Below, piece by piece: positions 1 through 64,000 of a stretch of 64,000 nt of DNA. The stretch is taken from positions 1-64,000 of the forward strand of contig CBDCLE010000003.1 of the NCBI GenBank assembly GCA_965218585.1, given 5' to 3'. A model generated the notes under the pieces. That model was given only the letters and a program-made list of their open reading frames with translations. It had not been told where the DNA came from and did not search any database. The position numbers were made by a program, and so were the translations under genes. Each line of letters begins with the position of its first letter. Within the stretch, counting starts at the first letter, position 1. The DNA is from Terriglobia bacterium (GTDB lineage: Bacteria > Acidobacteriota > Terriglobia > 20CM-2-55-15).

Positions 1-473
1 CGGAATCGGTATGTCAGCTGATCATCGGAGATCTGCCAGTGGGTTGCCAGCACGGGAATGTATTCGAGCGTAGTCGGATGGAGATTCAGCAACGGCTCAT
101 ACACCATCGCCTCGACATGCTGATTCCACAAGATGGTATCTGGGCCTTCTGTTCGCAACGTTCCCGGGAAATCGATCTGGTGCTGAGTGAACGTCCCCCC
201 CTTGACCGCTCTGGGGTCGCCAATGAGATCGAAATCCACGTTGGTGTCCCATCCTTCGCCCGTGAACCCCGCACCTCCGTCTTCGGCCGACACGCTTGGG
301 TCGGCCCCCGCATCCGCGTCGGGAAAGACCGGGTAGTCGTTCTTGTCCATTGAAACCGGACCGCGGGGTGTCGCAACGGTCGAGGACGACGTGTCCCCTG
401 TTTCCGTCGCGTAACTACAGCCCGCCAGTACCATGACCGTGACCAAAAGGCAGATGTGCACCGTTCTATACAT
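1..473 (-). CDS. ABC transporter substrate-binding lipoprotein, family 5 (N-terminal part; runs off window edge)
   Basis: Not in the ORF track; translated by hand from ATG 473 with AGGAG upstream. MYRTVHICLLVTVMVLAGC (lipobox) ... VKGGTF ... VYEPLLNLHPTTLEYIPVLATHWQISDDQLTYRF, typical of the SBP family 5 N-terminus. Confidence 0.8.
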   Translation of the reverse strand, partial: MYRTVHICLLVTVMVLAGCSYATETGDTSSSTVATPRGPVSMDKNDYPVFPDADAGADPSVSAEDGGAGFTGEGWDTNVDFDLIGDPRAVKGGTFTQHQIDFPGTLRTEGPDTILWNQHVEAMVYEPLLNLHPTTLEYIPVLATHWQISDDQLTYRF

Positions 474-606
474 GACGTTGGCTCCTAAGAGATCTTTGAG
501 GGTGCAATTGTAGTCCGCTCCGAACGTATATGTAAACGCAGACTGGCACACACTTTCCCAAACCCAAACCCTTCGACAATCCTTTCCCTTGTGTCTACAC
601 TCAGGC

Positions 607-936
607 ATGTCCGGATCCTCTGCGGCCGCAGTCCCCGAAACCGACACCTCGACCGAGGAAAGGCTGGAAAAGCTCTACCACGTGATTCTGCTCAACGACG
701 AAGACCACACTTACGACTATGTCGTCGAAATGATCCAGAAACTGTTCGGTGCCACAGAATCCCGGACCTTTTCCCATGCAGTTGAGGTTGACACGAAAGG
801 CACCACGATACTTTTGACGTGCAAGCTGGAAAAAGCGGAGTTAAAACGGGATCAGATTCACACTTACGGTCCGGACCCCCGCCTCACCCGCTCCGTGGGC
901 TCCATGGCTGCCGTAGTCGAACCCGCCACCGGATAA
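607..936 (+). CDS. clpS: ATP-dependent Clp protease adaptor ClpS
   Basis: LYHVILLNDEDHTYDYVVEMIQKLFG ... AVEVDTKG matches the ClpS core; about 110 aa. Confidence 0.88.
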   Translation: MSGSSAAAVPETDTSTEERLEKLYHVILLNDEDHTYDYVVEMIQKLFGATESRTFSHAVEVDTKGTTILLTCKLEKAELKRDQIHTYGPDPRLTRSVGSMAAVVEPATG

Positions 937-939
937 GGA

Positions 940-1100
940 TTTAACACAGAGACGCAGAGGACTCGGGAATGATGTTCCCATCGCTCTGTGGTCCCGAAAT
1001 TGGAGGGTTGGCAACCCGGTTGTTGAAACAGGAGGGGTTTGGAACTGCGGAAACGCGGTCAGACCAGAATCTCTGCGTCCTCTGCGCCTCTCGGTTGAAA
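940..1100. repeat. Imperfect terminal inverted repeat (CGCAGAG-type extragenic element) between convergent genes
   Basis: AACACAGAGACGCAGAGGAC (943-962) matches the reverse complement of the 1077-1096 arm, AACCGAGAGGCGCAGAGGAC, at 17/20. Confidence 0.6.
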
Positions 1101-1107
1101 AATTGGT

Positions 1108-1836
1108 CTAGATGGCCAGTCCGCCGTCGACCTGAATAACCTGTCCTGTGATGTAGGCGGCTTCTTCCGATACGAGGAATTTCGCGATGCGGGCGACTTC
1201 AGAAACCTGGCCGTAACGGCCGAGCGGGATCTGCTCGAGGGCCTTTTCCCGATAGTCCTCAGCCATCGCCAGAGTCATGTCCGTCTCGATGAGTCCGAGC
1301 GCAAGGGCGTTGACAGTGATGCCGGCTTTTGCCAGTTCTTTGGCCAGGGCCTTTGTGAACCCGATCATGCCTGCCTTTGAAGCCGAGTAGTTGGTCTGGC
1401 CCGGTAAACCGACCAGCCCGCTGACGGAAGAGACATTGAGGATGGTCCCGGAACGTTGCTTGAGCATGGCCGTGGCCGCAGGACGTGTGAAGTTGTACAC
1501 GCCTTTCAGGTTCGTATCGATGACTGTGTCCCAGTCGGCTTCACTCATACGGACCAGGAGCTTGTCGCGCGTGATGCCGGCGTTGTTGACCAGAATATCG
1601 ATTCGACCCAACGACGCACGGATCTCCTTAATTACCTCAGCTGCACGTTTACTGTCGGCGGCGTCGGCTTCGAAAGCGAATATCTTTTCTCCGTCCGCGA
1701 TTTCATCCGCCAGGGAACGGTTGTGAGCGTATGTCAGAGCCACGCGCGCGCCGTCGGCGGACAAGGCCTCCACGATGGCTCTTCCGATTCCGCGGGTTCC
1801 ACCGGTAACGACCGCTACTTTATCTGTTAAGGGCAC
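1108..1836 (-). CDS. fabG: 3-oxoacyl-ACP reductase (SDR family)
   Basis: TGGTRGIG, NNAGITRD, NYSASKAG (YxxxK), ITGQVIQVDGG. Confidence 0.88.
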   Translation of the reverse strand: MPLTDKVAVVTGGTRGIGRAIVEALSADGARVALTYAHNRSLADEIADGEKIFAFEADAADSKRAAEVIKEIRASLGRIDILVNNAGITRDKLLVRMSEADWDTVIDTNLKGVYNFTRPAATAMLKQRSGTILNVSSVSGLVGLPGQTNYSASKAGMIGFTKALAKELAKAGITVNALALGLIETDMTLAMAEDYREKALEQIPLGRYGQVSEVARIAKFLVSEEAAYITGQVIQVDGGLAI

Positions 1837-1925
1837 AGGCCTCCTCGACTTTGAGAACCCAGCCGACAGCTGGCTGCCTCGCGGCAGATGCCGCTGGATT
1901 GTACCAAATGGCTAGGCAGGGAGGG

Positions 1926-2894
1926 TCAGGATGCCAGTACGCCGGCTAGGTCGAGGAGTGCCAGATCCAGGGGCTTTTGCTTGCCAGCAACGTCGGTGAG
2001 CGGCGTCGTCTGGACGACGCCGTTTAACGTCCCCACCAGGCAGCCAAATTCATCCCTCTTGATAGCCTCAATCGCTCCCACGCCTAATCGCGTTGCCAGG
2101 AGCCTGTCGAAGGCTGTTGGGACGCCGCCCCTCTGAACGTGTCCGAGGATCGTGGCCCGAATCTGAAATTCAATGTCGGCCAGCTGGCTGAAGTACCGTT
2201 CGAGCACGGTGGCGTTACATAGCGCACCCTCGGCGACGACGGCCAGGGCGTGCTTTTTGCCCTTGTCGTAGGCTGTCTGAAATTCCTTTGCTACGGCTTC
2301 CGGCGTGGTTTCCCGCTCCGGAATGACGACGGCTTCTGCGCCGCCCGTTATTCCGGTGATCAGAGCGAGATACCCGCAGTCACGCCCCATAATCTCGACG
2401 ACGAGACCTCTCTGATGAGACGACGCGGTGACCTTCAGTCGATCGATGGCTTTCAGAGCGATGTTCAGGGCTGTGTCGACTCCAATCGTGATGTCCGAGC
2501 CCACCAGATCGTTGTCGATGGTCGAGGCGATGCCCACGACAGGGAATCCTCTTTCCGACAGCGCAAGCGCCCCTTGCTGGGAACCGTTTCCCCCAATGAC
2601 GACCAGCGCCTCGATTCCGTGAGTCGAAAGTTGATCCAGTGCCCTTGCCCGGCTGGCATCCGTTTCGAACTCGGGGCACCGCGCCGTACCAAGGAACGTA
2701 CCGCCCATTTGAATGATGCCGCTGACGTCCCGGCTTTCCAGGGGCTTAATCTCTCCGTTCAGCAGTCCGTTGAAACCGTGCTCTACGCCTGAGACTTCCA
2801 ATCCAGCTTCCATTCCCGCACGGACGACAGTCCGGATGGCGGCATTCATGCCGGGGGCGTCGCCCCCGCTGGTCAATACTGCGATTCGATTCAT
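1926..2894 (-). CDS. pfkA: ATP-dependent 6-phosphofructokinase
   Basis: LTSGGDAPGMNAA, GGTFLGTARC, TIDND, EIMGRDCG, LGHVQRGG. Confidence 0.95.
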   Translation of the reverse strand: MNRIAVLTSGGDAPGMNAAIRTVVRAGMEAGLEVSGVEHGFNGLLNGEIKPLESRDVSGIIQMGGTFLGTARCPEFETDASRARALDQLSTHGIEALVVIGGNGSQQGALALSERGFPVVGIASTIDNDLVGSDITIGVDTALNIALKAIDRLKVTASSHQRGLVVEIMGRDCGYLALITGITGGAEAVVIPERETTPEAVAKEFQTAYDKGKKHALAVVAEGALCNATVLERYFSQLADIEFQIRATILGHVQRGGVPTAFDRLLATRLGVGAIEAIKRDEFGCLVGTLNGVVQTTPLTDVAGKQKPLDLALLDLAGVLAS

Positions 2895-2930
2895 GAGGAG
2901 AGTCTATAGGAAAGACCGTGTGAAGCCGTC

Positions 2931-3359
2931 TCAATCAGACAGGTTCTTAGCCGACATCACTTTGGTCGGCGTGACGACGACGAGAACGACGCCTTCGACG
3001 GCATTCCGCTTGCCGAATTCTTCCACCTTTCCGGGCGGCGCATATCTTCCGGCGATCCGTGTCGATATGGGAAGCAGTTCCTCGGGAGTCAGCTCCTGTA
3101 TTTCGGCAGTTCCTTCAACAGTCACGAACCCGCTGGGGGATGTCTCGTTGTCAAAAGCGATGGCGACCCGGTTGTCGCGCCTGATGTTTTTCAGTTTCAC
3201 GGCGGTATTCATCGTCATGAACTTGAGGGTCTCGTCTTCAAAGATACAACCGACCGGAACGCAGTGCGGACGTCCATCGGCTCGTATCGTTGCCAGCTTG
3301 CCGGTCTTGCTCCCTTCGTTGACGAAGGCTTTCCACTCGTCTGGAGACATCGATTCCAT
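2931..3359 (-). CDS. PPOX-class (possibly F420-dependent) split-barrel oxidoreductase
   Basis: TGKLATIRADGRPHCVPV, KLKNIRRDNRVAI, FVTVEGTA. Confidence 0.8.
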   Translation of the reverse strand: MESMSPDEWKAFVNEGSKTGKLATIRADGRPHCVPVGCIFEDETLKFMTMNTAVKLKNIRRDNRVAIAFDNETSPSGFVTVEGTAEIQELTPEELLPISTRIAGRYAPPGKVEEFGKRNAVEGVVLVVVTPTKVMSAKNLSD

Positions 3360-3461
3360 AGTCGTGGGTTCCTTGTGATCAGCGGTGCCAGCAGGGTAGC
3401 AGGCGTCGGAACCCTTCTTCAATAGAACCCCGACCTCTCTTTACGGTATGGTTTCGAGGGA

Positions 3462-4700
3462 ATGGACCTCGTCAACACCATCACGATCGTCGTCTGCATG
3501 TCCGCGCTGTTCGGATATCTCAATCACCGTTTCCTGAAGCTCCCCATCAAAATCGGGCTGATGGTCATCGCGCTCGCGATGTCCCTGGTTCTGGTACTGC
3601 TGAATTATCTAGGTGTCGGCCTGGCCGGCGAGGCGCGGGCTCTTGTTCAGGGCATCGATTTCAACGTGACGCTGATGCAGGGGATGTTAAGCTTCCTGCT
3701 CTTTGCCGGCGCTCTGCACGTCAACCTCGACGATCTGTTCGAGCAGAAATGGATCATTGCGATCCTGGCCTCGTTCGGCGTCGCGCTTTCAACCTTCATC
3801 GTAGGCAGCCTCGCCTACTACGCGTTTGGGGTAGTGGGCCTCGACCTGCCCTACATCTATTGTCTGCTCTTTGGCGCTCTGATTTCGCCGACCGATCCCA
3901 TAGCCGTTGTCGGCATCATGAAGCTCGCCCGGGCCCCGAAGACCCTGGAAACCAAGATGACAGGGGAGTCGCTTTTCAACGATGGGGTCGGAATCGTGAT
4001 CTTCCTGGTGCTGCTCGATGTTGCGGTCACAGGTGAAGCGTCCGTACCCGCTATCGCAACCCTCTTTGTCGGCGAAGCGATCGGCGGCGCCGTGATCGGA
4101 CTGGCCCTGGGATACCCGGCCTATCGAATGCTGCGGAGCACGAATCAGTACCAGGTCGAGATCCTCATCACGCTGGCACTGGTGATGGGTGGCTACCAGC
4201 TGGCCAGCGCCGTACATGCTTCGGGCCCGATTGCAGTTGTCGTCATCGGTCTGTTGATCGGCAACCACGGGCGACGTTTTGCAATGTCGGATGCGACCCG
4301 CCAGCATCTGGATTCGTTCTGGGAGTTGATCGATGAACTCCTGAACGCGATCCTCTTCGTTCTGATCGGACTGGTCGTGGTGGACATCACGTTCCGCGTG
4401 GATTATCTGGAAGCCGCGTTCATCGCGATCCCGATCGTCCTGTTTTCACGTTTCGTCTGCGTGGGCGTGCCCATTCAGTTGATGAGCCTGGTACGCGAGT
4501 TCAGCAACCGGGCGACGCTAATCCTCACATGGGGGGGCCTCCGTGGCGGCATTTCAGTCGCACTGACCCTGTCGCTGCCTCCGGGTCCTGCGCGTGATGC
4601 GATCATCTCGATCACGTACGGCGTCGTAGCTTTCTCGATTATTGTCCAGGGATTGACAATCCGCAGGGTCGTCGAGAGCGCGAATTTACAGGGACAGTGA
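3462..4700 (+). CDS. CPA1-family Na+/H+ antiporter (NhaP-like)
   Basis: Many hydrophobic helices; LFGALISPTDPIAV, GESLFNDG, WGGLRGGIS. Confidence 0.92.
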   Translation: MDLVNTITIVVCMSALFGYLNHRFLKLPIKIGLMVIALAMSLVLVLLNYLGVGLAGEARALVQGIDFNVTLMQGMLSFLLFAGALHVNLDDLFEQKWIIAILASFGVALSTFIVGSLAYYAFGVVGLDLPYIYCLLFGALISPTDPIAVVGIMKLARAPKTLETKMTGESLFNDGVGIVIFLVLLDVAVTGEASVPAIATLFVGEAIGGAVIGLALGYPAYRMLRSTNQYQVEILITLALVMGGYQLASAVHASGPIAVVVIGLLIGNHGRRFAMSDATRQHLDSFWELIDELLNAILFVLIGLVVVDITFRVDYLEAAFIAIPIVLFSRFVCVGVPIQLMSLVREFSNRATLILTWGGLRGGISVALTLSLPPGPARDAIISITYGVVAFSIIVQGLTIRRVVESANLQGQ

Positions 4701-4774
4701 GCGACTTCGGAATTTGCTCACTGTCCCCGAATTAAATAATATGGTTGGCGAAAGTCGGAACTGGGAGGATCGAG

Positions 4775-5686
4775 ATGACAGGGAACAGTAAGACCCTCAT
4801 GTGTGCAGTTGCATTGCTTGTCTTGCCGCTGCTGGCTCCAGGCCTGCAGGGCGCGCAGGGCCCAGCTGCAGATAAACAGGAGATGATCGATCTGGGACTC
4901 GAACACGAAACCGCGATGGAGCTCTATCAGGCGCTCAAAGAAGAAGCCAATGGCGGCCAGCGCCTGGAGTGGGATAATCTGCCGGATTGGACGGGGATCT
5001 ACACACGGGGAGCGGGTGGCCTAAGCTTCGATCCAGATCAGCCTCCCGGCGGCTTGCCTACCGCGAACCTCACTCCGGAATTTCGTGCAAGGATGCTGGA
5101 GACCATCGAACTCGCGGGTCAGGGCATCCAATGGGACCCTATCAGCACCTGTGCCCCGCCGGGACACCCCCGCTGGTTGACTGAGCCGTTCCTGAAAGAC
5201 TTCGTGGTCACGCCCGACCAGACATACCTGATCAACGAGATGGTCAATGACATTCGCCGGATCTACACCGACGGTCGCAACCACACGGCCGAGGCGGACC
5301 GCTATCCAATGTACAACGGCGACTCTGTCGGCTTCTGGAACGGTCACAAGCTGGTGATTCACACCAATCAACTGCGTGAGGGGATATATCAGCGGAACCA
5401 GCCGAATTACACTGATCAGGTGGAGACCGTGGAGATCTGGGAAAAGGTCGATGACAGGAATCTCGAAGTCGCCGTCTGGGTCTACGATCCACCGGCCCTG
5501 GTCGAACCGTGGTACACCAGGCAGATATTCACAAAGCTCGAGAATCCAGACTACGCACTGCGGATCCGCTATTGGGCCTGCAGCGAGAACCAGAACAACT
5601 CCGTGTTCCAGAACTCCGATGGAGCGACCGATTTTACCGGCTTTACGTTTACGGATGAGGACAATCGTGAAGGAGATCCCCAATGA
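4775..5686 (+). CDS. Secreted uncharacterised protein, Cys-x-Pro partner family (module C)
   Basis: Signal peptide; CAPPGHPR, RRIYTDGR, GDSVGFWNGHKLVIHT, YDPP, C-terminal Cys. Stop overlaps next start (ATGA). Confidence 0.8.
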   Translation: MTGNSKTLMCAVALLVLPLLAPGLQGAQGPAADKQEMIDLGLEHETAMELYQALKEEANGGQRLEWDNLPDWTGIYTRGAGGLSFDPDQPPGGLPTANLTPEFRARMLETIELAGQGIQWDPISTCAPPGHPRWLTEPFLKDFVVTPDQTYLINEMVNDIRRIYTDGRNHTAEADRYPMYNGDSVGFWNGHKLVIHTNQLREGIYQRNQPNYTDQVETVEIWEKVDDRNLEVAVWVYDPPALVEPWYTRQIFTKLENPDYALRIRYWACSENQNNSVFQNSDGATDFTGFTFTDEDNREGDPQ

Positions 5687-6078
5687 GGAAGATGTTTCTT
5701 ACTGCGCTTATGAGTGTCGGTGCCCTTGTGGTCGTCGTCACGCCTGGCCTCGCTCATCATTCCGGTCTGATGTTTGATGCTGGCAGGGAGGTCACAGTGG
5801 ACGGCGTGGTGAAGGAGTTCCAGTACACGAACCCGCACTCGTGGTTGCTGGTGGATGTCACCGATGAGGACGGTACGGTCACGACCTGGGGTTTCGAGGC
5901 GGAAGGGCCCAGCACGTTGCAGCGAGCCGGAATCCGTCCGAGCGACCTGGTGCCGGGTACCAGGTTGACCATTACGGGACATCCCATGAAAGATGGTCGG
6001 CCCGCTGCAGCATGGGTCGACGCAGTACGAGAAGACGGAAAGTACTTCGACCCGCGGGCTGGATTCCGGATAGATTAA
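5683..6078 (+). CDS. Secreted His-His/NPH protein (DUF6152-like, module H)
   Basis: Signal peptide ending GLA then HHS; GVVKEFQYTNPHSW. Confidence 0.82.
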   Translation: MRKMFLTALMSVGALVVVVTPGLAHHSGLMFDAGREVTVDGVVKEFQYTNPHSWLLVDVTDEDGTVTTWGFEAEGPSTLQRAGIRPSDLVPGTRLTITGHPMKDGRPAAAWVDAVREDGKYFDPRAGFRID

Positions 6079-6099
6079 CCCTGCGGGTCTTCTTTTTTT
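6078..6099 (+). terminator. Possible intrinsic terminator
   Basis: Short ACCC-TGC-GGGT stem followed by CTTCTTTTTTT directly after the stop codon. Confidence 0.35.
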
Positions 6100-6103
6100 G
6101 ATC

Positions 6104-6128
6104 GTGCGCTCACAGAGCGCACCTACAG
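6104..6128 (-). repeat. GTAG-type REP palindrome, copy 1
   Basis: Minus strand CTGTAG-GTGCGCTC-TGT-GAGCGCAC; near-identical copy at 27328. Confidence 0.7.
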
Positions 6129-6130
6129 TT

Positions 6131-7039
6131 TTATTGAATCCCGGTTCCGAAAGGCAGGCCCCGGGGCGGATCGGTCCTGCAGGGGGTAGGTCTCCAGCCG
6201 GAATCGTCAGGCTCCTTCTTGAAGTTGCTGCTGGTCACGAACGGTCCGAGCAGATACGTAGGATCTTCGACGATCGTGATGACCACGAACCACTCATCTC
6301 CGTTGGGCTCGCTGAACCAGTTGAAGTACTCGGTCAGGAGCGCATCCTCGCTGTAGGGAACACCGTTCTTTCGCAAGTATCCTGCGCGCATCCCGGTTGT
6401 GACGACTTTCAGAGAGTCGCCTGCCGTGGACATCGGCGCGTTTCCGAAGCCGCGGCCACCCCGCTGGGGAAGAGCGCTCGGGGCCGAGGCTCGGCCCCGG
6501 AGCTGGCCCGGACCTTCCCAGTTGGCCACAGAGTAACCCTGCCAGGTTGGCTCGGTCTCGTTCGCGTCAGACGGGTTGAAGTTAAAGAGCCGGGTCTGTT
6601 CGCCGACATCGGTATCGATCCTCAGAACGTCGTCGCTCTCCCACGTGATGTGCACGCGGACCGGCAAACGCATAACCCCGGCCGCTCCGTACGGCCGGCA
6701 TTCGTTTCCGGCGGCCGTGTCCGCATCCAGGTCCCAGGCATCGGCCCCGCTGACACCTGCCGCGTTGAGGGGTACGCTTATGTAATCGCCCTTTGGCGGC
6801 GTGACCATGCGATGCCGCCAGTCTTCGGTGATCACCGATACCCAGTAACCGGTAAGGTCAAACGCGGCGCCTTCTCGCGGGGTCGGAGGCGGACCGCCTC
6901 TGCCGATACCGCCCGCCCCGCCTCTTCCGCCCCGTCCCTGACCACGGCCCTGGGCATCGAGGTCATCTACAAGGGTCAGCAGCAGGACGGCAGCCAGAGC
7001 TACGGACAGCAGCCGCTTCAAATGCGCACCGTTTCTCAT
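6131..7039 (-). CDS. Secreted module C protein, TEDWRHRM subtype
   Basis: Signal peptide; RGG-rich linker; DLTGYWVSVITEDWRHRMVTPPKGDY, ECRPYG, WQGYSVANWEG, GYLRKNGVP, C-terminal PTPC. Confidence 0.8.
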   Translation of the reverse strand: MRNGAHLKRLLSVALAAVLLLTLVDDLDAQGRGQGRGGRGGAGGIGRGGPPPTPREGAAFDLTGYWVSVITEDWRHRMVTPPKGDYISVPLNAAGVSGADAWDLDADTAAGNECRPYGAAGVMRLPVRVHITWESDDVLRIDTDVGEQTRLFNFNPSDANETEPTWQGYSVANWEGPGQLRGRASAPSALPQRGGRGFGNAPMSTAGDSLKVVTTGMRAGYLRKNGVPYSEDALLTEYFNWFSEPNGDEWFVVITIVEDPTYLLGPFVTSSNFKKEPDDSGWRPTPCRTDPPRGLPFGTGIQ

Positions 7040-7061
7040 ACCTGGTCCTTTTTCATTCCGA

Positions 7062-8030
7062 TCAAGGTCCCACCACACTTTGATACACGGCGTTCAAGAA
7101 CATGTCTCGTGTCCAGAATCCGGTGTCTGGATAACGGCCGTCGTAGTCCAGTGATGTATTGGCCGCGTTGATCTGGTCGAGGGTCATGCCCCGGCCCACC
7201 ATGTCCCGGACGCGGTCCCGGACAATCGTTGCCAGGTCGCGATACTCGTGCACGTCGGCTTCATCGGTTAACCGTCCGTGCCCGGGTATCACATACGTTC
7301 CACCTTCCTGCTTCTCTTCGGGAACTGTGATGTCGAGAATCCGGTTGAGTCCTTCGAGAAATCCGTCGAACGTTCCTCCGCGGTCCGTGTCTATGACAGG
7401 GTAGCTGGTGGTGACGAACAGATCTCCGGCGACGACGACATCCGATCGGCGGAAATAGACAAGGCAGTCGCCGTCGGTGTGAGCGTCGGGCACGTAAAAC
7501 ACCTGGATGGCTTCACCGTTGACGAAGTATTCCTTGGCCGGACCGATGTATGTGTCGGTCGGCCACCCTGCGCCCGGGGGTTCTTCCGGGTCGGCCTCTG
7601 TATAAAGTCGCAGCTGAACATTTTCCTGAGCCAGTATTGTCGCGCTCGACTCCGACAACCTGCCAGTGATCGTGCCCCCTCCGAGCAGTGACCGGCCTCG
7701 GGCCGCCAGGGTCTCATTGCCTCCCATGTGGTCGGGATGCAGGTGGGTATTGATGATAAGGCGAATGGGGCGGTCGGTCAGGCGCTCGATCGCAGCAAGC
7801 ACCTCGTCGCTCATCGAGGCTATTCCGCTGTCAACCACGACGACACCGTCGGGGCCGGTCTGGACGGCAATGTTGCTGCCGGCGCCAACCAGCATGTAGA
7901 CGTTTCCCTGTACCGGGAGAACATCAACCTCTGGCTGTGAAATCTGTCTTTGCGCCCAGGCGGATGCTCCACCTGCGGTGAGGACGAGTACGACGAGAAA
8001 CGAGAGCACGAAATACGGGCTACGGCGCAA
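7062..8030 (-). CDS. Secreted metallo-beta-lactamase-fold hydrolase (cyclase-like)
   Basis: Signal peptide; THLHPDHMGGN, AHTDGD, GD, IPGHG. Confidence 0.88.
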   Translation of the reverse strand: MRRSPYFVLSFLVVLVLTAGGASAWAQRQISQPEVDVLPVQGNVYMLVGAGSNIAVQTGPDGVVVVDSGIASMSDEVLAAIERLTDRPIRLIINTHLHPDHMGGNETLAARGRSLLGGGTITGRLSESSATILAQENVQLRLYTEADPEEPPGAGWPTDTYIGPAKEYFVNGEAIQVFYVPDAHTDGDCLVYFRRSDVVVAGDLFVTTSYPVIDTDRGGTFDGFLEGLNRILDITVPEEKQEGGTYVIPGHGRLTDEADVHEYRDLATIVRDRVRDMVGRGMTLDQINAANTSLDYDGRYPDTGFWTRDMFLNAVYQSVVGP

Positions 8031-8913
8031 GGTTTCGCAACTCCTCGATTCTCAACTGGTACTCGGGGTACGTCGTTTCCGCACCGCCTCGCGCCGCTTC
8101 CTGAGGGATCTCGTAGAACACCCCGAATTCGTTCAGTCTTTCCGTCTCGCCGTCAGACCCCGGCAGGTAATGCGGCACGAAATCCCTCGGTCGCGGGCCC
8201 ACTTCATCAACGACGTCGCAGCGGTTGACGCTGAAGGCACGAAGCTGGTTGAGCGGGTTCAGGATCCAGTCCGTGCTTCGAATGAAGGGTTCGGTCAGAT
8301 AGACAGGATCGCGAACCATCGTAACGACTGTCAGGTAGTCGCCGTTCCGAATGAAGCGCTCGGTCATTGTTGTCCGGTCGCTGGTAGGAACACCGTTGCG
8401 CTGGAGAAACCCTGCTTTGAGATGGGTCGTTTCCACCGTCAGCATGGCTCCGTTCCACTCTCCGGTCGAGAACCCTTGCCAGCGGTGCGCCGCATACCCG
8501 GGCGGACGTTCCCGTCCATCCAACCAGATGACGCGGGTTGTTCGGAAATACAGTCCGAAGATCTCAAACGCGAGGAGCTGCTGGGTTTCCGGATCCAGGA
8601 CTCTCGAGATTCGCATCGGGTTCGGACCGCGGGTCGAATAGACGGCCGGATGGGGAATACACTGGTGTTCCCGGGATGACAGGATGGCCGCGTCCCAGCT
8701 GTCGGCTTTGAGCCGTGCCCGGTCGTTGAGCGGAATCCCTGTGTAGTCTCCCAGGAAGGGGCCGGGCATCCGGTGCTCGAAATCCTCGTGGAGCAACCCG
8801 GTCCATTCGCCCGCGAAATCGTTATTGGCCTGGGCGAACAGGGGACCACCCGACAGCGTGAGCATCAACAGAATCCAAAGGCCTAGAACCCTGCCCTGAT
8901 TCACACCATGCAT
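8020..8913 (-). CDS. Secreted module C protein, HEDxEHR subtype
   Basis: Signal peptide; HEDFEHRMPGP, CIPHP, WQGFSTGEWNGAMLTVETT, RDPVYLTEP. Confidence 0.8.
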   Translation of the reverse strand: MHGVNQGRVLGLWILLMLTLSGGPLFAQANNDFAGEWTGLLHEDFEHRMPGPFLGDYTGIPLNDRARLKADSWDAAILSSREHQCIPHPAVYSTRGPNPMRISRVLDPETQQLLAFEIFGLYFRTTRVIWLDGRERPPGYAAHRWQGFSTGEWNGAMLTVETTHLKAGFLQRNGVPTSDRTTMTERFIRNGDYLTVVTMVRDPVYLTEPFIRSTDWILNPLNQLRAFSVNRCDVVDEVGPRPRDFVPHYLPGSDGETERLNEFGVFYEIPQEAARGGAETTYPEYQLRIEELRNLAP

Positions 8914-8926
8914 GTCGAATCGAATT

Positions 8927-9370
8927 CTAGTTGCCGCGCCCGGCACCACGTCCGCGACCACCACGGCCATCAGCTGGTGCGTTACCTCTACCAAACACCG
9001 CTTCTCCGTTCTCACGGCTGATGCCTCGGGCCCGTCCAACGGTGCGCCGGGTCCTGGCACGACTTCCGGTGATTCTGACCACATCCCCGGGCTGCAGGTC
9101 GTTTCTCGACCAGCCCTGGCGAGTCAATTGATTGGGGCTGGGCAGCTCGAAGTTGTAATTGACGAGCTCGCCGTTTTCCTCGACATCAATACGAATTCGA
9201 CCGTGCGGGTTTGTCCATTCGACTACCGTCACCGCACCCGTGACATCGACCGGCTGGTTGATGTCAAATTCGGATGCGAACGAATGGTGGGCAGATATCT
9301 GAAGAGGAAGCAGAATCGCCGCAGCCAAACCTAAGCAGGCCAGAAAAGGGCGGAAACAAGCTGATTTCAT
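8927..9370 (-). CDS. Secreted His-His/NPH protein (module H) with RGG tail
   Basis: ISA-HHSF, WTNPH, C-terminal GRGGRGRGAGRGN. Confidence 0.82.
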   Translation of the reverse strand: MKSACFRPFLACLGLAAAILLPLQISAHHSFASEFDINQPVDVTGAVTVVEWTNPHGRIRIDVEENGELVNYNFELPSPNQLTRQGWSRNDLQPGDVVRITGSRARTRRTVGRARGISRENGEAVFGRGNAPADGRGGRGRGAGRGN

Positions 9371-9432
9371 GTTTGTGCTCCTACTCGAACCAAATTGCCT
9401 TCCTTTGGATCAGTCTCAAATCCTTGCTCTCT

Positions 9433-10287
9433 TTACTGATCAAAAAACTGAGTGGATACCTCGTTCTCGAGGCATACGAATTCGATCAGGTTTGTATCCA
9501 GCATGATCCGCTGGTTTACCCTGACCGTAAACGGCTCCGTATACGCCATCGGATCTTCAATAGTGATATCGATTTCCAGATTTCCATAGTTCATGCGTGT
9601 GAACCGCTCGGTGATCTTCCCTGACGAGGTCAGAGGGCTGCCGTTGTAATCGAGCCACACGTCGTCCCTGAAACCGTTCGTTTCGACGACCAGCGTATCG
9701 CCCTCCCATCTTCCAATCGAGTAACCGAACCACCAAGGCAACACGTCGTCCTCAGGCTCGGGCAGGGAACGGCCGTCCGTGAAAATCTGCCGGACACCTG
9801 AGTTGGCTTCGTTGAGAATCAAGGTTACATCCGGGGTCTGGATGATCTTCCTCGGCTGGGGATGCAGGTGATAGAGCATGTGGCCCATCGGGAGACAGTA
9901 TGCGTCGGGGTTGCCCGCGGAATTGTCCGCCATTCGCTGTCGACCGACCTCTTCGGCCCATTCCGTGTAGGGCACCTCCATCTGGGCTCCGATCTCAAAA
10001 AAATTTGCCAGGGGAGGCGAACCTGGCGGTGGACTGGGACGCTCCGGGGCCGCGCCTCTGCCGATTTGCCCTCCTACCGGTGCGCGTGGGCCGCCAAGAC
10101 GCTCCCATATGCCGCTCAAATCCGGTTTGCCATTAGACGTTCTGGGTACCGGCCCTTCCAGATCCGGCTCACCGTCCGGCGTCATGGGAACTCCGGACGT
10201 GGCGAAAGCCGGCCACTGGGCCAAAAGCGTTCCCGACATCGAACTCAGGATGACAATCAGACCCGCCGTGTGTAGCAACGTTTTCAT
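9433..10287 (-). CDS. Secreted module C protein
   Basis: Signal peptide; GKPDLSGIW, CLPMG, RQIFTDGR, GYSIGRWEGDTLVVET, EFVCLENE. Confidence 0.82.
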   Translation of the reverse strand: MKTLLHTAGLIVILSSMSGTLLAQWPAFATSGVPMTPDGEPDLEGPVPRTSNGKPDLSGIWERLGGPRAPVGGQIGRGAAPERPSPPPGSPPLANFFEIGAQMEVPYTEWAEEVGRQRMADNSAGNPDAYCLPMGHMLYHLHPQPRKIIQTPDVTLILNEANSGVRQIFTDGRSLPEPEDDVLPWWFGYSIGRWEGDTLVVETNGFRDDVWLDYNGSPLTSSGKITERFTRMNYGNLEIDITIEDPMAYTEPFTVRVNQRIMLDTNLIEFVCLENEVSTQFFDQ

Positions 10288-10362
10288 CGCTGAACCTCCC
10301 GATCCATTCGATCCGTGTATCCGTCTAAACTTTACCATCTCTTCGAGCAACCTCTAAGCAAG

Positions 10363-11226
10363 TCACCGGTCGATGATGCCGGTTCCAAAGGGCAGGCCCT
10401 GCGGGGGATCCGTCCTGCAAGGTGTCGGCTCCCAGTTGGAACCGTCCGGTTCCCTCTTGAAGTGGCTGCTCGTGACGTAGGTTTCGGTCAGATACATCGG
10501 ATCTTCAACGACCGTCGTCACCACGAACCACTCTTCACCGCCAGGTCCCGGGAATCGCGTGTAGTACTCCGTCAGGAGGGCATCCTCACTGTAGGGCAGA
10601 CCGTTCTTCCTCAGGTACCCTCCACGCATCCGGGTCGTGACCACTTCGAGGGAGTCGCCTTCGGCTGAGAAATCGTTTTGCTCGAGGGCAAACCGGCCGC
10701 CACCACGACCGTCGAGTTGGCCTGCACCGACCCAACCTGCAACAGAGTGACCCTGCCAGGACCGTTCGTCTGAGTTCGCCGTCTCCGAAGAGTCAAAATA
10801 GAGGAGCCGCGTCTGCTCGCCGGCGTCCGTGTCGATTCTCAAGACGTCATCACTCTCCCAGGTGATGTGGACCCTTCCTGGCAGACGCATGATCCCTGCA
10901 GCGCCAAACGCCCGGCATTCGTTTCCTGCCGCTATGTCCGCGTCCAGGTCTCATGCGTCGGCTATCCGGTTCGCCTCCTCGTTGAGCGGTACGCTCAGGT
11001 AGTCGCCCTTGGGTGGTGTGACCATCCGGTGCCGCCAGTCTTCAGTAACGACGGCCGTCCAGTAGCCGGTCAGATCAATCGGCGTGGCCTCCTGCCCAGA
11101 CTGGACCCGCCGGCCTCCTTCTTCAACGCCCCCACCCCAGGCCTTCAGATCGGTCACCGTGCCCATGAAGAGCGTCGAAATCAAAGGGGCCCACAACATA
11201 CGGACGAACCGCTTACTTCTTTTCAT
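10363..11226 (-). pseudogene. Paralog of 6131-7039 with in-frame TGA at a conserved Trp
   Basis: Track ORFs 10951-11226 and 10363-10890 share a frame. GAC GCA TGA GAC CTG GAC (DA*DLD) aligns to DAWDLD in the paralog. Confidence 0.75.
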
Positions 11227-11268
11227 TCCCTGTTTCTAACCCCGTTCGGCTTTCACACTTTAAGATTC

Positions 11269-12268
11269 TTATTCCAGTCCCGCTGTTAAGCTTTCGTAAA
11301 CCGCTTCCAGGAACATAGCGCGGGTCCAGAACCCAGTGTCCGGATAACGCCTGTCGTAATCCAGGGAAACGTTCGAGGCTTTGATCTCATCCAGTGTCAA
11401 ACCCCGCTCCACCATGTCCCGGACGCGGTCCCGGATGATCGTCGCCAGGTCCCGATACTCGTGGACGTCGGCTTCATCGGCGGCCCGCCCGTGTCCCGGG
11501 ATCACATAGGTACCGCCTTCCTGCTTCTCCTCAGGCAAAGTTATGTCGAGAATCCGGTTGAGTCCGTCAAGAAAACCTTCATAGGTACCGCCCCGGGTTC
11601 TGTCGATGACGGGATAGCTTGTCGTGACAAACAGATCCCCGGCGACGACCACATCCGAACGACGGAAGTAAACCAGGCTATCTCCATCGGTGTGCGCGTC
11701 AGTTACTTGAATAACCCGAATCCCTTCGCCGTTCAGGAAGAACTCCTTGACCGGGCCGATGTAGGTGTCCGTAGGCCAGGCCGCTTCCGGCAGCGGAGCC
11801 TGGGTATCCGTCGCTGCCCGGAATAAAACGTTTTCCTGGGCCACTATTGTTGCCCGGGATTCATCGACTCCTCCTACTCCGCTACTGAACAGCGGTTGGC
11901 CGCCTGCTGCAAGGATCGCGTTCCCCCCCCGTGTGGTCGGGATGAACATGTGTGTTGATCACGAGCCGGATTGGCCTGTCGGTCAGCTCGCGAATAGCTT
12001 CGCGCACCCTCCTGCCCATCGGTTCGGCGCCCGTGTCGACTACGACAACTCCATCCTCCCCGATCTGCACGGCAATATTGCTTCCCGCCCCGGCCAGCAT
12101 GTAGACGTTGCCCTGGAGGTGAAGCACACCGATCTCGTTCTCACCCTGTGCGGCGTACCCGGTCCCGGTGAATCCAACCCCGCCACAGGCGGCGATAAAC
12201 AGGATGGCCTGTAGCGCCAATGGCCGTAACAGGTCAGTGTCCGATGGCTTTGACGTTTCCCACATCAT
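11269..12268 (-). pseudogene. Secreted MBL-fold hydrolase, paralog of 7062-8030, frameshifted
   Basis: THVHPDHTGG then one extra base in the 8-nt run at 11923-11930; the other frame continues NAILA ... AHTDGD ... IPGHG. Confidence 0.78.
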
Positions 12269-13161
12269 TCAGGTTCCGCGTTCCCCATCAGCTCGCGCAA
12301 CCGAAACCGATACTCCGGATACGTCGTCTCGGCACCACCTCGCGCCGCCTCCTGGGGTATCGCGTAAAACTCGCCGAATTCTGTAAGCCTTTCGGTCTCG
12401 TCTTCGGAGCCGGGCAGGTAATGAGGCACGTAATCCAGTGGCCGGGGTCCGACTTCATCGGCCACGTCACACCGGGTAACCATCAGCCGACTCAGACTCT
12501 GGTTCGGGTTGAGGACCCAGTCGGTACTCCGGATAAAAGGCTCGGTCAAATAGACAGGGTCTTCGACGAAGGTAATCACGGTGAGATAGTTCCCGTTTCG
12601 GATGAAGTGTTCTGTCATTTTAGCTTCATCGCTTGTGGCCACGCCGTTGCGCTGGAGGTAGCCGGCCTTGATGTGCGTTGTCTCGACCGTCAACATCCCG
12701 CCGACCCACTTCCCGGTCGAAAACCCCTGCCAGCGGTGGGGGGCGAACTCGGGTGGATGCTCTCGCCCGTCCATCCAGATCACACGGGTCGTCCGGAAAT
12801 ACAGACCATCGAGCTCGAACGCGACCAGTTCCTGCGCTTCCGGGTCGACGACTCTGGAGATGCGCATGTTGTTGGGACCCCGCGTCGAATAGACGGCCGG
12901 ATGCGGAATACACATGTGCTCCCGCGATGACAGTATTCCCGCGTCCCAGCTGTCCGCCTTCTGACGCGCTTCGTCATTGAGCGGAATACCTGTGTAGTCG
13001 CCCAGAAATGGGCCGGGTCCACGGTGCTCCCGGTCCTCATGGGGCACGCCATACCACTGCCCCGCGAAGTCGTTATTGATCTGGGCAAAGCTTGGATGGC
13101 TCCCCAGCACGAGGGCCGACAACAACAGACCTCGAATACTGGCTGGACTGACCTTCCGCAT
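12265..13161 (-). CDS. Secreted module C protein, HEDxEHR subtype (paralog of 8020-8913)
   Basis: Long blocks identical to 8020-8913 (PGPFLGDYTGIPLND, CIPHPAVYSTRGPN); GAGG RBS. Confidence 0.82.
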   Translation of the reverse strand: MRKVSPASIRGLLLSALVLGSHPSFAQINNDFAGQWYGVPHEDREHRGPGPFLGDYTGIPLNDEARQKADSWDAGILSSREHMCIPHPAVYSTRGPNNMRISRVVDPEAQELVAFELDGLYFRTTRVIWMDGREHPPEFAPHRWQGFSTGKWVGGMLTVETTHIKAGYLQRNGVATSDEAKMTEHFIRNGNYLTVITFVEDPVYLTEPFIRSTDWVLNPNQSLSRLMVTRCDVADEVGPRPLDYVPHYLPGSEDETERLTEFGEFYAIPQEAARGGAETTYPEYRFRLRELMGNAEPE

Positions 13162-13303
13162 ATCAAACCACCTCATAAGTACCTGGACAAGGTGTCCGTC
13201 ATTCTTCCAGATTAGGTTCCCGACTCGGGTAGGGTATCGCGATCCAGCGCGCCACCGCAATTTGTCCAACCCTCGGTCTTTCGGGCGAGTTCCGAAGGCA
13301 CGG

Positions 13304-13771
13304 TCAATCGGCGCTTCCTGACGACTTGGAGTAAAGGAACCTGTCTGCGGAGAGGGCGCCCGCTCCCATTATTAGTACGGCGACTCCCATCGCAATGGAA
13401 AGGAGCTGAAATTCATAGCCTTCGCTTCCAGCCGGCATTCCCCCGGTCCAGTTCATGAAGAAGCCGTTGGGGCCGTTAACTAATATGACTGCGAAAACCT
13501 GGACGACAGTTACGCCGAACGATGCAATTCGGGTCAGAAACCCGACGATCAACCCGAGGCTCCCCAGGACCTCGGCCGTGATGGCGAGGAACGCAAAAAC
13601 GGCCGGAATTCCCCCGACCTCGGTCATGCGGGTCATCGTTGCTTCGAAGCCGGGGCCGCCAAACCAGCCGAACAGCTTCTGTGCTCCGTGGGGGAATATC
13701 ACGATCCCCAACATCACCCTGATGATCACAGGACCGAAATCGTCAGAGGTCTGGATGATCCGAGAGAACAT
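13304..13771 (-). CDS. DoxX-family membrane protein
   Basis: RVMLGIVIFPHGAQKLFGWFGG, GYEF, GAGALSAD; four hydrophobic segments. Confidence 0.88.
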   Translation of the reverse strand: MFSRIIQTSDDFGPVIIRVMLGIVIFPHGAQKLFGWFGGPGFEATMTRMTEVGGIPAVFAFLAITAEVLGSLGLIVGFLTRIASFGVTVVQVFAVILVNGPNGFFMNWTGGMPAGSEGYEFQLLSIAMGVAVLIMGAGALSADRFLYSKSSGSAD

Positions 13772-14027
13772 AGCCAGGATCCCTTGCCTTAAAGAGTTAC
13801 GCGGTTTCTGGTCGCGGCCGTTTGGAGCAGCTGATGGCACCGCATTCTCCCATAGCCAGCTCGTGTGAACAAATTTCTTGACTCTGAACTGCCCACCCAC
13901 AGCTGTTGCGCTGGCTGAAACGGAAATGCTCGCCGCGGTTCCTGATGTTTCAAGTTATCCCGCTGCTTTTGGTGGATAATGGCCGGGCGCTTCGGTGTGT
14001 CAATCGGATCGATCTCGGGAGGAAACA

Positions 14028-15242
14028 ATGATTCGTCAGCTTCATCAGCCCTCGATTTTCGTGTTGCTCTTGGCAGTCGTATTTCTATCCTGCGCGGCCG
14101 AGACGAGTGCACAAGACATAGTGCTCGGCCGATCTGGTGCGACTTGCGCCGATGATCCGAATTGTATCAACCGCTTGCATCCGACGATCCCCATGGTCGC
14201 CAGGGCTGAATCGGGTGAACAGATAGTCTTCCAATCCCGTTCGACAGTGGCACTGGAGGGTCCACCGGGTAGCACCATACATTCACTTTCAGGGCCGGTG
14301 CACATCGTCGGCACCCGGGCGGGAGACACGATCGCCGTTACCGTTGTCAGTGTGGAGCCCTTTAGCGGTGGCATAACGAGGATCACCGGGAACGGTCTTC
14401 TTGCCGATCAGTTTGCCGATCAAGTCGGGAGGATTATCAGCTGGGAGCTTGGACCCGACTACGCCACCTCGCCCGACATTCCCAATGTACGCATTCCGAA
14501 GAGAGGTTTTCCGGGTGTCATCACCTCTCTGCCCGGACCTGGGCAGATCACCACGTATCTTGCTCGTGAACTCGCTGCTGCTGCGGCCGGGGGGCGCGGC
14601 CAACTGCCGGAACCGATCAATGCCGTGCCTGTCGATATCTGCGGACCCGACAGTCCCATCAGGGAGGAGTGTGTACGCACCGGACCTCCCCGTGAACATG
14701 GTGGCAACATGGATATCCGCTATCACAATGCCGGTACGACCATATACATCCCTTGCTATATAGAGGGTTGCGGTCTTGCCATAGGTGATGTGCACTATGC
14801 ACAGGGTGATGGGGAAGTAGCGGGAACGGCCATCGAGATGGCCGCAGACGTAACCGTGAGAGTCGAGGTATTGGCCCAGACTAAGTCCCTGACACGGGGT
14901 CCTCACTATGAGGGAGATGTCGAAGTTCTCGGTCCGTCAACCGGGCGTTTCTATGCGACTACGGGCCTGCCTTTCAAGGAAGCGGGTGATTTACCGTCAC
15001 ACTTGCGATACCTTCAATCACCTGTAGCGGAAGAACTGGCCTATTTGTCCGATGATCTGTTTTTAGTGGCCCGCAATGCGTTGATGGAAATGATCGACTA
15101 TCTGACCGCAAATCATGGGTTGACGCGCGAGCAGGCCTATTATCTGGCGAGTGTCGCTGTGGATCTGAGAATCGGTCAACTCGTTGATGCGGGCCACATC
15201 AACGTGACGGCAGTTCTGCCCCTCGACGTCTTTGTCGAATAA
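14028..15242 (+). CDS. Acetamidase/formamidase-family protein with signal peptide
   Basis: NRLHP, HSLSGPV, PPREHGGNMD, GDVHYAQGDGEVAGTAIE, GLTREQAYYLASVAVDLRI. Confidence 0.9.
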   Translation: MIRQLHQPSIFVLLLAVVFLSCAAETSAQDIVLGRSGATCADDPNCINRLHPTIPMVARAESGEQIVFQSRSTVALEGPPGSTIHSLSGPVHIVGTRAGDTIAVTVVSVEPFSGGITRITGNGLLADQFADQVGRIISWELGPDYATSPDIPNVRIPKRGFPGVITSLPGPGQITTYLARELAAAAAGGRGQLPEPINAVPVDICGPDSPIREECVRTGPPREHGGNMDIRYHNAGTTIYIPCYIEGCGLAIGDVHYAQGDGEVAGTAIEMAADVTVRVEVLAQTKSLTRGPHYEGDVEVLGPSTGRFYATTGLPFKEAGDLPSHLRYLQSPVAEELAYLSDDLFLVARNALMEMIDYLTANHGLTREQAYYLASVAVDLRIGQLVDAGHINVTAVLPLDVFVE

Positions 15243-15298
15243 GTTTATTTGTCCGAACCTAGATGTTTTGGTAACGCCGAATTCGAGGAAAAGTAGAC

Positions 15299-16759
15299 AT
15301 GAGAAAACTCAATTCAAGATTTGTCTTCGTTCTGCTGATGACGAGCATCTGGGCATCGGATTCATACGCCCAGAGCGACGTCGCATTTGCACCTGAAGTC
15401 TATGCGGCCAGACGCGCGGCGCTGATGGAACAGATCGGTGATGCCGCTCTCGTGGTTCCCGGGGCGTACATGATTCAGCCGGAACACATATTGAAGCAGA
15501 CGCCCAACTTCTGGTACCTCACCGGCGTAGAGTCGCCCTATGCGATCCTGGTCGTTGTTCCCGGCGAAGACGGATTACGCGAGGCTCTGTTCTTACCTGA
15601 AGAGTTTCAGTTTGCAGTTTCCAATTTCCCGCAAAGAGACATGCGTTTTCGCGCTGCGATCTGGAATCAGCCTATACGCCGTTTGTCTCCCGGAGATGAG
15701 GCTGAGGCCGCCACACTCATAGCAGAAACCTATCCTGTTGACGATTTCAGAGATCGTCTGCTGGAAATCATCGGGGACAACGAAACGATCTACTTCATGA
15801 GTGACCCCGAGGAGTATTACGCACCGCCCGGACTGACCCCGGCAACGTCCTTCGGTCAACAGCTCGAAGCGGATGTGGCAGCCATCTTTCCTGAAGCAAC
15901 GATAAACAACGCGACACCGCTTGTAGATCGAATGCGCGACGTCAAGGACGAACATGAAATAGCTTTGATTCGCCGGGCTGTTGAGATCAGCACTATGAGT
16001 CTGGCAGAGGCAGGCAAGGCTATTGAGCCGGGGAAAAACGCGTTGGAGCTCGTCGGTCTCATGCAGTATGTATGGAAACGTGAAGGCGCCGCGCACGTAT
16101 CCCACCCACCCATGTTTTCAGTTGGGCCCGATTCTCTGCGCATGTATTCACTGAGTTACGAAAACTACAACAACGTCGATCATGTGATGCAAGCCGGCGA
16201 ACTTGCCTATGTCGATTACGGGGTTGCCGAAGTGGATATGTACGCTTCAGACGTGTGCCGGACTTTTCCGGTCTCGGGGAAATTCACACCGGAACAACGC
16301 AGGTACTACGATATCGTTGTCGAAGCGGAAGAAGCAGCACTCGAGGCAATCAAACCCGGGGCAAGATACATCGACCTCGTCAGAGCATCGGCAGGAGTTT
16401 TCAGCAAATACGGCCTGGAACAATATGAAGACATCGATGCCATGGGTGTCGAAAACGTCTGGGGTATCTTCCCGTCACCGACACATTTTCTAGGCGAACC
16501 CCTTCCCGATCCGGCGCCTGTTCCCGCCCGTGGCCTCGGTCATCATGTGGATCTGGTCGTGGCCCGACCCATCATCAACCCTGACACACTTATCGTGCCG
16601 GGCATGGTCATCACCATTGAACCGAAACTCTATATTCCGGAGCTCGGTACCGGCATGATGATCGAGGATATGATCCTTATCACCGAAGACGGTTACGAGA
16701 ATTTGTCGAGAGACCTGGCGCGAACTGCCGATGAGATCGAAGCGCTCATGGCGCAGTGA
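15299..16759 (+). CDS. Xaa-Pro aminopeptidase-like (M24B) with signal peptide
   Basis: FWYLTG, YASDVCRTFPVSGKFT, GLGHHV, ITIEPKLY, MIEDMILIT. Confidence 0.88.
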   Translation: MRKLNSRFVFVLLMTSIWASDSYAQSDVAFAPEVYAARRAALMEQIGDAALVVPGAYMIQPEHILKQTPNFWYLTGVESPYAILVVVPGEDGLREALFLPEEFQFAVSNFPQRDMRFRAAIWNQPIRRLSPGDEAEAATLIAETYPVDDFRDRLLEIIGDNETIYFMSDPEEYYAPPGLTPATSFGQQLEADVAAIFPEATINNATPLVDRMRDVKDEHEIALIRRAVEISTMSLAEAGKAIEPGKNALELVGLMQYVWKREGAAHVSHPPMFSVGPDSLRMYSLSYENYNNVDHVMQAGELAYVDYGVAEVDMYASDVCRTFPVSGKFTPEQRRYYDIVVEAEEAALEAIKPGARYIDLVRASAGVFSKYGLEQYEDIDAMGVENVWGIFPSPTHFLGEPLPDPAPVPARGLGHHVDLVVARPIINPDTLIVPGMVITIEPKLYIPELGTGMMIEDMILITEDGYENLSRDLARTADEIEALMAQ

Positions 16760-16815
16760 GGCTCACCCGAATGGTACAATTTGCGGTATCCACAGTGAAC
16801 CAGCAGGAGAACGAC

Positions 16816-17595
16816 ATGCCAACGAATCCAGGAATTGACAAGTTGAGAGTCTTGCGCGTTGCCCTGTTCATAGCAGCAATCCTGGTCGCGCATCTTACCG
16901 CGCCCGTCCTGTTGGCTCAATCCGCCCGTGGCGGGGATGACATCCCGGATTTTAACGGTGTCTGGGTTGGCGGCGGTGGCGGCGGCCGGGGCGGGGCCGC
17001 TGGCCGGGGAGGTCGCGGTGGAGGGGCGGGAGGTCGAGGGGGTCGCGGCGGACCACAGCCCACTGCCCAGGCCCAGCAGGCTATCGAGTCGTATGACCTC
17101 CTGCTTGATGATCCAGCGTACGAGTGCAGTCCGGCGAGCATCAGCCGGGCGTGGGCTAATCCGACTCCAACGGAAATAGAGCAACAGGAAGACCGTGTGA
17201 TATTGCGTCACGAATATATGGATGTCGTGCGGACCGTGTACCTGGACGGCCAGGAGCTTCCTGTTGATGCGGAACCCAATGTCGTCGGCCACTCGATCGG
17301 TCGATACGAAGGTTCGACGCTGGTGATCGAAAGCACGGGCTTTTCGCCCAGTGTTATCTCGACGGTCAGCGGATTGCCGCAGACCGAGACACTTCGCACC
17401 GTCGAGCGACTGACCTTGAGTGACGACGGCCAGACCTTTCAACACGAACTCACCCATGAGGATCCGGCAACACTCATGGCGCCGTGGACGTCCACGCGAA
17501 CGTTGCGACGTGCGCCAGAGCTCACACTTCTGGCTTTTGACTGTGTTCTTGAAGATGCGGACTATACCGAAGAGGCGCGCGACGAGGATAACTGA
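16816..17595 (+). CDS. Secreted module C protein with long Gly/Arg insert
   Basis: PDFNGVW, DDPAYECSP, GHSIGRYEGSTLVIES, EDP, AFDC. Confidence 0.8.
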   Translation: MPTNPGIDKLRVLRVALFIAAILVAHLTAPVLLAQSARGGDDIPDFNGVWVGGGGGGRGGAAGRGGRGGGAGGRGGRGGPQPTAQAQQAIESYDLLLDDPAYECSPASISRAWANPTPTEIEQQEDRVILRHEYMDVVRTVYLDGQELPVDAEPNVVGHSIGRYEGSTLVIESTGFSPSVISTVSGLPQTETLRTVERLTLSDDGQTFQHELTHEDPATLMAPWTSTRTLRRAPELTLLAFDCVLEDADYTEEARDEDN

Positions 17596-17619
17596 CACGC
17601 GCAGGAATAGGAGGATACC

Positions 17620-18036
17620 TTGAAGATAAGCCATGCCGTCGTATCAGCTCTCATAGTCACACTCCTGGCGTCGCCGCTTCTGGCTCACCATTCGACGGCC
17701 GCCAACTTCGACCGAAATTCGATTATCTCCGTCACCGGAGTCGTAACCGAATACAGGTTCCAGAATCCCCACGTACAGGTCCTTCTGGATGTCACAAATG
17801 ATGCCGGTGAGGTCGAGCAGTGGATGGTCGAAATGGCTGCGAAGAATCAGTACGTCCGGGCCGGCTGGAGTGGCGAAGAGTTCGAAACCGGACAGATGAT
17901 TACGGTAACCGGCTGGGAAGGACGTCGTCAACGCTCGACGTATCTGCAGAGTGCCATCATGCCGGATGGAACGGAGCTGGTACCTCCAGGGCTTGTGACC
18001 GGACGCCCTGGCGGTCCTGCCGGACGCAACCCTTAG
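17620..18036 (+). CDS. Secreted His-His/NPH protein (module H)
   Basis: TTG start after AGGAGG; LLA-HHS, FQNPH. Confidence 0.8.
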   Translation: MKISHAVVSALIVTLLASPLLAHHSTAANFDRNSIISVTGVVTEYRFQNPHVQVLLDVTNDAGEVEQWMVEMAAKNQYVRAGWSGEEFETGQMITVTGWEGRRQRSTYLQSAIMPDGTELVPPGLVTGRPGGPAGRNP

Positions 18037-18058
18037 TATCGGGCGTGGCCCGGCAGAA

Positions 18059-18814
18059 TCAGTCTCTGGAGCCGGGATCGAAGTTAAGGATCTCTTCTTC
18101 GAACGCCTCGAAATTCACGTTGTCCATGCACGAGAACTCTTCGACGTCCCAGTCGACTCTTCTATAGCGTCGTTGCCCTGTCCAGGATTCGGTGAACGCC
18201 ACCGGATCTTCGATCGTAAGGTCTATAAGCAGGTTGTCGTCTTCGTCGAGCCGGATGCGCTCAACCACGCGTAGTTGTTCGCTGTGGGGGACCCCCTCGC
18301 GGTCGATCCAGGTCTTGTCGTTGAAGTTGACGGTCTCGATGACGAGAGTTTCGCCTTCCCACCGGCCCGTAGAGTCACCCATCCACATCGGAGCCAGATC
18401 GGTTCGGTGCTCACGGCCGTCCGTGTAAATCTGTCGAATTACGTGGTCGTACTCGAACAGCATCACGATGCGCCCCAGCGTCTGAATGATCTCCACGGGG
18501 AAGGGATGCATGTAGATCCTGGGTGTACCGGGAGGAAAACATTGGTAGACCGGGTCATTCGTTTCCAGGACCGGGACGCCTCTGGAACCAAAAGTCGGCT
18601 TCGCCTGATCGTAGCGCTCCTGCCCCCAGGGAGTCATTGGTGGCGGATCGGCACGCAACGAAAAGTTCTGAAAGGCGCGTGTCTCTTCACGTGGGAAGTT
18701 CGCCCAGACTCCCGAAAAATCGTCGCCGTGTTCACCCGTCTGTGCGAACAGTGATGAAGGCAGCATTAGTGTAATCGCCGCTGTGACGAGCCAGACAAGT
18801 AAGCGCAGTTGCAT
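18059..18814 (-). CDS. Secreted module C protein
   Basis: DFSGVW, CFPPGTPR, RQIYTDGREH, GDSTGRWEGETLVIET, EEFSC. Confidence 0.82.
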   Translation of the reverse strand: MQLRLLVWLVTAAITLMLPSSLFAQTGEHGDDFSGVWANFPREETRAFQNFSLRADPPPMTPWGQERYDQAKPTFGSRGVPVLETNDPVYQCFPPGTPRIYMHPFPVEIIQTLGRIVMLFEYDHVIRQIYTDGREHRTDLAPMWMGDSTGRWEGETLVIETVNFNDKTWIDREGVPHSEQLRVVERIRLDEDDNLLIDLTIEDPVAFTESWTGQRRYRRVDWDVEEFSCMDNVNFEAFEEEILNFDPGSRD

Positions 18815-18836
18815 CGTTTGCTATGCCTTCCTTGAA

Positions 18837-19237
18837 TTAATCATCCGGACCGATAAGGGTGACGCCGTTCTTATCGATAACCGTCTGCAGGCGCAACGAG
18901 GGTGCCCCGCTTCTGGCCGGGTTGCCCCCGAGAGTGATCCGATCGCCGAGCTGCAGGATGTCCTTGCTCCAGCTGACTAAAGATCCGCGCTCCATGCGTG
19001 CCAGTCGATTGGGACTCGTCAATTCGCCGGACCACTGGACGACATCGCCATTCTCGTCGGTGACGTCGATGTAAATGAGTACGTGCGGATTGATGAATCG
19101 AAATTCGGCGACCGTTCCCTCCACTGTGGTCGTCTTGCTGGGATCGTAGGCTGCGCCACCGTGATGGCCGCCGCGCCGAGCGCAAACAACAACAGTCCGG
19201 TAGTAAGGAAAGAAACCGAAACCATTCTTCTGATCAT
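18837..19237 (-). pseudogene. Module H protein with a one-base deletion near 19166
   Basis: Adding one C gives LGAAA-HHGGAAYDPSKTTTVEGTVAEFRFINPH, joining the signal-peptide ORF to 18837-19124. Confidence 0.72.
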
Positions 19238-19357
19238 TCGTACCTCCTGGGCAGTCCCAGCCTATAACTAAGAGATCAAATATATTTGAGAAATAATCTC
19301 AGCGCCAGCAAAAGAAACGCGGCAATTAAGCCTCGCTATGTCTAAAGAGTCCAGTTC

Positions 19358-19561
19358 CTATTCGACTCTCGGTGTGAGTCTGAGCAAACGGCCTTCCATC
19401 TCCGAGGTCAGGATGTAGAGCGCTCCATCCGGACCCTGACGGACATGCCGGATGCGCTGCTCGAGCTCAACCAGCAGACGCTCCTCCCCAACCACCTTGT
19501 TTCCGTCCAACACGAGCCGCTCCAAATGCATTCCGGCCGTACTATTCTCAGCGGACACCAT
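19358..19561 (-). pseudogene. C-terminal remnant of a PQQ-dependent sugar dehydrogenase (GSDH/YliI-like)
   Basis: HLERLVLDGNKVVGEERLL...RIRHVRQGPDGALYILT is the family C-terminal blade; the upstream part is absent. Confidence 0.72.
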
Positions 19562-19580
19562 TTACTGAGGAGCATAGAGA

Positions 19581-21203
19581 GTGCGGAACTTCTTATTGCA
19601 GTCCTTGAGACTACTCGTTGTGTTTTCGATGGCAGGCGTACTGCCAGCGCAAGAGGTAGAGCCGGACCTGATACTTCTGGACGGCAAAGTACTGACTGTC
19701 GACGATGATTTTTCTGTCGCAGAAGCAGTCGCCGTCGCCGATGGCAGAATCCTCGCCTTAGGTAGCAACGAAGAGATCCGCCTCCTGGCCGGACCCGCAA
19801 CGAGGATCATCGAGCTAGAGGGTAGAACGGTGATCCCAGGTCTTATAGACAACCATTCGCACGCGACGTCGACCGCCCGGGAGTGGTCTCGAAGCGTTTC
19901 GCTGGAGGGTGCTCTATCTCGTGAGGTCGCACTCGCCCGCATCGCCGCTCGAGCTGCGGATGTTGGACCGGGAGAATGGATCTTTGCGTTGCGTGGCTGG
20001 ACTCCCGGACAGTTCCCGGACCAGCCAGGGCCCCTTACCCTAGAGGAATTGGATGAAGCGGCCCCCGACAATCCCGTTCTGGTCGTGGCCGGGATGGAGC
20101 GCATGGGTACGGCCAATGGCCGGGCGATGGCCCTGGCCGATATCGACAACGCTGGAGGCCAGGTCGAGGGACCAGACGTAAACCGCATTATTCAAGCCGC
20201 CGGTGAAGCAGAATCATGGCGGGCTGGAATAACGAGACTCGCCCGGGATTTCGTCAACGTGGGGTTGACGACTGTTTTCGATCCACGTTCCGGTTTCATG
20301 GGCCAGCACACGTTTTATGAACCCGTGGAACAAGCTTACGAAAGCGGTGAGCTCCCCGTGCGTTTCTTCCACACCCTAAACGGTCAGGGAGGACGTGATC
20401 GTTCAAGGGGCGCGGATCAGATTTCCGAGGAACTCGAAAACACCGTACCGTTACAGGGCAACGATCGGCTGGGACAGTTCGGCTTTGGAGAAGATACGTT
20501 GCGCGGCCTGCGTGACACGTTTGTACAACCTTTCCAGCGTACGCCGGAGGTCACAGCCGACTTTCTCGCCATCTCGATGGCCGCCGCACAAGCGGGCTGG
20601 CAGTTTCACGAACATTCCCATCTGGAAGAAAAAATCAGCTTCGTAATCGACATGTACGAACAGGTCAATCGAACCTACCCTATCGGAGATCTCCGCTGGA
20701 CCCTGCATCACGCCACCTATCTCTCCGCCGATGATATTCCCCGGCTCAACGCCCTGGGGATTGGTGTCGCCATACACAGTCACGGAGCGCTCAAGGTAGG
20801 CAGCTCCGGTCGTGAAGCGGCCATAACCGCCCCACCGCCAGCGAAAGCACTTGAAGATGCGGGCGTGGTCTGGGGCCTGGGAACGGACTTCGGCGGACCG
20901 CCACTGACGGGATTCAATCCGTTCATTACGCTGGGGTGGGCTGTAACAGGCGAGACTCTGACCGGAGAGATCGTGATGTCCGAGACCGTTTCCCGTCGGG
21001 CCGCGCTTGCCGCACACACACGCTCCAACGCCTACCTGCTCCACAAGGAAGCCGTCCTCGGTACGCTGGAGCCCGGCAAATATGCGGACCTTGTCGTACT
21101 TGACCGGGATTACATGACGATACCGACCGAGGAGATCAAACTCATTCGGCCGGTACTAACGATGGTCGGTGGAGAAGTGGTATTCGAGGCGGACGCCAGA
21201 TAG
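19581..21203 (+). CDS. Secreted amidohydrolase 3 (YtcJ-like)
   Basis: Signal peptide; LEGRTVIPGLIDNHSH, GTD, LGTLEPGKYADLVVLDRD. Confidence 0.88.
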   Translation: MRNFLLQSLRLLVVFSMAGVLPAQEVEPDLILLDGKVLTVDDDFSVAEAVAVADGRILALGSNEEIRLLAGPATRIIELEGRTVIPGLIDNHSHATSTAREWSRSVSLEGALSREVALARIAARAADVGPGEWIFALRGWTPGQFPDQPGPLTLEELDEAAPDNPVLVVAGMERMGTANGRAMALADIDNAGGQVEGPDVNRIIQAAGEAESWRAGITRLARDFVNVGLTTVFDPRSGFMGQHTFYEPVEQAYESGELPVRFFHTLNGQGGRDRSRGADQISEELENTVPLQGNDRLGQFGFGEDTLRGLRDTFVQPFQRTPEVTADFLAISMAAAQAGWQFHEHSHLEEKISFVIDMYEQVNRTYPIGDLRWTLHHATYLSADDIPRLNALGIGVAIHSHGALKVGSSGREAAITAPPPAKALEDAGVVWGLGTDFGGPPLTGFNPFITLGWAVTGETLTGEIVMSETVSRRAALAAHTRSNAYLLHKEAVLGTLEPGKYADLVVLDRDYMTIPTEEIKLIRPVLTMVGGEVVFEADAR

Positions 21204-21240
21204 CGCGCTGGCAGAGTCCGTATCGGATCGTAATCTCAGC

Positions 21241-22170
21241 TCAAAATTCGATGGTCGCCGAAATGGGGAGGTGATCTGAGGCACCATTGGCGCCAAGCGT
21301 CTGATCATTTCTGATGACTTCCCCCGCGACCACGTTGGCCGACTCGCTGACGAACAGCCAGTCGATTCCCGGTTCATCCGGGAAAGGCAGACGCTCTCCT
21401 CTCCCGCGTCCGCCACGTCCCCGGCCCCCACGGCCGCCGCCCGGCGGCTGCCCCCGGCCCTGCCCGCCGCCGCGTCCCGCCAGCGTCCTCGGTTTCTCAC
21501 CCGTATTTCCAGGGGCCGCCGCCCAGCTGTCCTTCAGAGAAAGGGGATTCTCTCTACCATTGACCGGCAACGGACGCTGTTCCAGAAAAAATCTCGTTGA
21601 ATTGCTTGAAGCGAAGATGTTCAGATCGCCCCCGATGATCTGCACAAGGCCATCTTCGGCGTGATCGGCCATGACATCCATGATTCCGCTCGCTTGCAGC
21701 TGGTTTGCTTCTTCGTTGGTGTAATCCTCGAGGGAATTCTGGAGGATGAAGCAGAGATGTGTGTTGTAGTAGATGAACTGCTCGCCTGAATCGGGTTCCT
21801 CGAGTCTCAACCAGTTGACCTGACGGTCGATCGCGCACCTCACGAGTGACGAACTTCCCTGGTCCAGCAGGCGGAGGCCGCTATCCTTGCGTATGAAAAC
21901 AGGATTGGACGTACTCTCGAAGTACACGGAGAAATCTTCGCTGAGCGTGGTCAGGAGATAGTCGACGTTTTCTCCCAGGAACTCCTGAAGGCCGACGATG
22001 TCCGGTTCCTGATCCCGGATGACCGCGGCAATCTGGTCCCCTCGTGCCTCATCCCAGTTTGCCAACACGTTGTACGACATGATCTTCACGGAGTCTGCGC
22101 GCACAATGTTTGCCGATCCGGCGAACGCAAGAACGACAACGGCTAAGGAATGGATGATTCTATAGGTCAC
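21241..22170 (-). CDS. Secreted endonuclease/exonuclease/phosphatase-family protein
   Basis: MSYNV, PDIVGLQE, NTHL, GDLN, IDWLF, SDHLP; RGG insert. Confidence 0.88.
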   Translation of the reverse strand: MTYRIIHSLAVVVLAFAGSANIVRADSVKIMSYNVLANWDEARGDQIAAVIRDQEPDIVGLQEFLGENVDYLLTTLSEDFSVYFESTSNPVFIRKDSGLRLLDQGSSSLVRCAIDRQVNWLRLEEPDSGEQFIYYNTHLCFILQNSLEDYTNEEANQLQASGIMDVMADHAEDGLVQIIGGDLNIFASSNSTRFFLEQRPLPVNGRENPLSLKDSWAAAPGNTGEKPRTLAGRGGGQGRGQPPGGGRGGRGRGGRGRGERLPFPDEPGIDWLFVSESANVVAGEVIRNDQTLGANGASDHLPISATIEF

Positions 22171-22299
22171 GATTCTCCCCCGTTTGCTCTATGCTATTTC
22201 GTTGAAAGTCAGTTTCCGCATCTTACTATAGGCACAACCCTCAGGTATCGCTTTCGATGAGACCGACTGCGCTGGGGGGAAAAACGAAGGAGATGTGTA

Positions 22300-24046
22300 A
22301 TGAGAGAACCCCGAGCATCCGGTGGTTTCGGATTTCTCGTAGTGTCGACCCTGACATGTTTGCTTCTTCTGTCCGGGCAGGCTGTGGGCCAGGTCTCTAC
22401 GCTCGAGGACCCCTGCGTCGGCATCAACGACTTCGTGTTGATGAACGCAAAGATCCTGACGATTGACACCGATAATCCGACCGCATCGGCGATCAGAGTC
22501 CAGGGCGAGAGAATCGTCGCCGTGGGCGAGGAAACAGGCGAACCGAATGTCTGTACAAGAACCGTAGACCTTGAGGGCCGGACCGTTATCCCGGGACTGA
22601 TCAACTCGCATCTCCACTTCGCAAGACAGGCCATTCGGCCGGGCTACGTATTCAAAGGCATCATCAAGGCGTTCAACATCCCGGACCTGCAGGAAGCACT
22701 GTCAGCAAGGGCGGCCGAAGTGCCCGAAGGCGAGTGGATTACGACCTTCGGAGGTTGGACGCCGGGCCAGTTTGAAGAAAACCGCGTTCCCACAGCGGAT
22801 GAATTGAGTGTGACCGCACCCAGACACCCTGTGTTCCTGATGACCTATCCGTTCGGGCCCACGGTGACCAACGATCTCGGCAAAGTGTTCTTTGAAGCCA
22901 GAGGAATTACGGTCGGACCCGCCGAGGTGGAAACCAGAAATCCCCTCTCCGGTGCGATGGAAACCGTAATGCTGGGACCCGGTGAACTCGCCCAGGCCGA
23001 CAAGCCGGCAGCGCATGACGCGCTGGTTGCGGAGCAGACAGAGGCGGACCGGAACCGGTCGGTTCGCGAACTCATGCACTATTCGGCAAGTCTGGGTCTT
23101 ACGAACGCACTGGACATGGGTGGATTACTTCCGTTTGCCGGCCTGTTCGATGAACTCAGGGGCTACGACCCGATCCTGGAAGTCTGGAAGGAAGGTGGTG
23201 CCACCATGCGGTTGCGCCTGGTGTTCCAGAACAACGACCGGGGTGATTCGCCTAGCGACCTCAAAGGGAGGATGGACTACGCGTTCCCCGGGTTCGGCGA
23301 TGACATGTTGCGGACCATTGGAATCGGGGAAGACGTGGTCAACCGTCAAGGGGGGAGGTCATCTTCTCCTGCCGGCGTACCGGATGGCAGCCGAGCACGG
23401 ATGGCTCGTGCATCAACACTCCCAGGTTCCGGAAGAACAGGAGCTTCATACGGCAGCGTTTGAAGAGATCAACGCGGAATATCCCCTCCGAGAGCTGCAC
23501 TGGTCCATCGCGCACATGTTCGGCGTGGACGAGGAGACGCTGGATCGGCACAAAGCCATGGGATTGGGTGTGTCGGTTCAATCTCTCTTTTATCTGGCGG
23601 CGGTACCCTTGGCCCCAGGTCCACCGTATCGGCGCATCGTGGACAGCGGAATTGTCGTTGGCGGGGGGACTGACGGTCAGCCGATGTCACCGTGGACGTC
23701 GATGTGGCACATGACGACTGGGAAAACCGTTCGCGGCAACGTCGTGCTGCCGGACGATATTCTCACGCGTGAGGAAGCGCTGGAGATCTACACGAAAGGC
23801 AGCGCTTGGTTTACGCGAGATGACCAGGAGTTGGGGACGCTCGAGGTGGGCAAAGTCGCGGACATCGTCGTGCTTTCCGACGATTTTCTGGAGACTCCGG
23901 ACGAGCGATTCCGGGACATCCACTCGGTGCTGACGGTAGTCGGCGGTGACATAGTCTATTCGGACAACAGCGTCGTCCTGTGCTCGGACTCCCAAATCGA
24001 CGCGGCGTGGTATCGCGAGTCGCGCGATCAGCGCTGTGGGTTCTAA
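22300..24046 (+). pseudogene. Secreted amidohydrolase 3, frameshifted in G run 23350-23355
   Basis: GRTVIPGLINSHLH in one frame; AAEHGW..HQHS, GTD, GTLEVGKVAD in the next frame. Removing one G joins them. Confidence 0.78.
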
Positions 24047-24147
24047 TTCCCGGACCATCGCCATTGGGTTAAGAGAAATTTACGAACCCAGGTGACATCC
24101 GTTGAGCTATTCTAAAGCGGCAAACCATTGTCATAGGGGTAGATACC

Positions 24148-25236
24148 ATGCGTAGATTGATTTTTCTGTTAATGCTCGTCCCGGTTTTTTCGCCCTTGGC
24201 TCATGCGCACCATTCGCGTGCGATGTTCCAGCTCAACGAAACTATAGAGATCGAAGGCACCGTCACAGAGGTCGCCTGGAAAAGCCCCCATGTCTACGTC
24301 GCCGTCGAGGCGATTACTGACACTGGAGCGAGGGAGCCCTGGATCTTTGAGGGACATACCATTGCCGGCCTCCTCGGCAATGGCTGGCAGCGGGAGTCCG
24401 TAGAAGCGGGTGACCGTGTGGTCGTTGTGGCGAATCCCAATCGCAACCCCCGAACCAGATTTGGTCTGTTGGACAACGTCACGCTTGTCGATGGTTCCAC
24501 GTTTTATTCGTTCCGAGTCCCCCGGGGAGCCGACGCCGATCGTCCGAATCGCACACCCACAGCCCCTTCAACGGATTTCTCGGGCACCTGGCGGAGCGGG
24601 GGTGGTCCCGGTGGCGCGGCTGGGGCGGGTCGGGGCGCGGGAGGTGCGGACCGCAACCTCCAGCGGGCACTTGTGGGCGGATTCCAACCTCCAGTCGGTT
24701 GGCCACTCACCGAACAAGCCCAGGCGCAGGTAGATGTATTCGACTTGAACGACGACCCCTGGCTCGACTGCGTTCCCCTGGGAGTTCCCAGAACCGTACT
24801 ATCGCCGTTCAGCCACGGCTGGACTCGCCGAGAAGACAGCATCGTGATCGACAAGGAGCTTTCTCCCATCGATCGTGTGATCCATCTGGATGGATCCGGG
24901 CGAGGAGAGGATTTCGAGCCGGATCTGCTGGGCTATTCCGTTGGACGTATCGAAGACGATGGCACGTTGGTGGTCGAGACCACCGGTTTTGCCGCTACCG
25001 AGTGGGGTCTTGAACGGGGCATCGATTCAAGCGAGCAGAAGCGTGTAACCGAGCGATTCAAATTGACCGGCGATGGCTACCAGATGACCGTGTCCTACAC
25101 CGTCGAAGACCCGGTTTTTCTTGCTGAGCCCGTGACCATCGAAGGGATGTATCGAAAAGTTGCCGACCACGAACTGGTCAACGAACCGTGCGATCTCGAG
25201 ACCACCCGTCGACATCTGGAATTCGAGCAGGAATGA
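24148..25236 (+). CDS. Module H + module C fusion
   Basis: AHA-HHS, WKSPH, then DFSGTW, CVPLGVPR, GYSVGRIE, EDP, EPC. Confidence 0.82.
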   Translation: MRRLIFLLMLVPVFSPLAHAHHSRAMFQLNETIEIEGTVTEVAWKSPHVYVAVEAITDTGAREPWIFEGHTIAGLLGNGWQRESVEAGDRVVVVANPNRNPRTRFGLLDNVTLVDGSTFYSFRVPRGADADRPNRTPTAPSTDFSGTWRSGGGPGGAAGAGRGAGGADRNLQRALVGGFQPPVGWPLTEQAQAQVDVFDLNDDPWLDCVPLGVPRTVLSPFSHGWTRREDSIVIDKELSPIDRVIHLDGSGRGEDFEPDLLGYSVGRIEDDGTLVVETTGFAATEWGLERGIDSSEQKRVTERFKLTGDGYQMTVSYTVEDPVFLAEPVTIEGMYRKVADHELVNEPCDLETTRRHLEFEQE

Positions 25237-25301
25237 TTTGGGCAAGTGCGTCCGTCTCCCGTCGATCATCAGGACCCGATCCCATTCGAAGGAGAATCAA
25301 A

Positions 25302-27299
25302 ATGAGACCCGTTAGAAGCGGCCTGGGGTGGAGCGCACCTCTGGCTACAGTCTTGGTGATGTTGCTCGCGTCTTCTCCGTTGTTCTCCCAGCAGATCGGA
25401 ACCGAGAACGGCGAGTGGCGCTACTGGGGCGGCGACGAGGGGAGCAGCCGCTATTCACCTCTCGACCAGATCGATCGAAACAACGTCGCGTCGCTTGAAG
25501 TCGCCTGGCGCTGGAAGGCAGCGAACTTTGGTCCCTCGCCCGATTACGTCTATCGCTCAACTCCCCTCAAGGTCGGCGACAAACTGTTCACAGTGGCCGG
25601 TTCGCGGCGGACTGTAGTCGCGATCGATCCGGCTACGGGCGAAAGTCTCTGGATGTATCGGATGAAGGAGACGCCGCGATGGGCGTCGTCGACCCGGCAG
25701 AGCCATGGGAAAGGCCTCGCTCACGCCAACGTCGACGGTCGGGACGTGATCTACACGATCGATCCAGGCTATTACCTTACTGCTCTTGATGCCGAGACCG
25801 GTCAGCCCGTGCCTTACTTCGGGATCAACGGCGTAGTCGATCTGATGCTCGGATTGGGGCCGTACCCGGTAGACCCGGAACGCGGCATCCTCGACTACGG
25901 CAACATCACGTCGTCGTCTCCGGCCATCGTGGTCAATGGAGTCATCGTGGTTGGGAACTCCCATGACCAGTACCAGGACACCCCGCAGAACATTCCCGGC
26001 CACATCCGAGGCTACGACGCAAAAACCGGGCAGCACCTGTGGACGTTTCACGTCTTGCCACAACCGGGTGAGCCTGGCCACGAGACCTGGGAAGGGGACT
26101 CCTGGATGTACACGGGAAACATTTCCTCCTGGGCTCCGCTTTCCGCCGATTCCGAGCGCGGCCTCGTATTCATTCCAACCGATACGCCAACCGGGGATTA
26201 CTACGGCGGTCACCGGCTCGGCCAGAACCTTTACGGGACAAGCCTTCTGGCTCTGGACGTCCAGACCGGTGAACTCGAGTGGTATTACCAGATGGTGCAC
26301 CACGACATCTGGAACATGGACAACCCGATCGCACCCAAAGTCGTGGATGTCACCATGGCCGATGGCAGCCGGGTTCCCATGGTGGCACAGGCGACCAAGC
26401 AGGGATGGCTGTACGTATTCAATCGGGAAACAGGAGAGCCCGTCTGGCCAATCGTAGAACGGCCCGTACCGCAGTCCGATGTGCCGGGCGAAGGAACCTG
26501 GCCCACTCAACCGTTTGTGACAAAACCGCCCCCGTTCGAGCTGCAGGGACTGACCGAAGACGATCTGATCGATTTCACGCCCGAACTCCGGGCCCAGGCT
26601 CTGGAGCTTGCGAGCCAGTATCGTCTGGCACCCCATCCTTTCAATCCACCGTCTCTTTTCGACGCCTCCAGCGGAAATCGCGGATCGATCGTTATGCCGG
26701 GTCCGCTCGGTGGGGCCAACATTCCGGGTGGTGCTTCTGTGGACCCGGAGACAGGGATGGTTTACACCGCCAGCATTCGGGACGCCAGTGCCTACTCACT
26801 GGAACTGGGACCCGAGCAGGCTGCAGTCGCTGAAGGAAACGCCTCGCCTGCGCCGCCCCCGATGGATTATGTGGAGGGTCCAGGTTTTGTGCGCGGCCCC
26901 CAGGGATTGCCATTGTGGAAACCTCCTTACGGGAGCATCACGGCCACCGACCTGACGGTGGGTGAAACAGCCTGGAGGATTCCCAACGGAGATACACCGG
27001 AGAGTATTCGAAACCATCCGGCGTTGGCCGGAGTCGACATTCCCAATACCGGCCAGGACTCTCAGGCCACGATCCTGGCGACGAAATCACTCCTCTTCTA
27101 CGGCGAGGGCCGCCAGGGTGAACCCATGTTTCATGCCGTGGACAAGGAGACAGGAGCGGAAATAGCGAGGATCGAACTGCCGGCACCGACCAATACGGCA
27201 CCGATGACGTACATGCACGAGGGTAGGCAGTACATCGTCATGGCGATCGCGGGAACTGACTTCGAAGCCGAGTTGGTAGCGTTGAGACTTCCGGAGTAA
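25302..27299 (+). CDS. Secreted PQQ-dependent dehydrogenase (glucose dehydrogenase-like, no membrane anchor)
   Basis: SRYSPLDQI, Trp-docking repeats (ALDAETG, ALDVQTGELEW), HHDIW, PPYG, PMTYMHEGRQYIV. Confidence 0.9.
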   Translation: MRPVRSGLGWSAPLATVLVMLLASSPLFSQQIGTENGEWRYWGGDEGSSRYSPLDQIDRNNVASLEVAWRWKAANFGPSPDYVYRSTPLKVGDKLFTVAGSRRTVVAIDPATGESLWMYRMKETPRWASSTRQSHGKGLAHANVDGRDVIYTIDPGYYLTALDAETGQPVPYFGINGVVDLMLGLGPYPVDPERGILDYGNITSSSPAIVVNGVIVVGNSHDQYQDTPQNIPGHIRGYDAKTGQHLWTFHVLPQPGEPGHETWEGDSWMYTGNISSWAPLSADSERGLVFIPTDTPTGDYYGGHRLGQNLYGTSLLALDVQTGELEWYYQMVHHDIWNMDNPIAPKVVDVTMADGSRVPMVAQATKQGWLYVFNRETGEPVWPIVERPVPQSDVPGEGTWPTQPFVTKPPPFELQGLTEDDLIDFTPELRAQALELASQYRLAPHPFNPPSLFDASSGNRGSIVMPGPLGGANIPGGASVDPETGMVYTASIRDASAYSLELGPEQAAVAEGNASPAPPPMDYVEGPGFVRGPQGLPLWKPPYGSITATDLTVGETAWRIPNGDTPESIRNHPALAGVDIPNTGQDSQATILATKSLLFYGEGRQGEPMFHAVDKETGAEIARIELPAPTNTAPMTYMHEGRQYIVMAIAGTDFEAELVALRLPE

Positions 27300-27327
27300 G
27301 AAAAGACAAGGGCGTTCACATTAGATT

Positions 27328-27352
27328 GTGCGCTCATAGAGCGCACCTACAG
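27328..27352 (-). repeat. GTAG-type REP palindrome, copy 2
   Basis: GTGCGCTC-ATA-GAGCGCAC-CTACAG; differs from copy 1 only at one loop base. Confidence 0.7.
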
Positions 27353-27356
27353 GGGA

Positions 27357-29162
27357 TCATCCGGCGGGGCGGATCTGGCAGCGTTCCTCTGGGTCCAGTC
27401 GGTGCCAGGGCCCGGCCTGATCGGGGCTGCACGCCACCAAGCTCCCGTCGGAGTAGACCACTTCACCGCCGATCAGAGTCAGAACCGACGTCAAGGACCT
27501 CAGATCCTCATCAGGCACGGTGAGATAGTCGTCGGAGAGAACGACCAGATCCGCCAGCTTGCCCTCCTCAATCGATCCAAGCGCTTCCTCTTCCAATGCA
27601 AACCAGGCACTGCCCAGAGTCGATATGCGCAGGGCCTCCATTCGCGTGATCTTCTGGTCTGCCAGGATCGGCTCTCCTGAGGAAGTGTTGCCCGTCGTCA
27701 TGTGGTAGATCCACACCCACGGCACGTAAGTTCCTGCGTCGCTCCCGGCTCCCATGGGGACGCCGCTGTCGAGGATGCGGCGATACGGCGGTCCAACTTC
27801 TCCCAGGGGGGAAGAGCCATGGTACCAGTGCATCTGGACGGCGACTCCGGCACCCATCGCGTCGAGCCGGCCGAGGATTTCCTCGTCGATTTCGAACACG
27901 TGCGAAAGATTCCAATGCAGATCAGCGATGGGGATCGTGCGATTCACTCTCTCGAAGGCGGTCGTGTGCCGCTCCAGTTCTTCCACGTCGATGGAGTGCT
28001 GGTGGACGATCCAGCCGCTTTCTGCGGCGATCCTGAAGGCTTCTTCGAATAACTCCATCGGCTGGATGGGGGTTGTTTCTGCGACGATGTTCTCTCCAAA
28101 GCCGGCGATCCTGTACATGTCATCGCCCAACCCCATGGACGTGTTGTCGACGCGAGCCTGGATAGCGTCAATACCCGCTGCGTTTCTGGCCGCGGACTGC
28201 AATTGCGCCCTGAATCGGACTGTGAGCTCCCCCTCGCGCCAGAGTGCCAAGATGGCCTCGTAGTCCGTGTATTCATTGAACTCTCCAGGTCCTGGAAAGG
28301 ATCCGCCCCCTTCCAGGATCGTGGACATTCCGACGGTGTTGGAGTGCTGCATGATGTCGGTCAGGGATCGCTTCTTGTCCTCCAGGGTCTGATCGCGGGC
28401 CAGCACGGCGTAATCCGTCTGGGCATCTGTCAGGGTTGATGCGGGTGGACCCCCCAGCCGGCCGTCATCGGCCACGGAAACCCCGTTCATTTCAAGAAAA
28501 CTCTTTCCCACACTGTTAGTCGCTCCGGGGCCGGCAGGGTATTGCATCATGAACACGGCGTGATCAGGCGCCGCTCGATCGAGCTCTGCCAGCGTAGGCA
28601 GGCGTTTCTCGGCGAACTGTGCAGGATTCCATGCATCCACTATGCTGATGAAGTCACGCCCGCTGATATCCCCCGAAGCTGCGGGTAGAGACGCTGCGCG
28701 ATCAGCGATTGCGGCTTGGAGGTCCGGGATCGAAAAGGCCGTTTCTATGGCTCGGACGTCGTGGCCCGGCCGCATGCCGCCCCGCAGATAGTGGGCGTGG
28801 ACATTGATGAGGCCCGGGACAACGGTCCGGCCCGCGAGATCGACGATCTCGGTGCAGGCGTCGACTTCGCCGATATCGTCTCCCACCGCAGCGATCCGGT
28901 CCCCCCTGACGCGAACTGTGGACACAATGGAGTCGTTTTGATCGATGGTCAGGATCTGCCCGTTGGTCAGGACAAGGTCGCCCGCGCTTTGGCAGATCCC
29001 GGCCCCAATCTGGTCGCCCGCCGGATTGCAGCTCGCAAGTGCCAGTATCAGGACTGCCATCAGCAGTGTGATCGAGCGACGCGTTTCTATGCTCGGAGCC
29101 CGGCTCCGACGCGGGGCTATGATATCCATACGTCTCCTTGTCATCGTGTTCATCGTGTTCAT
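27357..29162 (-). CDS. Amidohydrolase 3 lipoprotein (start uncertain)
   Basis: LASC lipobox; GRTVVPGLINVHAH, HQHS, GSD, GSIEEGKLADLVVLS. Confidence 0.86.
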   Translation of the reverse strand: MNTMNTMTRRRMDIIAPRRSRAPSIETRRSITLLMAVLILALASCNPAGDQIGAGICQSAGDLVLTNGQILTIDQNDSIVSTVRVRGDRIAAVGDDIGEVDACTEIVDLAGRTVVPGLINVHAHYLRGGMRPGHDVRAIETAFSIPDLQAAIADRAASLPAASGDISGRDFISIVDAWNPAQFAEKRLPTLAELDRAAPDHAVFMMQYPAGPGATNSVGKSFLEMNGVSVADDGRLGGPPASTLTDAQTDYAVLARDQTLEDKKRSLTDIMQHSNTVGMSTILEGGGSFPGPGEFNEYTDYEAILALWREGELTVRFRAQLQSAARNAAGIDAIQARVDNTSMGLGDDMYRIAGFGENIVAETTPIQPMELFEEAFRIAAESGWIVHQHSIDVEELERHTTAFERVNRTIPIADLHWNLSHVFEIDEEILGRLDAMGAGVAVQMHWYHGSSPLGEVGPPYRRILDSGVPMGAGSDAGTYVPWVWIYHMTTGNTSSGEPILADQKITRMEALRISTLGSAWFALEEEALGSIEEGKLADLVVLSDDYLTVPDEDLRSLTSVLTLIGGEVVYSDGSLVACSPDQAGPWHRLDPEERCQIRPAG

Positions 29163-29174
29163 CGTGATGGAAGT

Positions 29175-30857
29175 CTACCGTCCGGAGCCGAGGTCGCGGT
29201 CCAGTACGACTACACCCGCCTCCTCTACATAGCGATCCCAGTCAGCCAGAAGCTCTTCGAGTTTCCGAGGATTCTCCTGGGACAAATCCCTCGTTTCGCC
29301 GGGGTCATCGTCAAGGTTAAAGAGCTGCCAGTGGCCCGGACCGTAGTCGGGCCACACCCAGACGATTTTCCATTCGCCCTTTTGCAGTGCATTGTTGCCG
29401 AACAATTCCCAGCCGACAGGCTCTGTCCGAGGATGTACCTGCTCGGCTTCGCCACCGAGATAGGGCAGCAGCGAAAGGCCCCTCATCGGCAGGACTTCCC
29501 GGTCCTTGTAGCTCGCTCCCGGATGCTCGATACCCGCAAGCTCAAGCAACGTAGGAGCAAAATCCATAATCGAGATCCACTCATCGCTTTGCCCATCCCG
29601 TATCGTGGACCCACCGTAAGTGATCGTTGCGGGAACGCGAAGACCGCCCTCGGTCGCAAACTCCTTGAAGAGGCGCAGCGGCGTCGCGCTCACCTGCCCC
29701 CACCCTTCTCCGGGCCAGATGTAGGAGCCCATTCGTCCCATGTTCTCCAGACGGTTGTCGTAAAGCGCCAGCACCCAGTAGATGCGGTCTCCTTCCCAGA
29801 GGTCATTGCCTGCCGGACCGTTGTCGGACATGAACACGATAAATGTGTTCTCGTACTCACCGATTTGCCTGAGATGTTCGACCAAACGGCCCACGTGATG
29901 ATCGAGGTTCTCGATCATGGCTGCATAAACTTCCATGCGCCGTGTCTCGACCTCTTTCCTCTGAGGGCTCAACGCGTCCCAGGCGGGGACCGTGGCCAGC
30001 CGCCCCAACGTCGTGGCTTGGGGTGGGAACAACCGCATCGCCTGAATACGTTCGAGCCGTCCGGCTCGAACCTGGTCCCATCCCGCGTCGTAACGTCCCC
30101 GGGCCCGTTCCAGCCACTCATCGGGTGCTTGCAATGGCCAGTGCGGAGCGGTATACGCCAGGTAGGCGAAAAAGGGATTTCCGTAATCGCGGTCGGCATC
30201 GATGTACTCGATGATCCGGTCTGTGTAGAACTCGCTCGAAAAGAACCCCTCCGGCAGCCTCTCAACCGGTTCGTCATTCTGGACATAGGTGGCCGGCGTC
30301 AGAGCCGGGGCCACACCTCTCTGGTCCTCAAAATGACTTGCCCCGCCGTCCAGGAGACTGAACGATCGCTCGAAACCTCTGCTCCGTGGCCGGCTGGCGT
30401 CACCATTTCCGAGGTGCCACTTGCCTGCCATATAGGTGTGGTAGCCGGAATCCCAAAGGAGTTCCCCGACAGCCACCACCCGCGAGCTCAGCTGTCCTTC
30501 ATAGCCGGGTCGCCCGGCCACTTCTCGTGCCTCTCTCAACTGAGGTCCGAAGCTGCCCAAACCCGCCAGGTGACTGTATGTTCCTGACAGCAGCATTGAT
30601 CGACTGGGCGCGCACGCCGGGCTCGCGTGAAAGTTGGTGAACTGCAGGCCTTCCCTCGCCAGGGCGTCAAGATTCGGTGTCCTGATCTCGCTGCCATAGA
30701 CACCGATGTCGGAGAACCCCAGATCGTCGGCCACGATCAGAAGAATGTTCGGTCGTTCGGCTATCTGCCGGGCGCGCGGCTGGGAGGAAAGCGCGAGAAA
30801 AACGCACAGTGCCAAGCAGGTCGATGTGCACAGTTTTACCGCCACGTACCCTTTCAT
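29175..30857 (-). CDS. Arylsulfatase (formylglycine-dependent)
   Basis: PNILLIVADDLG, CAPSR (CxPxR), GKWHLG, APHWPLQ, SDNG. Confidence 0.93.
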   Translation of the reverse strand: MKGYVAVKLCTSTCLALCVFLALSSQPRARQIAERPNILLIVADDLGFSDIGVYGSEIRTPNLDALAREGLQFTNFHASPACAPSRSMLLSGTYSHLAGLGSFGPQLREAREVAGRPGYEGQLSSRVVAVGELLWDSGYHTYMAGKWHLGNGDASRPRSRGFERSFSLLDGGASHFEDQRGVAPALTPATYVQNDEPVERLPEGFFSSEFYTDRIIEYIDADRDYGNPFFAYLAYTAPHWPLQAPDEWLERARGRYDAGWDQVRAGRLERIQAMRLFPPQATTLGRLATVPAWDALSPQRKEVETRRMEVYAAMIENLDHHVGRLVEHLRQIGEYENTFIVFMSDNGPAGNDLWEGDRIYWVLALYDNRLENMGRMGSYIWPGEGWGQVSATPLRLFKEFATEGGLRVPATITYGGSTIRDGQSDEWISIMDFAPTLLELAGIEHPGASYKDREVLPMRGLSLLPYLGGEAEQVHPRTEPVGWELFGNNALQKGEWKIVWVWPDYGPGHWQLFNLDDDPGETRDLSQENPRKLEELLADWDRYVEEAGVVVLDRDLGSGR

Positions 30858-30952
30858 CTGGCGACAATACCACTCGCTTCTGGTATCGTCGTCTAATTAT
30901 CGTTTCCTGAGCAATTATTGGCCTTAAAAGTTGAAGGGACAGGAGGAAAAGT

Positions 30953-31858
30953 ATGAACACTTGGCGAGTATCTAGACACCTTCTTTTTGTTGGAGTGCTC
31001 CTACTGTTAGTAACGGCCAATCAGGTCGCTTTCGGCCAGAGTACAGATGCAGAAATGGCTATGGAACGCGGCAAGGAAAGTGCCAGAGCGGCTTTGGAAG
31101 CAGCCGACACGAACGGCGACGGGAAGATTTCCCAGGATGAGGCGAGAGGCCCGGCGCGCTTGTTCACGCGGAATGACCGTGACGGTGACGGCTTCCTCAC
31201 TTTGGCCGATTTCGAGGCAGCTATGACACCGCCCGAGACCGCAGTCGCGAACTCCCTCGGTCCGAATCTGGACGACCGGGCCCTGTTGGAACGCCTCGAA
31301 GCAGGTGGCCTCGTCATCGTTTTTCGCCACGGGAAGACTCATCGGGAACAGACGGACGGCTTCGAACCCCGTGCCCTACCGAGCATGTCGCCCGCCGAAA
31401 GGCAGTCCGTGCTCCTCGATTGCTCAACCCAGCGGATACTCACCGACGAAGGTCGTGAGGAACTGGTAAGAGTCGGTACCACCATCCGCACGATAGGGTT
31501 CCTGGTCGGCGATCTCCATGCGAGCCCGATGTGCCGCACGCGTGAGACAGCGTGGCTGGCCTTCGGTCGAGTGACGCCCAACGACGCCCTGGTGATGGGA
31601 CAGGCCATCCAGGAACGTCGCAGAATGGCCGGCACCGTTCCCGCCAGGGGCGCAAACAACGTGATCATCACTCACAGCCAGATCGTCCGCAGCATCGTCT
31701 GGTATCCGGCGAACCCTGCGAATGCCGCTGCGATTGGTCTTCCCGAGGGTAATGCGTTCGTCGTCGAACCTCTGGGCGACAGCCGGTACAGATTCCTGGC
31801 CAATCTGGGACCGGAAGACTGGTACCGTCTGGCCCGGCAAGCCGAGGCCACGCGATAG
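30953..31858 (+). CDS. Secreted EF-hand + histidine-phosphatase-family protein
   Basis: DTNGDGKISQDE and DRDGDGFLTLAD loops; FRHG, LTDEG, SPMCRTRETA, ITH. Confidence 0.82.
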   Translation: MNTWRVSRHLLFVGVLLLLVTANQVAFGQSTDAEMAMERGKESARAALEAADTNGDGKISQDEARGPARLFTRNDRDGDGFLTLADFEAAMTPPETAVANSLGPNLDDRALLERLEAGGLVIVFRHGKTHREQTDGFEPRALPSMSPAERQSVLLDCSTQRILTDEGREELVRVGTTIRTIGFLVGDLHASPMCRTRETAWLAFGRVTPNDALVMGQAIQERRRMAGTVPARGANNVIITHSQIVRSIVWYPANPANAAAIGLPEGNAFVVEPLGDSRYRFLANLGPEDWYRLARQAEATR

Positions 31859-31933
31859 CCGGATCAATCTAGGAGTCAAATGGGACCGGTCTGGACTCTG
31901 AACATCGGGCTGCCTTTTCACAGGAGAAAAATC

Positions 31934-32839
31934 ATGAAAAGACTAATGACGATGGGGGCAATGGCGTTGCTCGGAATCGGTTTCTTTTCCCTCGCCGTTG
32001 CTGCCCAGGAATGGGGTGCCGAGCGCTCCATAAATCAATTGACCGAGCACGTGTATCGCTGGGGTGCCGACGGGCAGAATGGAATGTTCGTAGTTACATC
32101 AGAGGGGATCATTCTGGCAGATGGTCAGTACTGCGACAGGGGTCACGTCTCCTGGCTCAAATCAGAGCTCGAAAGCCGCTTTGGCGTGCCCGTCAAGTAT
32201 GTCGTCCTGAGCCACGACCATCAGAGCCACATTTGCGAAACTGGAATGTTTGCCGACACAGCGGTTGCGATTGGTCACAGAAACATCGTGCCGCATATCA
32301 TCAGGGAGGGCCGAAACGCCCTGGTACCTGAGATCACCTTCGAGGAGTCAATGGACATTGAGTTGGGCGGCGTGAAGGTGGTCTTGCTCTACCTTGGCCC
32401 GCTCCACAGCGACAACTTGATTCAGGTCCATGTGCCGGAGGAGGGCGTGTTGTTCGGGCCCGACTTTGCCCGGGGGACCAATATCTTTCCCGATTTTCGT
32501 GATATGGACGTCGACAATATGCTGAAGGCGCTCATTACTGCAGGCTACATGCCCGATGTAGAGATCGTTCTGCCAGGGCACGGCCAGCTCAAGACCCAGG
32601 AGAATTTCATCGTGTACCGGCGCTACCTCGAGGCTATCAGAGAGCGGGTGCTCGAGCACCTGGTGGCTGGCAGATCTCTCGAACAGATTCATTCGCTGGT
32701 CACGATGGAGGATTTCCGGGGGGAGTACAACATCACCGACCAGAGCCTGAGAAACAACGTCGACTCGATGTACGACTACTTGTATCGTTATCGGGAACCC
32801 AACAATCCGGGCGGGTTTCCCGTAAGGGCGGTCAACTAG
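31934..32839 (+). CDS. Secreted MBL-fold protein
   Basis: Signal peptide; variant motif SHDHQSH, LHSD, LPGHG. Confidence 0.82.
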   Translation: MKRLMTMGAMALLGIGFFSLAVAAQEWGAERSINQLTEHVYRWGADGQNGMFVVTSEGIILADGQYCDRGHVSWLKSELESRFGVPVKYVVLSHDHQSHICETGMFADTAVAIGHRNIVPHIIREGRNALVPEITFEESMDIELGGVKVVLLYLGPLHSDNLIQVHVPEEGVLFGPDFARGTNIFPDFRDMDVDNMLKALITAGYMPDVEIVLPGHGQLKTQENFIVYRRYLEAIRERVLEHLVAGRSLEQIHSLVTMEDFRGEYNITDQSLRNNVDSMYDYLYRYREPNNPGGFPVRAVN

Positions 32840-32844
32840 TAAAC

Positions 32845-34004
32845 GTGACGATGCCCGACAGTTTCAGGGACATACAGACGAAGGTCATCCGAAGCGGGGA
32901 ACCCAGCCCTCGGATCGGCGGCGCGATCACGATGCCGATCTTCCAAACAGCCATGTTTGAGTATGGCGGTGAGGCTGGATACGATGAGATTCCCTATATC
33001 CGGCTCAACAACATGCCGAACCAGCAGGTGGTTGCAGAGAAGATCGCTCGACTGGAGAACGCTGAAGCGGCCGTTGTGACGTCGAGCGGCATGGCCGCCA
33101 TTTCGACTGCCCTGCTTACGTTCCTTTCCGCAGGAGATCACCTGCTGGTCCAGGACAGCCTCTATGGAGGTACCCACTATCTAATTACGGAAGATTTTCC
33201 GTCCTTCGGCATCGATTTCGATTTCGTCGACGGATCCGATCCGAAGTCCTGGTCCGATAAGCTGCGGCCGAGTACACGAGCGATCTACCTGGAAACGATA
33301 TCCAATCCTTTGCTTCGCGTTCCCGATATCCGAGCCGCTGCAGAGTTTGCAAGCTCCAACGGGCTGGTGTCGATGATTGACAACACCTTCGCCAGCCCAG
33401 TCAACTTCCGTCCCTCCGAAGTGGGCGTCGACCTGTCGCTCCACAGCGCAACGAAATATCTGAATGGACACTCCGATATCGTCGCGGGAGTGTGCATCGG
33501 ACGCGCTGATCTGGTAAAACGGATCACCGTAGGCTCAATCATCTCGGCGGCTCACTTGATCCTCATGCCGCTTTCCTCTTGCACTGCGGCGTCAAGACAT
33601 TGGTGGTACGTGTGGAACGCCAGAACGCGACGGCTTTGAGCCTCGCGCGGCTGCTGGAAGGGCACTCCAAGGTTGCACGTGTCCATTACCCCGGACTGGA
33701 AACCCATCCAGGATATTCGATCGCGACCGATCTCTTTGAAGGATCGGGAGGCATGCTGAGCTTCGAACTGACAGGCGGAGCAAGTGCCGCAGAGCAATTC
33801 GTGGAAAGGGTCCAACTACCAATCAACGCAATCAGCCTGGGAGGGGTGGAGACGCTTATCACGCGACCTGCGATCACGACGCATTCTGCGATGACTGCCC
33901 AGGAGCGTCAACAGTTGGGTTTCCCCGACGGCCTGCTGCGGGTGTCCGTCGGCATCGAATCTGAGGCGGAACTAGTTGACGACTTCGAGCAAGCGCTCGG
34001 TTAG
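32845..34004 (+). pseudogene. Cys/Met-metabolism PLP enzyme (cystathionine gamma-synthase/lyase family), frameshift near 33527
   Basis: SSGMAAI, DNTFASP, HSATKYLNGHSD; second frame SLGGVETL, LLRVSVGIE. One missing C restores ITRRLNHLGG. Confidence 0.85.
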
Positions 34005-34114
34005 CGCTTTGAGCCCTGTTCTGAAATATTCGTCCCGGGGAGTACGGGAAATAGCTGCTGGTTCCCGGTTCCCCTGATTTACACGCTGCCAGTCAGCATG
34101 GGAGGAAACGCATC

Positions 34115-35155
34115 ATGAAAACAGTACTCATCATGAGAACGGTGTTCTTCGGTTTTGTCCTGTTCGGATTCCTCGGCTCGGCCAATGCCCATCACTCGTT
34201 TGGCTATCACTTCGATCCCGACAGGGTAGTGAGCTTTTCGGGGACTGTCAGAGAATTCAGGTTCATCAACCCGCACGCCCAGGTCGTCGTGGATGTGAGG
34301 GGTGCGAACGGCCAGATGGAAACGTGGAATTGTGAGTTCAGAGGCGCCAATGGCCTGGCCAGGACCGGGTGGAGAGCGGACACGTTCCAACCGGACCAGG
34401 CGGTCGAGATCACCGGCTTCGGTGCAAGACGAAACCCGAGACAATGCTATTTCGACTTCGCGCTCCTGGCGGACGGCACTCGTATCACTCACGACGACCC
34501 GATCGGGAGCGATCCGTTTTCCGACGGCGAAGCTGTTCGAGTTGCAACGAGAGAGGGTGATGTGCCGAATTTCGACGGAGTCTGGGGAAGACCGGCGGGT
34601 GGTGGCCGCGGCCCTGCGCCCGGAATGCCCAACCGGTTCGCACGTGTGCTGTCGGGGGCGGGCCAGCGAGCGCTCGAAGGGTATGACCCCATCGTCGACG
34701 ATCCGTCTATTCAGTGCAACCCGGTCAGTCTTATGCGTCTTTGGGGCACGGGCAACCCGACCCAAATCACCCAGGAAGGCGATGTGTTCACGATTCATCA
34801 CGAGTGGATGGACGCAGAGCGTCCGGTGTATATGGGGATGTCCGAGCATCCCGAAGGCATAGCCGATCGTGTCCTGGGACATTCGATCGGCCGGTACGAA
34901 GGTTCGACGCTCGTCATCGACACGGTGGCTTATGAGCCGGGCGTGCTGTTTCAGTTCCCGGGTCTTCCTCACAGCAACCAGTTGCATACGGTGGAGCGCT
35001 TAACTCTCGCCCAGGATGGCCGGACCTTCCAGGTCAGCTGGACCGCAGAGGATTCGGAATACTTCACTGAACAGATATCGGGCTCGTCGCGTCCCTTACA
35101 ACGCCTGAATACGTCCCTGCGACCTTACGACTGTACCCATCCGGAGGTCGATTAA
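34115..35155 (+). CDS. Module H + module C fusion
   Basis: ANA-HHS, FINPH; PNFDGVW, DDPSIQCNP, GHSIGRYEGSTLVIDT, PYDC. Confidence 0.82.
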   Translation: MKTVLIMRTVFFGFVLFGFLGSANAHHSFGYHFDPDRVVSFSGTVREFRFINPHAQVVVDVRGANGQMETWNCEFRGANGLARTGWRADTFQPDQAVEITGFGARRNPRQCYFDFALLADGTRITHDDPIGSDPFSDGEAVRVATREGDVPNFDGVWGRPAGGGRGPAPGMPNRFARVLSGAGQRALEGYDPIVDDPSIQCNPVSLMRLWGTGNPTQITQEGDVFTIHHEWMDAERPVYMGMSEHPEGIADRVLGHSIGRYEGSTLVIDTVAYEPGVLFQFPGLPHSNQLHTVERLTLAQDGRTFQVSWTAEDSEYFTEQISGSSRPLQRLNTSLRPYDCTHPEVD

Positions 35156-35176
35156 ACATCAGGAGGTTTTGGGTTC

Positions 35177-35608
35177 ATGCACAGCACTTTGACTCGTGGG
35201 TCAGCAATGGCCCTTGGTCTTATTTTGATGTCGGCATCCGCCCTCGCACATCATGGAGATGCCGGCCGCTATGAGGACACCCTGACCACGGTTTCGGGGA
35301 CCCTCCTGGAGCTTCAGCTCATCAATCCCCATTCATTCCTTTTGCTCGAGGTCACCGAACCCAACGGAAACATCGTCCGGTGGAAGGGAGAACTGGGCCG
35401 TCCTAACGCTTTGAGAAGCTGGTGCTGGGACGAGGATGTTATCAAAGCGGGAGATCGGCTCACTATCGTCGGCCGGCGTCGCAAGAACGGCCAACCGTAC
35501 GTGAGCCTCTCGGAAGAAGCCCGGGTGATCGATGCGAATGGAAAGGAGATCTTCCGCGGCAACGAACCGGGCCAACGCCGCGAACCCGGCCCATGCGCGG
35601 GGCAGTAG
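35177..35608 (+). CDS. Secreted His-His/NPH protein (module H)
   Basis: ALA-HHG, LINPH. Confidence 0.8.
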   Translation: MHSTLTRGSAMALGLILMSASALAHHGDAGRYEDTLTTVSGTLLELQLINPHSFLLLEVTEPNGNIVRWKGELGRPNALRSWCWDEDVIKAGDRLTIVGRRRKNGQPYVSLSEEARVIDANGKEIFRGNEPGQRREPGPCAGQ

Positions 35609-35640
35609 ACCCCAAGGTGCGACCCGGTGCCGCAGGGTTG

Positions 35641-37176
35641 ATGAGTAGGGGAAAAGTTTTGGCCGCCGCACTGCTTGTGGTGGCAGCCTACGCCGACGAG
35701 GGCGGAACCGAAGCAGGAACGTCCCTGGCGCAGACCTCCGCGCCCGCGTGGACCGAGGTGGGCTACATCAAAGCTTCGAGCCCGGGTGCGGGAGACGAAT
35801 TCGGATACGCGATTGCCCTCAGCGATGACGGCACGACGCTCGCCGTCGGCGCTCCGATGGATCCCAGTTCGGCCATCGGCGTCCATGAGGACGATCCCGA
35901 CCCGACCGATGACTCCGCTTACAGTTCGGGCGCCGTGTACGTTTACGGGCGCTCGGGCGACGGTTGGTCCGCCCAGGCCTTCATCAAAGCCTCCAACGCC
36001 GGCTCGAACGACCAGTTCGGTTCCGCCCTCGCCCTGAGTGCGGACGGCAACACGCTGGCCGTGTCCGCGGTCTTCGAGGACAGCAGCGCTACCGGTATCA
36101 ACGGGGATCAGGACGACAACTCACTGAACCAGTCTGGCGCCGTATACGTCTTTACGCGTGTGGGGACCACCTGGTCCGAGGACGCCTACGTTAAAGCCTC
36201 GAACACGGGTGAAACTGGAGAAGGAGACACGTTCGGCTACACGATCGCTCTGGGCGACAATGGCCGCACGCTCGCGGTGGGAGCCCCGGGTGAAGACAGT
36301 GCAGCCAGCGGAATCAATGGCAACGAGTCGGACAACTCGGCTATCGCCGCCGGGGCCGTGTACGTGTTTGGCCGACGTAGCGATGGGACGTGGTCGCAGC
36401 AGGCTTATATCAAGAGCTCTAACCCGGGTGAGTACGTTCTGTTCGGCTACTCAGTCGCACTCAACGGGGGCGGCGGCACTTTGGCCGCGGGGGCGTACGA
36501 CGAAGACGGAGGGAGAGGGGCGGTCTACATCTTTATGCGGAGTGGTGATCGGTGGTCCGAGCAGGCCCGCCTCGAGGCCTCGAACGCGGAGCGTGGAGAC
36601 GCGATGGGAGCGTGGGTTGCCATCAGCGATGACGGCAACAACGTGGCCGCAGGGTCAGCTGACGAAGACAGTTTTCTCACCGGAGTCAATCCAGGCGATC
36701 AGGGCGGCGGGGATCAGACGACGAATACCTCCGCCGGGGCCGCTTACGTGTTCGCCCATACGGGGAACAGGTGGTCGCAACAAGCTTTTGTCAAAGCCTC
36801 GAACGCCGGACATGAAGACTGGTTCGGTGTCCGCCTGGCCCTGAGCGGCGATGGCAACACGCTGGCTGTCGGTGCGCCCAACGAAGACAGCGTGGCTACT
36901 GGCCTCACCGGGAATCAGGACGACGACTCGGCACAGGAAGCCGGCGCGGTTTACGTCTATACGCGTAACGGTGGCGCCTGGGCCCATCAGGTTTACCTCA
37001 AGGGCTCAAACACGGAGCAATTCGACGAGTTCGGCAGTTCCCTCGCTCTCAACCGGGACGGCACGATGCTTGCGGTGGGAGCGCGATTCGAAGACAGTAC
37101 CGCTGGAGAGGTCAACCTCAACGAGCCCGACAACTCGGCTCCCGACTCCGGCGCAGCCTACATTTTCGTGCGGTAG
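35641..37176 (+). CDS. FG-GAP/integrin-alpha-like repeat protein (start uncertain)
   Basis: About seven repeats of KASN...FG..ALS.DG.TLAVGA..EDS...GAVYVF. Confidence 0.85.
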   Translation: MSRGKVLAAALLVVAAYADEGGTEAGTSLAQTSAPAWTEVGYIKASSPGAGDEFGYAIALSDDGTTLAVGAPMDPSSAIGVHEDDPDPTDDSAYSSGAVYVYGRSGDGWSAQAFIKASNAGSNDQFGSALALSADGNTLAVSAVFEDSSATGINGDQDDNSLNQSGAVYVFTRVGTTWSEDAYVKASNTGETGEGDTFGYTIALGDNGRTLAVGAPGEDSAASGINGNESDNSAIAAGAVYVFGRRSDGTWSQQAYIKSSNPGEYVLFGYSVALNGGGGTLAAGAYDEDGGRGAVYIFMRSGDRWSEQARLEASNAERGDAMGAWVAISDDGNNVAAGSADEDSFLTGVNPGDQGGGDQTTNTSAGAAYVFAHTGNRWSQQAFVKASNAGHEDWFGVRLALSGDGNTLAVGAPNEDSVATGLTGNQDDDSAQEAGAVYVYTRNGGAWAHQVYLKGSNTEQFDEFGSSLALNRDGTMLAVGARFEDSTAGEVNLNEPDNSAPDSGAAYIFVR

Positions 37177-37264
37177 CAACATTGGACAGTTCGCTCGTTC
37201 CCTCGCCGAGGGCGACGAACTGGAAAGGCAATAGGGTGGACTCTCTCCAAGATTGATCGATCTA

Positions 37265-38326
37265 TCAATCGGTCAGGAAGTGATACATTCCAAGAACGTT
37301 CAGGCCGACCCACCCGAAATCGGCCCAGTGACTGTACTCCTCCATCTTGATATTTCGCTGCATCTCCTCCAAAGACTGACCTGCGGCGATTCCAACCGCA
37401 ACCTGGTCTCGCAGCTTTTCCATGTATTCCCGCCACGCTCGGACGTCTTCCCGGGTACCGACCGGCCCGTGGCCTGTCGCAACGAAATCAAAGCCTGTGG
37501 CCAGCTGTTCCGCTTCTATGATCGCGGCCATCCACTCTTCGAACATCCCGAGTTCGTAGTCCATTTCCCTGTTCGGAACGCGCCCGAACGTGACGTAGTC
37601 GACAATAAACATCACATCGTCGTCGGGAAACGTGATCATGCTTGAATCCGTTGAGTGATTCATCTCGCCAACCCATGTCATGTTCACCCGTTTGCCGCCC
37701 AAGCTGATCTGAATCTTGTCTGTATAGGTGATGTCCGGGGTGCGGACGAAGCTCACGGGTCCGCGCCGAACCTCCGCGCCACTGAGCACGCCGTCTTCGT
37801 TCGCATCGAATCCGGCAAACTGACTTACATCCGAGCCAGGGAAGCGACGAAAATCCTCCCCCACCTCGCTCTCCTCGACGGTGCCGTTGCCGTTGGTATC
37901 CATCGCCGCCACGGGTGCATACTGTCCGACTACCTGGGACAAGGTGGTCAGAGCCGGTGGCATCGCCAGGTGCGACAGCATGTTGGTATGACCTACAAAC
38001 CGGGCGGTTTCTCCGAAGACCTCTCCACCAGAGGCGTGGTCCCAGTGGTAGTGGCTGTAGATTACGTATCTGACCGGGACCCCGAAGCGGCCGTCGAATT
38101 CCTGCTTCAGCCACGTCGCGAAATCAGTATTGATCGGGTCCGCAAGAATAATGCCCTCCTCGGTGACCAAAAAAACGGTGCCGTGGTTGTTGTTCATGGC
38201 CCTGTAGACGCCACCGGAAATGTGACTGATGGACCAATCCGGTGCCGATTGGCTAAGGCCCTCGGACCGAAGTACTACGGCCGCGACTAAGCTCAACAAA
38301 ACCATTTTTGTCGTGCTGCTACGCAT
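37265..38326 (-). CDS. Secreted MBL-fold protein with inserted EF-hand pair
   Basis: SHYHWDHASG; DTNGNGTVEESE, DANEDGVLSGAE; TGHG. Confidence 0.84.
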   Translation of the reverse strand: MRSSTTKMVLLSLVAAVVLRSEGLSQSAPDWSISHISGGVYRAMNNNHGTVFLVTEEGIILADPINTDFATWLKQEFDGRFGVPVRYVIYSHYHWDHASGGEVFGETARFVGHTNMLSHLAMPPALTTLSQVVGQYAPVAAMDTNGNGTVEESEVGEDFRRFPGSDVSQFAGFDANEDGVLSGAEVRRGPVSFVRTPDITYTDKIQISLGGKRVNMTWVGEMNHSTDSSMITFPDDDVMFIVDYVTFGRVPNREMDYELGMFEEWMAAIIEAEQLATGFDFVATGHGPVGTREDVRAWREYMEKLRDQVAVGIAAGQSLEEMQRNIKMEEYSHWADFGWVGLNVLGMYHFLTD

Positions 38327-38389
38327 CTGGGTCTCTTCACTGGTTAGCAAGACCGCGCTATGCGGCTCTTTCTACTTCGCTCGAACTCG

Positions 38390-39418
38390 TTAACCGGGGA
38401 CGGTACATTCGTAAGGCTCTACTTGTACATCAGGGAGCCACAGCCATTGCTTGTCCAGCACTACCGGCTCTGTAAAATTTGCCGCGTCTCGAATCGTCAT
38501 TGTCAAATCCAGGCGGCTGCCATCCGGGCTGGGAGTGAAGCGCTCCTCGATCTGGGCGGCCTCACTCTGCGGTATGCCGTCGTTGTGGCTGAAGTAAGGC
38601 CAACTGATCCCCGTTGTCGTTACAACCAGCGTCGGGCCCTCCCAGTGCCCGATGGAGTACCCCAAATCAGTGGGCGGGGGTTGGTCCCGGCCCGGTTCAG
38701 CGTCCAGGGGTATTCGGCGAACGATGTCGTATTCCTCCACGCGAAGCAAGATGACCTGATCCTGGGCGACAAACTCCATCGGATAGGGTTGCGACATGAT
38801 CGAGGGCATACCTTTCGGTGCGCAATCGAGAATCGGACTGTCGTCCACGGGATCGAACGCCTCGAGGGCAGCCCGTGCGGTGGCCGTTAAGGGATAACCC
38901 TCGTTCCAGAAACCATTTCCGCCGGATAACGAGGTGCTCCACACTCGGAAGATACCGCTCTCCGGATCCGACGTGTCGCCCACCTCGGCGAGCCAGGTTT
39001 CCGACGTCCCGATTGTTTCGCCTTCCCATCTCAGTGCCGATCCGGGACTCAACAACACTTCCTGCGTGTCCGGCAACAGCATATTTCGGGCAAATAGTTG
39101 GTTCCCCCGGCGCCTTGCCGGATTGCCGGCGATCCGGATCCTTTCGCCGACCCTGAGGACATCACGTGAGACATCCATCCGCCGTAGAATACTCACGGAG
39201 TTCGTTTCAATTCTCCAAAGTTCTGTCTCGCCGCTATCTGTTGTCACCGCGACTATGAAAAGCACGTGAGGGTTTTGCCAGCTGATCTGGGTGACTTCTC
39301 CTTCGACCTCGATGATGTTACTTACGTCGAAGTTTGCGCCAACGCTGTGGTGCGCATAGGTCGTACCAGGGATGCAAAGAAGTCCCCAAAGAAGTAAAGT
39401 GCCTGCTCTACGTATCAT
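38390..39418 (-). CDS. Module H + module C fusion
   Basis: TYA-HHS, WQNPH; CAPKGMP, GYSIGHWEGPTLVVTT, PYEC. Confidence 0.83.
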   Translation of the reverse strand: MIRRAGTLLLWGLLCIPGTTYAHHSVGANFDVSNIIEVEGEVTQISWQNPHVLFIVAVTTDSGETELWRIETNSVSILRRMDVSRDVLRVGERIRIAGNPARRRGNQLFARNMLLPDTQEVLLSPGSALRWEGETIGTSETWLAEVGDTSDPESGIFRVWSTSLSGGNGFWNEGYPLTATARAALEAFDPVDDSPILDCAPKGMPSIMSQPYPMEFVAQDQVILLRVEEYDIVRRIPLDAEPGRDQPPPTDLGYSIGHWEGPTLVVTTTGISWPYFSHNDGIPQSEAAQIEERFTPSPDGSRLDLTMTIRDAANFTEPVVLDKQWLWLPDVQVEPYECTVPG

Positions 39419-39581
39419 CAATCCCCCCTTTTTAAAGCCAGGACACACCTTGGACTAACCGACAACCGCTCCCAATTCTAAGAAGAAGGTTGGTCGCGAG
39501 GGCCACTGCCGACAGCCTTGCCCAAGCCCAGAACGAGATCGTCTTTTCCTGATCCATCCATACTGCACGAAGCCGCCGCCT

Positions 39582-39634
39582 ATTACGAGATGTTTGCGTA
39601 GGATGGGCAAGTCCGTCGGAAGATTGAGCTCCGG
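39582..39634 (-). promoter_or_regulatory. Promoter-like repeat, copy 1
   Basis: Minus strand TTGCCC-17 nt-CGTAAT; shares 29/31 and 15/16 nt blocks with 45411-45468. Confidence 0.5.
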
Positions 39635-40125
39635 GTCTTTTCGAACTTCCTGGTAAACGTAAGAGGATTGATCGTCGCCCTACTTTTTGATCAAAATCAG
39701 ACCTCTACTGGTAGGCCGTTGCGTGCCCACTCGGCGTAGGATCCATCATACAGACGGATATCGTAGCCGCAGTGCTGCAGGGCCAAGTAGCCCACAGATG
39801 CCCGTAATCCGGTTCGGCAATACCCTACGATCTTGTCTTCTCGTCTGATACCGGCAGCACTCAGCAGTTGCTCTACCTTCTCTTGCGGGGCAAGGACCTC
39901 TTGCTCTGCACCGACGAGGTCTTGCCACACAATATTTACTGCTTTGGGGATGTGGCCGGGTCTGTCGTCGGGGTCCAGCTTGCCGGAGTATTCGTCCTGG
40001 CTCCTAAAGTCGATGAGCTTTAACCCCGGCTCGGTCTGGACGTCGTCTAAAGTAGCCCTGATCTTCGGGTTCACGTTCGTCGTAAATTCTTGGACCGCAG
40101 ATGTGACAGGTTTGTAGAAAACCTC

Positions 40126-41490
40126 GAGGTCGTTCCAATCGGTGTGTAAAAAGAGAAGGCGGTGTACGCTTTCGGTGAATTCGAAACCGTAAGCAATCCC
40201 GGCAGCAATCGGGAGAAAGGTACACCACCCATGAAGAAGAAGAACATACCGGCATCAGTGGCGTCAACGAACGCGTATGAAGGTTTGGAGGACTGGGCGC
40301 GATCCCGGGTCCAAGTCTGGCTACAGGAGCTGCTCGAGGACGAAGTCACTCAATTTCTGGGTCGGGAAAAGTTGGAGCGGAGTCCGAATCGACGAGGATA
40401 CCGGAACGGTCACGGGAAACCGCGACGCTTCGCAATGATGAACGGTACGATGGAGGTTCGACGACCTCGGGTTTGAAACACCGCCGAGCGGTTCGAGAGT
40501 CAGATCCTGCCGTATTTTCGACGGAAATCGAAACAGCTGGGCGAGCTACTTCCCGATCTCTACCTCCACGGTCTGGCCACAGGGGACTTCGAGCAGGCCA
40601 TGCGCGGACTGCTTGGCGCTGGCGCTCCGTTGTCGCGAGCATCGATCCAACGACTGAAATCGACCTGGCAGTTGGAGTATGACGAGTGGGTCCAGCAGGA
40701 CCTGTCCGGCCTCGAGGTCGTGTACCAGTGGGCAGACGGCTTGTACGTGAAAGCGGGGATCGCGAAAGAGCGAGCGGCATTGCTGGTGATCATCGGAGCC
40801 TTGTCAGACGGGCGCAAAGTGGTGTTGGCCTGTGAGAGCGGGCAGCGGGAAAGCAAGGAGTCCTGGAGCCGCATTCTGCGCAATCTCCAGAGACGGGGCC
40901 TGAAGCTGGGACGGCTGACTGTCGCGGACGGTCACCTGGGCATCTGGTCCGCGCTGGCCGAGCAACAGCCCCAGGGCCAGGAACAACGCTGCTGGAACCA
41001 CAAGTCGATCAACGTGGTCGATCATCTGCCGAAGACCGAGCAGCCCGCGGCCAGACAGCTGCTTCATGGGATGGCCTTCGCGAACTCCCGCGCGGTCTGC
41101 GAACGAAAGCGGGATCAGTTCGTCCGCCGATATGAGAAGAACTATCCCAAAGCGGGTGAGACGCTGTTGCGGGACTGGGACCGGATGATTACTTTCTATG
41201 AGTTCCCGAAACAACACTGGGTGCATCTTAGAACGACCAACATCGTCGAATCGCCCTTCGACATGGTTCGCCTCCGCACCAACGCCGCTCGCCGATTCAA
41301 GCGTGTCGAGAATGCAACGGCAATAATCTGGAAGCTACTACGTGTCGCTGAGAAGGCTTGGTGACACTTAAAAGGATCCGAACTCTTACAAGAGGTCTAT
41401 GATGGTCAGCAATTCGCTGACGGCATCAGAGTCGTGATGAAATCGAAGGCCGCCGCCTGATGACTTTTACACACCTTTTGTAATGACCTC
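40126..41490 (+). mobile_element. IS256-family insertion sequence
   Basis: Imperfect IRs GAGGTCGTTCCAATCGGTGTGTAAAA / TTTTACACACCTTTTGTAATGACCTC; 8-bp target duplication AAAACCTC at 40118 and 41491. Confidence 0.92.
40231..41460 (+). pseudogene. IS256-family transposase with two in-frame TGA
   Basis: GYRNG, WADG, VADG, QRCWNHK, LRTTNIVES in one frame; TGA at 40474 and 41362. Confidence 0.88.
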
Positions 41491-41816
41491 AAAACCTCTC
41501 GTTTCTCTGCCACCCAGCGCTCGAAAAAAACGTCGAGTACGTGTATATCAGTACAACCGAGATACTCCAGAATCCAGGCAAGCATCGCGCCGTTACGGCC
41601 ATCGTACGAATCGTAAATTACCGGGGTGGTTTGGGTATCCAGGCCGGCAGCGCCAACCCATTGTTTGAGCTTGTCCCCCGGCAAGAGTTTGGCTTCTGTA
41701 TCAAGAGCCCTGAAAGCGGGGAGATTCACGGCGTTCTTAAGGTGACCCTGAAGGTACTTCATGGGCCTCCTGGGGTCCAGCAGCCGGATGGCTGATGAAT
41801 CAACCTGTTCTTCTAC

Positions 41817-43284
41817 TACTACTGTGTTACAAACGGTCTATTTTATGTTAGCATCCGGTCATGAGCGCCAAATCGAAGGCGCCAGGCACTCAGGAAAAAC
41901 GTTTTGCGGCCTATTTGGAACGCCTGGCGTCGGCCGCAGGACACGCCGATCGTCATGAACCGTTGAAGTCGTACTGCACCGGGTTGTTGCTGCCGATCAA
42001 ACGTAAGAGTGTGGAGCCGATGGCTGCACGATTGGCTCCGGATAATGTACGCCGAATGCACCAGTCGCTACATCATCTGGTCGCGGATGCGCCCTGGGAC
42101 GATGCGGCTCTGTTGGCAGAAGTTCGACAGTACGCGCTGGGGGCGATGGAAGCCAACGGTCCGATTGAAGCCTGGATTGTCGACGACACCGGATTCGTGA
42201 AAAAGGGGACCCACTCGGTGGGTGTGGCCCGGCAATACTGTGGACAGGTCGGCAAACCTGAGAACTGCCGGGTGGCGGTGAGCCTGTCGGTGGCGACAGC
42301 GAAATCCAGCTTGCCGGTGGCATGGCGACTCTACCTCCCCGAGACCTGGGCGAAGGATCCGGAACGTCGAAGCAAAGCCGCTATTCCCGAAGACGTTCGA
42401 TTTCAAACTAAACCTCAAATTGCTTTGGAACAAATCCGGCAGGCCGTCGATGACGGCATTGCTCCGGCACCGGTTCTGGGCGATACGGCCTACGGCAACA
42501 ACTACAAGTTCCGGCACGGCATCACCGAACTCGGACTTAGCTACGTCCTAGGGGTGCAAGGCACCACGACCGTGTGGAAACCGGGCCAGGGTCCCTTGCC
42601 GCCGAAATCCTTGACCGGCCGCGGACGGACACCGACCCGCATGCAGCGCAACAAGAAACATCAACCGGTTTCGGTCAAGCAACTGGCCCTCTCGTTGTCT
42701 CCCCAGCGTTGGAAGAACGTCTCCTGGCGCGAAGGCACCTCCGAGACCCTGCGTTCCCGTTTCGCCGCAGTTCGCATTCGTCCCGCTCATCTGGATCACG
42801 AGCGCCACTCGCCGCATCCGAAAGAGTGGTTGTTGGTCGAGTGGCCCAAGACCGCATCCGAACCGATCCGGTACTGGCTCTCCACTCTTGGGGCCCATAC
42901 CTCGCTTTCCGATCTGGCCGGTCAGGCCAAACAGCGCTGGATCATCGAACGCGACTATCAGGAACTCAAGCAGGAACTCGGTCTGGGACACTACGAAGGT
43001 CGCGGCTGGCGTGGATTTCACCATCATGGCACCTTATGTATTGCCTCTTATGGGTTCCTGGTCGCCGAGCGGAGCCGTTTTTCCCCCTCTGCATTTGTCG
43101 AGCATGTTGGACTATCCGTCCCCAAACTCCCCAAACACTTCAAACCCCGCGGAACCCCGGATCCGGCCCGAACGACATAACCCCTGCTCGATTGCCACGC
43201 TTCGCATTCGCATCGCCCGCTTCCTGATTCAGCAGCTTCCTCGTTGTCCGTTCTGTGGACCGCTTCGTTTGTAACACAGTAGTA
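41817..43284 (+). mobile_element. IS701-family insertion sequence
   Basis: Perfect 19-bp IR TACTACTGTGTTACAAACG; 4-bp target duplication CTAC at 41813 and 43285. Confidence 0.93.
41861..43180 (+). CDS. IS701-family transposase (intact)
   Basis: IVDDTGFVKKGTHSVGVARQYCG, GDTAYG, RWIIERDYQELKQELGLGHYEGRGW. Confidence 0.95.
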   Translation: MSAKSKAPGTQEKRFAAYLERLASAAGHADRHEPLKSYCTGLLLPIKRKSVEPMAARLAPDNVRRMHQSLHHLVADAPWDDAALLAEVRQYALGAMEANGPIEAWIVDDTGFVKKGTHSVGVARQYCGQVGKPENCRVAVSLSVATAKSSLPVAWRLYLPETWAKDPERRSKAAIPEDVRFQTKPQIALEQIRQAVDDGIAPAPVLGDTAYGNNYKFRHGITELGLSYVLGVQGTTTVWKPGQGPLPPKSLTGRGRTPTRMQRNKKHQPVSVKQLALSLSPQRWKNVSWREGTSETLRSRFAAVRIRPAHLDHERHSPHPKEWLLVEWPKTASEPIRYWLSTLGAHTSLSDLAGQAKQRWIIERDYQELKQELGLGHYEGRGWRGFHHHGTLCIASYGFLVAERSRFSPSAFVEHVGLSVPKLPKHFKPRGTPDPARTT

Positions 43285-43330
43285 CTACCCACTCCGCCGT
43301 AACAAAAATCGCCATTTATGTTTCTATCCG

Positions 43331-43366
43331 CCTCATCCCAGTCCTCTCACTCTCGAGGGGAGAGGA
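43331..43366. repeat. CCTCTC...GAGAGG hairpin (REP-like)
   Basis: CCTCATCCCAGTCCTCTCACTCTCGAGGGGAGAGGA in the OsmC-rhodanese spacer; single copy in this window. Confidence 0.35.
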
Positions 43367-43500
43367 TTTTGGAGTAGGTGAATACGCCCCAATCGCGAGG
43401 GGAAGCCTCTTCTAACAGGAATATCTGATTCTGCATGGAATGCAGATAGGCACCAGAGGCAAAAACTGAAGTTTTCCGCTATTTTCCTCTGTCTCTGTCC

Positions 43501-44031
43501 CTAGAGGGCTTCGAATTCGGCAATGATCTCGGTCTCACGTGCCACGGTCTGCGTTACCGGAGACCCCTCGACCGCTGCCTTCCAGATCTCGCGTAGGGCC
43601 GCTTCGCTGGCATCGGCCTTGATAAACACTTTGGCTTTGATCGAAGGATAGCCAGGGTTACCTGTCGTGCTGTGGCCAGCCCACTTCAGGATATTGTCAA
43701 AATGACCTTCCAGGGCGATCTCCAGATCGTGAATCTTGATCCCACGCTTGGTGGCATTCAGAACAAACCCGACCGTCATGCAGCTGCCTACAGCCGACAG
43801 CACATGTTCATGGGCGCTGGCGGCCACATCGCTGGCATCCAGCCCCTCTGGTTCGTCCATTTCCACCGAGTGCTTTCTCATGTAGGCTGTGGCCCTGAAC
43901 CCTCCCTTCCATACCACCCGCGACGTCCACGGACCGGTCACGCCTTTCAGGACTTCCGGGTCATCCCGTATCGAGTCCAGGATGGCCTGGAGCTTCTCTG
44001 GACGCAAACCGTTCAGTTCTTTTTCTGCCAT
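43501..44031 (-). CDS. OsmC-like protein (single Cys)
   Basis: DEPEGL, LSAVGSCM, PGY, GSPV in place of CPV; GGAGG RBS. Confidence 0.82.
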   Translation of the reverse strand: MAEKELNGLRPEKLQAILDSIRDDPEVLKGVTGPWTSRVVWKGGFRATAYMRKHSVEMDEPEGLDASDVAASAHEHVLSAVGSCMTVGFVLNATKRGIKIHDLEIALEGHFDNILKWAGHSTTGNPGYPSIKAKVFIKADASEAALREIWKAAVEGSPVTQTVARETEIIAEFEAL

Positions 44032-44059
44032 CTCGATCCCCTCCCTTCGTGCATATTGG

Positions 44060-45229
44060 CTAAGCAAACTCCCTGCGCAACCTCTTGGCGGCCTCACTTA
44101 CAGCCTTCAGCTTGAGGTAAGCCGTCTCCGGGGTGTTTACACACCGCTCGGCAAAAGTGCCAAAACCGCAGTCAGGATTCAGATAAATTTTTTCTGGATC
44201 AAAAAAGGCCAGCACTTCTTTAACTTTTCCCACAATGGCCTCCGGTTCTTCTACTTCCTCGGTGCGTGGATTCACCACTCCCAGGCCCAACTCCTTCTCG
44301 TTGCGATATTCCTTGAAGACTTCCAGCTCTCCGGCCCGCGGCGTAGCCATTTCCAACACCAGCTGATCAACGTTCATTTGCATGAGATAAGGCAGTAATG
44401 GTCCGTAGTTACCGCTGAGCAACACGTCTTCTTTCCGGCTCCAGTTTCCCCGGCACACGTGCACGCCTAGTTTAATCCCTTCGATACCCTCCACCGTTTC
44501 GTTCATCAGGCGCACCGCAAACTCTAACTCTTCAGTCGGATCCCTTCGTGAGCCCAGCGCCGCGCACATGAACGTTTCCCCGGCCTCATCGCCATAGACC
44601 ACCTGTGAGAGAGAGGGCTCGTCAAACTGAATGAAGTCCACCCCCAGTTCTGTAAGCGCGGCCACCTCCTGCCGCAGAATCTTGACCACGTCCGTAGCCA
44701 ACTCGTCCTGCGTGGCATACGCCTCGTCCGATAAGCCCTCAAACCAGCTCGAGCGCGTCAGCAAGTAGGGGCCGGGCAGGGTTATCTTCGTCTGACGCGT
44801 TGTATGCTGCTTCAGGTAATCTAGCTCATCCAGCGTCAGGCCTTCCCGTTCGCCGATTTTGTCTACGGCGATCGGGCTTTTGATGGCAAAGGCCGGCACG
44901 TCCAGAGCCCGCAGCACTTCCTCAAAGCTGGCCCTGTCCTTCATGTAGTCCATGAGGTCCGAGAGCTTCATCAGCTTCATGCCTGACACCTTTTCCACCA
45001 CAAAGGAGTAGAAGTTGTCCCGTCTCATCTCGCCGTCAGTGATGATATCCACGTCGGCATCTTCTTGGTATTTGATGGCGGCCAACACTGCTTCGTCGGC
45101 GATGCGGTTAAACTCAGCGCTGGACAGCTCTCGCGCCTGCCGTTGGCGCAAAGCCTGCACCAGCCAAGCTGGCCTAGACCAGCTTCCGACTACCGTGACT
45201 GGAAATAACTTTGTGCGGGTCACAAGCAA
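44060..45229 (-). CDS. Cobalamin-independent methionine synthase II-like (single catalytic barrel) zinc enzyme
   Basis: TVVGSWSRP, ITDGEMRR, IQFDEP, HVCRGN, LE, LNPDCG; TTG start after GAGGAG. Confidence 0.88.
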   Translation of the reverse strand: MLVTRTKLFPVTVVGSWSRPAWLVQALRQRQARELSSAEFNRIADEAVLAAIKYQEDADVDIITDGEMRRDNFYSFVVEKVSGMKLMKLSDLMDYMKDRASFEEVLRALDVPAFAIKSPIAVDKIGEREGLTLDELDYLKQHTTRQTKITLPGPYLLTRSSWFEGLSDEAYATQDELATDVVKILRQEVAALTELGVDFIQFDEPSLSQVVYGDEAGETFMCAALGSRRDPTEELEFAVRLMNETVEGIEGIKLGVHVCRGNWSRKEDVLLSGNYGPLLPYLMQMNVDQLVLEMATPRAGELEVFKEYRNEKELGLGVVNPRTEEVEEPEAIVGKVKEVLAFFDPEKIYLNPDCGFGTFAERCVNTPETAYLKLKAVSEAAKRLRREFA

Positions 45230-45410
45230 CTCCTCATTTCTACAAAAGTCAGATCAAGAGTCTACACGACAACTCAATGTAGCAAAGGCTTCCAGCTAGC
45301 CTACGGTATGTCTCTTGTTCGGGATGTCCTTCAAGATCCTCCTGCGAGCCGTGATCGGCTAGCAATCGCCTGTGACTATCTCACATTGCGTCATGGACCC
45401 CACGCCAAAC

Positions 45411-45468
45411 ATTGCGAGATGTTTGCGTAGGGTGGGCAAGTTGCTCTGATAAGAAGATCGAGCTCCGG
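45411..45468 (-). promoter_or_regulatory. Promoter-like repeat, copy 2
   Basis: Minus strand TTGCCC-17 nt-CGCAAT; direct repeat of 39582-39634. Confidence 0.5.
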
Positions 45469-45655
45469 CTTTTTTCTTTAACTTGCCGTTTTGATTGACC
45501 TCAAATCCTACCTGTAGTCTGATTTACCCGATGAAACGCACAGCCGGGACACTACGAAATCATCACACTCCCGGTTAATGACGGTAGGCGCGAAGTCTGG
45601 GCGTCCGAGGGATACCGAACTCGGGCGTCGAGAAAATGCCACAGGAGAACGAGAC

Positions 45656-46610
45656 ATGAGCTCAATGTTTCACCACCTTGTTAGAGCGGGCCGAATAATA
45701 ATATGTGTCGCGGTGTTGTTCACGCTCGTCCCTTTATCCACCAACGCACAGGAAACTGAAGCGCCCGATGAAGGCATCATAAAAGTCACTCTGCTCGGTG
45801 TTGGCGGCGGACCCGAAGGTGGCCTTTTCGGACCCACTGATCTCGGCATCAATATTTCCACGTTGGTTGAGATTGAGGATGTTGCTTTCCTGTTCGATGC
45901 GGGTCGCGGCGCCGCCGAGCAGATAGCCAAGCTTGGCAAGAGTTATTTCGAGAAGGTCGACAAGGTCTATCTCACGCACCTGCATGGCGACCATAATGTG
46001 GGTGTTCCCGACTTGTGGTTGTTCCCGGTTCGAACGAACCAGAGGACAGTACCCCTGCAAGTATTTGGCCCGGCGGGCACCAAAGACATGTCCGATCATA
46101 TATTTGCGGCGTTCGAATACAATATGCTCTATAACAGCAATTTATCCGCCGAAGCTTCGCGTCTCATAGGCACAGACATCACACAAGGTGTCGTGTATAA
46201 CCAGGACGGCATCACGATTACCGCCTTTGACGTGGACCACACTCCTCCCCGTGATCGTGACAATCATGAACAATTTCCGGCCCTGGGGTTCCGCGTAGAC
46301 TACAGTGGCCGTTCCGTTGTCATTTCCGGTGACACACGCTTTTCAGAGAACCTCATCGAATATTCTCAGGGTGTCGACGTGCTCATTCATGAGGTTGGCG
46401 GCGGCGGTGGTGGTGGCCGAGGCGGCTGAGCTGTTTAACCGCGTGCAACCAAAACTGGCGGTCTATTCCCATATTTTCATTGGCCAAGATCAACGTCTGA
46501 CGGACCAAACTCGGAACGCCAATTATGAAGGCCCTCTCTTGGTTGGCCATGAAATGGATGTCATCATGATTGGTGAAGACGTCACCACAACACGCTTGGG
46601 GGACAATTGA
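45656..46610 (+). pseudogene. Secreted RNase Z/AtsA-like MBL protein with internal deletion/frameshift
   Basis: TLLG, FDAG, THLHGDH, DH, SGDT, LIHE; frame breaks at 46415-46429 and resumes AEAAELF...PKLAVYSH. Confidence 0.78.
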
Positions 46611-47650
46611 TCTTGGGTCACTTTTTCAGGAGACATGGTCTTTGCGTGGGAATGTGGTTGCTGCTATCGCCGGCCGTCACGTTCGCGCACCATTCAATAG
46701 ATGCGTTTTTCGATCGAGCCACAGTTTCGGAGCTGGAGGGCACGATAACGCAGATCGTCTGGCGGAATCCACACGTCGGCTTTGTGCTTCTAACGGGTAG
46801 CGGAGCCAGTGGCGAGCAATGGGCGCTCCACGGTGCGGCGATAAATAGGTTGGAGCGGGGCGGTATTGCTCAAGAAGTTTTTGGTGTCGGTGACCGAGTT
46901 CGCGTAGCGGGCTGGCCCGACAAGCGCGGCAGGAACGCGATGTTCGTGACGAACATGCTTTTACCCGGCGGTAACGAGTTACGGATGTATCCTGGCCGTG
47001 GGCAGCCGGCGAGGTGGACCGAAGACAGGGAGTCCGGGGAGATCGACATCGTTGACCTATCAGATTCCGAGAGTCGCGGCCGAGGTATCTTCCGGGTCTG
47101 GACTCTGGATGGACCCTTTCGAAACAGTACCCGGGAGCCACTGGTACTTACGGAGGCAGCTGTAACCGCAAGAGAGGCTTGGGATCCTCTGACTGACGAT
47201 CCTTCGCTTCGCTGTGTTCCGCCCGGTCTGCCGAACGCCATGCTCAGTCCCTTTCCTTTCGAGTTTATCGACAGGGGAGACACCATTCGCATGCGCGTTG
47301 AAGAATGGGACGCAATACGCACCATACATATGACATCAGAGCAAGACCCTGAAGATGTGATGCCCAGCCCCATGGGTCATTCAGTTGGAAGATGGGAAGG
47401 GCGCACACTGGTTGTAGACACGAGCCGCATCAATTGGCCGCTTCTCGACGGCGATGGAACCCCGCAGAGCGAAGATGTAAAGATAGTAGAGAGATTCACG
47501 CTGAGCGAAGACGAAAGCCACTTAAGCTTCGAAATCACAGCAACCGATCCTCGGTACATGGCGGAACCCGCAATCTGGGATCTGCGTTACGTTTGGAATC
47601 CGAACGTCGACATCAAGCCTTTCGATTGCGCATTCGAACCGGCAAACTAA
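46607..47650 (+). CDS. Module H + module C fusion
   Basis: TFA-HHS, WRNPH; DDPSLRCVPPGLP, GHSVGRWEGRTLVVDT, PFDC. Confidence 0.83.
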   Translation: MILGHFFRRHGLCVGMWLLLSPAVTFAHHSIDAFFDRATVSELEGTITQIVWRNPHVGFVLLTGSGASGEQWALHGAAINRLERGGIAQEVFGVGDRVRVAGWPDKRGRNAMFVTNMLLPGGNELRMYPGRGQPARWTEDRESGEIDIVDLSDSESRGRGIFRVWTLDGPFRNSTREPLVLTEAAVTAREAWDPLTDDPSLRCVPPGLPNAMLSPFPFEFIDRGDTIRMRVEEWDAIRTIHMTSEQDPEDVMPSPMGHSVGRWEGRTLVVDTSRINWPLLDGDGTPQSEDVKIVERFTLSEDESHLSFEITATDPRYMAEPAIWDLRYVWNPNVDIKPFDCAFEPAN

Positions 47651-47679
47651 CGCGCCTTGAAAAGCGGGCTAAGGGGAGT

Positions 47680-48117
47680 TCACTGCGATGACGTGTCGGG
47701 GAGTCCGCGCATACGCGCCACCACACGGTCGAGACTCAGCATACCCGACCCCCTGGAAGCCACGTACAGGAAGAAGAAGCAGTTGAAGATTGCAGACTCG
47801 CCGAGGATGATCGGCGGTCGGTAGATGGGCAGGATCGCGAACGGGTACTGCCGCAGGAAGTATGCAGCGGCCATGTGCCCGCTGCAGATGAACGCGGCCG
47901 AACTCGCATAGAGGCCAGTCATGATCATGAAACCGCCGATCGTCTCGATGACTCCGGAGACGCCCAGTAGCGAAAGCGGTTCGACCGGTCCTCCACCGCG
48001 CGCGCCTGGCGGCCACCCGAACAGTTTCGTAGTCCCGTGCATCCAGTACATCATCCCGACGACGATGCGCGTCGTGGCGTAGATCAGTTCCGAGTACCTG
48101 TTGAGGAATCTATCCAC
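47680..48117 (-). CDS. DoxX-family membrane protein
   Basis: RIVVG..HGTTKLFGWP, IETIGG, MAAAYF, GSGMLSLD. Confidence 0.85.
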   Translation of the reverse strand: MDRFLNRYSELIYATTRIVVGMMYWMHGTTKLFGWPPGARGGGPVEPLSLLGVSGVIETIGGFMIMTGLYASSAAFICSGHMAAAYFLRQYPFAILPIYRPPIILGESAIFNCFFFLYVASRGSGMLSLDRVVARMRGLPDTSSQ

Positions 48118-48240
48118 AGGCGAAGGTATGGTGTACCAAGTGATGGCTCGTTAAGTTTATTCGTTTTCCGAACGACGTTCTCGGATGCGTTCGACCTCGT
48201 TATCGTATAACTCGCCCGGCAGGGAGCGAACTGGGGCCCT

Positions 48241-49515
48241 CTACCAGACTCCCGGCCACGGCTTGCCCACCAGGAATTCCGGATCGGCGCCTTCCCGGGG
48301 CCGGAACTTCTGGATCCGGCCGTTGTTCACAGAGGCCGTGTAAAAATTGCCCTCCTGGTCGGTGGACATTCCGTGCACGCCCCACATACCGCCCGGATAC
48401 TCACCCCAGCTGCCCCAGGAGTATACGAAGTGCCCCTCCAGGTCATAGCCCAAAATCTTGTGCGTACCCTGATCCGCCGCCCACAGCTTCTGGTCGCTGG
48501 TGACGATGAAGCTGTGAATGTCCATCGGCGGGCGCGGGCCGAAATTCCACTCGTCCAGGTAATTACCGTCCTCGTCGAAGACCTGGACCCGACTGTTGTC
48601 GCGATCGTTGACGTACACCCGCCGCGTCGTGGGGTCAACGGCGATGCCGTGCACGTTGTTCCAGTAGCCGGGCCGGGTCTCGTTCGGCGGGTCGCTGCCC
48701 CGCTCGCCCCACTGCCCAAGGATGTTGCCGTCCATGTCGTACTTGATGACCCGCGTGTTGTCGTACCCGTCGGCCAGGTACATCGTGTTCTTATCCATAA
48801 ACGTCAGAAACGTCGGACGGCGGAGATGATTGTCGTCTTCGCCCGGCTCGCCCGGGACGCCCAGCGTGAGGACCAACTCGCTGCCATCGTTGGTGAATTT
48901 GTGAACCGCATGCCCGTCCGCGTCCACAATCCACACGTGCTTTTCCGGATCGTAAGGGCTGATCTCCACGTCGTGCGGCCGGTACCAGATATCGTCCCAT
49001 TGCGTCCACTCTTCCACGATGTTACCTTCGGCATCCACGACGAGGACACTGTGCTCCCACCGCCAGTCAATGCCCGGTCTGCCCACACCTTCCGCCTCCA
49101 GCCGGTCCCCGTTCGGGATAGAGAGGCCGGCCTGCCGCAGCGGCAGCCGGAAGACGGGGAATTGCAGACCTGCTCCGATCTCGGGTAGCCATACGCTCTG
49201 CGGCCTCTCGTCAAAGAGTGGCAATTCGCCTTTCTGCACCATGAACACCCGGTCCGGGCTTTCGGCAAAGACGTCCATGACAACCGAATAGGTCCAGCCC
49301 TCGTGCCCGGGAAGGCTCTCCGACATCGGTTTCGGCCAGTTCTCGACGACTTCGTACGGCCCGAACATGTCCTGACCGCCTTTCAGTCCCGGAACTGCTG
49401 CGAATCCGGTACCCGCCGGCTGTTGCGCCTCGGCGTCGCCCATTCGGTTGCCCAGCAGGACGATCACCAGGAGACCGCCAAAGATTGCCGCGATCGTTAG
49501 AATACGTTTGTTCAT
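48241..49515 (-). CDS. Secreted NHL-repeat protein (peptidyl-hydroxyglycine lyase-like)
   Basis: YEVVENWPK, RPH, VHKFTNDG, ADGYDNTRV, VHGIA, NDRDNSRVQVFD. Confidence 0.82.
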   Translation of the reverse strand: MNKRILTIAAIFGGLLVIVLLGNRMGDAEAQQPAGTGFAAVPGLKGGQDMFGPYEVVENWPKPMSESLPGHEGWTYSVVMDVFAESPDRVFMVQKGELPLFDERPQSVWLPEIGAGLQFPVFRLPLRQAGLSIPNGDRLEAEGVGRPGIDWRWEHSVLVVDAEGNIVEEWTQWDDIWYRPHDVEISPYDPEKHVWIVDADGHAVHKFTNDGSELVLTLGVPGEPGEDDNHLRRPTFLTFMDKNTMYLADGYDNTRVIKYDMDGNILGQWGERGSDPPNETRPGYWNNVHGIAVDPTTRRVYVNDRDNSRVQVFDEDGNYLDEWNFGPRPPMDIHSFIVTSDQKLWAADQGTHKILGYDLEGHFVYSWGSWGEYPGGMWGVHGMSTDQEGNFYTASVNNGRIQKFRPREGADPEFLVGKPWPGVW

Positions 49516-49811
49516 GATTTGCCTCCGCTAAACACTCCCCGTTTGAAGCGAACTCGGGATAGATCGGTCGATGTAGATTCTTATTCTTCTTCCGGGTGCT
49601 GCATCTCATCGCTCATCGAATGACAGCGCTCGGCCGAAACCAAGCGGTATAAGAAGCATTCGCGATGGAGAAGGGGTAAGTGTATGGCGATTTCGGGGGC
49701 CCCAGCAAGAGGAATGCGATCCACCGCATCAACTGAAGAGTCAAGAGTGCCTCAGGTAGCAGGGAGATCGGCGGCTTGTAATACGCTCACTCTGCTATGG
49801 GTCGCCTCAAC

Positions 49812-49840
49812 TTGACAATGCCCGTACAGCGCTTCAATAT
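49812..49840 (+). promoter_or_regulatory. Putative sigma70 promoter
   Basis: TTGACA-17 nt-CAATAT about 100 nt upstream of 49942. Confidence 0.4.
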
Positions 49841-49941
49841 CGTCACAAATTAGCAGCGACAGTCATGAGAGAGTCCGTTGCCCGGAGTCGTGGCCGACGG
49901 ACTCGATCGCAAACCCTAACCTTCGCAGAAGAGGTCGTATC

Positions 49942-51237
49942 ATGAGGGGAAATTCGACGATTTGGACCGTGCTCGCCCTGATGGCCTGCACGGCGTTCAC
50001 AATCTCGTGTTCGAACAGTGAAGCCCAGGCGCAAACCGAGCCCAGCTACCTTTTCGATCCTACCTGGCCGCAGCCGCTTCCGGACAACTGGAAGATGGGC
50101 GGCGTCACCGGTCTTGCCGTCGACAGCAACGGTGACGTCTGGGCGCTGACCCGCCCGAACGACCTGACTTCCATCGAATTGCAGGCCGAACTCACGCCTC
50201 CGATATCGGCGTGCTGCGTGCGGTCTCCGACGATGATTCATTTCGACAAAGAAGGTCGTGTCATCGGCTCCTTCAATGCGCCGCAGGGTCACGGAATGGA
50301 TGTGGACGATGAGGGATTCGTCTACATCGGGCAGGACACGGTCCGCAAATACGATCCGCAGACCGGCCAGGTCGTTGCCGAAGTAGCGCGGACACCGGAA
50401 CGGGAGAACGGCGCCCCTGTTGGGCTTCGCCCGCTGCCCGAACCTGTGCCGGGTCAAGGATCGGCCGGTGCCGTCTATAGGTTCCTGCCACCGCCCGCAA
50501 GGCCGGCTCCGCCCCGCGACCCTGAAGCTGCCCGAAGGGCAGGGGAGGCGCGCGCCGCGTTTCGCGAAGAGTATCCACCGGAGACTCCGATGATCGTGGG
50601 TGGCCTCGAAGAAATCAGGATCATCGAAGCCGACAACGAGATGTACGTCGCAGACAATTATTTGGGTGGGCGGGTGCTCGTCTTTGCTCTGGATACATTC
50701 GAGTTCAAACGAGGATGGGGCGCCTATGGTAAACCGCTGGCCGAGATCAGCACCGACGACGCCGATCATGCCTATACGCCCAACGGCCCGACGCCGCAGG
50801 ACTTCGCGGGCCATCTGACGCTGAATGTTTCCAATGACGGGCTCGTGTACGCGGCAGACCGGAACGCCAACCGCATTCACGTCACTACCAAAGAAGGCGA
50901 ATTTCTCGAAGAGTTTATGGTCGCACCCGGCACGGGCGCTGGCGGCTCCACCGGCGGCGTGGCGTTCTCGCCCGACCCCGAGCAGCAGTTTCTTTACATC
51001 TCAGATCTCACGAACAATAAGATCTGGTTCTTGAACCGCGAGGACGGTACCGTCGTGGGCGAAATGGGCGGCATGGGAGAGAACGGCGGCCAGTTCTTCG
51101 GTCTGCACATGATCGCTGTGGACCCGGACGGCAACATCTACACCGGTGAGGTTTTCGCCGGCGAACGCGTGCAACGATTCGTGCCGGGCGATAGCCCGAG
51201 GGGAGAATTGCTCCAGCAATTGTCCGAGATGCAGTAG
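49942..51237 (+). CDS. Secreted NHL-repeat beta-propeller protein
   Basis: DPTWPQPLPDNW, HGMDVD, ADRNANRI, HMIAVDPDGNIYTGE. Confidence 0.82.
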   Translation: MRGNSTIWTVLALMACTAFTISCSNSEAQAQTEPSYLFDPTWPQPLPDNWKMGGVTGLAVDSNGDVWALTRPNDLTSIELQAELTPPISACCVRSPTMIHFDKEGRVIGSFNAPQGHGMDVDDEGFVYIGQDTVRKYDPQTGQVVAEVARTPERENGAPVGLRPLPEPVPGQGSAGAVYRFLPPPARPAPPRDPEAARRAGEARAAFREEYPPETPMIVGGLEEIRIIEADNEMYVADNYLGGRVLVFALDTFEFKRGWGAYGKPLAEISTDDADHAYTPNGPTPQDFAGHLTLNVSNDGLVYAADRNANRIHVTTKEGEFLEEFMVAPGTGAGGSTGGVAFSPDPEQQFLYISDLTNNKIWFLNREDGTVVGEMGGMGENGGQFFGLHMIAVDPDGNIYTGEVFAGERVQRFVPGDSPRGELLQQLSEMQ

Positions 51238-51280
51238 CGCACCGTCTGGGCGTCGTTCCCTCGATCAGGTCGCCGCTGGA

Positions 51281-52312
51281 CTAGGGACCCGTCAAGAGTT
51301 GGTAGGCCTCCGCGATCAGGTTAACTCTACGCTCCTCATAAAGGAGCCAGTTTTCGTGGTCGGGAAAAGAGAGGTTCTCGCGCATATCTTCCAGGCTTCT
51401 TCCTTCGGCGATCCCGCTGGCAACGGCCGCCTCGAGCGCTCGAAGAAAATCAAGATAGAGCATCAAATCGGCTTTTTCTCCAACGATATTGCCGTGGCCC
51501 GCAACGAGAATGTCAAAATCCAGCTCCTGAACCCTGGCATTTGCGTCCACGTACCGATCGACAGGATAACCGTTTAAGCTCACTGGAAAGCGTTGCACGT
51601 GAAGGAGATCTACGCCGAAGACCGTCCGCTCCTCAGGGAATAGCAAGACGGTCATGTCGTCGGAGTGAGCGGGATCCGGGTGTATCAAATCCACCCTGCT
51701 GCCCCCCAGTGTGATGCTCATCCGGGTCGAGTACACGATGTCCGGTCTGGGTGTATCGGCATTGATTTCCACACCCGTGATGCTGTCGTCCTCATCCCTG
51801 TCGTACTTGTCGAAGTTGCCGGGGTATCCCGGGTCCGTTGCCTCAGCCCTTTCGATTCTTCCGTTTCCGTTCCGGTCCATCTGGCCTGCATTGCTGGGGA
51901 AGGGAGCATCCAGAGCAGTCACCACGTTTTCGTGCGCAACGAACGTGGCCGTGTCGGCAAACACGTTGCCGCCTGTGGAGTGTTCCGGGTGATGGTGACT
52001 ATAGATCACATACGTCACGGTGGAACCGAAGCGGTCTCGAAGCTCCGTCTTGAGCCACTCGGCGAACTCGACGCCGATAGGGTCGGCCAGGATGACGCCT
52101 TCAGGTGTTACCAGGAACACCGTGTTGTGGATGGCATCCCGTCCTTCATAGAGGTTGCCGGCGATGTTGATGATTTCGCCTGGGGGGTCTACTTCTTCGA
52201 CTGGATTCACCGGGGTATCGACTTGCGGGGCGCAAGCGGACGCTATTAACGCAACGCACGGAACTCTCACCCAGCGGATCAGTCTATCGAACATGACCTT
52301 TCCCGATGACAT
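51281..52312 (-). CDS. MBL-fold lipoprotein with inserted EF-hand pair (paralog of 37265-38326)
   Basis: ASAC lipobox; SHHHPEH; DRNGNGRIERAE, DRDEDDSITGVE; AGHG. Confidence 0.83.
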   Translation of the reverse strand: MSSGKVMFDRLIRWVRVPCVALIASACAPQVDTPVNPVEEVDPPGEIINIAGNLYEGRDAIHNTVFLVTPEGVILADPIGVEFAEWLKTELRDRFGSTVTYVIYSHHHPEHSTGGNVFADTATFVAHENVVTALDAPFPSNAGQMDRNGNGRIERAEATDPGYPGNFDKYDRDEDDSITGVEINADTPRPDIVYSTRMSITLGGSRVDLIHPDPAHSDDMTVLLFPEERTVFGVDLLHVQRFPVSLNGYPVDRYVDANARVQELDFDILVAGHGNIVGEKADLMLYLDFLRALEAAVASGIAEGRSLEDMRENLSFPDHENWLLYEERRVNLIAEAYQLLTGP

Positions 52313-52801
52313 CTAGCGAGTTGGCACCCAGGTCCGCATCGCCTCCATATGGAGCGAGTCGGGACCGATCTCGACGAGCTCGATTCTCGCACCGCCGGGA
52401 CCGAAGACGTTCGTGAGAAGCGCGTTTGTTGAACCGGAACGCGGCTGCTCGGCCTCCAGGCCCTCCGACCCGAGCCTCCGGACCGTTGCTTCCAGATCGT
52501 CGACTTGTATACCGACGTGCGTGAACCCGGCCGGACGATCCGGATTGGCAGGCTGGATTTCCAGGAACGTGTCACGATTTATGTGGAGATAAGTGAGGCG
52601 TGGAGTGCCATCGGGCGCGCTGATGGCGAATGCTTCGCGAAAGCCCATTGTCTCCGTGTAGAAGTTGATCGCTTCGTCGAAGTTGTCGACGCTGATCCCG
52701 ACGTGATTCAATGCCTGATCGCCCTGCTGCTGTGCAGCAGTGGGTTGTATCACCAGGATGCCGACGAGCACCCCCATTAGAAATAGCGCTAAGCCACGCA
52801 T
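52313..52801 (-). CDS. Secreted VOC/glyoxalase-family protein
   Basis: LNHVGISV, FY..MGF, THVG, GARIELVE. Confidence 0.86.
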   Translation of the reverse strand: MRGLALFLMGVLVGILVIQPTAAQQQGDQALNHVGISVDNFDEAINFYTETMGFREAFAISAPDGTPRLTYLHINRDTFLEIQPANPDRPAGFTHVGIQVDDLEATVRRLGSEGLEAEQPRSGSTNALLTNVFGPGGARIELVEIGPDSLHMEAMRTWVPTR

Positions 52802-52827
52802 CTGAACCTCCTAAAAGCTTGTAAGTG

Positions 52828-53847
52828 TTATCCGCGGACGATGCATTCGTAAGGCTCTACTTGTACATCCGGGAGCCACAGCCAGGACTTTTCCATTACG
52901 ACCGGCTCGGTAAAATTCGCCGCATCGGTAACCGTCATTGTCAAATCCAAGCGGCTGCCGTCCGTACTGGGAGTGAAGCGTTCCTCGACCCGGGCGGCTT
53001 CACTAAGGGGTATGCCAAGGACGTGGTGGAAGTAATCCCAACTGATCCGGTTCGTCATTACAACGAGCGTTCTGTCCTCCCACCGGCCGACGGAGTAACC
53101 CAACTCTGTGCGGGCTTGGGCTCGGCCCGGTTCGGCGTCCAGGTAAATTGTGCGAACGATGTCGTACTCCTCTATTCGGAGCAGAACGGTCTCATCCTGC
53201 TCGACAAACTCCATCGGATAGGGCTGTTCCATGATCGTGGGCATGCCTTTGGCCGTGCAATTGAGAATCGGACTGTCGGCCACGGGATCGAACGCGTCGG
53301 CTGCAGCCTGTGCGGTGGCCGTTAAGGGATAGCTCTCGTTCCAGAGTCGACTCTGCCTGAAACTGGTGCTCCAGACTCGGAAGATACCCCTGGCCGGATC
53401 CGAACTGTCGCCCGCCTCGGCGAGCCATGTTTCCGATGTGCCGATCGTTTCGCCTTCCCACCTCAGTGCCGATCCGGGACTCAACAGGACTTCCTGCGTT
53501 CCCGGCAACAGCATATTTCGGGCAAACAGTCCGTTTCCCCCTCTTCTTGCCGGATTACCGGCGATCCGGACCCTTTCGCCAACCGTCAGGACATCGCTTG
53601 AGACATCCATCCGCCTCAAAATACTGACAGAGTTCGTTTCAATACCCCAAAGTTCTTCTTCGCCGTTGTCCGCCCCCACCGAAATTACTAAACGCACATG
53701 GGGGTTTCGCCAGCTGATCTGGGTGAGGTTTCCCTCGATCTCGACGATGGTACCCACATCGAAGTTTGCGCCAACACTGTGGTGAGCATAGGCCACAGGG
53801 AGACAAAGAAGCCCGAAAAGAAGCCAAACGCCAGCTCTAGGTATCAT
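52828..53847 (-). CDS. Module H + module C fusion (close paralog of 38390-39418)
   Basis: AYA-HHSVGANFDV, WRNPH, CTAKGMP, GYSVGRWE, PYEC; long stretches identical to 38390-39418. Confidence 0.84.
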   Translation of the reverse strand: MIPRAGVWLLFGLLCLPVAYAHHSVGANFDVGTIVEIEGNLTQISWRNPHVRLVISVGADNGEEELWGIETNSVSILRRMDVSSDVLTVGERVRIAGNPARRGGNGLFARNMLLPGTQEVLLSPGSALRWEGETIGTSETWLAEAGDSSDPARGIFRVWSTSFRQSRLWNESYPLTATAQAAADAFDPVADSPILNCTAKGMPTIMEQPYPMEFVEQDETVLLRIEEYDIVRTIYLDAEPGRAQARTELGYSVGRWEDRTLVVMTNRISWDYFHHVLGIPLSEAARVEERFTPSTDGSRLDLTMTVTDAANFTEPVVMEKSWLWLPDVQVEPYECIVRG

Positions 53848-54015
53848 CACACTCTCCTCGAAGAAGTTCGGCGACGGCCATAGCCGAGGGCCTCGCCGTA
53901 GCACAGAAAGCCCTGTGCCAGTAAGAATAACTGAGACCGGTTTTCCCAATCCATACTGCAGCAACGCGCTGCTCATTGCCATATTTTTCGCCCATAATCA
54001 GGTGTCGATCCCGGG

Positions 54016-55173
54016 TTAATTGTATCGGCTGACTGTCAGCCGGACACCGCCCGGTTGCGGCGTATCTCGATCGTTGGCGTAGTAGGCGGTCAACCGCAGT
54101 CGGGTGCCTTCGGGAAGGAGCAACGGTTCGGTGAGAATGTAGGGTGTCGGCCAATCCGTCGGAATGTCCCTGGCGAACAGCAGGACCTGGGTACCTCCAT
54201 CCGGCCGTCTCGCCGACACCTCGATGGACGTGATGCCTTCGGTGACTTCCGGTCGCAAGGACCAGACGTAAGTGTCCGATTCCAGTTCCGCCTCTGCACG
54301 GAACTTTTCTGTAGTGCCACCCGCGGAAACCTCGCCTCTGGCCTCGAGTACCAGGTCCGATGGCGACTCGGGCGCCCCGTCGGTGTAGACCAGTCCCAGC
54401 GTGCCCCGTTCAACGACCTCCTCGCTCGTGCCCCGGTAATGAACCTCGGCAACAATGCCCGACCCTGCCGGCAACCTGTACGCCACTGGGTCGGGAAGCT
54501 CCACGAAACCATGCCAGGGTGTCCAGCTCCCCAGCCACTGACCGGTCTCCTCGAGTGTAAAGAACGCCGCCCGGACAACGCGCCGGTCGCCCGGCTTGTA
54601 TTCGAGTCCTCGGACCCAGCGCTCCCGGTCGAGTTCGAGATCGATCACCTTCCGCTCGATCCTGTCCGCTGCTCCCTCCTCGATCGTGGTTGGGGCAAAA
54701 CGCCGTGTCAAGCTGGGTGGCCCAAGTTCCCATTCGTCGAAATCCGGGTTTGCGGCAACCGCCTCGGGTGGGCGCGCGCCGGCACCCAGGACGTTCAGGA
54801 ACACCTCTCCAGCGTTACGAGGGCCCAGGCCCTCCACCCACGAGATGACGAACTGTGTCTCCCTCAGAGTCAGACTGTTGTTGTTTGAGAAGTCTCCGTA
54901 TCCCGGGACTGCCGCCCAGGGTGGCATGTGACGGGCCAGTACCCGGGTGAGAATCGGTTCCCGCTCGAGCCACGTCTCTTCGTAGCTGACCAGTGGGAAC
55001 GACAACGCGTTCTCTGAATGACACATAACGCAATGGGCATTCAGTATCCGTACGATCTCCCGGTCGAAGAGCACGGTGTTCGTGGTCGTGACGTGAGACA
55101 GACTCGTCTTCGGCCCGAGTAGCCCACAGGTGAGTGCCGCGAAGGCGACGATCCCGAAGAGGGTCTTCTTCAT
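54016..55173 (-). CDS. Secreted c-type cytochrome fused to copper type II monooxygenase-like domains
   Basis: CVMCH, MPPW; EYKPGDRRVV, SWTPW, LPAGS..EVHY, LPEGTRL..AYY.N. Confidence 0.72.
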   Translation of the reverse strand: MKKTLFGIVAFAALTCGLLGPKTSLSHVTTTNTVLFDREIVRILNAHCVMCHSENALSFPLVSYEETWLEREPILTRVLARHMPPWAAVPGYGDFSNNNSLTLRETQFVISWVEGLGPRNAGEVFLNVLGAGARPPEAVAANPDFDEWELGPPSLTRRFAPTTIEEGAADRIERKVIDLELDRERWVRGLEYKPGDRRVVRAAFFTLEETGQWLGSWTPWHGFVELPDPVAYRLPAGSGIVAEVHYRGTSEEVVERGTLGLVYTDGAPESPSDLVLEARGEVSAGGTTEKFRAEAELESDTYVWSLRPEVTEGITSIEVSARRPDGGTQVLLFARDIPTDWPTPYILTEPLLLPEGTRLRLTAYYANDRDTPQPGGVRLTVSRYN

Positions 55174-55176
55174 ACG

Positions 55177-56229
55177 CTACTCCGAAGCCGCCACGTCGAA
55201 GGTGAATTGAAACGTGTAGATCTCGTCGTTGCGTTGAAACTGAGTCCATGCGCGATAGTTACCCGGTTTCGGCATTAACCCTTCGAAGGTAACTTCCGGG
55301 CCTCCCCTGAGCGAGGAATTGTCCACTCCCATCGGCAGCATCAAAGGCAGCGGTCCGGTCTCGTCATCAGAGTTTTCCAGATCGAGCGGGTGAGAGTGGA
55401 CATAGTCCACCATGTCCTCGCTCATGATGAGCATGTGCCCGAACGACGCCAGGTACGGTTGAAGGTCGGTTACGGGAAGCCCTGTTTCCGTATCGTTCAG
55501 CCGGAACATCAGATGGCCGTACAGACCGGCAACAAATCTTTCAGGGTCGTACGACAGCGTTGCCGTAACGTCGTCGATGGTTTTCGTCAGGACCGAATCG
55601 GGCACCAGATGGGCGCTGTCCCCGGCCAGATCGCCGTCGTAGCCCTCGGTGACGAGGCTTCGCGCGATGAACTGAGACGAACCGCCGTTGGGAACGAAAT
55701 CCGACAGGACTTTGTAATAACCCTCTTTCGGGAGCGTCACTTCGATGGACCACGTTCCGTCCGGACCCTGTTCCGGGTGGATATGTTCGAAGTGCTCCAT
55801 GTCCTGGCTGATGACGAACAGGTGATAGCGCTTGTCGTGCACCACCGGGAAGTCCCGTATCTGCTCGCCGGTGGTGGGATGGAAGATCCTGAAGAGCAAC
55901 GTGGCTTTCTCCGCGGCCTTCACAACCCGAGGCATGGTCTCGAAGTCCAGCCGGTAGTCTCTGACCGCGTATGGATTGGCCTCGACCAACGTCATGCCGT
56001 CGCGCGGACACGTTCCGCCAACACGGGCCGTGTAGTCCGGGTGCATTGGACAAACCCAGGCGATTTCCTCTTCGGGATCCAGGATCGGCGGCGGCATCCT
56101 TTCCATGTTCATTTGCTGCATGAAAGCAAATGCCGTCGAGGCGGCCAGGAACAGAAGGAACAGTAAAGATATGGGCAGGCGGGAATTCGCTCGAATCGTT
56201 CGAACCATCGATTTCAAGAACCACCCCAT
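55177..56229 (-). CDS. Secreted heavy-metal-binding protein (start uncertain)
   Basis: WVCPMHP..GTCPRDGMTL; HDKRYHLF, HIHP, LQPYL..GH, YVHSHP, YRAWTQFQR. Confidence 0.78.
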   Translation of the reverse strand: MGWFLKSMVRTIRANSRLPISLLFLLFLAASTAFAFMQQMNMERMPPPILDPEEEIAWVCPMHPDYTARVGGTCPRDGMTLVEANPYAVRDYRLDFETMPRVVKAAEKATLLFRIFHPTTGEQIRDFPVVHDKRYHLFVISQDMEHFEHIHPEQGPDGTWSIEVTLPKEGYYKVLSDFVPNGGSSQFIARSLVTEGYDGDLAGDSAHLVPDSVLTKTIDDVTATLSYDPERFVAGLYGHLMFRLNDTETGLPVTDLQPYLASFGHMLIMSEDMVDYVHSHPLDLENSDDETGPLPLMLPMGVDNSSLRGGPEVTFEGLMPKPGNYRAWTQFQRNDEIYTFQFTFDVAASE

Positions 56230-56263
56230 TTTCAGATTCGGCCCGGTTGTTGCTGATTTTCCT

Positions 56264-58216
56264 CTACCGGTGCGGGCTCGTTGCGTTGCTTTCGTATGTT
56301 CCCGATCCGGGCCCGGGCAGTTCCTCACTCCGCAGCCCTGTGTACTTCGCGACGTGTAGTCCGGTGTCGCTGTCACTCCAGTAGATCAGTCCGTCTTTGA
56401 AAAGGGGGTAGCTTCGGGTCACTCCGTGGGGAATCGTCAGCGCATGCCCCACCTCGCGCGGAGTGTACGGCCGGGAGATGTCGATCGCTCTCAGTCCGTG
56501 CCCGTACCAGCTCGTGAAGACGAGATTCCTGAAGACCGTGGGGTTGTGGTTCTGCTGAGGTACCCTGCGCCGGGGTTCACCGTTGGGTTCGGTGTTGGCT
56601 TGATCGAAACACTCGTCGACGCGGCTATCAGGAATCCCGAACGCTCCGACCATTACCGGTGTCGCCTCTGACTCAACCGACACCATCCGGGCGTACATGA
56701 GCGGGCAACCGAAGTTCTCGTCGCTCAACCATACGAAGGCGGGTCGAGCCTTGGTGTTATCACGCACCTGGGCGGGCCGGCCCGGTACGAACACCGCGCT
56801 GTGGATGCCCGTCGGGAGCGAGCCGTACGGGGGATGAACATCGAGCCGTGAGCGAGTCAGCAAGACCAGATAGCGCGCCGCCTTCGCAGCGTCCGACGCC
56901 TCGGATGCCAGAAATGCCTGAAGACCCGGGTCATCACTGACGACCATGTGAAGGCAGTCGTTGGCGATCTCCCCTAGCCTGGAAGCGTCGACGAAGCCAT
57001 TGACCGACACGATCGTGGACCTCGGGTTACAGCTCGCCGTTCCATCTGCGAGTTGGGCGTTACTGTTGCCTGCGATCGCTTCCGAATTCAGGACATAGAA
57101 TCCCGCATTGCCCCCCGCGACGTAGACGCGCTCACCGTCATCGGACACCGACAACGAATGCATCATGTTGTTCTGACGGTCCTGGAAGTTTCCACCTCTG
57201 CCGGACCGATTCGTCAGGTGGCTGAAATCAGCGAAGCGGCCGTCGCCAAAAAGGCCGGTCGCGTCGGCTCTTTCGTTGATCGGCGGACCTCCGACTTCTT
57301 GCAGGCTAAAGCCGGCGAGCACCTGCGGGCGCTCTAGAACCTCGCCCGTGTCCTCGTCTGTGACTGCCAGGACGATGCCGTCGGGAATCCGTAGTCCCGG
57401 ATTTTCAGGATCCGGAAGTCCGCCGCCGGAAAACATCGCCACGTAAACCAGAACGCGATTCGAGTTGGCCGGATCGTGCCAGAGAAAGAACTCGTGCGAC
57501 GGTCCATTGAAATCGTAGGTTTCGCTCTGGCTGACGGGTAGGCAGGTGTTCATATCGGCCCTGTACGTCTCGATCCGGCCGATGTTATTCGTCCCTGCGT
57601 TCCGAACCACGATCAACCGGTCTTCTCCGCTGGAGGTCTCGTATACGAGCGCACGAAGCTCACGGTCATCAAATCCCTGGTTGCCGACCGTCATCGGAGA
57701 GATCTCTCCGACCTGGACCGGCGCCGTCGTTTCGGGATCGGGTTGGATCTTGAAGATGTTGATGGAATGCGTCTGGCCAGGACCGTTCCTATGACCGACA
57801 TATATGCAGTCGCCGGCGATACCGAGGCCTCGAGCGTCACCTCCGCCGTCGAGGTCGCCCCCGCGCCATTGGCCCGTGCCGGGATCTTGCTCGGAGGGTA
57901 CCGTGATCACCCAGTGCAGGTGTTCAAAGTTCCGGAACAGGTTGAGTTCGTCCTCCAGCCGAAGGGCGCCCACCTTCGCATCTTCTTCCGAGGAGAAAGG
58001 ATCCAGTTCCCCTTCGCGGTTGACCCGGACTGAGGGCATCTGCCCGATGGGAGTGTCGAACGTGCTGGGCTGGCAACCGGCCGGATCGTTAGAAAAGTCG
58101 ACGCATTCCTGAACAGCTCCTGCCGCAGGCAGGGTGAAGGAAAGACAGAAGGAAAGAGGAGCGATAACCATGAAGGCCCGCCAGGTGGCCGGCCATGTGT
58201 GCTTGGGCGTGTTCAT
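56264..58216 (-). CDS. Large secreted uncharacterised protein (LVIVD-like repeats)
   Basis: Signal peptide; HEFFLWHDP, HSLSVSDDGERVY, HSAV, HNPT, SWYGHGLRAIDIS.P..PREVG. Confidence 0.68.
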   Translation of the reverse strand: MNTPKHTWPATWRAFMVIAPLSFCLSFTLPAAGAVQECVDFSNDPAGCQPSTFDTPIGQMPSVRVNREGELDPFSSEEDAKVGALRLEDELNLFRNFEHLHWVITVPSEQDPGTGQWRGGDLDGGGDARGLGIAGDCIYVGHRNGPGQTHSINIFKIQPDPETTAPVQVGEISPMTVGNQGFDDRELRALVYETSSGEDRLIVVRNAGTNNIGRIETYRADMNTCLPVSQSETYDFNGPSHEFFLWHDPANSNRVLVYVAMFSGGGLPDPENPGLRIPDGIVLAVTDEDTGEVLERPQVLAGFSLQEVGGPPINERADATGLFGDGRFADFSHLTNRSGRGGNFQDRQNNMMHSLSVSDDGERVYVAGGNAGFYVLNSEAIAGNSNAQLADGTASCNPRSTIVSVNGFVDASRLGEIANDCLHMVVSDDPGLQAFLASEASDAAKAARYLVLLTRSRLDVHPPYGSLPTGIHSAVFVPGRPAQVRDNTKARPAFVWLSDENFGCPLMYARMVSVESEATPVMVGAFGIPDSRVDECFDQANTEPNGEPRRRVPQQNHNPTVFRNLVFTSWYGHGLRAIDISRPYTPREVGHALTIPHGVTRSYPLFKDGLIYWSDSDTGLHVAKYTGLRSEELPGPGSGTYESNATSPHR

Positions 58217-58264
58217 CCTGTCTCTCCTGAACAATGAGTAACTCTTCCAGTTACTCTTCGAAAA

Positions 58265-60028
58265 CTATTCCATCACGCAGCGAGACTCACTCTCGGTGCG
58301 ATACCAGACTCCATCATCGTCGGAATCCTCGCAACTGATCAGATTGCCGTCGGAGTACACGATGTCACCATCGACGATCGTTAGGACGGACGAGAGATCG
58401 CGCAGATCTTCCAGGCGGTCCGAGGCCTCCAACTCGAGGATGTCGGTAGATAGCACAGCCAGATCCGCAAGCTTACCCGGTTCGAGAGATCCCAGCTTTT
58501 CTTCATCGAACGAGAACCACGCGCTACCGATCGTGTACAGTCGAAGCGCCTCGGCCACCGTGACCGTCTCATTCGGAGGAAGCACTCGTGTACCGGCAGC
58601 ATTCATGCCGGTTGTCATGAAATACAAGGACAGCCAGGGGTTGATGGTCACGATATTGCCGCCATCGGTGCCCGCGCCCACCGGTACACCGTGATCGAGT
58701 GCGGTTCGGTATGGCGGACCCGCGGGCATGCCGAAGTTACGGCCGCCACCATCGCCACGGCCCGCCCCGCCCCGGCCCCCGCGGCCCCGGCCTCGGGGAG
58801 CGGCCTGACCCATGGAATAGAGGTGACTCTCAATCGCCAGCCCGCCGCCCAGCGCTTCGAGACGGTCCATCGCCTCGACGTCCATATTCAGGACATGCGT
58901 CAACTGCCAGCGAAGTCCGGTGATGGGTTGCTCTTCATTCACCGCCTCCCATACATCGAGGAATCGCTTGGTCTCCTCAACCGGAATCGAATGCTGGTGA
59001 TAATTCAATCCGTTTTCGGCGACTAGAGACACTGCATCGGCATAGTCATCCGGAAAAGGATCTTGACCCGAGGTGTCCGTGGCTATGATGAATTCTCCGA
59101 CACCCACAATTCGATACATGTCGTGCTCTGGAGCGGGGGCGGGGAAATTGTCCGCGATGACCGCGTTTAGTCGATCCATGCTCTGAGAACCGATTCCGGC
59201 ACGCACGCGTGTGAAGGAGATCCCCTCATCAGCAAGGGCTCTGACCGTGTCATGAGGATCGAAGCCACCTTGATTGAAAACTGTGGTCAAGCCGAGTCCA
59301 GCGGACCAGGCCATCAGATCGAGCGTGCCGCGCCTCAAGTCTTCAGAATCATGTTGCGAAGCGAGGGCATCACGACCGCCCGCACCTACCTGACCGTCCT
59401 CTGAAATCTGTATTGCACGTGCCTGGAAAAAACCGATACCGGCCGAATTGGTTTGGCCGGAGCCACCAAACCCTACAGAGAGATAAACAGGCCGCGGGAC
59501 CTGGTCCAGCTCTTCAAGGTTCGGCAGTCGACCCTCAGCGAACTGCAGCGTCGAATAACCGCCAATCGCAGTTACGAAATTGTCCGTAGTGACTTCGCCA
59601 TCCACCCGAGGAACAGTCTCTGCCTTCTTCTGCAGGATCGCGATGGCCTCGGCAACCGAGAAGGCGTTGTCCATCTCCGCGGTATTGTGCCCGGGACGGG
59701 ACGCACGTCCGATCCAGTGGACGTGGGAGTCGATCAGACCGGGGATGACAGTGCGTCCGTCCAGATCGATGGTCTCAGTGCACGCAGTCACATCTGCCTG
59801 GTCACCATCGACCGCGTCGATGGTATTGTCTCTGATCCTAAGGGATGTCGCGATGGAGTCGTCCGCGTCCACGGTCAGTATCTTGCCGTTCGTCAGCAAG
59901 ATGTCGTTTACGCCGACACATGGATCGGCTTCCTGCGCGAATGACGGACTCGCGAACCCAACGACGCAGGCGAGAATAGATACTATCGACCACTTATTTA
60001 GTGGGCTGTTCGAGGTCACTGGTTTCAT
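58265..60028 (-). CDS. Secreted amidohydrolase 3
   Basis: GRTVIPGLIDSHVH, HQHS, GTD, GSLEPGKLADLAVLS. Confidence 0.88.
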   Translation of the reverse strand: MKPVTSNSPLNKWSIVSILACVVGFASPSFAQEADPCVGVNDILLTNGKILTVDADDSIATSLRIRDNTIDAVDGDQADVTACTETIDLDGRTVIPGLIDSHVHWIGRASRPGHNTAEMDNAFSVAEAIAILQKKAETVPRVDGEVTTDNFVTAIGGYSTLQFAEGRLPNLEELDQVPRPVYLSVGFGGSGQTNSAGIGFFQARAIQISEDGQVGAGGRDALASQHDSEDLRRGTLDLMAWSAGLGLTTVFNQGGFDPHDTVRALADEGISFTRVRAGIGSQSMDRLNAVIADNFPAPAPEHDMYRIVGVGEFIIATDTSGQDPFPDDYADAVSLVAENGLNYHQHSIPVEETKRFLDVWEAVNEEQPITGLRWQLTHVLNMDVEAMDRLEALGGGLAIESHLYSMGQAAPRGRGRGGRGGAGRGDGGGRNFGMPAGPPYRTALDHGVPVGAGTDGGNIVTINPWLSLYFMTTGMNAAGTRVLPPNETVTVAEALRLYTIGSAWFSFDEEKLGSLEPGKLADLAVLSTDILELEASDRLEDLRDLSSVLTIVDGDIVYSDGNLISCEDSDDDGVWYRTESESRCVME

Positions 60029-60057
60029 AACTGTCTCCCCAATTGAAAAGAACGCTC

Positions 60058-61587
60058 TTATTCCTGATTCAACGTTGGACCGAGATACTGTCTCTCGAAT
60101 GGTTCCCCGGGAATGAACTTGCCTGAGCCCGGCTCTGCGATTACCTGACCGTTGTCATAAACGACCTCTCCTCGGCGAATGGTCGTTCTGGGAAATCCGG
60201 TGACCTCCCATCCTGCGTAAGTCGAATACTTCACGTTGGAGAATTGGTCCTCATCGCGAATCGTCTTGGTCATGGTCGGATCCCAGATCACAATGTCGGC
60301 ATCCGATCCGACCTGGATCGTACCCTTGCGCGGATACATGCCGAACAGTCTGGCGGCGTTCGTTGACGTCACCGCGACGAACTGCTCGAGCGTAATGCGC
60401 TCCTTTAGAACACCTTCGGAAAACATCATCGGCAGATACTCCTGCAGGTTGCTCAACCCCATCCGCCTGTCGGCGATGGTCTGTGTCGGATCCAGCTTCG
60501 CCTCTTTCGAGTAGCCGGTGTGATCGGTTCCGATCGTGTGGATTGTCCCTTTCCGAATGCCTTCCCACAGCATGTCCTGGTCCCACTTCTCGCGGAGCGG
60601 TGGGCCTCCCAGGTACAATCCCGCGTCCGGTTGCTGGTACACCTCCTGTGTCAGGTGCAGGTACATGGGCCGGGTCTCGACGTACACCGGCAGACCGCGA
60701 GCCATCGCGTCTTCCGCCACTTTCAGTGCACGTCCGGAAGACGTGTGGAGGATGTAGACGGGCGAACCGGTCGCCTCAGCGATCGCCACACCCCGCTGGA
60801 CGGCAACCACCTCTGCGATGACCGGGGCACTCTGGGCAAAGTTGTGAATCGAGCCGCGCCCTTCGGCCATGAGTCGCTCCTGGGCCTCGGCCAGGATTGA
60901 ATAGTCTTCCGCATGCAGCATGCTCAGCACGCCTGCGGGCCCGGAGTCCCTGAAGGTCTTGAACCAGGTCAGAGCGTTGGTGTCGAAAGATTCCCTGGCG
61001 AGAAAGTCCTCCCCCGTGCTGACAAAACCGCGTTCGGCCAACTCGCCAAGCATGTCTCCCGTAAAGGGTGTGGGATCGTTTCCGATCGTGACATGTATGA
61101 AGAAGTCGGCCATCGCAGATCTTTCGATTGCACTGATGACCCGGGCTGCGTAGGCGTTGACGTCCTCGTTCGGTAGCAGGGGGATGAAGTTGGAGATCGT
61201 GGTCGCGCCACCGGCGAATGCAGCCGACGACCCGCTGACGTAATCGTCCTGGTTGCCTTGGGGTCTGGGGGGGTCAGGCATCTCGGGGTTAAGATGCGTG
61301 TGCGTATCGACCGCGCCCGGCAGAAGGAGCATGCCACGGGCATCGATCTCGGTCCCGCCAGTGCTTGATGTAAGGTCCGGCCCGATTTCGGCGATCGTTT
61401 CACCTCGAATCCTGACGTCGGCTTCCATTCGGCCTTCTTCTGTCACGATCAAGCCATTGCGAATAATGAGCTCCGCGTCCTGGGCCACGAGATGGCCTGC
61501 CGGCGCAACGGCGATGACCGTGATACAGACCAGGAGCCAATTCCATGAACAAAAGGTACGCACTCCATTCGACGAAACCATCTTCAC
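60058..61587 (-). CDS. Secreted dihydropyrimidinase/hydantoinase-like amidohydrolase
   Basis: PGAVDTHTH, LHAED, ILHTS, PPLR, GTDH, PRKGTIQVGSDADIVIWDP. Confidence 0.88.
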   Translation of the reverse strand: MKMVSSNGVRTFCSWNWLLVCITVIAVAPAGHLVAQDAELIIRNGLIVTEEGRMEADVRIRGETIAEIGPDLTSSTGGTEIDARGMLLLPGAVDTHTHLNPEMPDPPRPQGNQDDYVSGSSAAFAGGATTISNFIPLLPNEDVNAYAARVISAIERSAMADFFIHVTIGNDPTPFTGDMLGELAERGFVSTGEDFLARESFDTNALTWFKTFRDSGPAGVLSMLHAEDYSILAEAQERLMAEGRGSIHNFAQSAPVIAEVVAVQRGVAIAEATGSPVYILHTSSGRALKVAEDAMARGLPVYVETRPMYLHLTQEVYQQPDAGLYLGGPPLREKWDQDMLWEGIRKGTIHTIGTDHTGYSKEAKLDPTQTIADRRMGLSNLQEYLPMMFSEGVLKERITLEQFVAVTSTNAARLFGMYPRKGTIQVGSDADIVIWDPTMTKTIRDEDQFSNVKYSTYAGWEVTGFPRTTIRRGEVVYDNGQVIAEPGSGKFIPGEPFERQYLGPTLNQE

Positions 61588-61617
61588 TCCTTTCCTCCCG
61601 CAACGATGAGGATTGCC

Positions 61618-62589
61618 TTAGTCGTTCTCTCTGCTGATCTTCCGCACACCTCCGGTGCCGGAGACATAGATGACATCTTCAGATTCGATCGCCACATCGT
61701 GAACCGCCGTCATACCGGCAGTATCTGCGGAGAGGAGAATTTCCACCTCACCTTCGGAGTTCAGGAAAGCTGCCGGACTCTCTTCTCGATAGCCCACAAC
61801 CCACACGCCTCCGAAGGGTGACGGCGCAACATTGGCCACGCGTCCCACCACGGGGTCCAGGGCCCACTCGGCTTCAAAGTGCCCGTCAGGGTCAAAAACC
61901 TGGACGCGGGAGTTCTCCCGATCGGCTACCCAGACCCGGCCATCAGTGTCGAGGTCCACTCCGTGTGGAATTTCGAACATGCCGGGATCCGTGCCGGCAG
62001 CACCCCACTCTTGGAGGAAGGCCCCGGTCGGAGAAAACTTTGCTATGCGGGAATTTCTGTAGTCATCGGCGACAAAGAAGGAACCGTCAGGCTGCACGGC
62101 AACCTCGGTGGGCGCGTTAAAGTGGGTCTGGTTCCAACCGGGAACGCTGAGCTCGCCCAGAGTCAGCAGCAATTCACCGTCGTGAGAAAACTTGAAGACC
62201 CGGTGACCTATGGCATCGGTGAGCCAGACATTGTCCTCGTGGTCTATCGTGAGCCCGTGCGGCACGAGGAAGGTGTCCGCGCCCCACATGGCTAGCAGGG
62301 CACCACTTTCTCTGTCTAACATGACAACCGGATCGTCCTGGAGCAGGTCCGTGACCTCCCAATCGAACTGGCGTCCGGCCCGACGGAATGCGAAGACGTG
62401 ACCATGTGAATCGACGTCTACAGCGGACACATACCCGGTCACGAATCCCTCCGGAAAGACAGGCCAACCCTCAACCCTGGCGTACGAGGCGGGGGCCTGG
62501 GCCTCCAGATCCTCGACAAACGAAGGCGTCAGAGCAAGGACCGCCAGGCAACCCATAACTCCAATCCAAACGATCATGATTCGACGCAT
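61618..62589 (-). CDS. Secreted NHL-repeat protein, peptidyl-alpha-hydroxyglycine lyase-like
   Basis: FLVPHGLTID..NVWLTD, HFNAPTEVAV, ADDYRNSRI, PHG, ADRENSRVQVF. Confidence 0.84.
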   Translation of the reverse strand: MRRIMIVWIGVMGCLAVLALTPSFVEDLEAQAPASYARVEGWPVFPEGFVTGYVSAVDVDSHGHVFAFRRAGRQFDWEVTDLLQDDPVVMLDRESGALLAMWGADTFLVPHGLTIDHEDNVWLTDAIGHRVFKFSHDGELLLTLGELSVPGWNQTHFNAPTEVAVQPDGSFFVADDYRNSRIAKFSPTGAFLQEWGAAGTDPGMFEIPHGVDLDTDGRVWVADRENSRVQVFDPDGHFEAEWALDPVVGRVANVAPSPFGGVWVVGYREESPAAFLNSEGEVEILLSADTAGMTAVHDVAIESEDVIYVSGTGGVRKISREND

Positions 62590-62850
62590 GTGTACCAACC
62601 TCTCGAAGGACAGGGACCGGTCCTCGTCCGGTTAACAGTTGTGACGTGTAAGAAACTGGGGGAAAGTCTATATAACGAGTGGGTTGGAAGCAACGAAATG
62701 TCAGCTTCGCTGGATGGACTTGTCGTTTCGTCAGATCGATGATGAGAGGCGAGGCGGGTTTTCTTTGACAGGATTTCGGGCCGGCGAGTAACATCAGCCC
62801 AATGGCCGACCTGCATTGAGGTCAGCTACAAACCGGAGGTAATTTTGAAC

Positions 62851-63889
62851 ATGAAATCGTTCATAGCCATCTTGCTGCTGTTGACCGGCCTCACGGCGTG
62901 TTCAGCACCAGGCCCCGAACCCACCGATTCTTCAGAAGACGCCCGGAATGCTGTAGCGCCCGAGTTTCGACCGGCTCCCTTTGGGGCGCAGGCGCCTCCA
63001 CTGACGGATCCAGTCGACATCGAAGCCATCGATCAGTTGAGCAGAGACTGGATTGCGACGTTCGAGGGAGGAAATCCCGAGCCTGTGGAGTTCATGTTTG
63101 CACGTGAAGCGATCTTTCTCACCACAGAGCACGAAGCCCTGTTGGCCGAGGGGGCCGCATCGGCTAAGGTTCTGTTCGAGAATTCACTGCCCGGTTAGCA
63201 TTAACGGACGCGGTGAATCAAGACGAGGGCCAGAATTGGGCTTCGTACAAGGCGCTTTTCGAGCTCGGGCTCACGCCAAAGAGCGGTGGCGAATGATCCA
63301 ATTCGACGGTAACTTTTTTGTCCGGTTTCACCGGGAGCCGGACGGCACCTTCGAAGTGATGCACGGTCCCCTCGAAGGCGAACCCGCGTCCGACTTCACG
63401 TTGAACTACATGAAGGGGAACGGTTCATCGGTCCAACTCTCCAGCTTGCGGGATAAGCCGACAGTTCTTGTTTTCGGCAGTTACACGTGAGGACCCTTCC
63501 GTTCCGGTGTCGGTGACATCGAAGATTGGTACCAAGCTTATAAGAATCAGGCTCACTTTCTCTTCGTCTACATCGAAGAAGCCCACTCGCTCCAGGGTTG
63601 GGTGACCGAGGGCAACGAAGCAGCAGGCATCCAGATCAACGACCACACAAGCTATGAAGAGAGGGAAGCGGTTGCAGAACTCTGCACGACGGCTCTGGAC
63701 CTAACCGTGCCAGCCATAATCGACAAGTTCGACAACGCCGTGGAGATCGCCTATGGGGGGTTCCCGGATCGCATCTACGTTGTCGACTCTGATGGGATCG
63801 TGCGGTACAAGACCAAGCAAGGACCCTTCGGGTGGGACATTCCGGAGGCGACCTCAGCCCTGGACGGCGTCCTCGAAGGCGGTTCTTGA
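62851..63889 (+). CDS. Lipoprotein: NTF2/SnoaL-like domain + iodothyronine-deiodinase-like selenoprotein (two 1-nt frameshifts in the read; Sec TGA at 63488)
   Basis: LTAC lipobox; PTVLVFGSYT-TGA-GPF, VYIEEAH..GW, N.V..AYG..PDRIYVV in one continuous frame across the TGA. Confidence 0.8.
63491..63523 (+). promoter_or_regulatory. Candidate bacterial SECIS hairpin
   Basis: Stem CGGTGTC/GACATCG with GGT loop starting 21 nt after the in-frame TGA. Confidence 0.6.
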
Positions 63890-64000
63890 CCGTATGGTGG
63901 AAGTCAGAAGCGCGGGATGGGCAGTTGTTGTTCTTTAACGGTCCTCAAACCCGTTCGTCATCGGGCGGTCCCTTGTGGGAGGAGGCGTTTCGCACGGCGA

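Follow-up and report, generated by a model that had tools for sequence, protein, structure and literature searches.

A secreted two-protein module in Terriglobia: a DUF6152 protein predicted to begin with His-His and a partner modelled as a FABP-like barrel

What do two gene families do together when they recur side by side along one piece of a bacterial chromosome? The question is raised by the window analysed here, a stretch of 64,000 nt from Terriglobia bacterium (GCA_965218585.1, contig CBDCLE010000003.1), in which the loci of both families lie between positions 4775 and 53847. A preliminary description had seen a two-module system with 10 copies of a module H (5 alone, 5 fused) and 13 of a module C (8 alone, 5 fused). 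The same numbers were recovered by us with Pfam for H (DUF6152, PF19649) and with BLASTP and an HMM of our own for C, two of the C copies (6131, 10363) belonging to a divergent subtype, C'. The label DUF6152, already given at that time, proved correct, as the family matches 10/10 window copies of H above the gathering cut-off (E 9e-30 to 9e-14). Our analysis indicates that H and C are the halves of a single secreted protein module, a small protein starting with His-His and a FABP-like barrel, which probably bind each other and most likely reside in the periplasm. The features of the window are as follows.

4775-5686 (4745-5686 in the copy list), + strand: stand-alone C, partner of the H at 5683-6078 (C HMM E 1.9e-59); chain 1 in the complex model
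5683-6078, + strand: stand-alone H (DUF6152, Pfam E 9e-30); signal peptide followed by HHS, NPH at residues 50-52
6131-7078, - strand: C', the diverged form of C found with metallo-beta-lactamase-fold (MBL) hydrolases, start probably at 7039 (C HMM E 1.4e-20, in two pieces)
7062-8030, - strand: secreted MBL-fold hydrolase of the C-MBL-C' cassette (Lactamase_B E 6.4e-18)
8020-8913, - strand: stand-alone C, MBL-cassette type (C HMM E 9.2e-62)
8927-9370, - strand: stand-alone H (DUF6152, Pfam E 8.6e-24)
9433-10350, - strand: stand-alone C, likely start 10287 (C HMM E 8.5e-70)
10363-11226, - strand: second copy of C' (C HMM), probable pseudogene
11269-12268, - strand: second copy of MBL, frameshifted, with HVHPDH motif, probable pseudogene
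12265-13161, - strand: stand-alone C, MBL-cassette type, paralogue of 8020-8913 (C HMM E 2e-62)
16756-17595, + strand: stand-alone C, upstream of the H at 17620 (C HMM E 1.5e-73)
17620-18036, + strand: stand-alone H (DUF6152, Pfam E 1.3e-21)
18059-18814, - strand: stand-alone C, the copy used for the fold model (AF2 pLDDT 76)
18837-19237 (18837-19298 in the copy list), - strand: stand-alone H, frameshifted (DUF6152, Pfam)
24148-25236, + strand: H-C fusion, immediately followed by a PQQ dehydrogenase gene (DUF6152 E 4.2e-22, residues 17-102; C HMM E 2e-70)
34115-35155, + strand: H-C fusion (DUF6152 E 1e-19; C HMM E 9.4e-70)
35177-35608, + strand: stand-alone H (DUF6152, Pfam E 5.5e-17), directly after the fusion at 34115
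38390-39418 (38390-39448 in the copy list), - strand: H-C fusion (DUF6152 E 3.9e-20; C HMM E 3.7e-80)
46607-47650, + strand: H-C fusion (DUF6152 E 7.4e-14; C HMM E 1.3e-75)
52828-53847 (52828-53982 in the copy list), - strand: H-C fusion (DUF6152 E 3e-18; C HMM E 7.3e-80)

The Pfam entry for DUF6152 carries no function, fold or partner, and a search of a paper library returned no mention of DUF6152 or PF19649, nor any paper on either family; our analysis supplied the predicted OB fold, the rule of N-terminal His-His, the pairing with C and the expansion of the family. We aligned H modules from 135 reading frames, 72 from the same genome and 63 from other taxa. At about 30% identity, near-invariance among side chains with chemical function is confined to three histidines, namely the HH pair (kept in 128/129 and 129/130 aligned residues) and the His of NPH (129/130), while neither Cys nor Met is conserved. 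Cleavage exactly before HH fits 122 of the 127 frames that have at least 15 residues upstream of it, according to a simple rule of our own (hydrophobic core, with a small residue at both -1 and -3) and not to SignalP; position -1 is occupied by A (103 of the 127), G (13), S (10) or P (1). The claim that HH comes immediately after the signal peptide is borne out by this rule, and secretion was upheld for both modules. The H at 5683-6078 models as an OB fold of about 100 residues (AF2 pLDDT 89; VIA-align Z 8.6 to SSB/PriB), in which a helix lies between strands 3 and 4 of a five-stranded barrel and the NPH His is located in the loop that joins strands 1 and 2. In the Pfam search, DUF6152 was the sole family matched, the weak extra matches were OB-fold families, and no match to CusF, CopC or ZinT appeared at E up to 10.

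Module C matched no Pfam or NCBIfam model and, by sequence, no PDB entry. Its early Cys is present in 363/379 and its late Cys in 246/251 (394 C sequences). The model of the copy at 18059-18814 suggests a 10-stranded FABP-like barrel (Foldseek, FABP1, E 5.4e-4), close to CRBP IV (VIA-align Z 9.8, rmsd 2.8, 118 residues aligned) and to the Oplophorus luciferase 19-kDa protein (Z 9.7). Across FABP/CRBP/UnaG and the luciferase protein, the values were Z 9.8, 9.7 and 9.4, with rmsd 2.8-3.2 over 118-121 aligned residues, that is, nearly the whole target. These top matches all hold a small hydrophobic ligand in the barrel, and some of them are enzymes. C also shares a GxW motif on the first strand, which we take to be a signature of the intracellular lipid-binding protein family. 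It differs from these proteins in being secreted and bacterial, in having a partner subunit and a conserved Cys pair, and in carrying an insert of about 65 residues in place of their helix-turn-helix lid. One of the conserved Cys lies inside this insert and the second past the last strand; they probably form a disulfide, although both Cys loops have pLDDT below 50 when C is modelled alone.

The window is a small sample of a large expansion. The whole 4.55-Mb genome contains around 72 reading frames with H and around 115 with C, each congeneric genome gives 110-126 matches to H, and clustering of the C family at 50% identity yields 17,263 clusters or more. It had been claimed that a stand-alone H always abuts a C-containing gene, and this holds for all five in the window; the C at 4775-5686, whose orthologues are 63-96% identical and without exception unnamed or "hypothetical", even overlaps with its stop the start of the following H by 4 nt. 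Genome-wide, a C domain lies within 1 kb of 43/59 stand-alone H frames, nearly always on the same strand, and 13 more H frames are fusions with C. The order is H then C in 13/13 fusions, so that HH stays at the mature N-terminus. In a tree of 207 C domains, the 16 fused rows require at least 7 state changes, which implies that fusion or fission was repeated. The gene-neighbourhood survey that had been suggested earlier shows that the pairing recurs in this genome and in other phyla, with an H frame in 47/80 C loci from Acidobacteriota, Gamma- and Alphaproteobacteria and Verrucomicrobiia. When 301 genomes were sampled from the phylum, 27 had both families, 3 H only, 3 C only and 268 neither. 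Distances among H and among their partner C are correlated over 46 pairs (Mantel r 0.436, against a mean of 0.002, sd 0.037 and maximum of 0.135 in 1000 permutations), a correlation that joint duplication of the pairs can suffice to produce and that denotes linkage, not binding; nearest paralogues were concordant in 17/46 pairs. C frames exceed H frames and many C genes have no nearby H (the clusters listed include 10 C on their own and stretches with C alone); therefore, C can work without H, or one H may serve several C.

Modelling of H, C and their complex had also been proposed, and in the resulting complex model HH and NPH form part of the interface. The complex score, which is the model's own confidence, was 0.62 (0.74, 0.61 and 0.62 in three runs), and the best of 3 controls reached 0.32. 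This mark is reached by 58/80 solved complexes and 2/110 mismatched pairs, counts that are only rough for H:C because our own alignments were used. The runs have at least 93% of contacts in common, with partner pLDDT of at least 90. A sequence search found no solved relative of either chain, which makes the memory of a solved complex an unlikely source of the pass. In the model, the interface comprises residues 25-30 (HHSGLM) and 49-52 (TNPH) of H and Cys126, Cys269, Glu155, Arg207, Asn272 and Asn274 of C, and H docks on the lid, two barrel-end turns and the C-terminal tail of C. Mapping these residues onto the strand order and the FABP topology, we take the docking face to be the open (portal) end of the barrel, which would leave the His triad in the interface, beside the Cys pair and a conserved Glu. 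Fusions, gene order, co-occurrence, correlated divergence and a complex model above its controls all back the H:C complex that had been proposed, and we regard the pairing on its own as very likely.

The neighbourhood offers some indication of the processes in which the module may take part. MBL matches lie within 2 kb of H or C in 24/51 cases, as compared with 5.3 +- 2.2 (maximum 11) in 500 trials of random placement, and the C-MBL-(H)-C' cassette recurs at least 10 times. In the window, the MBL at 7062-8030 has a signal peptide and an HLHPDH motif (closest NCBIfam model TIGR04559, 98.7 bits vs a cut-off of 280), and the accompanying C' at 6131-7078 keeps the GxW strand and both Cys in its sequence. 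Amidohydro_3 and PQQ dehydrogenases are weakly linked to H/C, no link to sulfatases was found within the genome, and 0 of its 13 matches to TonB-dependent receptors lie within 2 kb of H or C, which argues against a transporter-accessory role. The preliminary description had H and C acting alongside the neighbouring hydrolases in general, and of this only the association with one MBL-fold subfamily stands clearly.

The explanation that we favour is that H and C form a 1:1 complex, or one chain ordered H to C, in which signal-peptide cleavage would expose His1-His2 as the new N-terminus of H. The three His and the free N-terminal amine would hold a metal above the mouth of the cavity of the C barrel, where small molecules would bind, and the 70-120 diverged paralogue pairs per genome may serve the breakdown of different small organic compounds in the periplasm, with one subfamily acting in C-MBL-(H)-C' cassettes with the secreted MBL-fold hydrolase. 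Taken whole, we consider this explanation evenly balanced between right and wrong. A metal site in the complex is slightly favoured, whereas catalysis, as opposed to mere binding, falls a little short of even. Copper with oxidative chemistry seems unlikely, and none of the data specifically indicate that metal.

Among the alternatives, the one to be taken most seriously, even if we find it rather unlikely, is a non-catalytic carrier. C would be a periplasmic FABP-like protein that binds small molecules of hydrophobic or amphipathic nature, capped by the OB fold of H, and the two would shuttle or hold substrates or products for neighbouring MBL hydrolases, amidohydrolases and PQQ dehydrogenases, with a His triad that touches the ligand or gates the cap and no catalytic metal. 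The best structural matches of C are indeed ligand carriers (CRBP, FABP, bile-acid-binding protein), varied ligand specificity predicts many diverged paralogues, H is absent beside many C genes, and enzymes adjoin the H/C genes. However, three near-invariant His in paralogues only about 30% identical, one of them at an obligatory free N-terminus, would be unusual for a plain cap, the transporter link is absent, and the C fold also yields enzymes such as the Oplophorus luciferase 19-kDa protein and the OlmO spirocyclase. A regulatory role of the TIMP type appears improbable. The N-terminal domain of TIMP is an OB fold that acts through its processed N-terminus, which is inserted into a partner protein; its Cys1, in a domain with disulfides, chelates the active-site zinc of metalloproteases. 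By analogy, the free N-terminus of H, also an OB fold in the model, with an invariant mature N-terminus that is predicted to be buried in a protein interface, would chelate the zinc of a partner hydrolase (the MBL of the cassette, for instance) or the metal of a site in C, and so inhibit or regulate hydrolases. Secreted MBL hydrolases do repeatedly adjoin H and C, but MBL cassettes are a minority, most H pair with C, and among the clusters listed H is fused with C and never with MBL. Moreover, H starts with His1-His2 and its partner is a barrel instead of a protease; having no conserved Cys, it has none of the TIMP disulfides. The matches listed in the fold searches of H include no TIMP chain, which is evidence neither way.

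Still less probable is a periplasmic metal chaperone or buffer likened to CusF, CopC or ZinT. CusF is a periplasmic OB-fold Cu(I)/Ag(I) chaperone whose metal ligands are Met, His and Trp residues of the barrel, CopC has an N-terminal His, and ZinT is a lipocalin-like protein with a His-rich N-terminus. H is likewise a small secreted protein with a predicted OB fold, a His-rich mature N-terminus and a possible metal site, the combination of an OB fold and a lipocalin/FABP-type barrel recalls CusF and ZinT respectively, and the gene at 55177-56376 encodes a heavy-metal-binding domain (HMBD). Nevertheless, 70-126 diverged copies per genome are far above any known metal-trafficking need, the window has no genes for efflux or uptake of copper or zinc next to the pairs, the Pfam search gave none of these families, and H differs from CusF in conserving HH and NPH but no Met and in having an obligate barrel partner. 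Finally, a true histidine-brace copper protein or enzyme, with C as its substrate-binding module, is hardly credible. Such copper sites are known in LPMOs, CopC and PmoB, and H resembles them in that His should be residue 1 after cleavage, with its free amine and imidazole available, in a further conserved His distant in sequence, and in being first in the fusions, as a free N-terminus would demand. In contrast, the H model is an OB barrel and not an immunoglobulin-like or cupredoxin-like sandwich, His1 is immediately followed by His2, the model puts the site at the contact with another protein, and there is no sequence match. Membership of the LPMO/CopC/PmoB type is contradicted at the fold level: modelled as an OB fold, H is therefore no relative of these proteins, and the histidine brace invoked in the preliminary description is an analogy of motifs only.

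Some copies in the window carry disruptions. The second C' (10363-11226) has an in-frame TGA at 10951-10953, where the first copy has Trp, and the second MBL is frameshifted immediately past its HVHPDH motif. In the H at 18837, one frame encodes the signal peptide (19166-19237) and another the HH domain (18837-19166), with an overlap of a single base; the frameshift falls exactly where the two parts join. The identical sequence of each of these three copies was found in a contig from another study.

The window contains ten copies of H, a small secreted module in which the signal peptide is followed by His-His and, later, by an NPH motif, and 13 copies of C, a second secreted module with a pair of Cys residues. 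Pfam, BLASTP and HMM searches recovered all of them, and the counts, motifs and coordinates of the preliminary description were correct. Its DUF6152 label was also right: the ten H copies match Pfam PF19649 with 51.8-103.1 bits (gathering score 27 bits). Five H copies stand alone (131-147 residues) and five form the N-terminal domain of proteins of 346-384 residues, and each of the five stand-alone copies abuts a C-bearing gene, as had been noticed from the sequence. The C copies, five in the fusions and eight alone, were found with a BLASTP search and with an HMM trained on the copies in the window; C proteins bear signal peptides of their own. Two of them belong to C', a divergent subtype found beside MBL, a secreted metallo-beta-lactamase-fold hydrolase.

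Copies of H and C in the window
5683-6078, plus strand, H stand-alone, Pfam DUF6152
8927-9370, minus strand, H stand-alone, Pfam DUF6152
17620-18036, plus strand, H stand-alone, Pfam DUF6152
18837-19298, minus strand, H stand-alone, frameshifted, Pfam DUF6152
35177-35608, plus strand, H stand-alone, Pfam DUF6152
24148-25236, plus strand, H-C fusion, DUF6152 at N-terminus
34115-35155, plus strand, H-C fusion, DUF6152 at N-terminus
38390-39448, minus strand, H-C fusion, DUF6152 at N-terminus
46607-47650, plus strand, H-C fusion, DUF6152 at N-terminus
52828-53982, minus strand, H-C fusion, DUF6152 at N-terminus
4745-5686, plus strand, C stand-alone, BLASTP/HMM
6131-7078, minus strand, C stand-alone (C'), BLASTP/HMM
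8020-8913, minus strand, C stand-alone, BLASTP/HMM
9433-10350, minus strand, C stand-alone, BLASTP/HMM
10363-11226, minus strand, C stand-alone (C'), BLASTP/HMM
12265-13161, minus strand, C stand-alone, BLASTP/HMM
16756-17595, plus strand, C stand-alone, BLASTP/HMM
18059-18814, minus strand, C stand-alone, BLASTP/HMM

We found six lines of evidence that agree in indicating that H and C very probably work together as a pair. Throughout the genome, a C domain lies within 1 kb of 43 of the 59 stand-alone H frames, almost always on the same strand, and 13 further H frames are joined to C, in the order H then C in 13/13. In a tree of 207 C domains, from which C matches covering fewer than 140 model positions were omitted, the 16 fused rows need at least seven changes of state. 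An H frame is also present in 47 of 80 C loci of other taxa, mostly directly adjacent, before or after C. Among 301 genomes, both modules are present in 27 and both are absent from 268, while 3 carry H alone (weak matches) and 3 carry C alone, related genomes not being independent of one another in these counts. The divergence of H correlates with that of C (Mantel r 0.436 vs a maximum of 0.135 in 1000 permutations) and therefore pairs duplicate as units; the nearest paralogues of H and of its partner C agree in 17 of 46 pairs, a set that dropped H frames with E >1e-15, pairs more than 600 bp apart and opposite-strand pairs. Clustering the other reading frames of the 80 loci gave no third universal partner, the largest cluster being spurious antisense frames of high-GC DNA and the second-largest a TonB-type receptor-like protein from 9 loci.

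The AlphaFold model of H 5683-6078 (pLDDT 89) has, after the signal helix, three strands, a short helix and two strands in about 100 residues, which is the order of an OB fold. VIA-align superposes it on SSB and PriB (Z 8.6-8.0, rmsd 2.3-3.4, 78-84 residues aligned), and Foldseek against the PDB gave the SSB/PriB families again at E about 1e-3, with zero rows at E ≤0.001. On model topology and VIA-align, we assign the modelled H to the OB fold. A Pfam scan at E up to 10 returned DUF6152 and otherwise weak unrelated or OB-fold matches, no NCBIfam family matched H 5683-6078 at E up to 0.1, and PDB sequence profile searches with H and with C found chance-level rows alone (E 0.39 or worse), with no solved relative of either. 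In an alignment of 135 frames from this genome and other phyla, numbered as in H 5683-6078, conservation of at least 80% is reached by His25, His26, Gly41, Asn50, Pro51, His52, Gly64, Trp69, Gly83 and Gly92, the histidines being found in 128/129, 129/130 (His26) and 129/130 (His52) frames. Of the 127 frames that extend far enough upstream, 122 have a hydrophobic core and small -1/-3 residues ending exactly before HH, cleavage being judged by a simple rule on these two features and not by SignalP, and on this ground His-His is predicted to be the mature N-terminus of H.

For C, the model of 18059-18814 reaches a pLDDT of 76 only. It consists of a first strand with F-S-G-V-W, a long one-helix insert and nine further strands, and its VIA-align matches are CRBP IV (6at8; Z 9.8, rmsd 2.8, 118/133 residues), the 19-kDa protein of Oplophorus luciferase (5b0u; Z 9.7), UnaG (4i3b; Z 9.4) and further FABPs, nitrobindin and bilin lyases, while Foldseek aligned it to FABP1 with E 5.4e-4 and a TM of 0.60 on the target. 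The modelled C thus has the 10-stranded antiparallel barrel superposing on FABP/CRBP that defines the FABP-like fold, with an insert of about 65 residues in place of the helical lid. Its likeness to the lipocalin/FABP (calycin) superfamily is at the fold level only. No Pfam family matched C at E up to 10 and no NCBIfam family matched six C-bearing proteins (five stand-alone and one H-C fusion) at E up to 0.1; the ESM Atlas gave unnamed clusters only, the nearest named ones being DUF3471 (0.80) and DUF6152 (0.78), both under the trust level. Conservation was taken from 394 C sequences.

Conserved residues of C (numbering of C 4775-5686)
Cys126, 96% conserved
Cys269, 98% conserved
Arg161, 93% conserved
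Glu220, 95% conserved
Asp238, 99% conserved
Gly182, 100% conserved
Glu155, 81% conserved

The complex modelled from C residues 30-303 and H residues 25-131 (the pair 4775-5686 and 5683-6078) scored 0.62 vs 0.32 for the best of 3 controls. In the benchmark of this score, 58 of 80 solved complexes attained that mark, as did 2 of 110 mismatched pairs, counts that hold only roughly here because the alignments for H:C were self-made. Contact agreement between runs was at least 93% and the partner pLDDT at least 90; the Cys loops of C, with pLDDT below 50 when C was modelled alone, belong in the complex to a chain with an overall pLDDT of 90-91. H contributes to the modelled interface its His-His N-terminus (residues 25-30), T-N-P-H (49-52) and parts of its barrel. 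C contributes the lid insert (114-126), which includes Cys126, the beginning of strand 2, the Glu155 turn, Arg207 and the tail past the last strand (253-300), with Cys269, Asn272 and Asn274. Mapped through the strand order of C and the FABP topology, this surface would be the open end of the C barrel, and we infer that the three His lie near one another and near the barrel cavity.

The preliminary description had related H to the histidine-brace proteins, and this link stands in part: a His is predicted at the mature N-terminus, but H is not a sandwich of the LPMO, CopC or PmoB type. The catalytic domain of LPMOs (AA9/AA10 type) is an immunoglobulin- or fibronectin-III-like beta-sandwich; H also fits His as mature residue 1 (122/127 frames, rule-based prediction), whereas its model is a five-stranded OB fold with a helix between strands 3 and 4 and no beta-sandwich. 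CopC/PcoC has a cupredoxin-like sandwich, again different from the OB fold modelled for H. The Pfam scan at E up to 10 gave no match of H to the LPMO family model or to CopC, and membership of H in either family is ruled out on fold and sequence. H may share with histidine-brace proteins a metal site whose ligands are the amine of the N-terminus and imidazoles, although in H:C the putative site would belong to an unrelated fold and lie where two subunits meet.

Of the three near-invariant His of H, one is at an obligatorily free N-terminus and all are in the predicted interface, which is what is expected of a metal site of amine and imidazole ligands. Small organic ligands of the periplasm are suggested, in turn, by the barrel partner, by the extreme diversification and by the enzymes encoded nearby, and for these reasons we favour a composite metal site that would lie over the ligand barrel and be catalytic or ligand-processing. 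The main rival is that H:C is a plain carrier. There are two minor rivals. H might be a TIMP-like regulator, as TIMP-like inhibitors also have an OB fold; these have an N-terminal Cys1 and conserved disulfides, while the mature residue 1 of H is His and H is devoid of a conserved Cys column. Alternatively, H:C might be a metal chaperone. CusF is an OB fold whose barrel carries a Cu(I) site of conserved Met, His and Trp, and the H model shares this fold; in contrast to CusF, H has no Met column at 80% conservation in 135 frames, and the Pfam scan at E up to 10 gave no CusF match. A more far-reaching form of the favoured composite site, to which we give only a small chance, is that H:C is a new class of two-subunit periplasmic metalloenzyme, in which copper (or iron) held by the N-terminal amine and three His of the OB-fold subunit, over the mouth of a FABP-like substrate barrel, would oxidise small organics that are hard to degrade; diversified into 70-120 pairs of paralogues per genome among certain Gammaproteobacteria and Acidobacteriota, it would be a major, hitherto unseen toolkit for turning over the organic matter of soils and dissolved organic matter.

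Secreted enzymes are abundant in the window, with Amidohydro_3 in at least five genes, the MBL fold in seven, and single copies of a sulfatase, a PQQ dehydrogenase, a formamidase, an M24 peptidase and a glyoxalase-fold protein, together with NHL propellers and two DoxX proteins. The proposal that H and C act beside neighbouring hydrolases fared differently by family. MBL genes are clearly linked genome-wide, 24 of 51 matches lying within 2 kb of H/C vs 5.3 ± 2.2 at random (maximum 11 in 500 trials), and the link is weak for Amidohydro_3 (9/36 within 2 kb vs 3.9 ± 1.9 expected, random maximum 10), but the sulfatases show none (0/7 in the genome within 2 kb). PQQ dehydrogenases are also weakly linked (4/14 within 1 kb vs 1.3 ± 1.1 expected, reached in 40 of 1000 random trials), and TonB-dependent receptors within 2 kb of H/C number 0/13 in the genome. 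Of the four H/C-adjacent PQQ dehydrogenase genes, within about 450 bp, one is in the window (region 24148-27299, plus strand, which starts with the H-C fusion) and the others are at C1:144822, C24:120744 and C17:248274 on other contigs. DoxX has only 4 copies in the genome, too few for an association test; two of them, 13304-13900 and 47680-48117 (both minus strand), adjoin C or H-C genes, and the former bears a weak likeness (42 bits vs a cut-off of 80) to the HvfX family, whose annotation is Cu-binding RiPP maturation protein.

The cassette-type MBL subfamily has 27 reading-frame pieces in the genome, in recurrent C-MBL-(H)-C' cassettes (strand marks of some MBL frames in this listing are unreliable). 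The same arrangement is present in a Vicinamibacterales locus (L077), and of the 80 loci, which are centred on 18059-type C, only 2 contain an MBL of the cassette type. From 13900 down to 6131, the minus strand reads DoxX, C, MBL, C', C, H, C, MBL, C', an order in which the C-MBL-C' unit is duplicated. A secreted EF-hand protein (30953-31858, plus strand) and an MBL-fold protein with weak internal EF-hand-like matches (37265-38350, minus strand) are also interspersed with the H and C genes. An HMBD (heavy-metal-binding domain) protein at 55177-56376 (minus strand), just downstream of the H-C fusion 52828-53847, is flanked by two secreted-looking proteins without Pfam match (54016-55173 and 56264-58234, minus strand). 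A DDE_5 transposase (41861-43180, Pfam E 4e-85, within 39697-45229) is situated between two H-C fusions, in the stretch with the lowest GC of the window (0.549-0.571 for 40-48 kb).

Both families are very large. The 4.55-Mb genome, in 26 contigs, has 73 DUF6152 matches, 70 of them above cut-off, and our own HMMs found 72 H and 115 C frames among its six-frame reading frames (stop to stop, at least 80 residues); gene counts are slightly lower because a few frames are parts of one broken gene (C7_60561 with C7_61132, and C10_162691 with C10_163122). Mean paralogue identity is about 30% for H and 27% for C. In each of the four other genomes of the genus there are 110-126 H matches, and H is present in 12 of 15 other genomes of the family, in 1 of 10 from other sampled families of the class and in 30 of the 301 genomes of the phylum sample, as is C (30). 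Against 1.84 billion representatives, the C profile matched at least 17,263 clusters (50% identity) at E ≤0.001 and 10,536 at E ≤1e-10. Titled C records are mostly from Acidobacteriota (Bryobacterales, Terriglobia, Vicinamibacterales), others being from Gammaproteobacteria (Steroidobacteraceae), Alphaproteobacteria and Verrucomicrobiia, and the H/C pair is conserved across phyla. Some matches, such as the library proteins P0386, P0388 and P0390 (about 450-530 residues), have two C modules in tandem and therefore C-C fusions exist besides H-C fusions. By our estimate, H and C together account for a few percent of all genes in some heterotrophs from soil and aquatic habitats. Metagenome contigs placed on the window reached a summed depth of 135-387 at bin 9610-10100 and 32-63 at 17957-18447, about 3-7 elsewhere, and contig joints connect 18325 to 9683; the two bins correspond to the best-conserved parts of two C genes and recruit contigs of many other organisms.

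The homologues encountered are all named "hypothetical protein" or "DUF6152" in their sources. In the library searched, which excludes supplementary gene lists, we found no literature on DUF6152 or PF19649, on a histidine brace with an OB fold, or on a periplasmic OB fold with N-terminal histidine and copper; a wider search on the histidine brace gave, at the level of abstracts, only work on LPMO and YcnI and none on the H/C family. No description was found of the partnership, the N-terminal His-His OB fold, the FABP-like partner, the MBL cassettes or the expansion, and we could match no characterised system to a design in which an OB fold with an obligatory His-His start is predicted to contact a ligand barrel. 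H is catalogued only as a DUF and C, without Pfam model, is uncatalogued. If the metal site is real, the histidine-brace idea would apply to a new fold and to an intersubunit site; if H:C is an enzyme or a carrier for small organics, it bears on how bacteria handle hard-to-degrade organic matter in the periplasm.

Some genes of the window are broken. In the second C-MBL-C' cassette (10363-12268, minus strand) MBL is frameshifted just past its HVHPDH motif, and in C' an in-frame TGA (10951-10953) takes the place of a Trp of the paralogue 6131-7078; this copy looks decayed and is the older-looking one. In H 18837-19298 (minus strand) the signal peptide is encoded in one frame and the HH domain in another, with a one-base overlap at 19166, and the frame changes exactly at the predicted cleavage site (region 19134-19237). 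Contigs from another study are identical over 6627-13856 and over 18926-19400 and have the same letters over all three defects, which are therefore not errors of one assembly. An Amidohydro_3 gene at 22300-24046 (plus strand) likewise appears split, probably by a frameshift, with model positions 1-241 at 22558-23343 and 269-472 at 23381-23959 in overlapping reading frames (22300-23463 and 22982-24046).

Follow-up and report, generated by a model that had tools for sequence, protein, structure and literature searches.

A deiodinase-like selenoprotein gene fused to a predicted lipoprotein NTF2-like domain in one Acidobacteriota family, with a copy that is probably a recent pseudogene

Results

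One gene in three reading frames

Positions 62851–63889 on the + strand of the window (the whole 64,000-nt stretch of DNA that was analysed) hold a single gene spread across three frames, as seen from the reading of its open reading frames (ORFs) and from alignment to intact orthologues. The features of the locus are as follows.

62765–62794, + strand: TTGACA-18-TAACAT, resembling a sigma-70 promoter, within the 252 nt that separate the gene from its divergent upstream neighbour; a consensus match only, and weak
62835–62839, + strand: ribosome-binding site GGAGG, 11 nt upstream of the ATG at 62851
62851–62901, + strand: predicted lipoprotein signal peptide; the lipobox reads L-T-A-C, with Cys17 encoded at 62899–62901, from the motif by eye and a Cys kept in orthologues
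62851–63183, + strand: piece 1, codons 1–111, frame 1; signal peptide, a linker rich in Pro and Ala, and the NTF2-like domain (first half)
63184–63185, + strand: break 1, codon 112 (TAC, Tyr in relatives) without its middle A; relatives read ENYTARL
63186–63293, + strand: piece 2, codons 113–148, frame 0; middle strands of the NTF2-like domain
63294–63295, + strand: break 2, codon 149 (TCG, Ser in relatives) without its middle C; relatives read GGESIQFDG
63296–63889, + strand: piece 3, codons 150–346 and the stop (63887–63889), frame 2; remaining strands of the NTF2-like domain, then the thioredoxin-fold domain of the deiodinase family
63488–63490, + strand: in-frame TGA within FGSYT-U-GPF, coding for selenocysteine (Sec) at residue 214 when the protein is intact; in the crystallized mouse Dio3 and Dio2 constructs the aligned residue is the catalytic Sec, there changed to Cys
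63505–63521, + strand: bacterial SECIS-like hairpin, stem CGGTGTC/GACATCG (63505–63511/63515–63521), loop GGT (63512–63514)

The three pieces tile onto the intact orthologues with one residue absent at each joint, and when the 1039 nt of this copy are aligned with the 1041 nt of the same-genus orthologue, two 1-nt gaps appear and no others, at codons 112 and 149. An earlier note, made from the letters of this DNA, had proposed that one gene lies hidden in three ORFs, and this is borne out: FGSYT-TGA-GPFR reads on in frame via VYIEEAH..GW and AYGGFPDRIYVV. Its view that both domains belong to one gene stands as well, since relatives carry the fusion as a single open frame (334–363 codons in the intact relatives L019–L023, always with the TGA; 346 codons in the same-genus orthologue, L019:1495–2532 on the minus strand). 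The copy in the window, in contrast, lacks an uninterrupted reading frame because of the two 1-nt deletions, which lie 110 nt apart and both fall within the NTF2-like domain. Read as it is, the frame of piece 1 stops at a TAG (63196–63198) and gives a 115-residue product, which is recorded solely from the window's own contig (P0013). Break 2 generates an ATG (63293–63295) in frame with the remainder of the gene, at which gene callers begin a 65-residue ORF (P0071). Programmed frameshifting was dropped as an explanation, since the relatives show one plain frame.

Upstream of the gene, the sequence CCGGAGG is also found 5' of the orthologue's ATG. One promoter-like site was observed at the locus against 0.6 expected in shuffles, and a search of the locus for a terminator-like site found none. 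We also compared the ORFs within about 9 kb on each side of the gene in its own genome (G000) with five 17–18 kb stretches from four relatives (two of them from G003); a single weak pair was shared, so that the neighbourhood, with no conserved neighbour, offers no operon or pathway clue.

A predicted lipoprotein NTF2-like domain joined to a deiodinase-type catalytic domain

The lipobox consensus is [LVI][ASTVI][GAS]C, and the predicted signal peptide presents L-T-A-C, with a Pfam LPAM_1 match of E 0.26 only; in the intact gene it is followed by some 35 residues of disordered linker. The domain behind this linker was assigned from several lines of evidence. Of six full-length orthologues, four match Pfam DUF4440 (best E 2e-5) and two match SnoaL_2, while the window's own N-terminal pieces gave no NTF2 family match in Pfam. 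Searches by phmmer from the orthologue's N-terminal domain reach proteins that pass the Pfam DUF4440/SnoaL cut-offs; at E 1e-10, only nine cluster representatives out of 1.84 billion are retrieved. The AF2 model of this domain alone (60 sequences) has a pLDDT of 92.5, and the full-length model (six sequences) is moderate at 61.7. With the N-domain model, Foldseek returned 30 matches in all at E ≤ 0.001, and those listed are NTF2-like save 6jzf and the cystatin-like 3ejv. The domain thus shares its fold, and sequence links to DUF4440, with the DUF4440/SnoaL-like NTF2 superfamily (PDB 3rob, 3b8l, 3hx8); it is very distant from the solved NTF2-like structures (13–20% identity), and differs from them in its fusion to a selenoenzyme domain and its predicted lipid anchor. 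The order of lipobox, NTF2-like domain and deiodinase-like domain, as put forward in the earlier note, is therefore upheld by motif conservation, orthologue tiling, Pfam, phmmer, Foldseek and AF2 together.

As for the catalytic domain, with the TGA read as Sec, positions 63296–63886 match PF00837 (T4_deiodinase) at 1.1e-26 and 94.1 bits (gathering cut-off 27), the match spanning about 63449–63862, and all six full-length relatives match the family too. Against the PDB, phmmer finds mouse Dio3 (4tr3, 3.7e-18) and Dio2 (9h48, 1.1e-17) at 28% identity, and the same two structures (9h48 first) are the top two Foldseek matches of the orthologue's model, so that the animal enzymes are the best matches in both sequence and fold. 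Common to this domain and Dio2/Dio3 are FGSxT[Sec/Cys], YIEEAH..GW, H-S-E-R, DN...AYG and GP-G; a second His is shared too, as is the Asp/Glu-Arg pair in (E/D)R(L/I)YV. In the available text of PMC11592359, the deiodinase proton relay is made up of Ser, Thr, Tyr, Glu, His and His; this residue set is kept in the alignment with Dio2/Dio3. The carboxylate clamp, Arg275 in Dio3 and Lys241 in Dio2, is a Gln here (TKQGPFGW versus GGRGPDGY), and Cys168 of the animal FGSCTU is a Tyr. Whereas animal deiodinases are anchored by a transmembrane helix and carry a eukaryotic SECIS in the 3' UTR, here a predicted lipoprotein signal with an NTF2-like domain takes the place of the helix, and the SECIS-like element is of the bacterial kind, within the coding sequence. 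The sole invariant Cys outside the lipobox lies in AELCTT, 65 residues past the Sec. The peroxiredoxin motif is PxxxTxxC; a peroxiredoxin assignment was dropped because the active site reads T-U as in deiodinases.

The TGA as a selenocysteine codon

The frame runs for 132 codons of deiodinase-family sequence past the TGA, with catalytic motifs on either side of it. Relatives have TGA at this position and the Planctomycetota homologues have TGC, in line with the earlier expectation of Sec or Cys homologues at this site. Among the places listed, exactly one TGA lies inside the match in 25 of 32 for one search and in 25 of 25 for the family search; TGC (Cys) occupies the site in eight Planctomycetota loci, and the protein entries P0003, P0004, P0006, P0009 and P0011 have Cys there.

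A hairpin had also been noted behind the TGA, and it is present with the G-first loop that was described; the reported distance of 21 nt is that to the start of the loop, however, and the stem begins at 14 nt. All seven pairs form in 10 of 10 TGA genes, whereas each of the eight Cys (TGC) homologues forms only two to four of the seven. When three subfamilies were folded together the consensus contained four pairs only, and the pair counts were then made on the GPF-type genes alone: in their alignment 70 of 70 cells are paired, against 9–63% in slid controls, with compensatory changes at two of the seven pairs and five of the seven invariant. With its position directly behind the UGA and the G in its small apical loop, the hairpin has the form of a bacterial SECIS element. 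The arms encode conserved residues (G-V and D-I), and hence their conservation may be partly at the protein level. The fold energy of the hairpin is ordinary (z = −0.24, with 75 of 200 shuffled sequences folding equally well). A scan of positions 62400–64000 against Rfam was empty at E ≤ 1.

The machinery for Sec insertion, which the earlier note had asked for, is in the genome: SelA (1.4e-119), SelB (2.5e-112), SelD (1.8e-106; selD itself contains a TGA) and tRNA-SeC(tca) were all found. The assembled selA shows a 1-nt frame break (at about 238380 of C2), its last roughly 45 codons lying in another frame.

Taken at face value, the TGA could be an ordinary stop, with the flanking ORFs being separate genes or the downstream part being non-coding. 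Gene callers do end all homologues at this codon, for example in the 213-residue entries P0005, P0007, P0008 and P0010. The 132 further codons, with catalytic motifs on both sides, argue strongly against this, as do the retention of TGA across the family and the phylum with TGC in Planctomycetota, the covarying hairpin and the Sec machinery, and we consider an ordinary stop extremely improbable.

Two single-base deletions shared by contigs from two studies

The earlier note had predicted two missing bases and placed a T and an A at the joints. Two single-base gaps are indeed there, but the missing bases are an A (after 63184) and a C (after 63294), so that the lost residues are Y and S, not F and M. 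By asking for reads to be polished at both indels it had also implied read errors, an implication that the contigs from other runs speak against, as the same two deletions are found in contigs of runs from two studies. Over both sites, contigs of runs X1, X2 (from another study) and X4 align to the window without a single gap, although X1 may be the window's own source and contig depths at both sites are low (2.1–3.0). The contig of run X3 carries an extra A behind 63184 and an extra C behind 63294; with 29 differences over 477 nt, it belongs to another strain. A co-occurring strain, about 94% identical, thus keeps both bases. Neither break lies in a homopolymer (TAC to TC, TCG to TG).

Could the gene nonetheless be intact in the organism, so that the missing bases reflect mistakes in sequencing or assembly and the cell produces the whole lipoprotein selenoprotein of 346 residues? 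The single-base frame break in selA, the depth of only 2–3 at both sites, and a sequence that otherwise looks selected, its differences being dominated by third codon positions, would all fit such a reading. Against it, three runs from two studies agree exactly with the window at both sites, the sole contig with the extra bases comes from a different strain, and both deletions lie outside homopolymers. We hold it to be fairly unlikely.

A second possibility is that the split gene partly works, yielding a leaderless cytoplasmic deiodinase-like selenoprotein of 198 residues from the ATG at 63293–63295. This start is in frame and is used by gene callers, and the TGA, hairpin and catalytic motifs downstream are untouched; the genome moreover holds two intact short paralogues (C2:181478–181966 and C7:42080–42571) that have Sec and no obvious signal peptide, which such a product would resemble. 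However, the new ATG has only GGTGG at 3 nt upstream in place of a good ribosome-binding site, the product would bear orphan NTF2 strands at its N terminus, and two independent frameshifts resemble decay rather than remodelling, which makes a functional restart quite improbable. Among the runs listed as containing the stretch, none is an RNA run.

We interpret the copy in this genome as most likely a recent pseudogene rather than an assembly error. That the same deletions recur in contigs from two studies suggests that the copy is truly broken, and the translation product cut short and the separation of the domains point to a loss of function. The loss would be recent, since the differences from other copies are dominated by third codon positions: those from the same-genus orthologue number 49, 27 and 100 at first, second and third positions, and of the 27 X3 differences listed for the catalytic part, 23 are at third positions. 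The same genome contains a 3' relic of a second gene copy (C17:118337–118480).

Distribution and relation to known families

The fused form occurs in 10 of the 35 genomes of the family search, whole in eight, partial in G440 and broken in the window's genome. A deiodinase-like gene is present in 45 of 400 other Acidobacteriota genomes sampled, with TGA in 43 of 46 matches; three genomes with such a gene (G189, G086 and G063) are flagged as unpublished. A back-translated pattern search cannot match TGA and returned mainly Cys-coded Planctomycetota genes, and its output is therefore no census of the Sec forms. The NTF2-lipoprotein fusion was found only in this acidobacterial family.

The catalytic domain itself belongs to a known group. 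A bacterial 'deiodinase-like protein' selenoprotein family was described from the Sargasso Sea by Zhang, Fomenko and Gladyshev in 2005 (PMC1088965, in its available text) and also appears in the available text of two reviews (PMC9312934 and PMC13188914). As far as these portions describe it, the family shares with our gene the thioredoxin fold of PF00837, an in-frame UGA, a downstream SECIS with G in the apical loop, and Cys homologues; the motif given in the same portions of the two reviews is UxxC, whereas here U-G-P-F has no Cys at +3. The available portion of PMC13188914 mentions neither NTF2 nor lipoprotein. The family has been known since 2005, and the NTF2-lipoprotein fusion alone appears to be undescribed.

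Two further relatives delimit the fusion. In NCBIfam NF038285 ('deiodinase family protein', a hypothetical equivalog), the catalytic domain of the same-genus orthologue matches profile positions 172–332 of 347 at 2.2e-54, with a score of 185.2 bits that stays below the cut-off of 250; the N-terminal 170 positions are unmatched, indicating a different N-terminal domain. In related genera, EF-hand-fused forms (L024–L028) are likewise exported, read F[GA]SYT-U-GPF and carry the same hairpin in the same register, but their accessory domain consists of C-terminal DxDxDG calcium-binding repeats (NCBIfam XopAW 1.7e-16, LanM 6.2e-8) and not of an N-terminal NTF2-like domain.

Discussion

The explanation that we favour, and regard as probable, is that the window holds a copy of a deiodinase-like selenoprotein gene specific to one Acidobacteriota family, and that this copy has recently become a pseudogene. 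From the intact relatives we envision a working cycle as follows. SelB and tRNA-Sec would recode the UGA, aided by the 7-bp hairpin with its G-first loop at 21 nt, and the protein would be exported and lipid-anchored on the periplasmic side. There a small hydrophobic substrate may sit in the NTF2 pocket or close to it, where the selenolate could attack one of its electrophilic atoms (halogen, peroxide oxygen or sulfur). The Se–X intermediate could be resolved as a selenenyl-sulfide by the AELCTT cysteine, which is invariant, and a periplasmic thiol-reductant chain would presumably re-reduce the enzyme. In the copy described here, the two deletions would end translation after 115 residues and separate the catalytic domain from the signal peptide.

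The earlier note had proposed a Sec-dependent reductase or dehalogenase that brings a ligand pocket of its own, which we retain as a putative role. Thyroid hormone would, to our knowledge, not be expected in a soil bacterium, and with Gln at the clamp and no UxxC nothing points to a thyroid-hormone-like substrate. By analogy with the animal enzymes, one may go further and imagine the intact fusions as periplasmic Se-dependent reductive dehalogenases of natural halogenated phenolics in soil organic matter, in which the NTF2 cone would hold the aromatic and the Sec domain would take the halogen by deiodinase-type halogen-bond chemistry. We think this specific proposal unlikely; if true, bacteria would have a way to dehalogenate without cobalamin, and the fusions would be a free-living counterpart of the animal enzymes that resembles their ancestor.

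For a family that has been catalogued since 2005 without an assigned function, a permanent NTF2 fusion with a predicted lipid anchor outside the cytoplasm narrows the guesses to an exported enzyme for a small hydrophobic ligand, and the intact same-genus orthologue is a definite candidate for expression. What the locus adds for this genome itself is modest, namely one more gene that was probably broken recently.

The locus also exposes an annotation trap, as gene finders truncate every family member at the UGA: six 50%-identity cluster representatives end precisely at ...FGS[YF]T. A family-wide search with one further entry, P0002, missed that entry's own genome (best identity 56%). P0002 reads FGSYTGGGF, and its 90% cluster comprises two 351-residue entries with G at this site and two that end right after FGSYT; judging from these sequences, the Gly in P0002 may be a TGA translated under another code.

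Architecture of the broken gene

Translation bears out the earlier note's picture of a gene split over three frames with FGSYT-TGA-GPFR read in frame, and places two frame changes within 62851–63889 (+).

Features of the locus
62835–62839, +, GGAGG ahead of the ATG
62851–63183, +, piece 1 (frame 1), from the ATG: signal peptide ending LTAC, Pro/Ala-rich linker and start of the helical domain
63186–63293, +, piece 2 (frame 0); the open frame itself spans 63168–63293
63296–63886, +, piece 3 (frame 2), stop at 63887–63889; contains the in-frame TGA
63488–63490, +, in-frame TGA inside FGSYT-TGA-GPFR
63505–63511 / 63515–63521, +, hairpin stem with a GGT loop

As written, frame 1 ends at a TAG (63196–63198) after 115 residues. 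Compared with intact relatives, the pieces lack one residue at each joint, a Tyr and then a Ser, and aligning the DNA (1039 nt) to that of the same-genus orthologue (1041 nt) leaves exactly two 1-nt gaps, in which codon 112 (TAC) has lost its A and codon 149 (TCG) its C. The earlier note had located both places correctly, but the bases (T and A) and residues (F and M) that it supplied there were wrong.

The catalytic domain, searched as the residues of 63296–63886 with the TGA read as Sec, matches Pfam T4_deiodinase (1.1e-26, 94.1 bits, cut-off 27) and, by phmmer against solved structures, mouse Dio3 (4tr3, 3.7e-18) and Dio2 (9h48, 1.1e-17); the TGA aligns with the Sec-to-Cys site of both crystal constructs. 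Foldseek with a model of the full-length orthologue (pLDDT 61.7) likewise places 9h48 and 4tr3 on top, followed by ResA/thioredoxin/AhpE-type proteins. The NCBIfam model NF038285 (‘deiodinase family protein’) is matched in its C-terminal half only, at 185 bits, below the cut-off of 250. Shared with the two mouse enzymes are FGSxT-[Sec], YIEEAH..GW, a second His, DN...AYG, (E/D)R(L/I)YV and GP-G. The deiodinase proton relay of Ser, Thr, Tyr, Glu, His and His, as described in PMC11592359, is present here, whereas the basic residue that the same paper names as the hormone carboxylate clamp (Dio3-Arg275/Dio2-Lys241) is replaced by Gln. Outside the lipobox, one Cys is invariant among the relatives, in AELCTT.

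The N-terminal pieces of the window itself match no NTF2 family in Pfam; among six full-length relatives, four match DUF4440 (best E 2e-5) and two SnoaL_2. When the 123-residue domain of the orthologue was searched against 1.84 billion cluster representatives, 59 proteins reached E <= 0.001, just 9 of them E <= 1e-10. The near matches are lipoproteins whose ends fall exactly at ...FGS[YF]T, and the distant ones exceed the Pfam DUF4440/SnoaL cut-offs. Modelled alone from 60 sequences, the domain reaches a pLDDT of 92.5, and its best Foldseek matches are NTF2-like (3rob, 3ef8, 3b8l, 3hx8 and 3soy among others). Since fold and transitive homology agree, the earlier assignment to an NTF2/SnoaL-like domain is supported.

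The fusion in relatives

The two domains are not separate genes in relatives, a point on which the earlier reading depended: six-frame reading of five loci (L019–L023) gave single open frames of 334–363 codons, each with one TGA, and the catalytic part of the same-genus locus L019 is 84% identical. Ten of the 35 genomes in the window's family carry the fused form: eight have it whole (9 places), G440 has part of it, and in the window's genome it is broken. No place in the phylum sample outside the window's genome aligned to the query before residue 143; therefore the fusion was found, with the query used, only in the window's family. Named records matching the N-domain pattern bear titles of Acidobacteria/Terriglobia MAGs. 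In one 90%-identity cluster, the full-length proteins P0002, P0075 and P0076 (351 aa) carry a ‘G’ at the Sec place, and the near-identical P0079 and P0082 stop exactly there, which suggests that the codon is a TGA that some public gene calls translated to Gly by a different code.

The TGA as a Sec codon

The Sec machinery that the earlier note proposed to look for is present in the window's genome (G000): SelA (1.4e-119), SelB (2.5e-112), SelD (1.8e-106; C4:113004–113927), which has its own in-frame TGA within FAKCAGU, and tRNA-SeC(tca) (C5:77275–77372). Homologues carry either Sec (TGA) or Cys (TGC) at the site. Among close kin, 20 of 41 genomes match and exactly one TGA occurs in 25 of the 32 places listed, the other seven being weak matches, one Cys form and one relic; in the family, 17 of 35 genomes match, with one TGA in all 25 places listed. 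The phylum sample, which includes three genomes flagged unpublished (G189, G086 and G063), gave matches in 46 of 401 genomes (45 of 400 besides the window's own) and one TGA in 43 of the 46 places outside it. Planctomycetota homologues have TGC at the Sec site, and Cys also occurs in several metagenome proteins. The phylum is rich in deiodinase-like genes, and the spread of their open frames, 159–627 aa, suggests accessory parts of many kinds.

Over 10 genes, 70/70 cells of the hairpin are paired, two of its seven pairs show compensatory changes, and pairing falls to 9–63% when the partner is slid. In the same register, all 7 pairs form in 10/10 TGA genes versus 2–4 of 7 in 8/8 TGC genes. Against this, the folding energy does not stand out (z = -0.24), five pairs are invariant and the arms also code for conserved residues. 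The hairpins of the U-PPF subfamily, read by eye, are different ones whose GGT loop lies at a similar distance.

Reality and age of the deletions

Contigs of four coded sequencing runs were compared with window 62600–64000.

Contigs compared with the window (run; stretch; other letters / gaps)
X1, possibly the window's own source; 62600–64000; 0 / 0
X2, different study; 62600–63533; 0 / 0
X4, different sample of X2's study; 63117–63353; 0 / 0
X3, same sample as X1; 63059–63533; 29 / 2

The earlier note had implied that the indels are read errors to be polished away, but contigs from two studies show identical deletions, and neither deletion lies in a homopolymer context. The two gaps of X3 are an A put in behind 63184 and a C put in behind 63294; with them the contig shows a sister strain's intact frame. 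Because contig depths are low (2.1–3.0) and library types unrecorded, we go no further than regarding both deletions as very probably real. Among collected proteins, the window's own contig is the sole source of the 115-aa stump, and the sister allele's 213-aa form (UGA-cut, intact frame) comes from several contigs. Of the X3 differences listed for the catalytic part (the whole stretch has three more), 23 of 27 fall at third codon positions, and substitutions relative to the same-genus orthologue are distributed 49/27/100 by codon position. This third-position bias indicates that selection acted on the gene until recently and that the breaks are young. The copy in the window is most likely a recent pseudogene.

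Genomic setting

The gene stands alone. Its downstream neighbour is convergent, its divergent upstream neighbour is not conserved beside orthologues, and a comparison of ORFs up to about 9 kb away on each side with five 17–18 kb stretches from four relatives showed no shared neighbour except one weak pair.

Neighbouring and related genes in G000
Window 61618–62598, -, NHL-repeat/SMP-30-like beta-propeller gene with signal peptide (Pfam NHL 7e-20, SGL 2.3e-10)
C2:181478–181966, -, and C7:42080–42571, -, intact short Sec paralogues, [FM]GSYT-U-PPFR, no obvious signal peptide
C17:118337–118480, -, remnant of the 3' end of a second NTF2-type copy: ~57 final codons at 65% identity, no in-frame upstream part
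C2:238285–239360, -, selA

With the two short paralogues, unbroken Sec genes of the deiodinase-like family therefore remain in the genome. G003, of the same genus, has two whole copies of the NTF2-type gene. A 1-nt gap against the whole same-genus selA (471-aa open frame) puts the last ~45 codons of selA (...EDLSASELEKRLRDAEPPVIVRIEDDRVLIDLRTV...) out of frame with its body; this is either a true lesion of the strain's Sec pathway or an indel introduced in assembly. The selB model also has an EF-Tu-like match (C3:322364–323569) with one TAG in the matched stretch; this may be the normal stop codon of that gene or a further break.

Possible function and family context

In its intact form the protein has an export signal whose end resembles a lipobox, an NTF2-like cone, a Sec active site of deiodinase type and the invariant AELCTT Cys. 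We envision that it would be lipid-anchored in the periplasm. A small hydrophobic substrate would bind in or near the NTF2 pocket, and the selenolate would attack an electrophilic atom in it; the AELCTT Cys could then resolve the Se-X intermediate, and a periplasmic thiol relay would reduce the enzyme. The conserved relay favours deiodinase-like chemistry, and the absent carboxylate clamp argues against hormone-like substrates; halogenated aromatics and peroxides/disulfides are both candidate classes.

A 2005 paper (PMC1088965) described deiodinase-like selenoproteins in bacteria, and reviews of 2022 (PMC9312934) and 2026 (PMC13188914) include them. The accessible parts of these three papers contain no mention of an NTF2-lipoprotein fusion, and among the literature matches listed none links deiodinase with DUF4440, SnoaL or NTF2-like domains, although supplementary files may list such genes. 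The fusion belongs to a known selenoprotein family, within which its domain arrangement appears undescribed.

Other architectures occur in the family. Five loci of related genera (L024–L028, in G002, G023, G007, G017 and G013) encode a signal peptide, a deiodinase-like domain (FASYT-U-GPF) and ~200 C-terminal residues of EF-hand-like DxDxDG repeats (NCBIfam XopAW 1.7e-16, lanmodulin 6.2e-8); they share the hairpin of the NTF2-type genes, in the same register. Further forms (L030, L031, L033, L034 and L035) include membrane-anchored U-PPF, multi-pass membrane FGSLT-U-PVFC and a Cys form fused to TPR (FGSYTCPKL).
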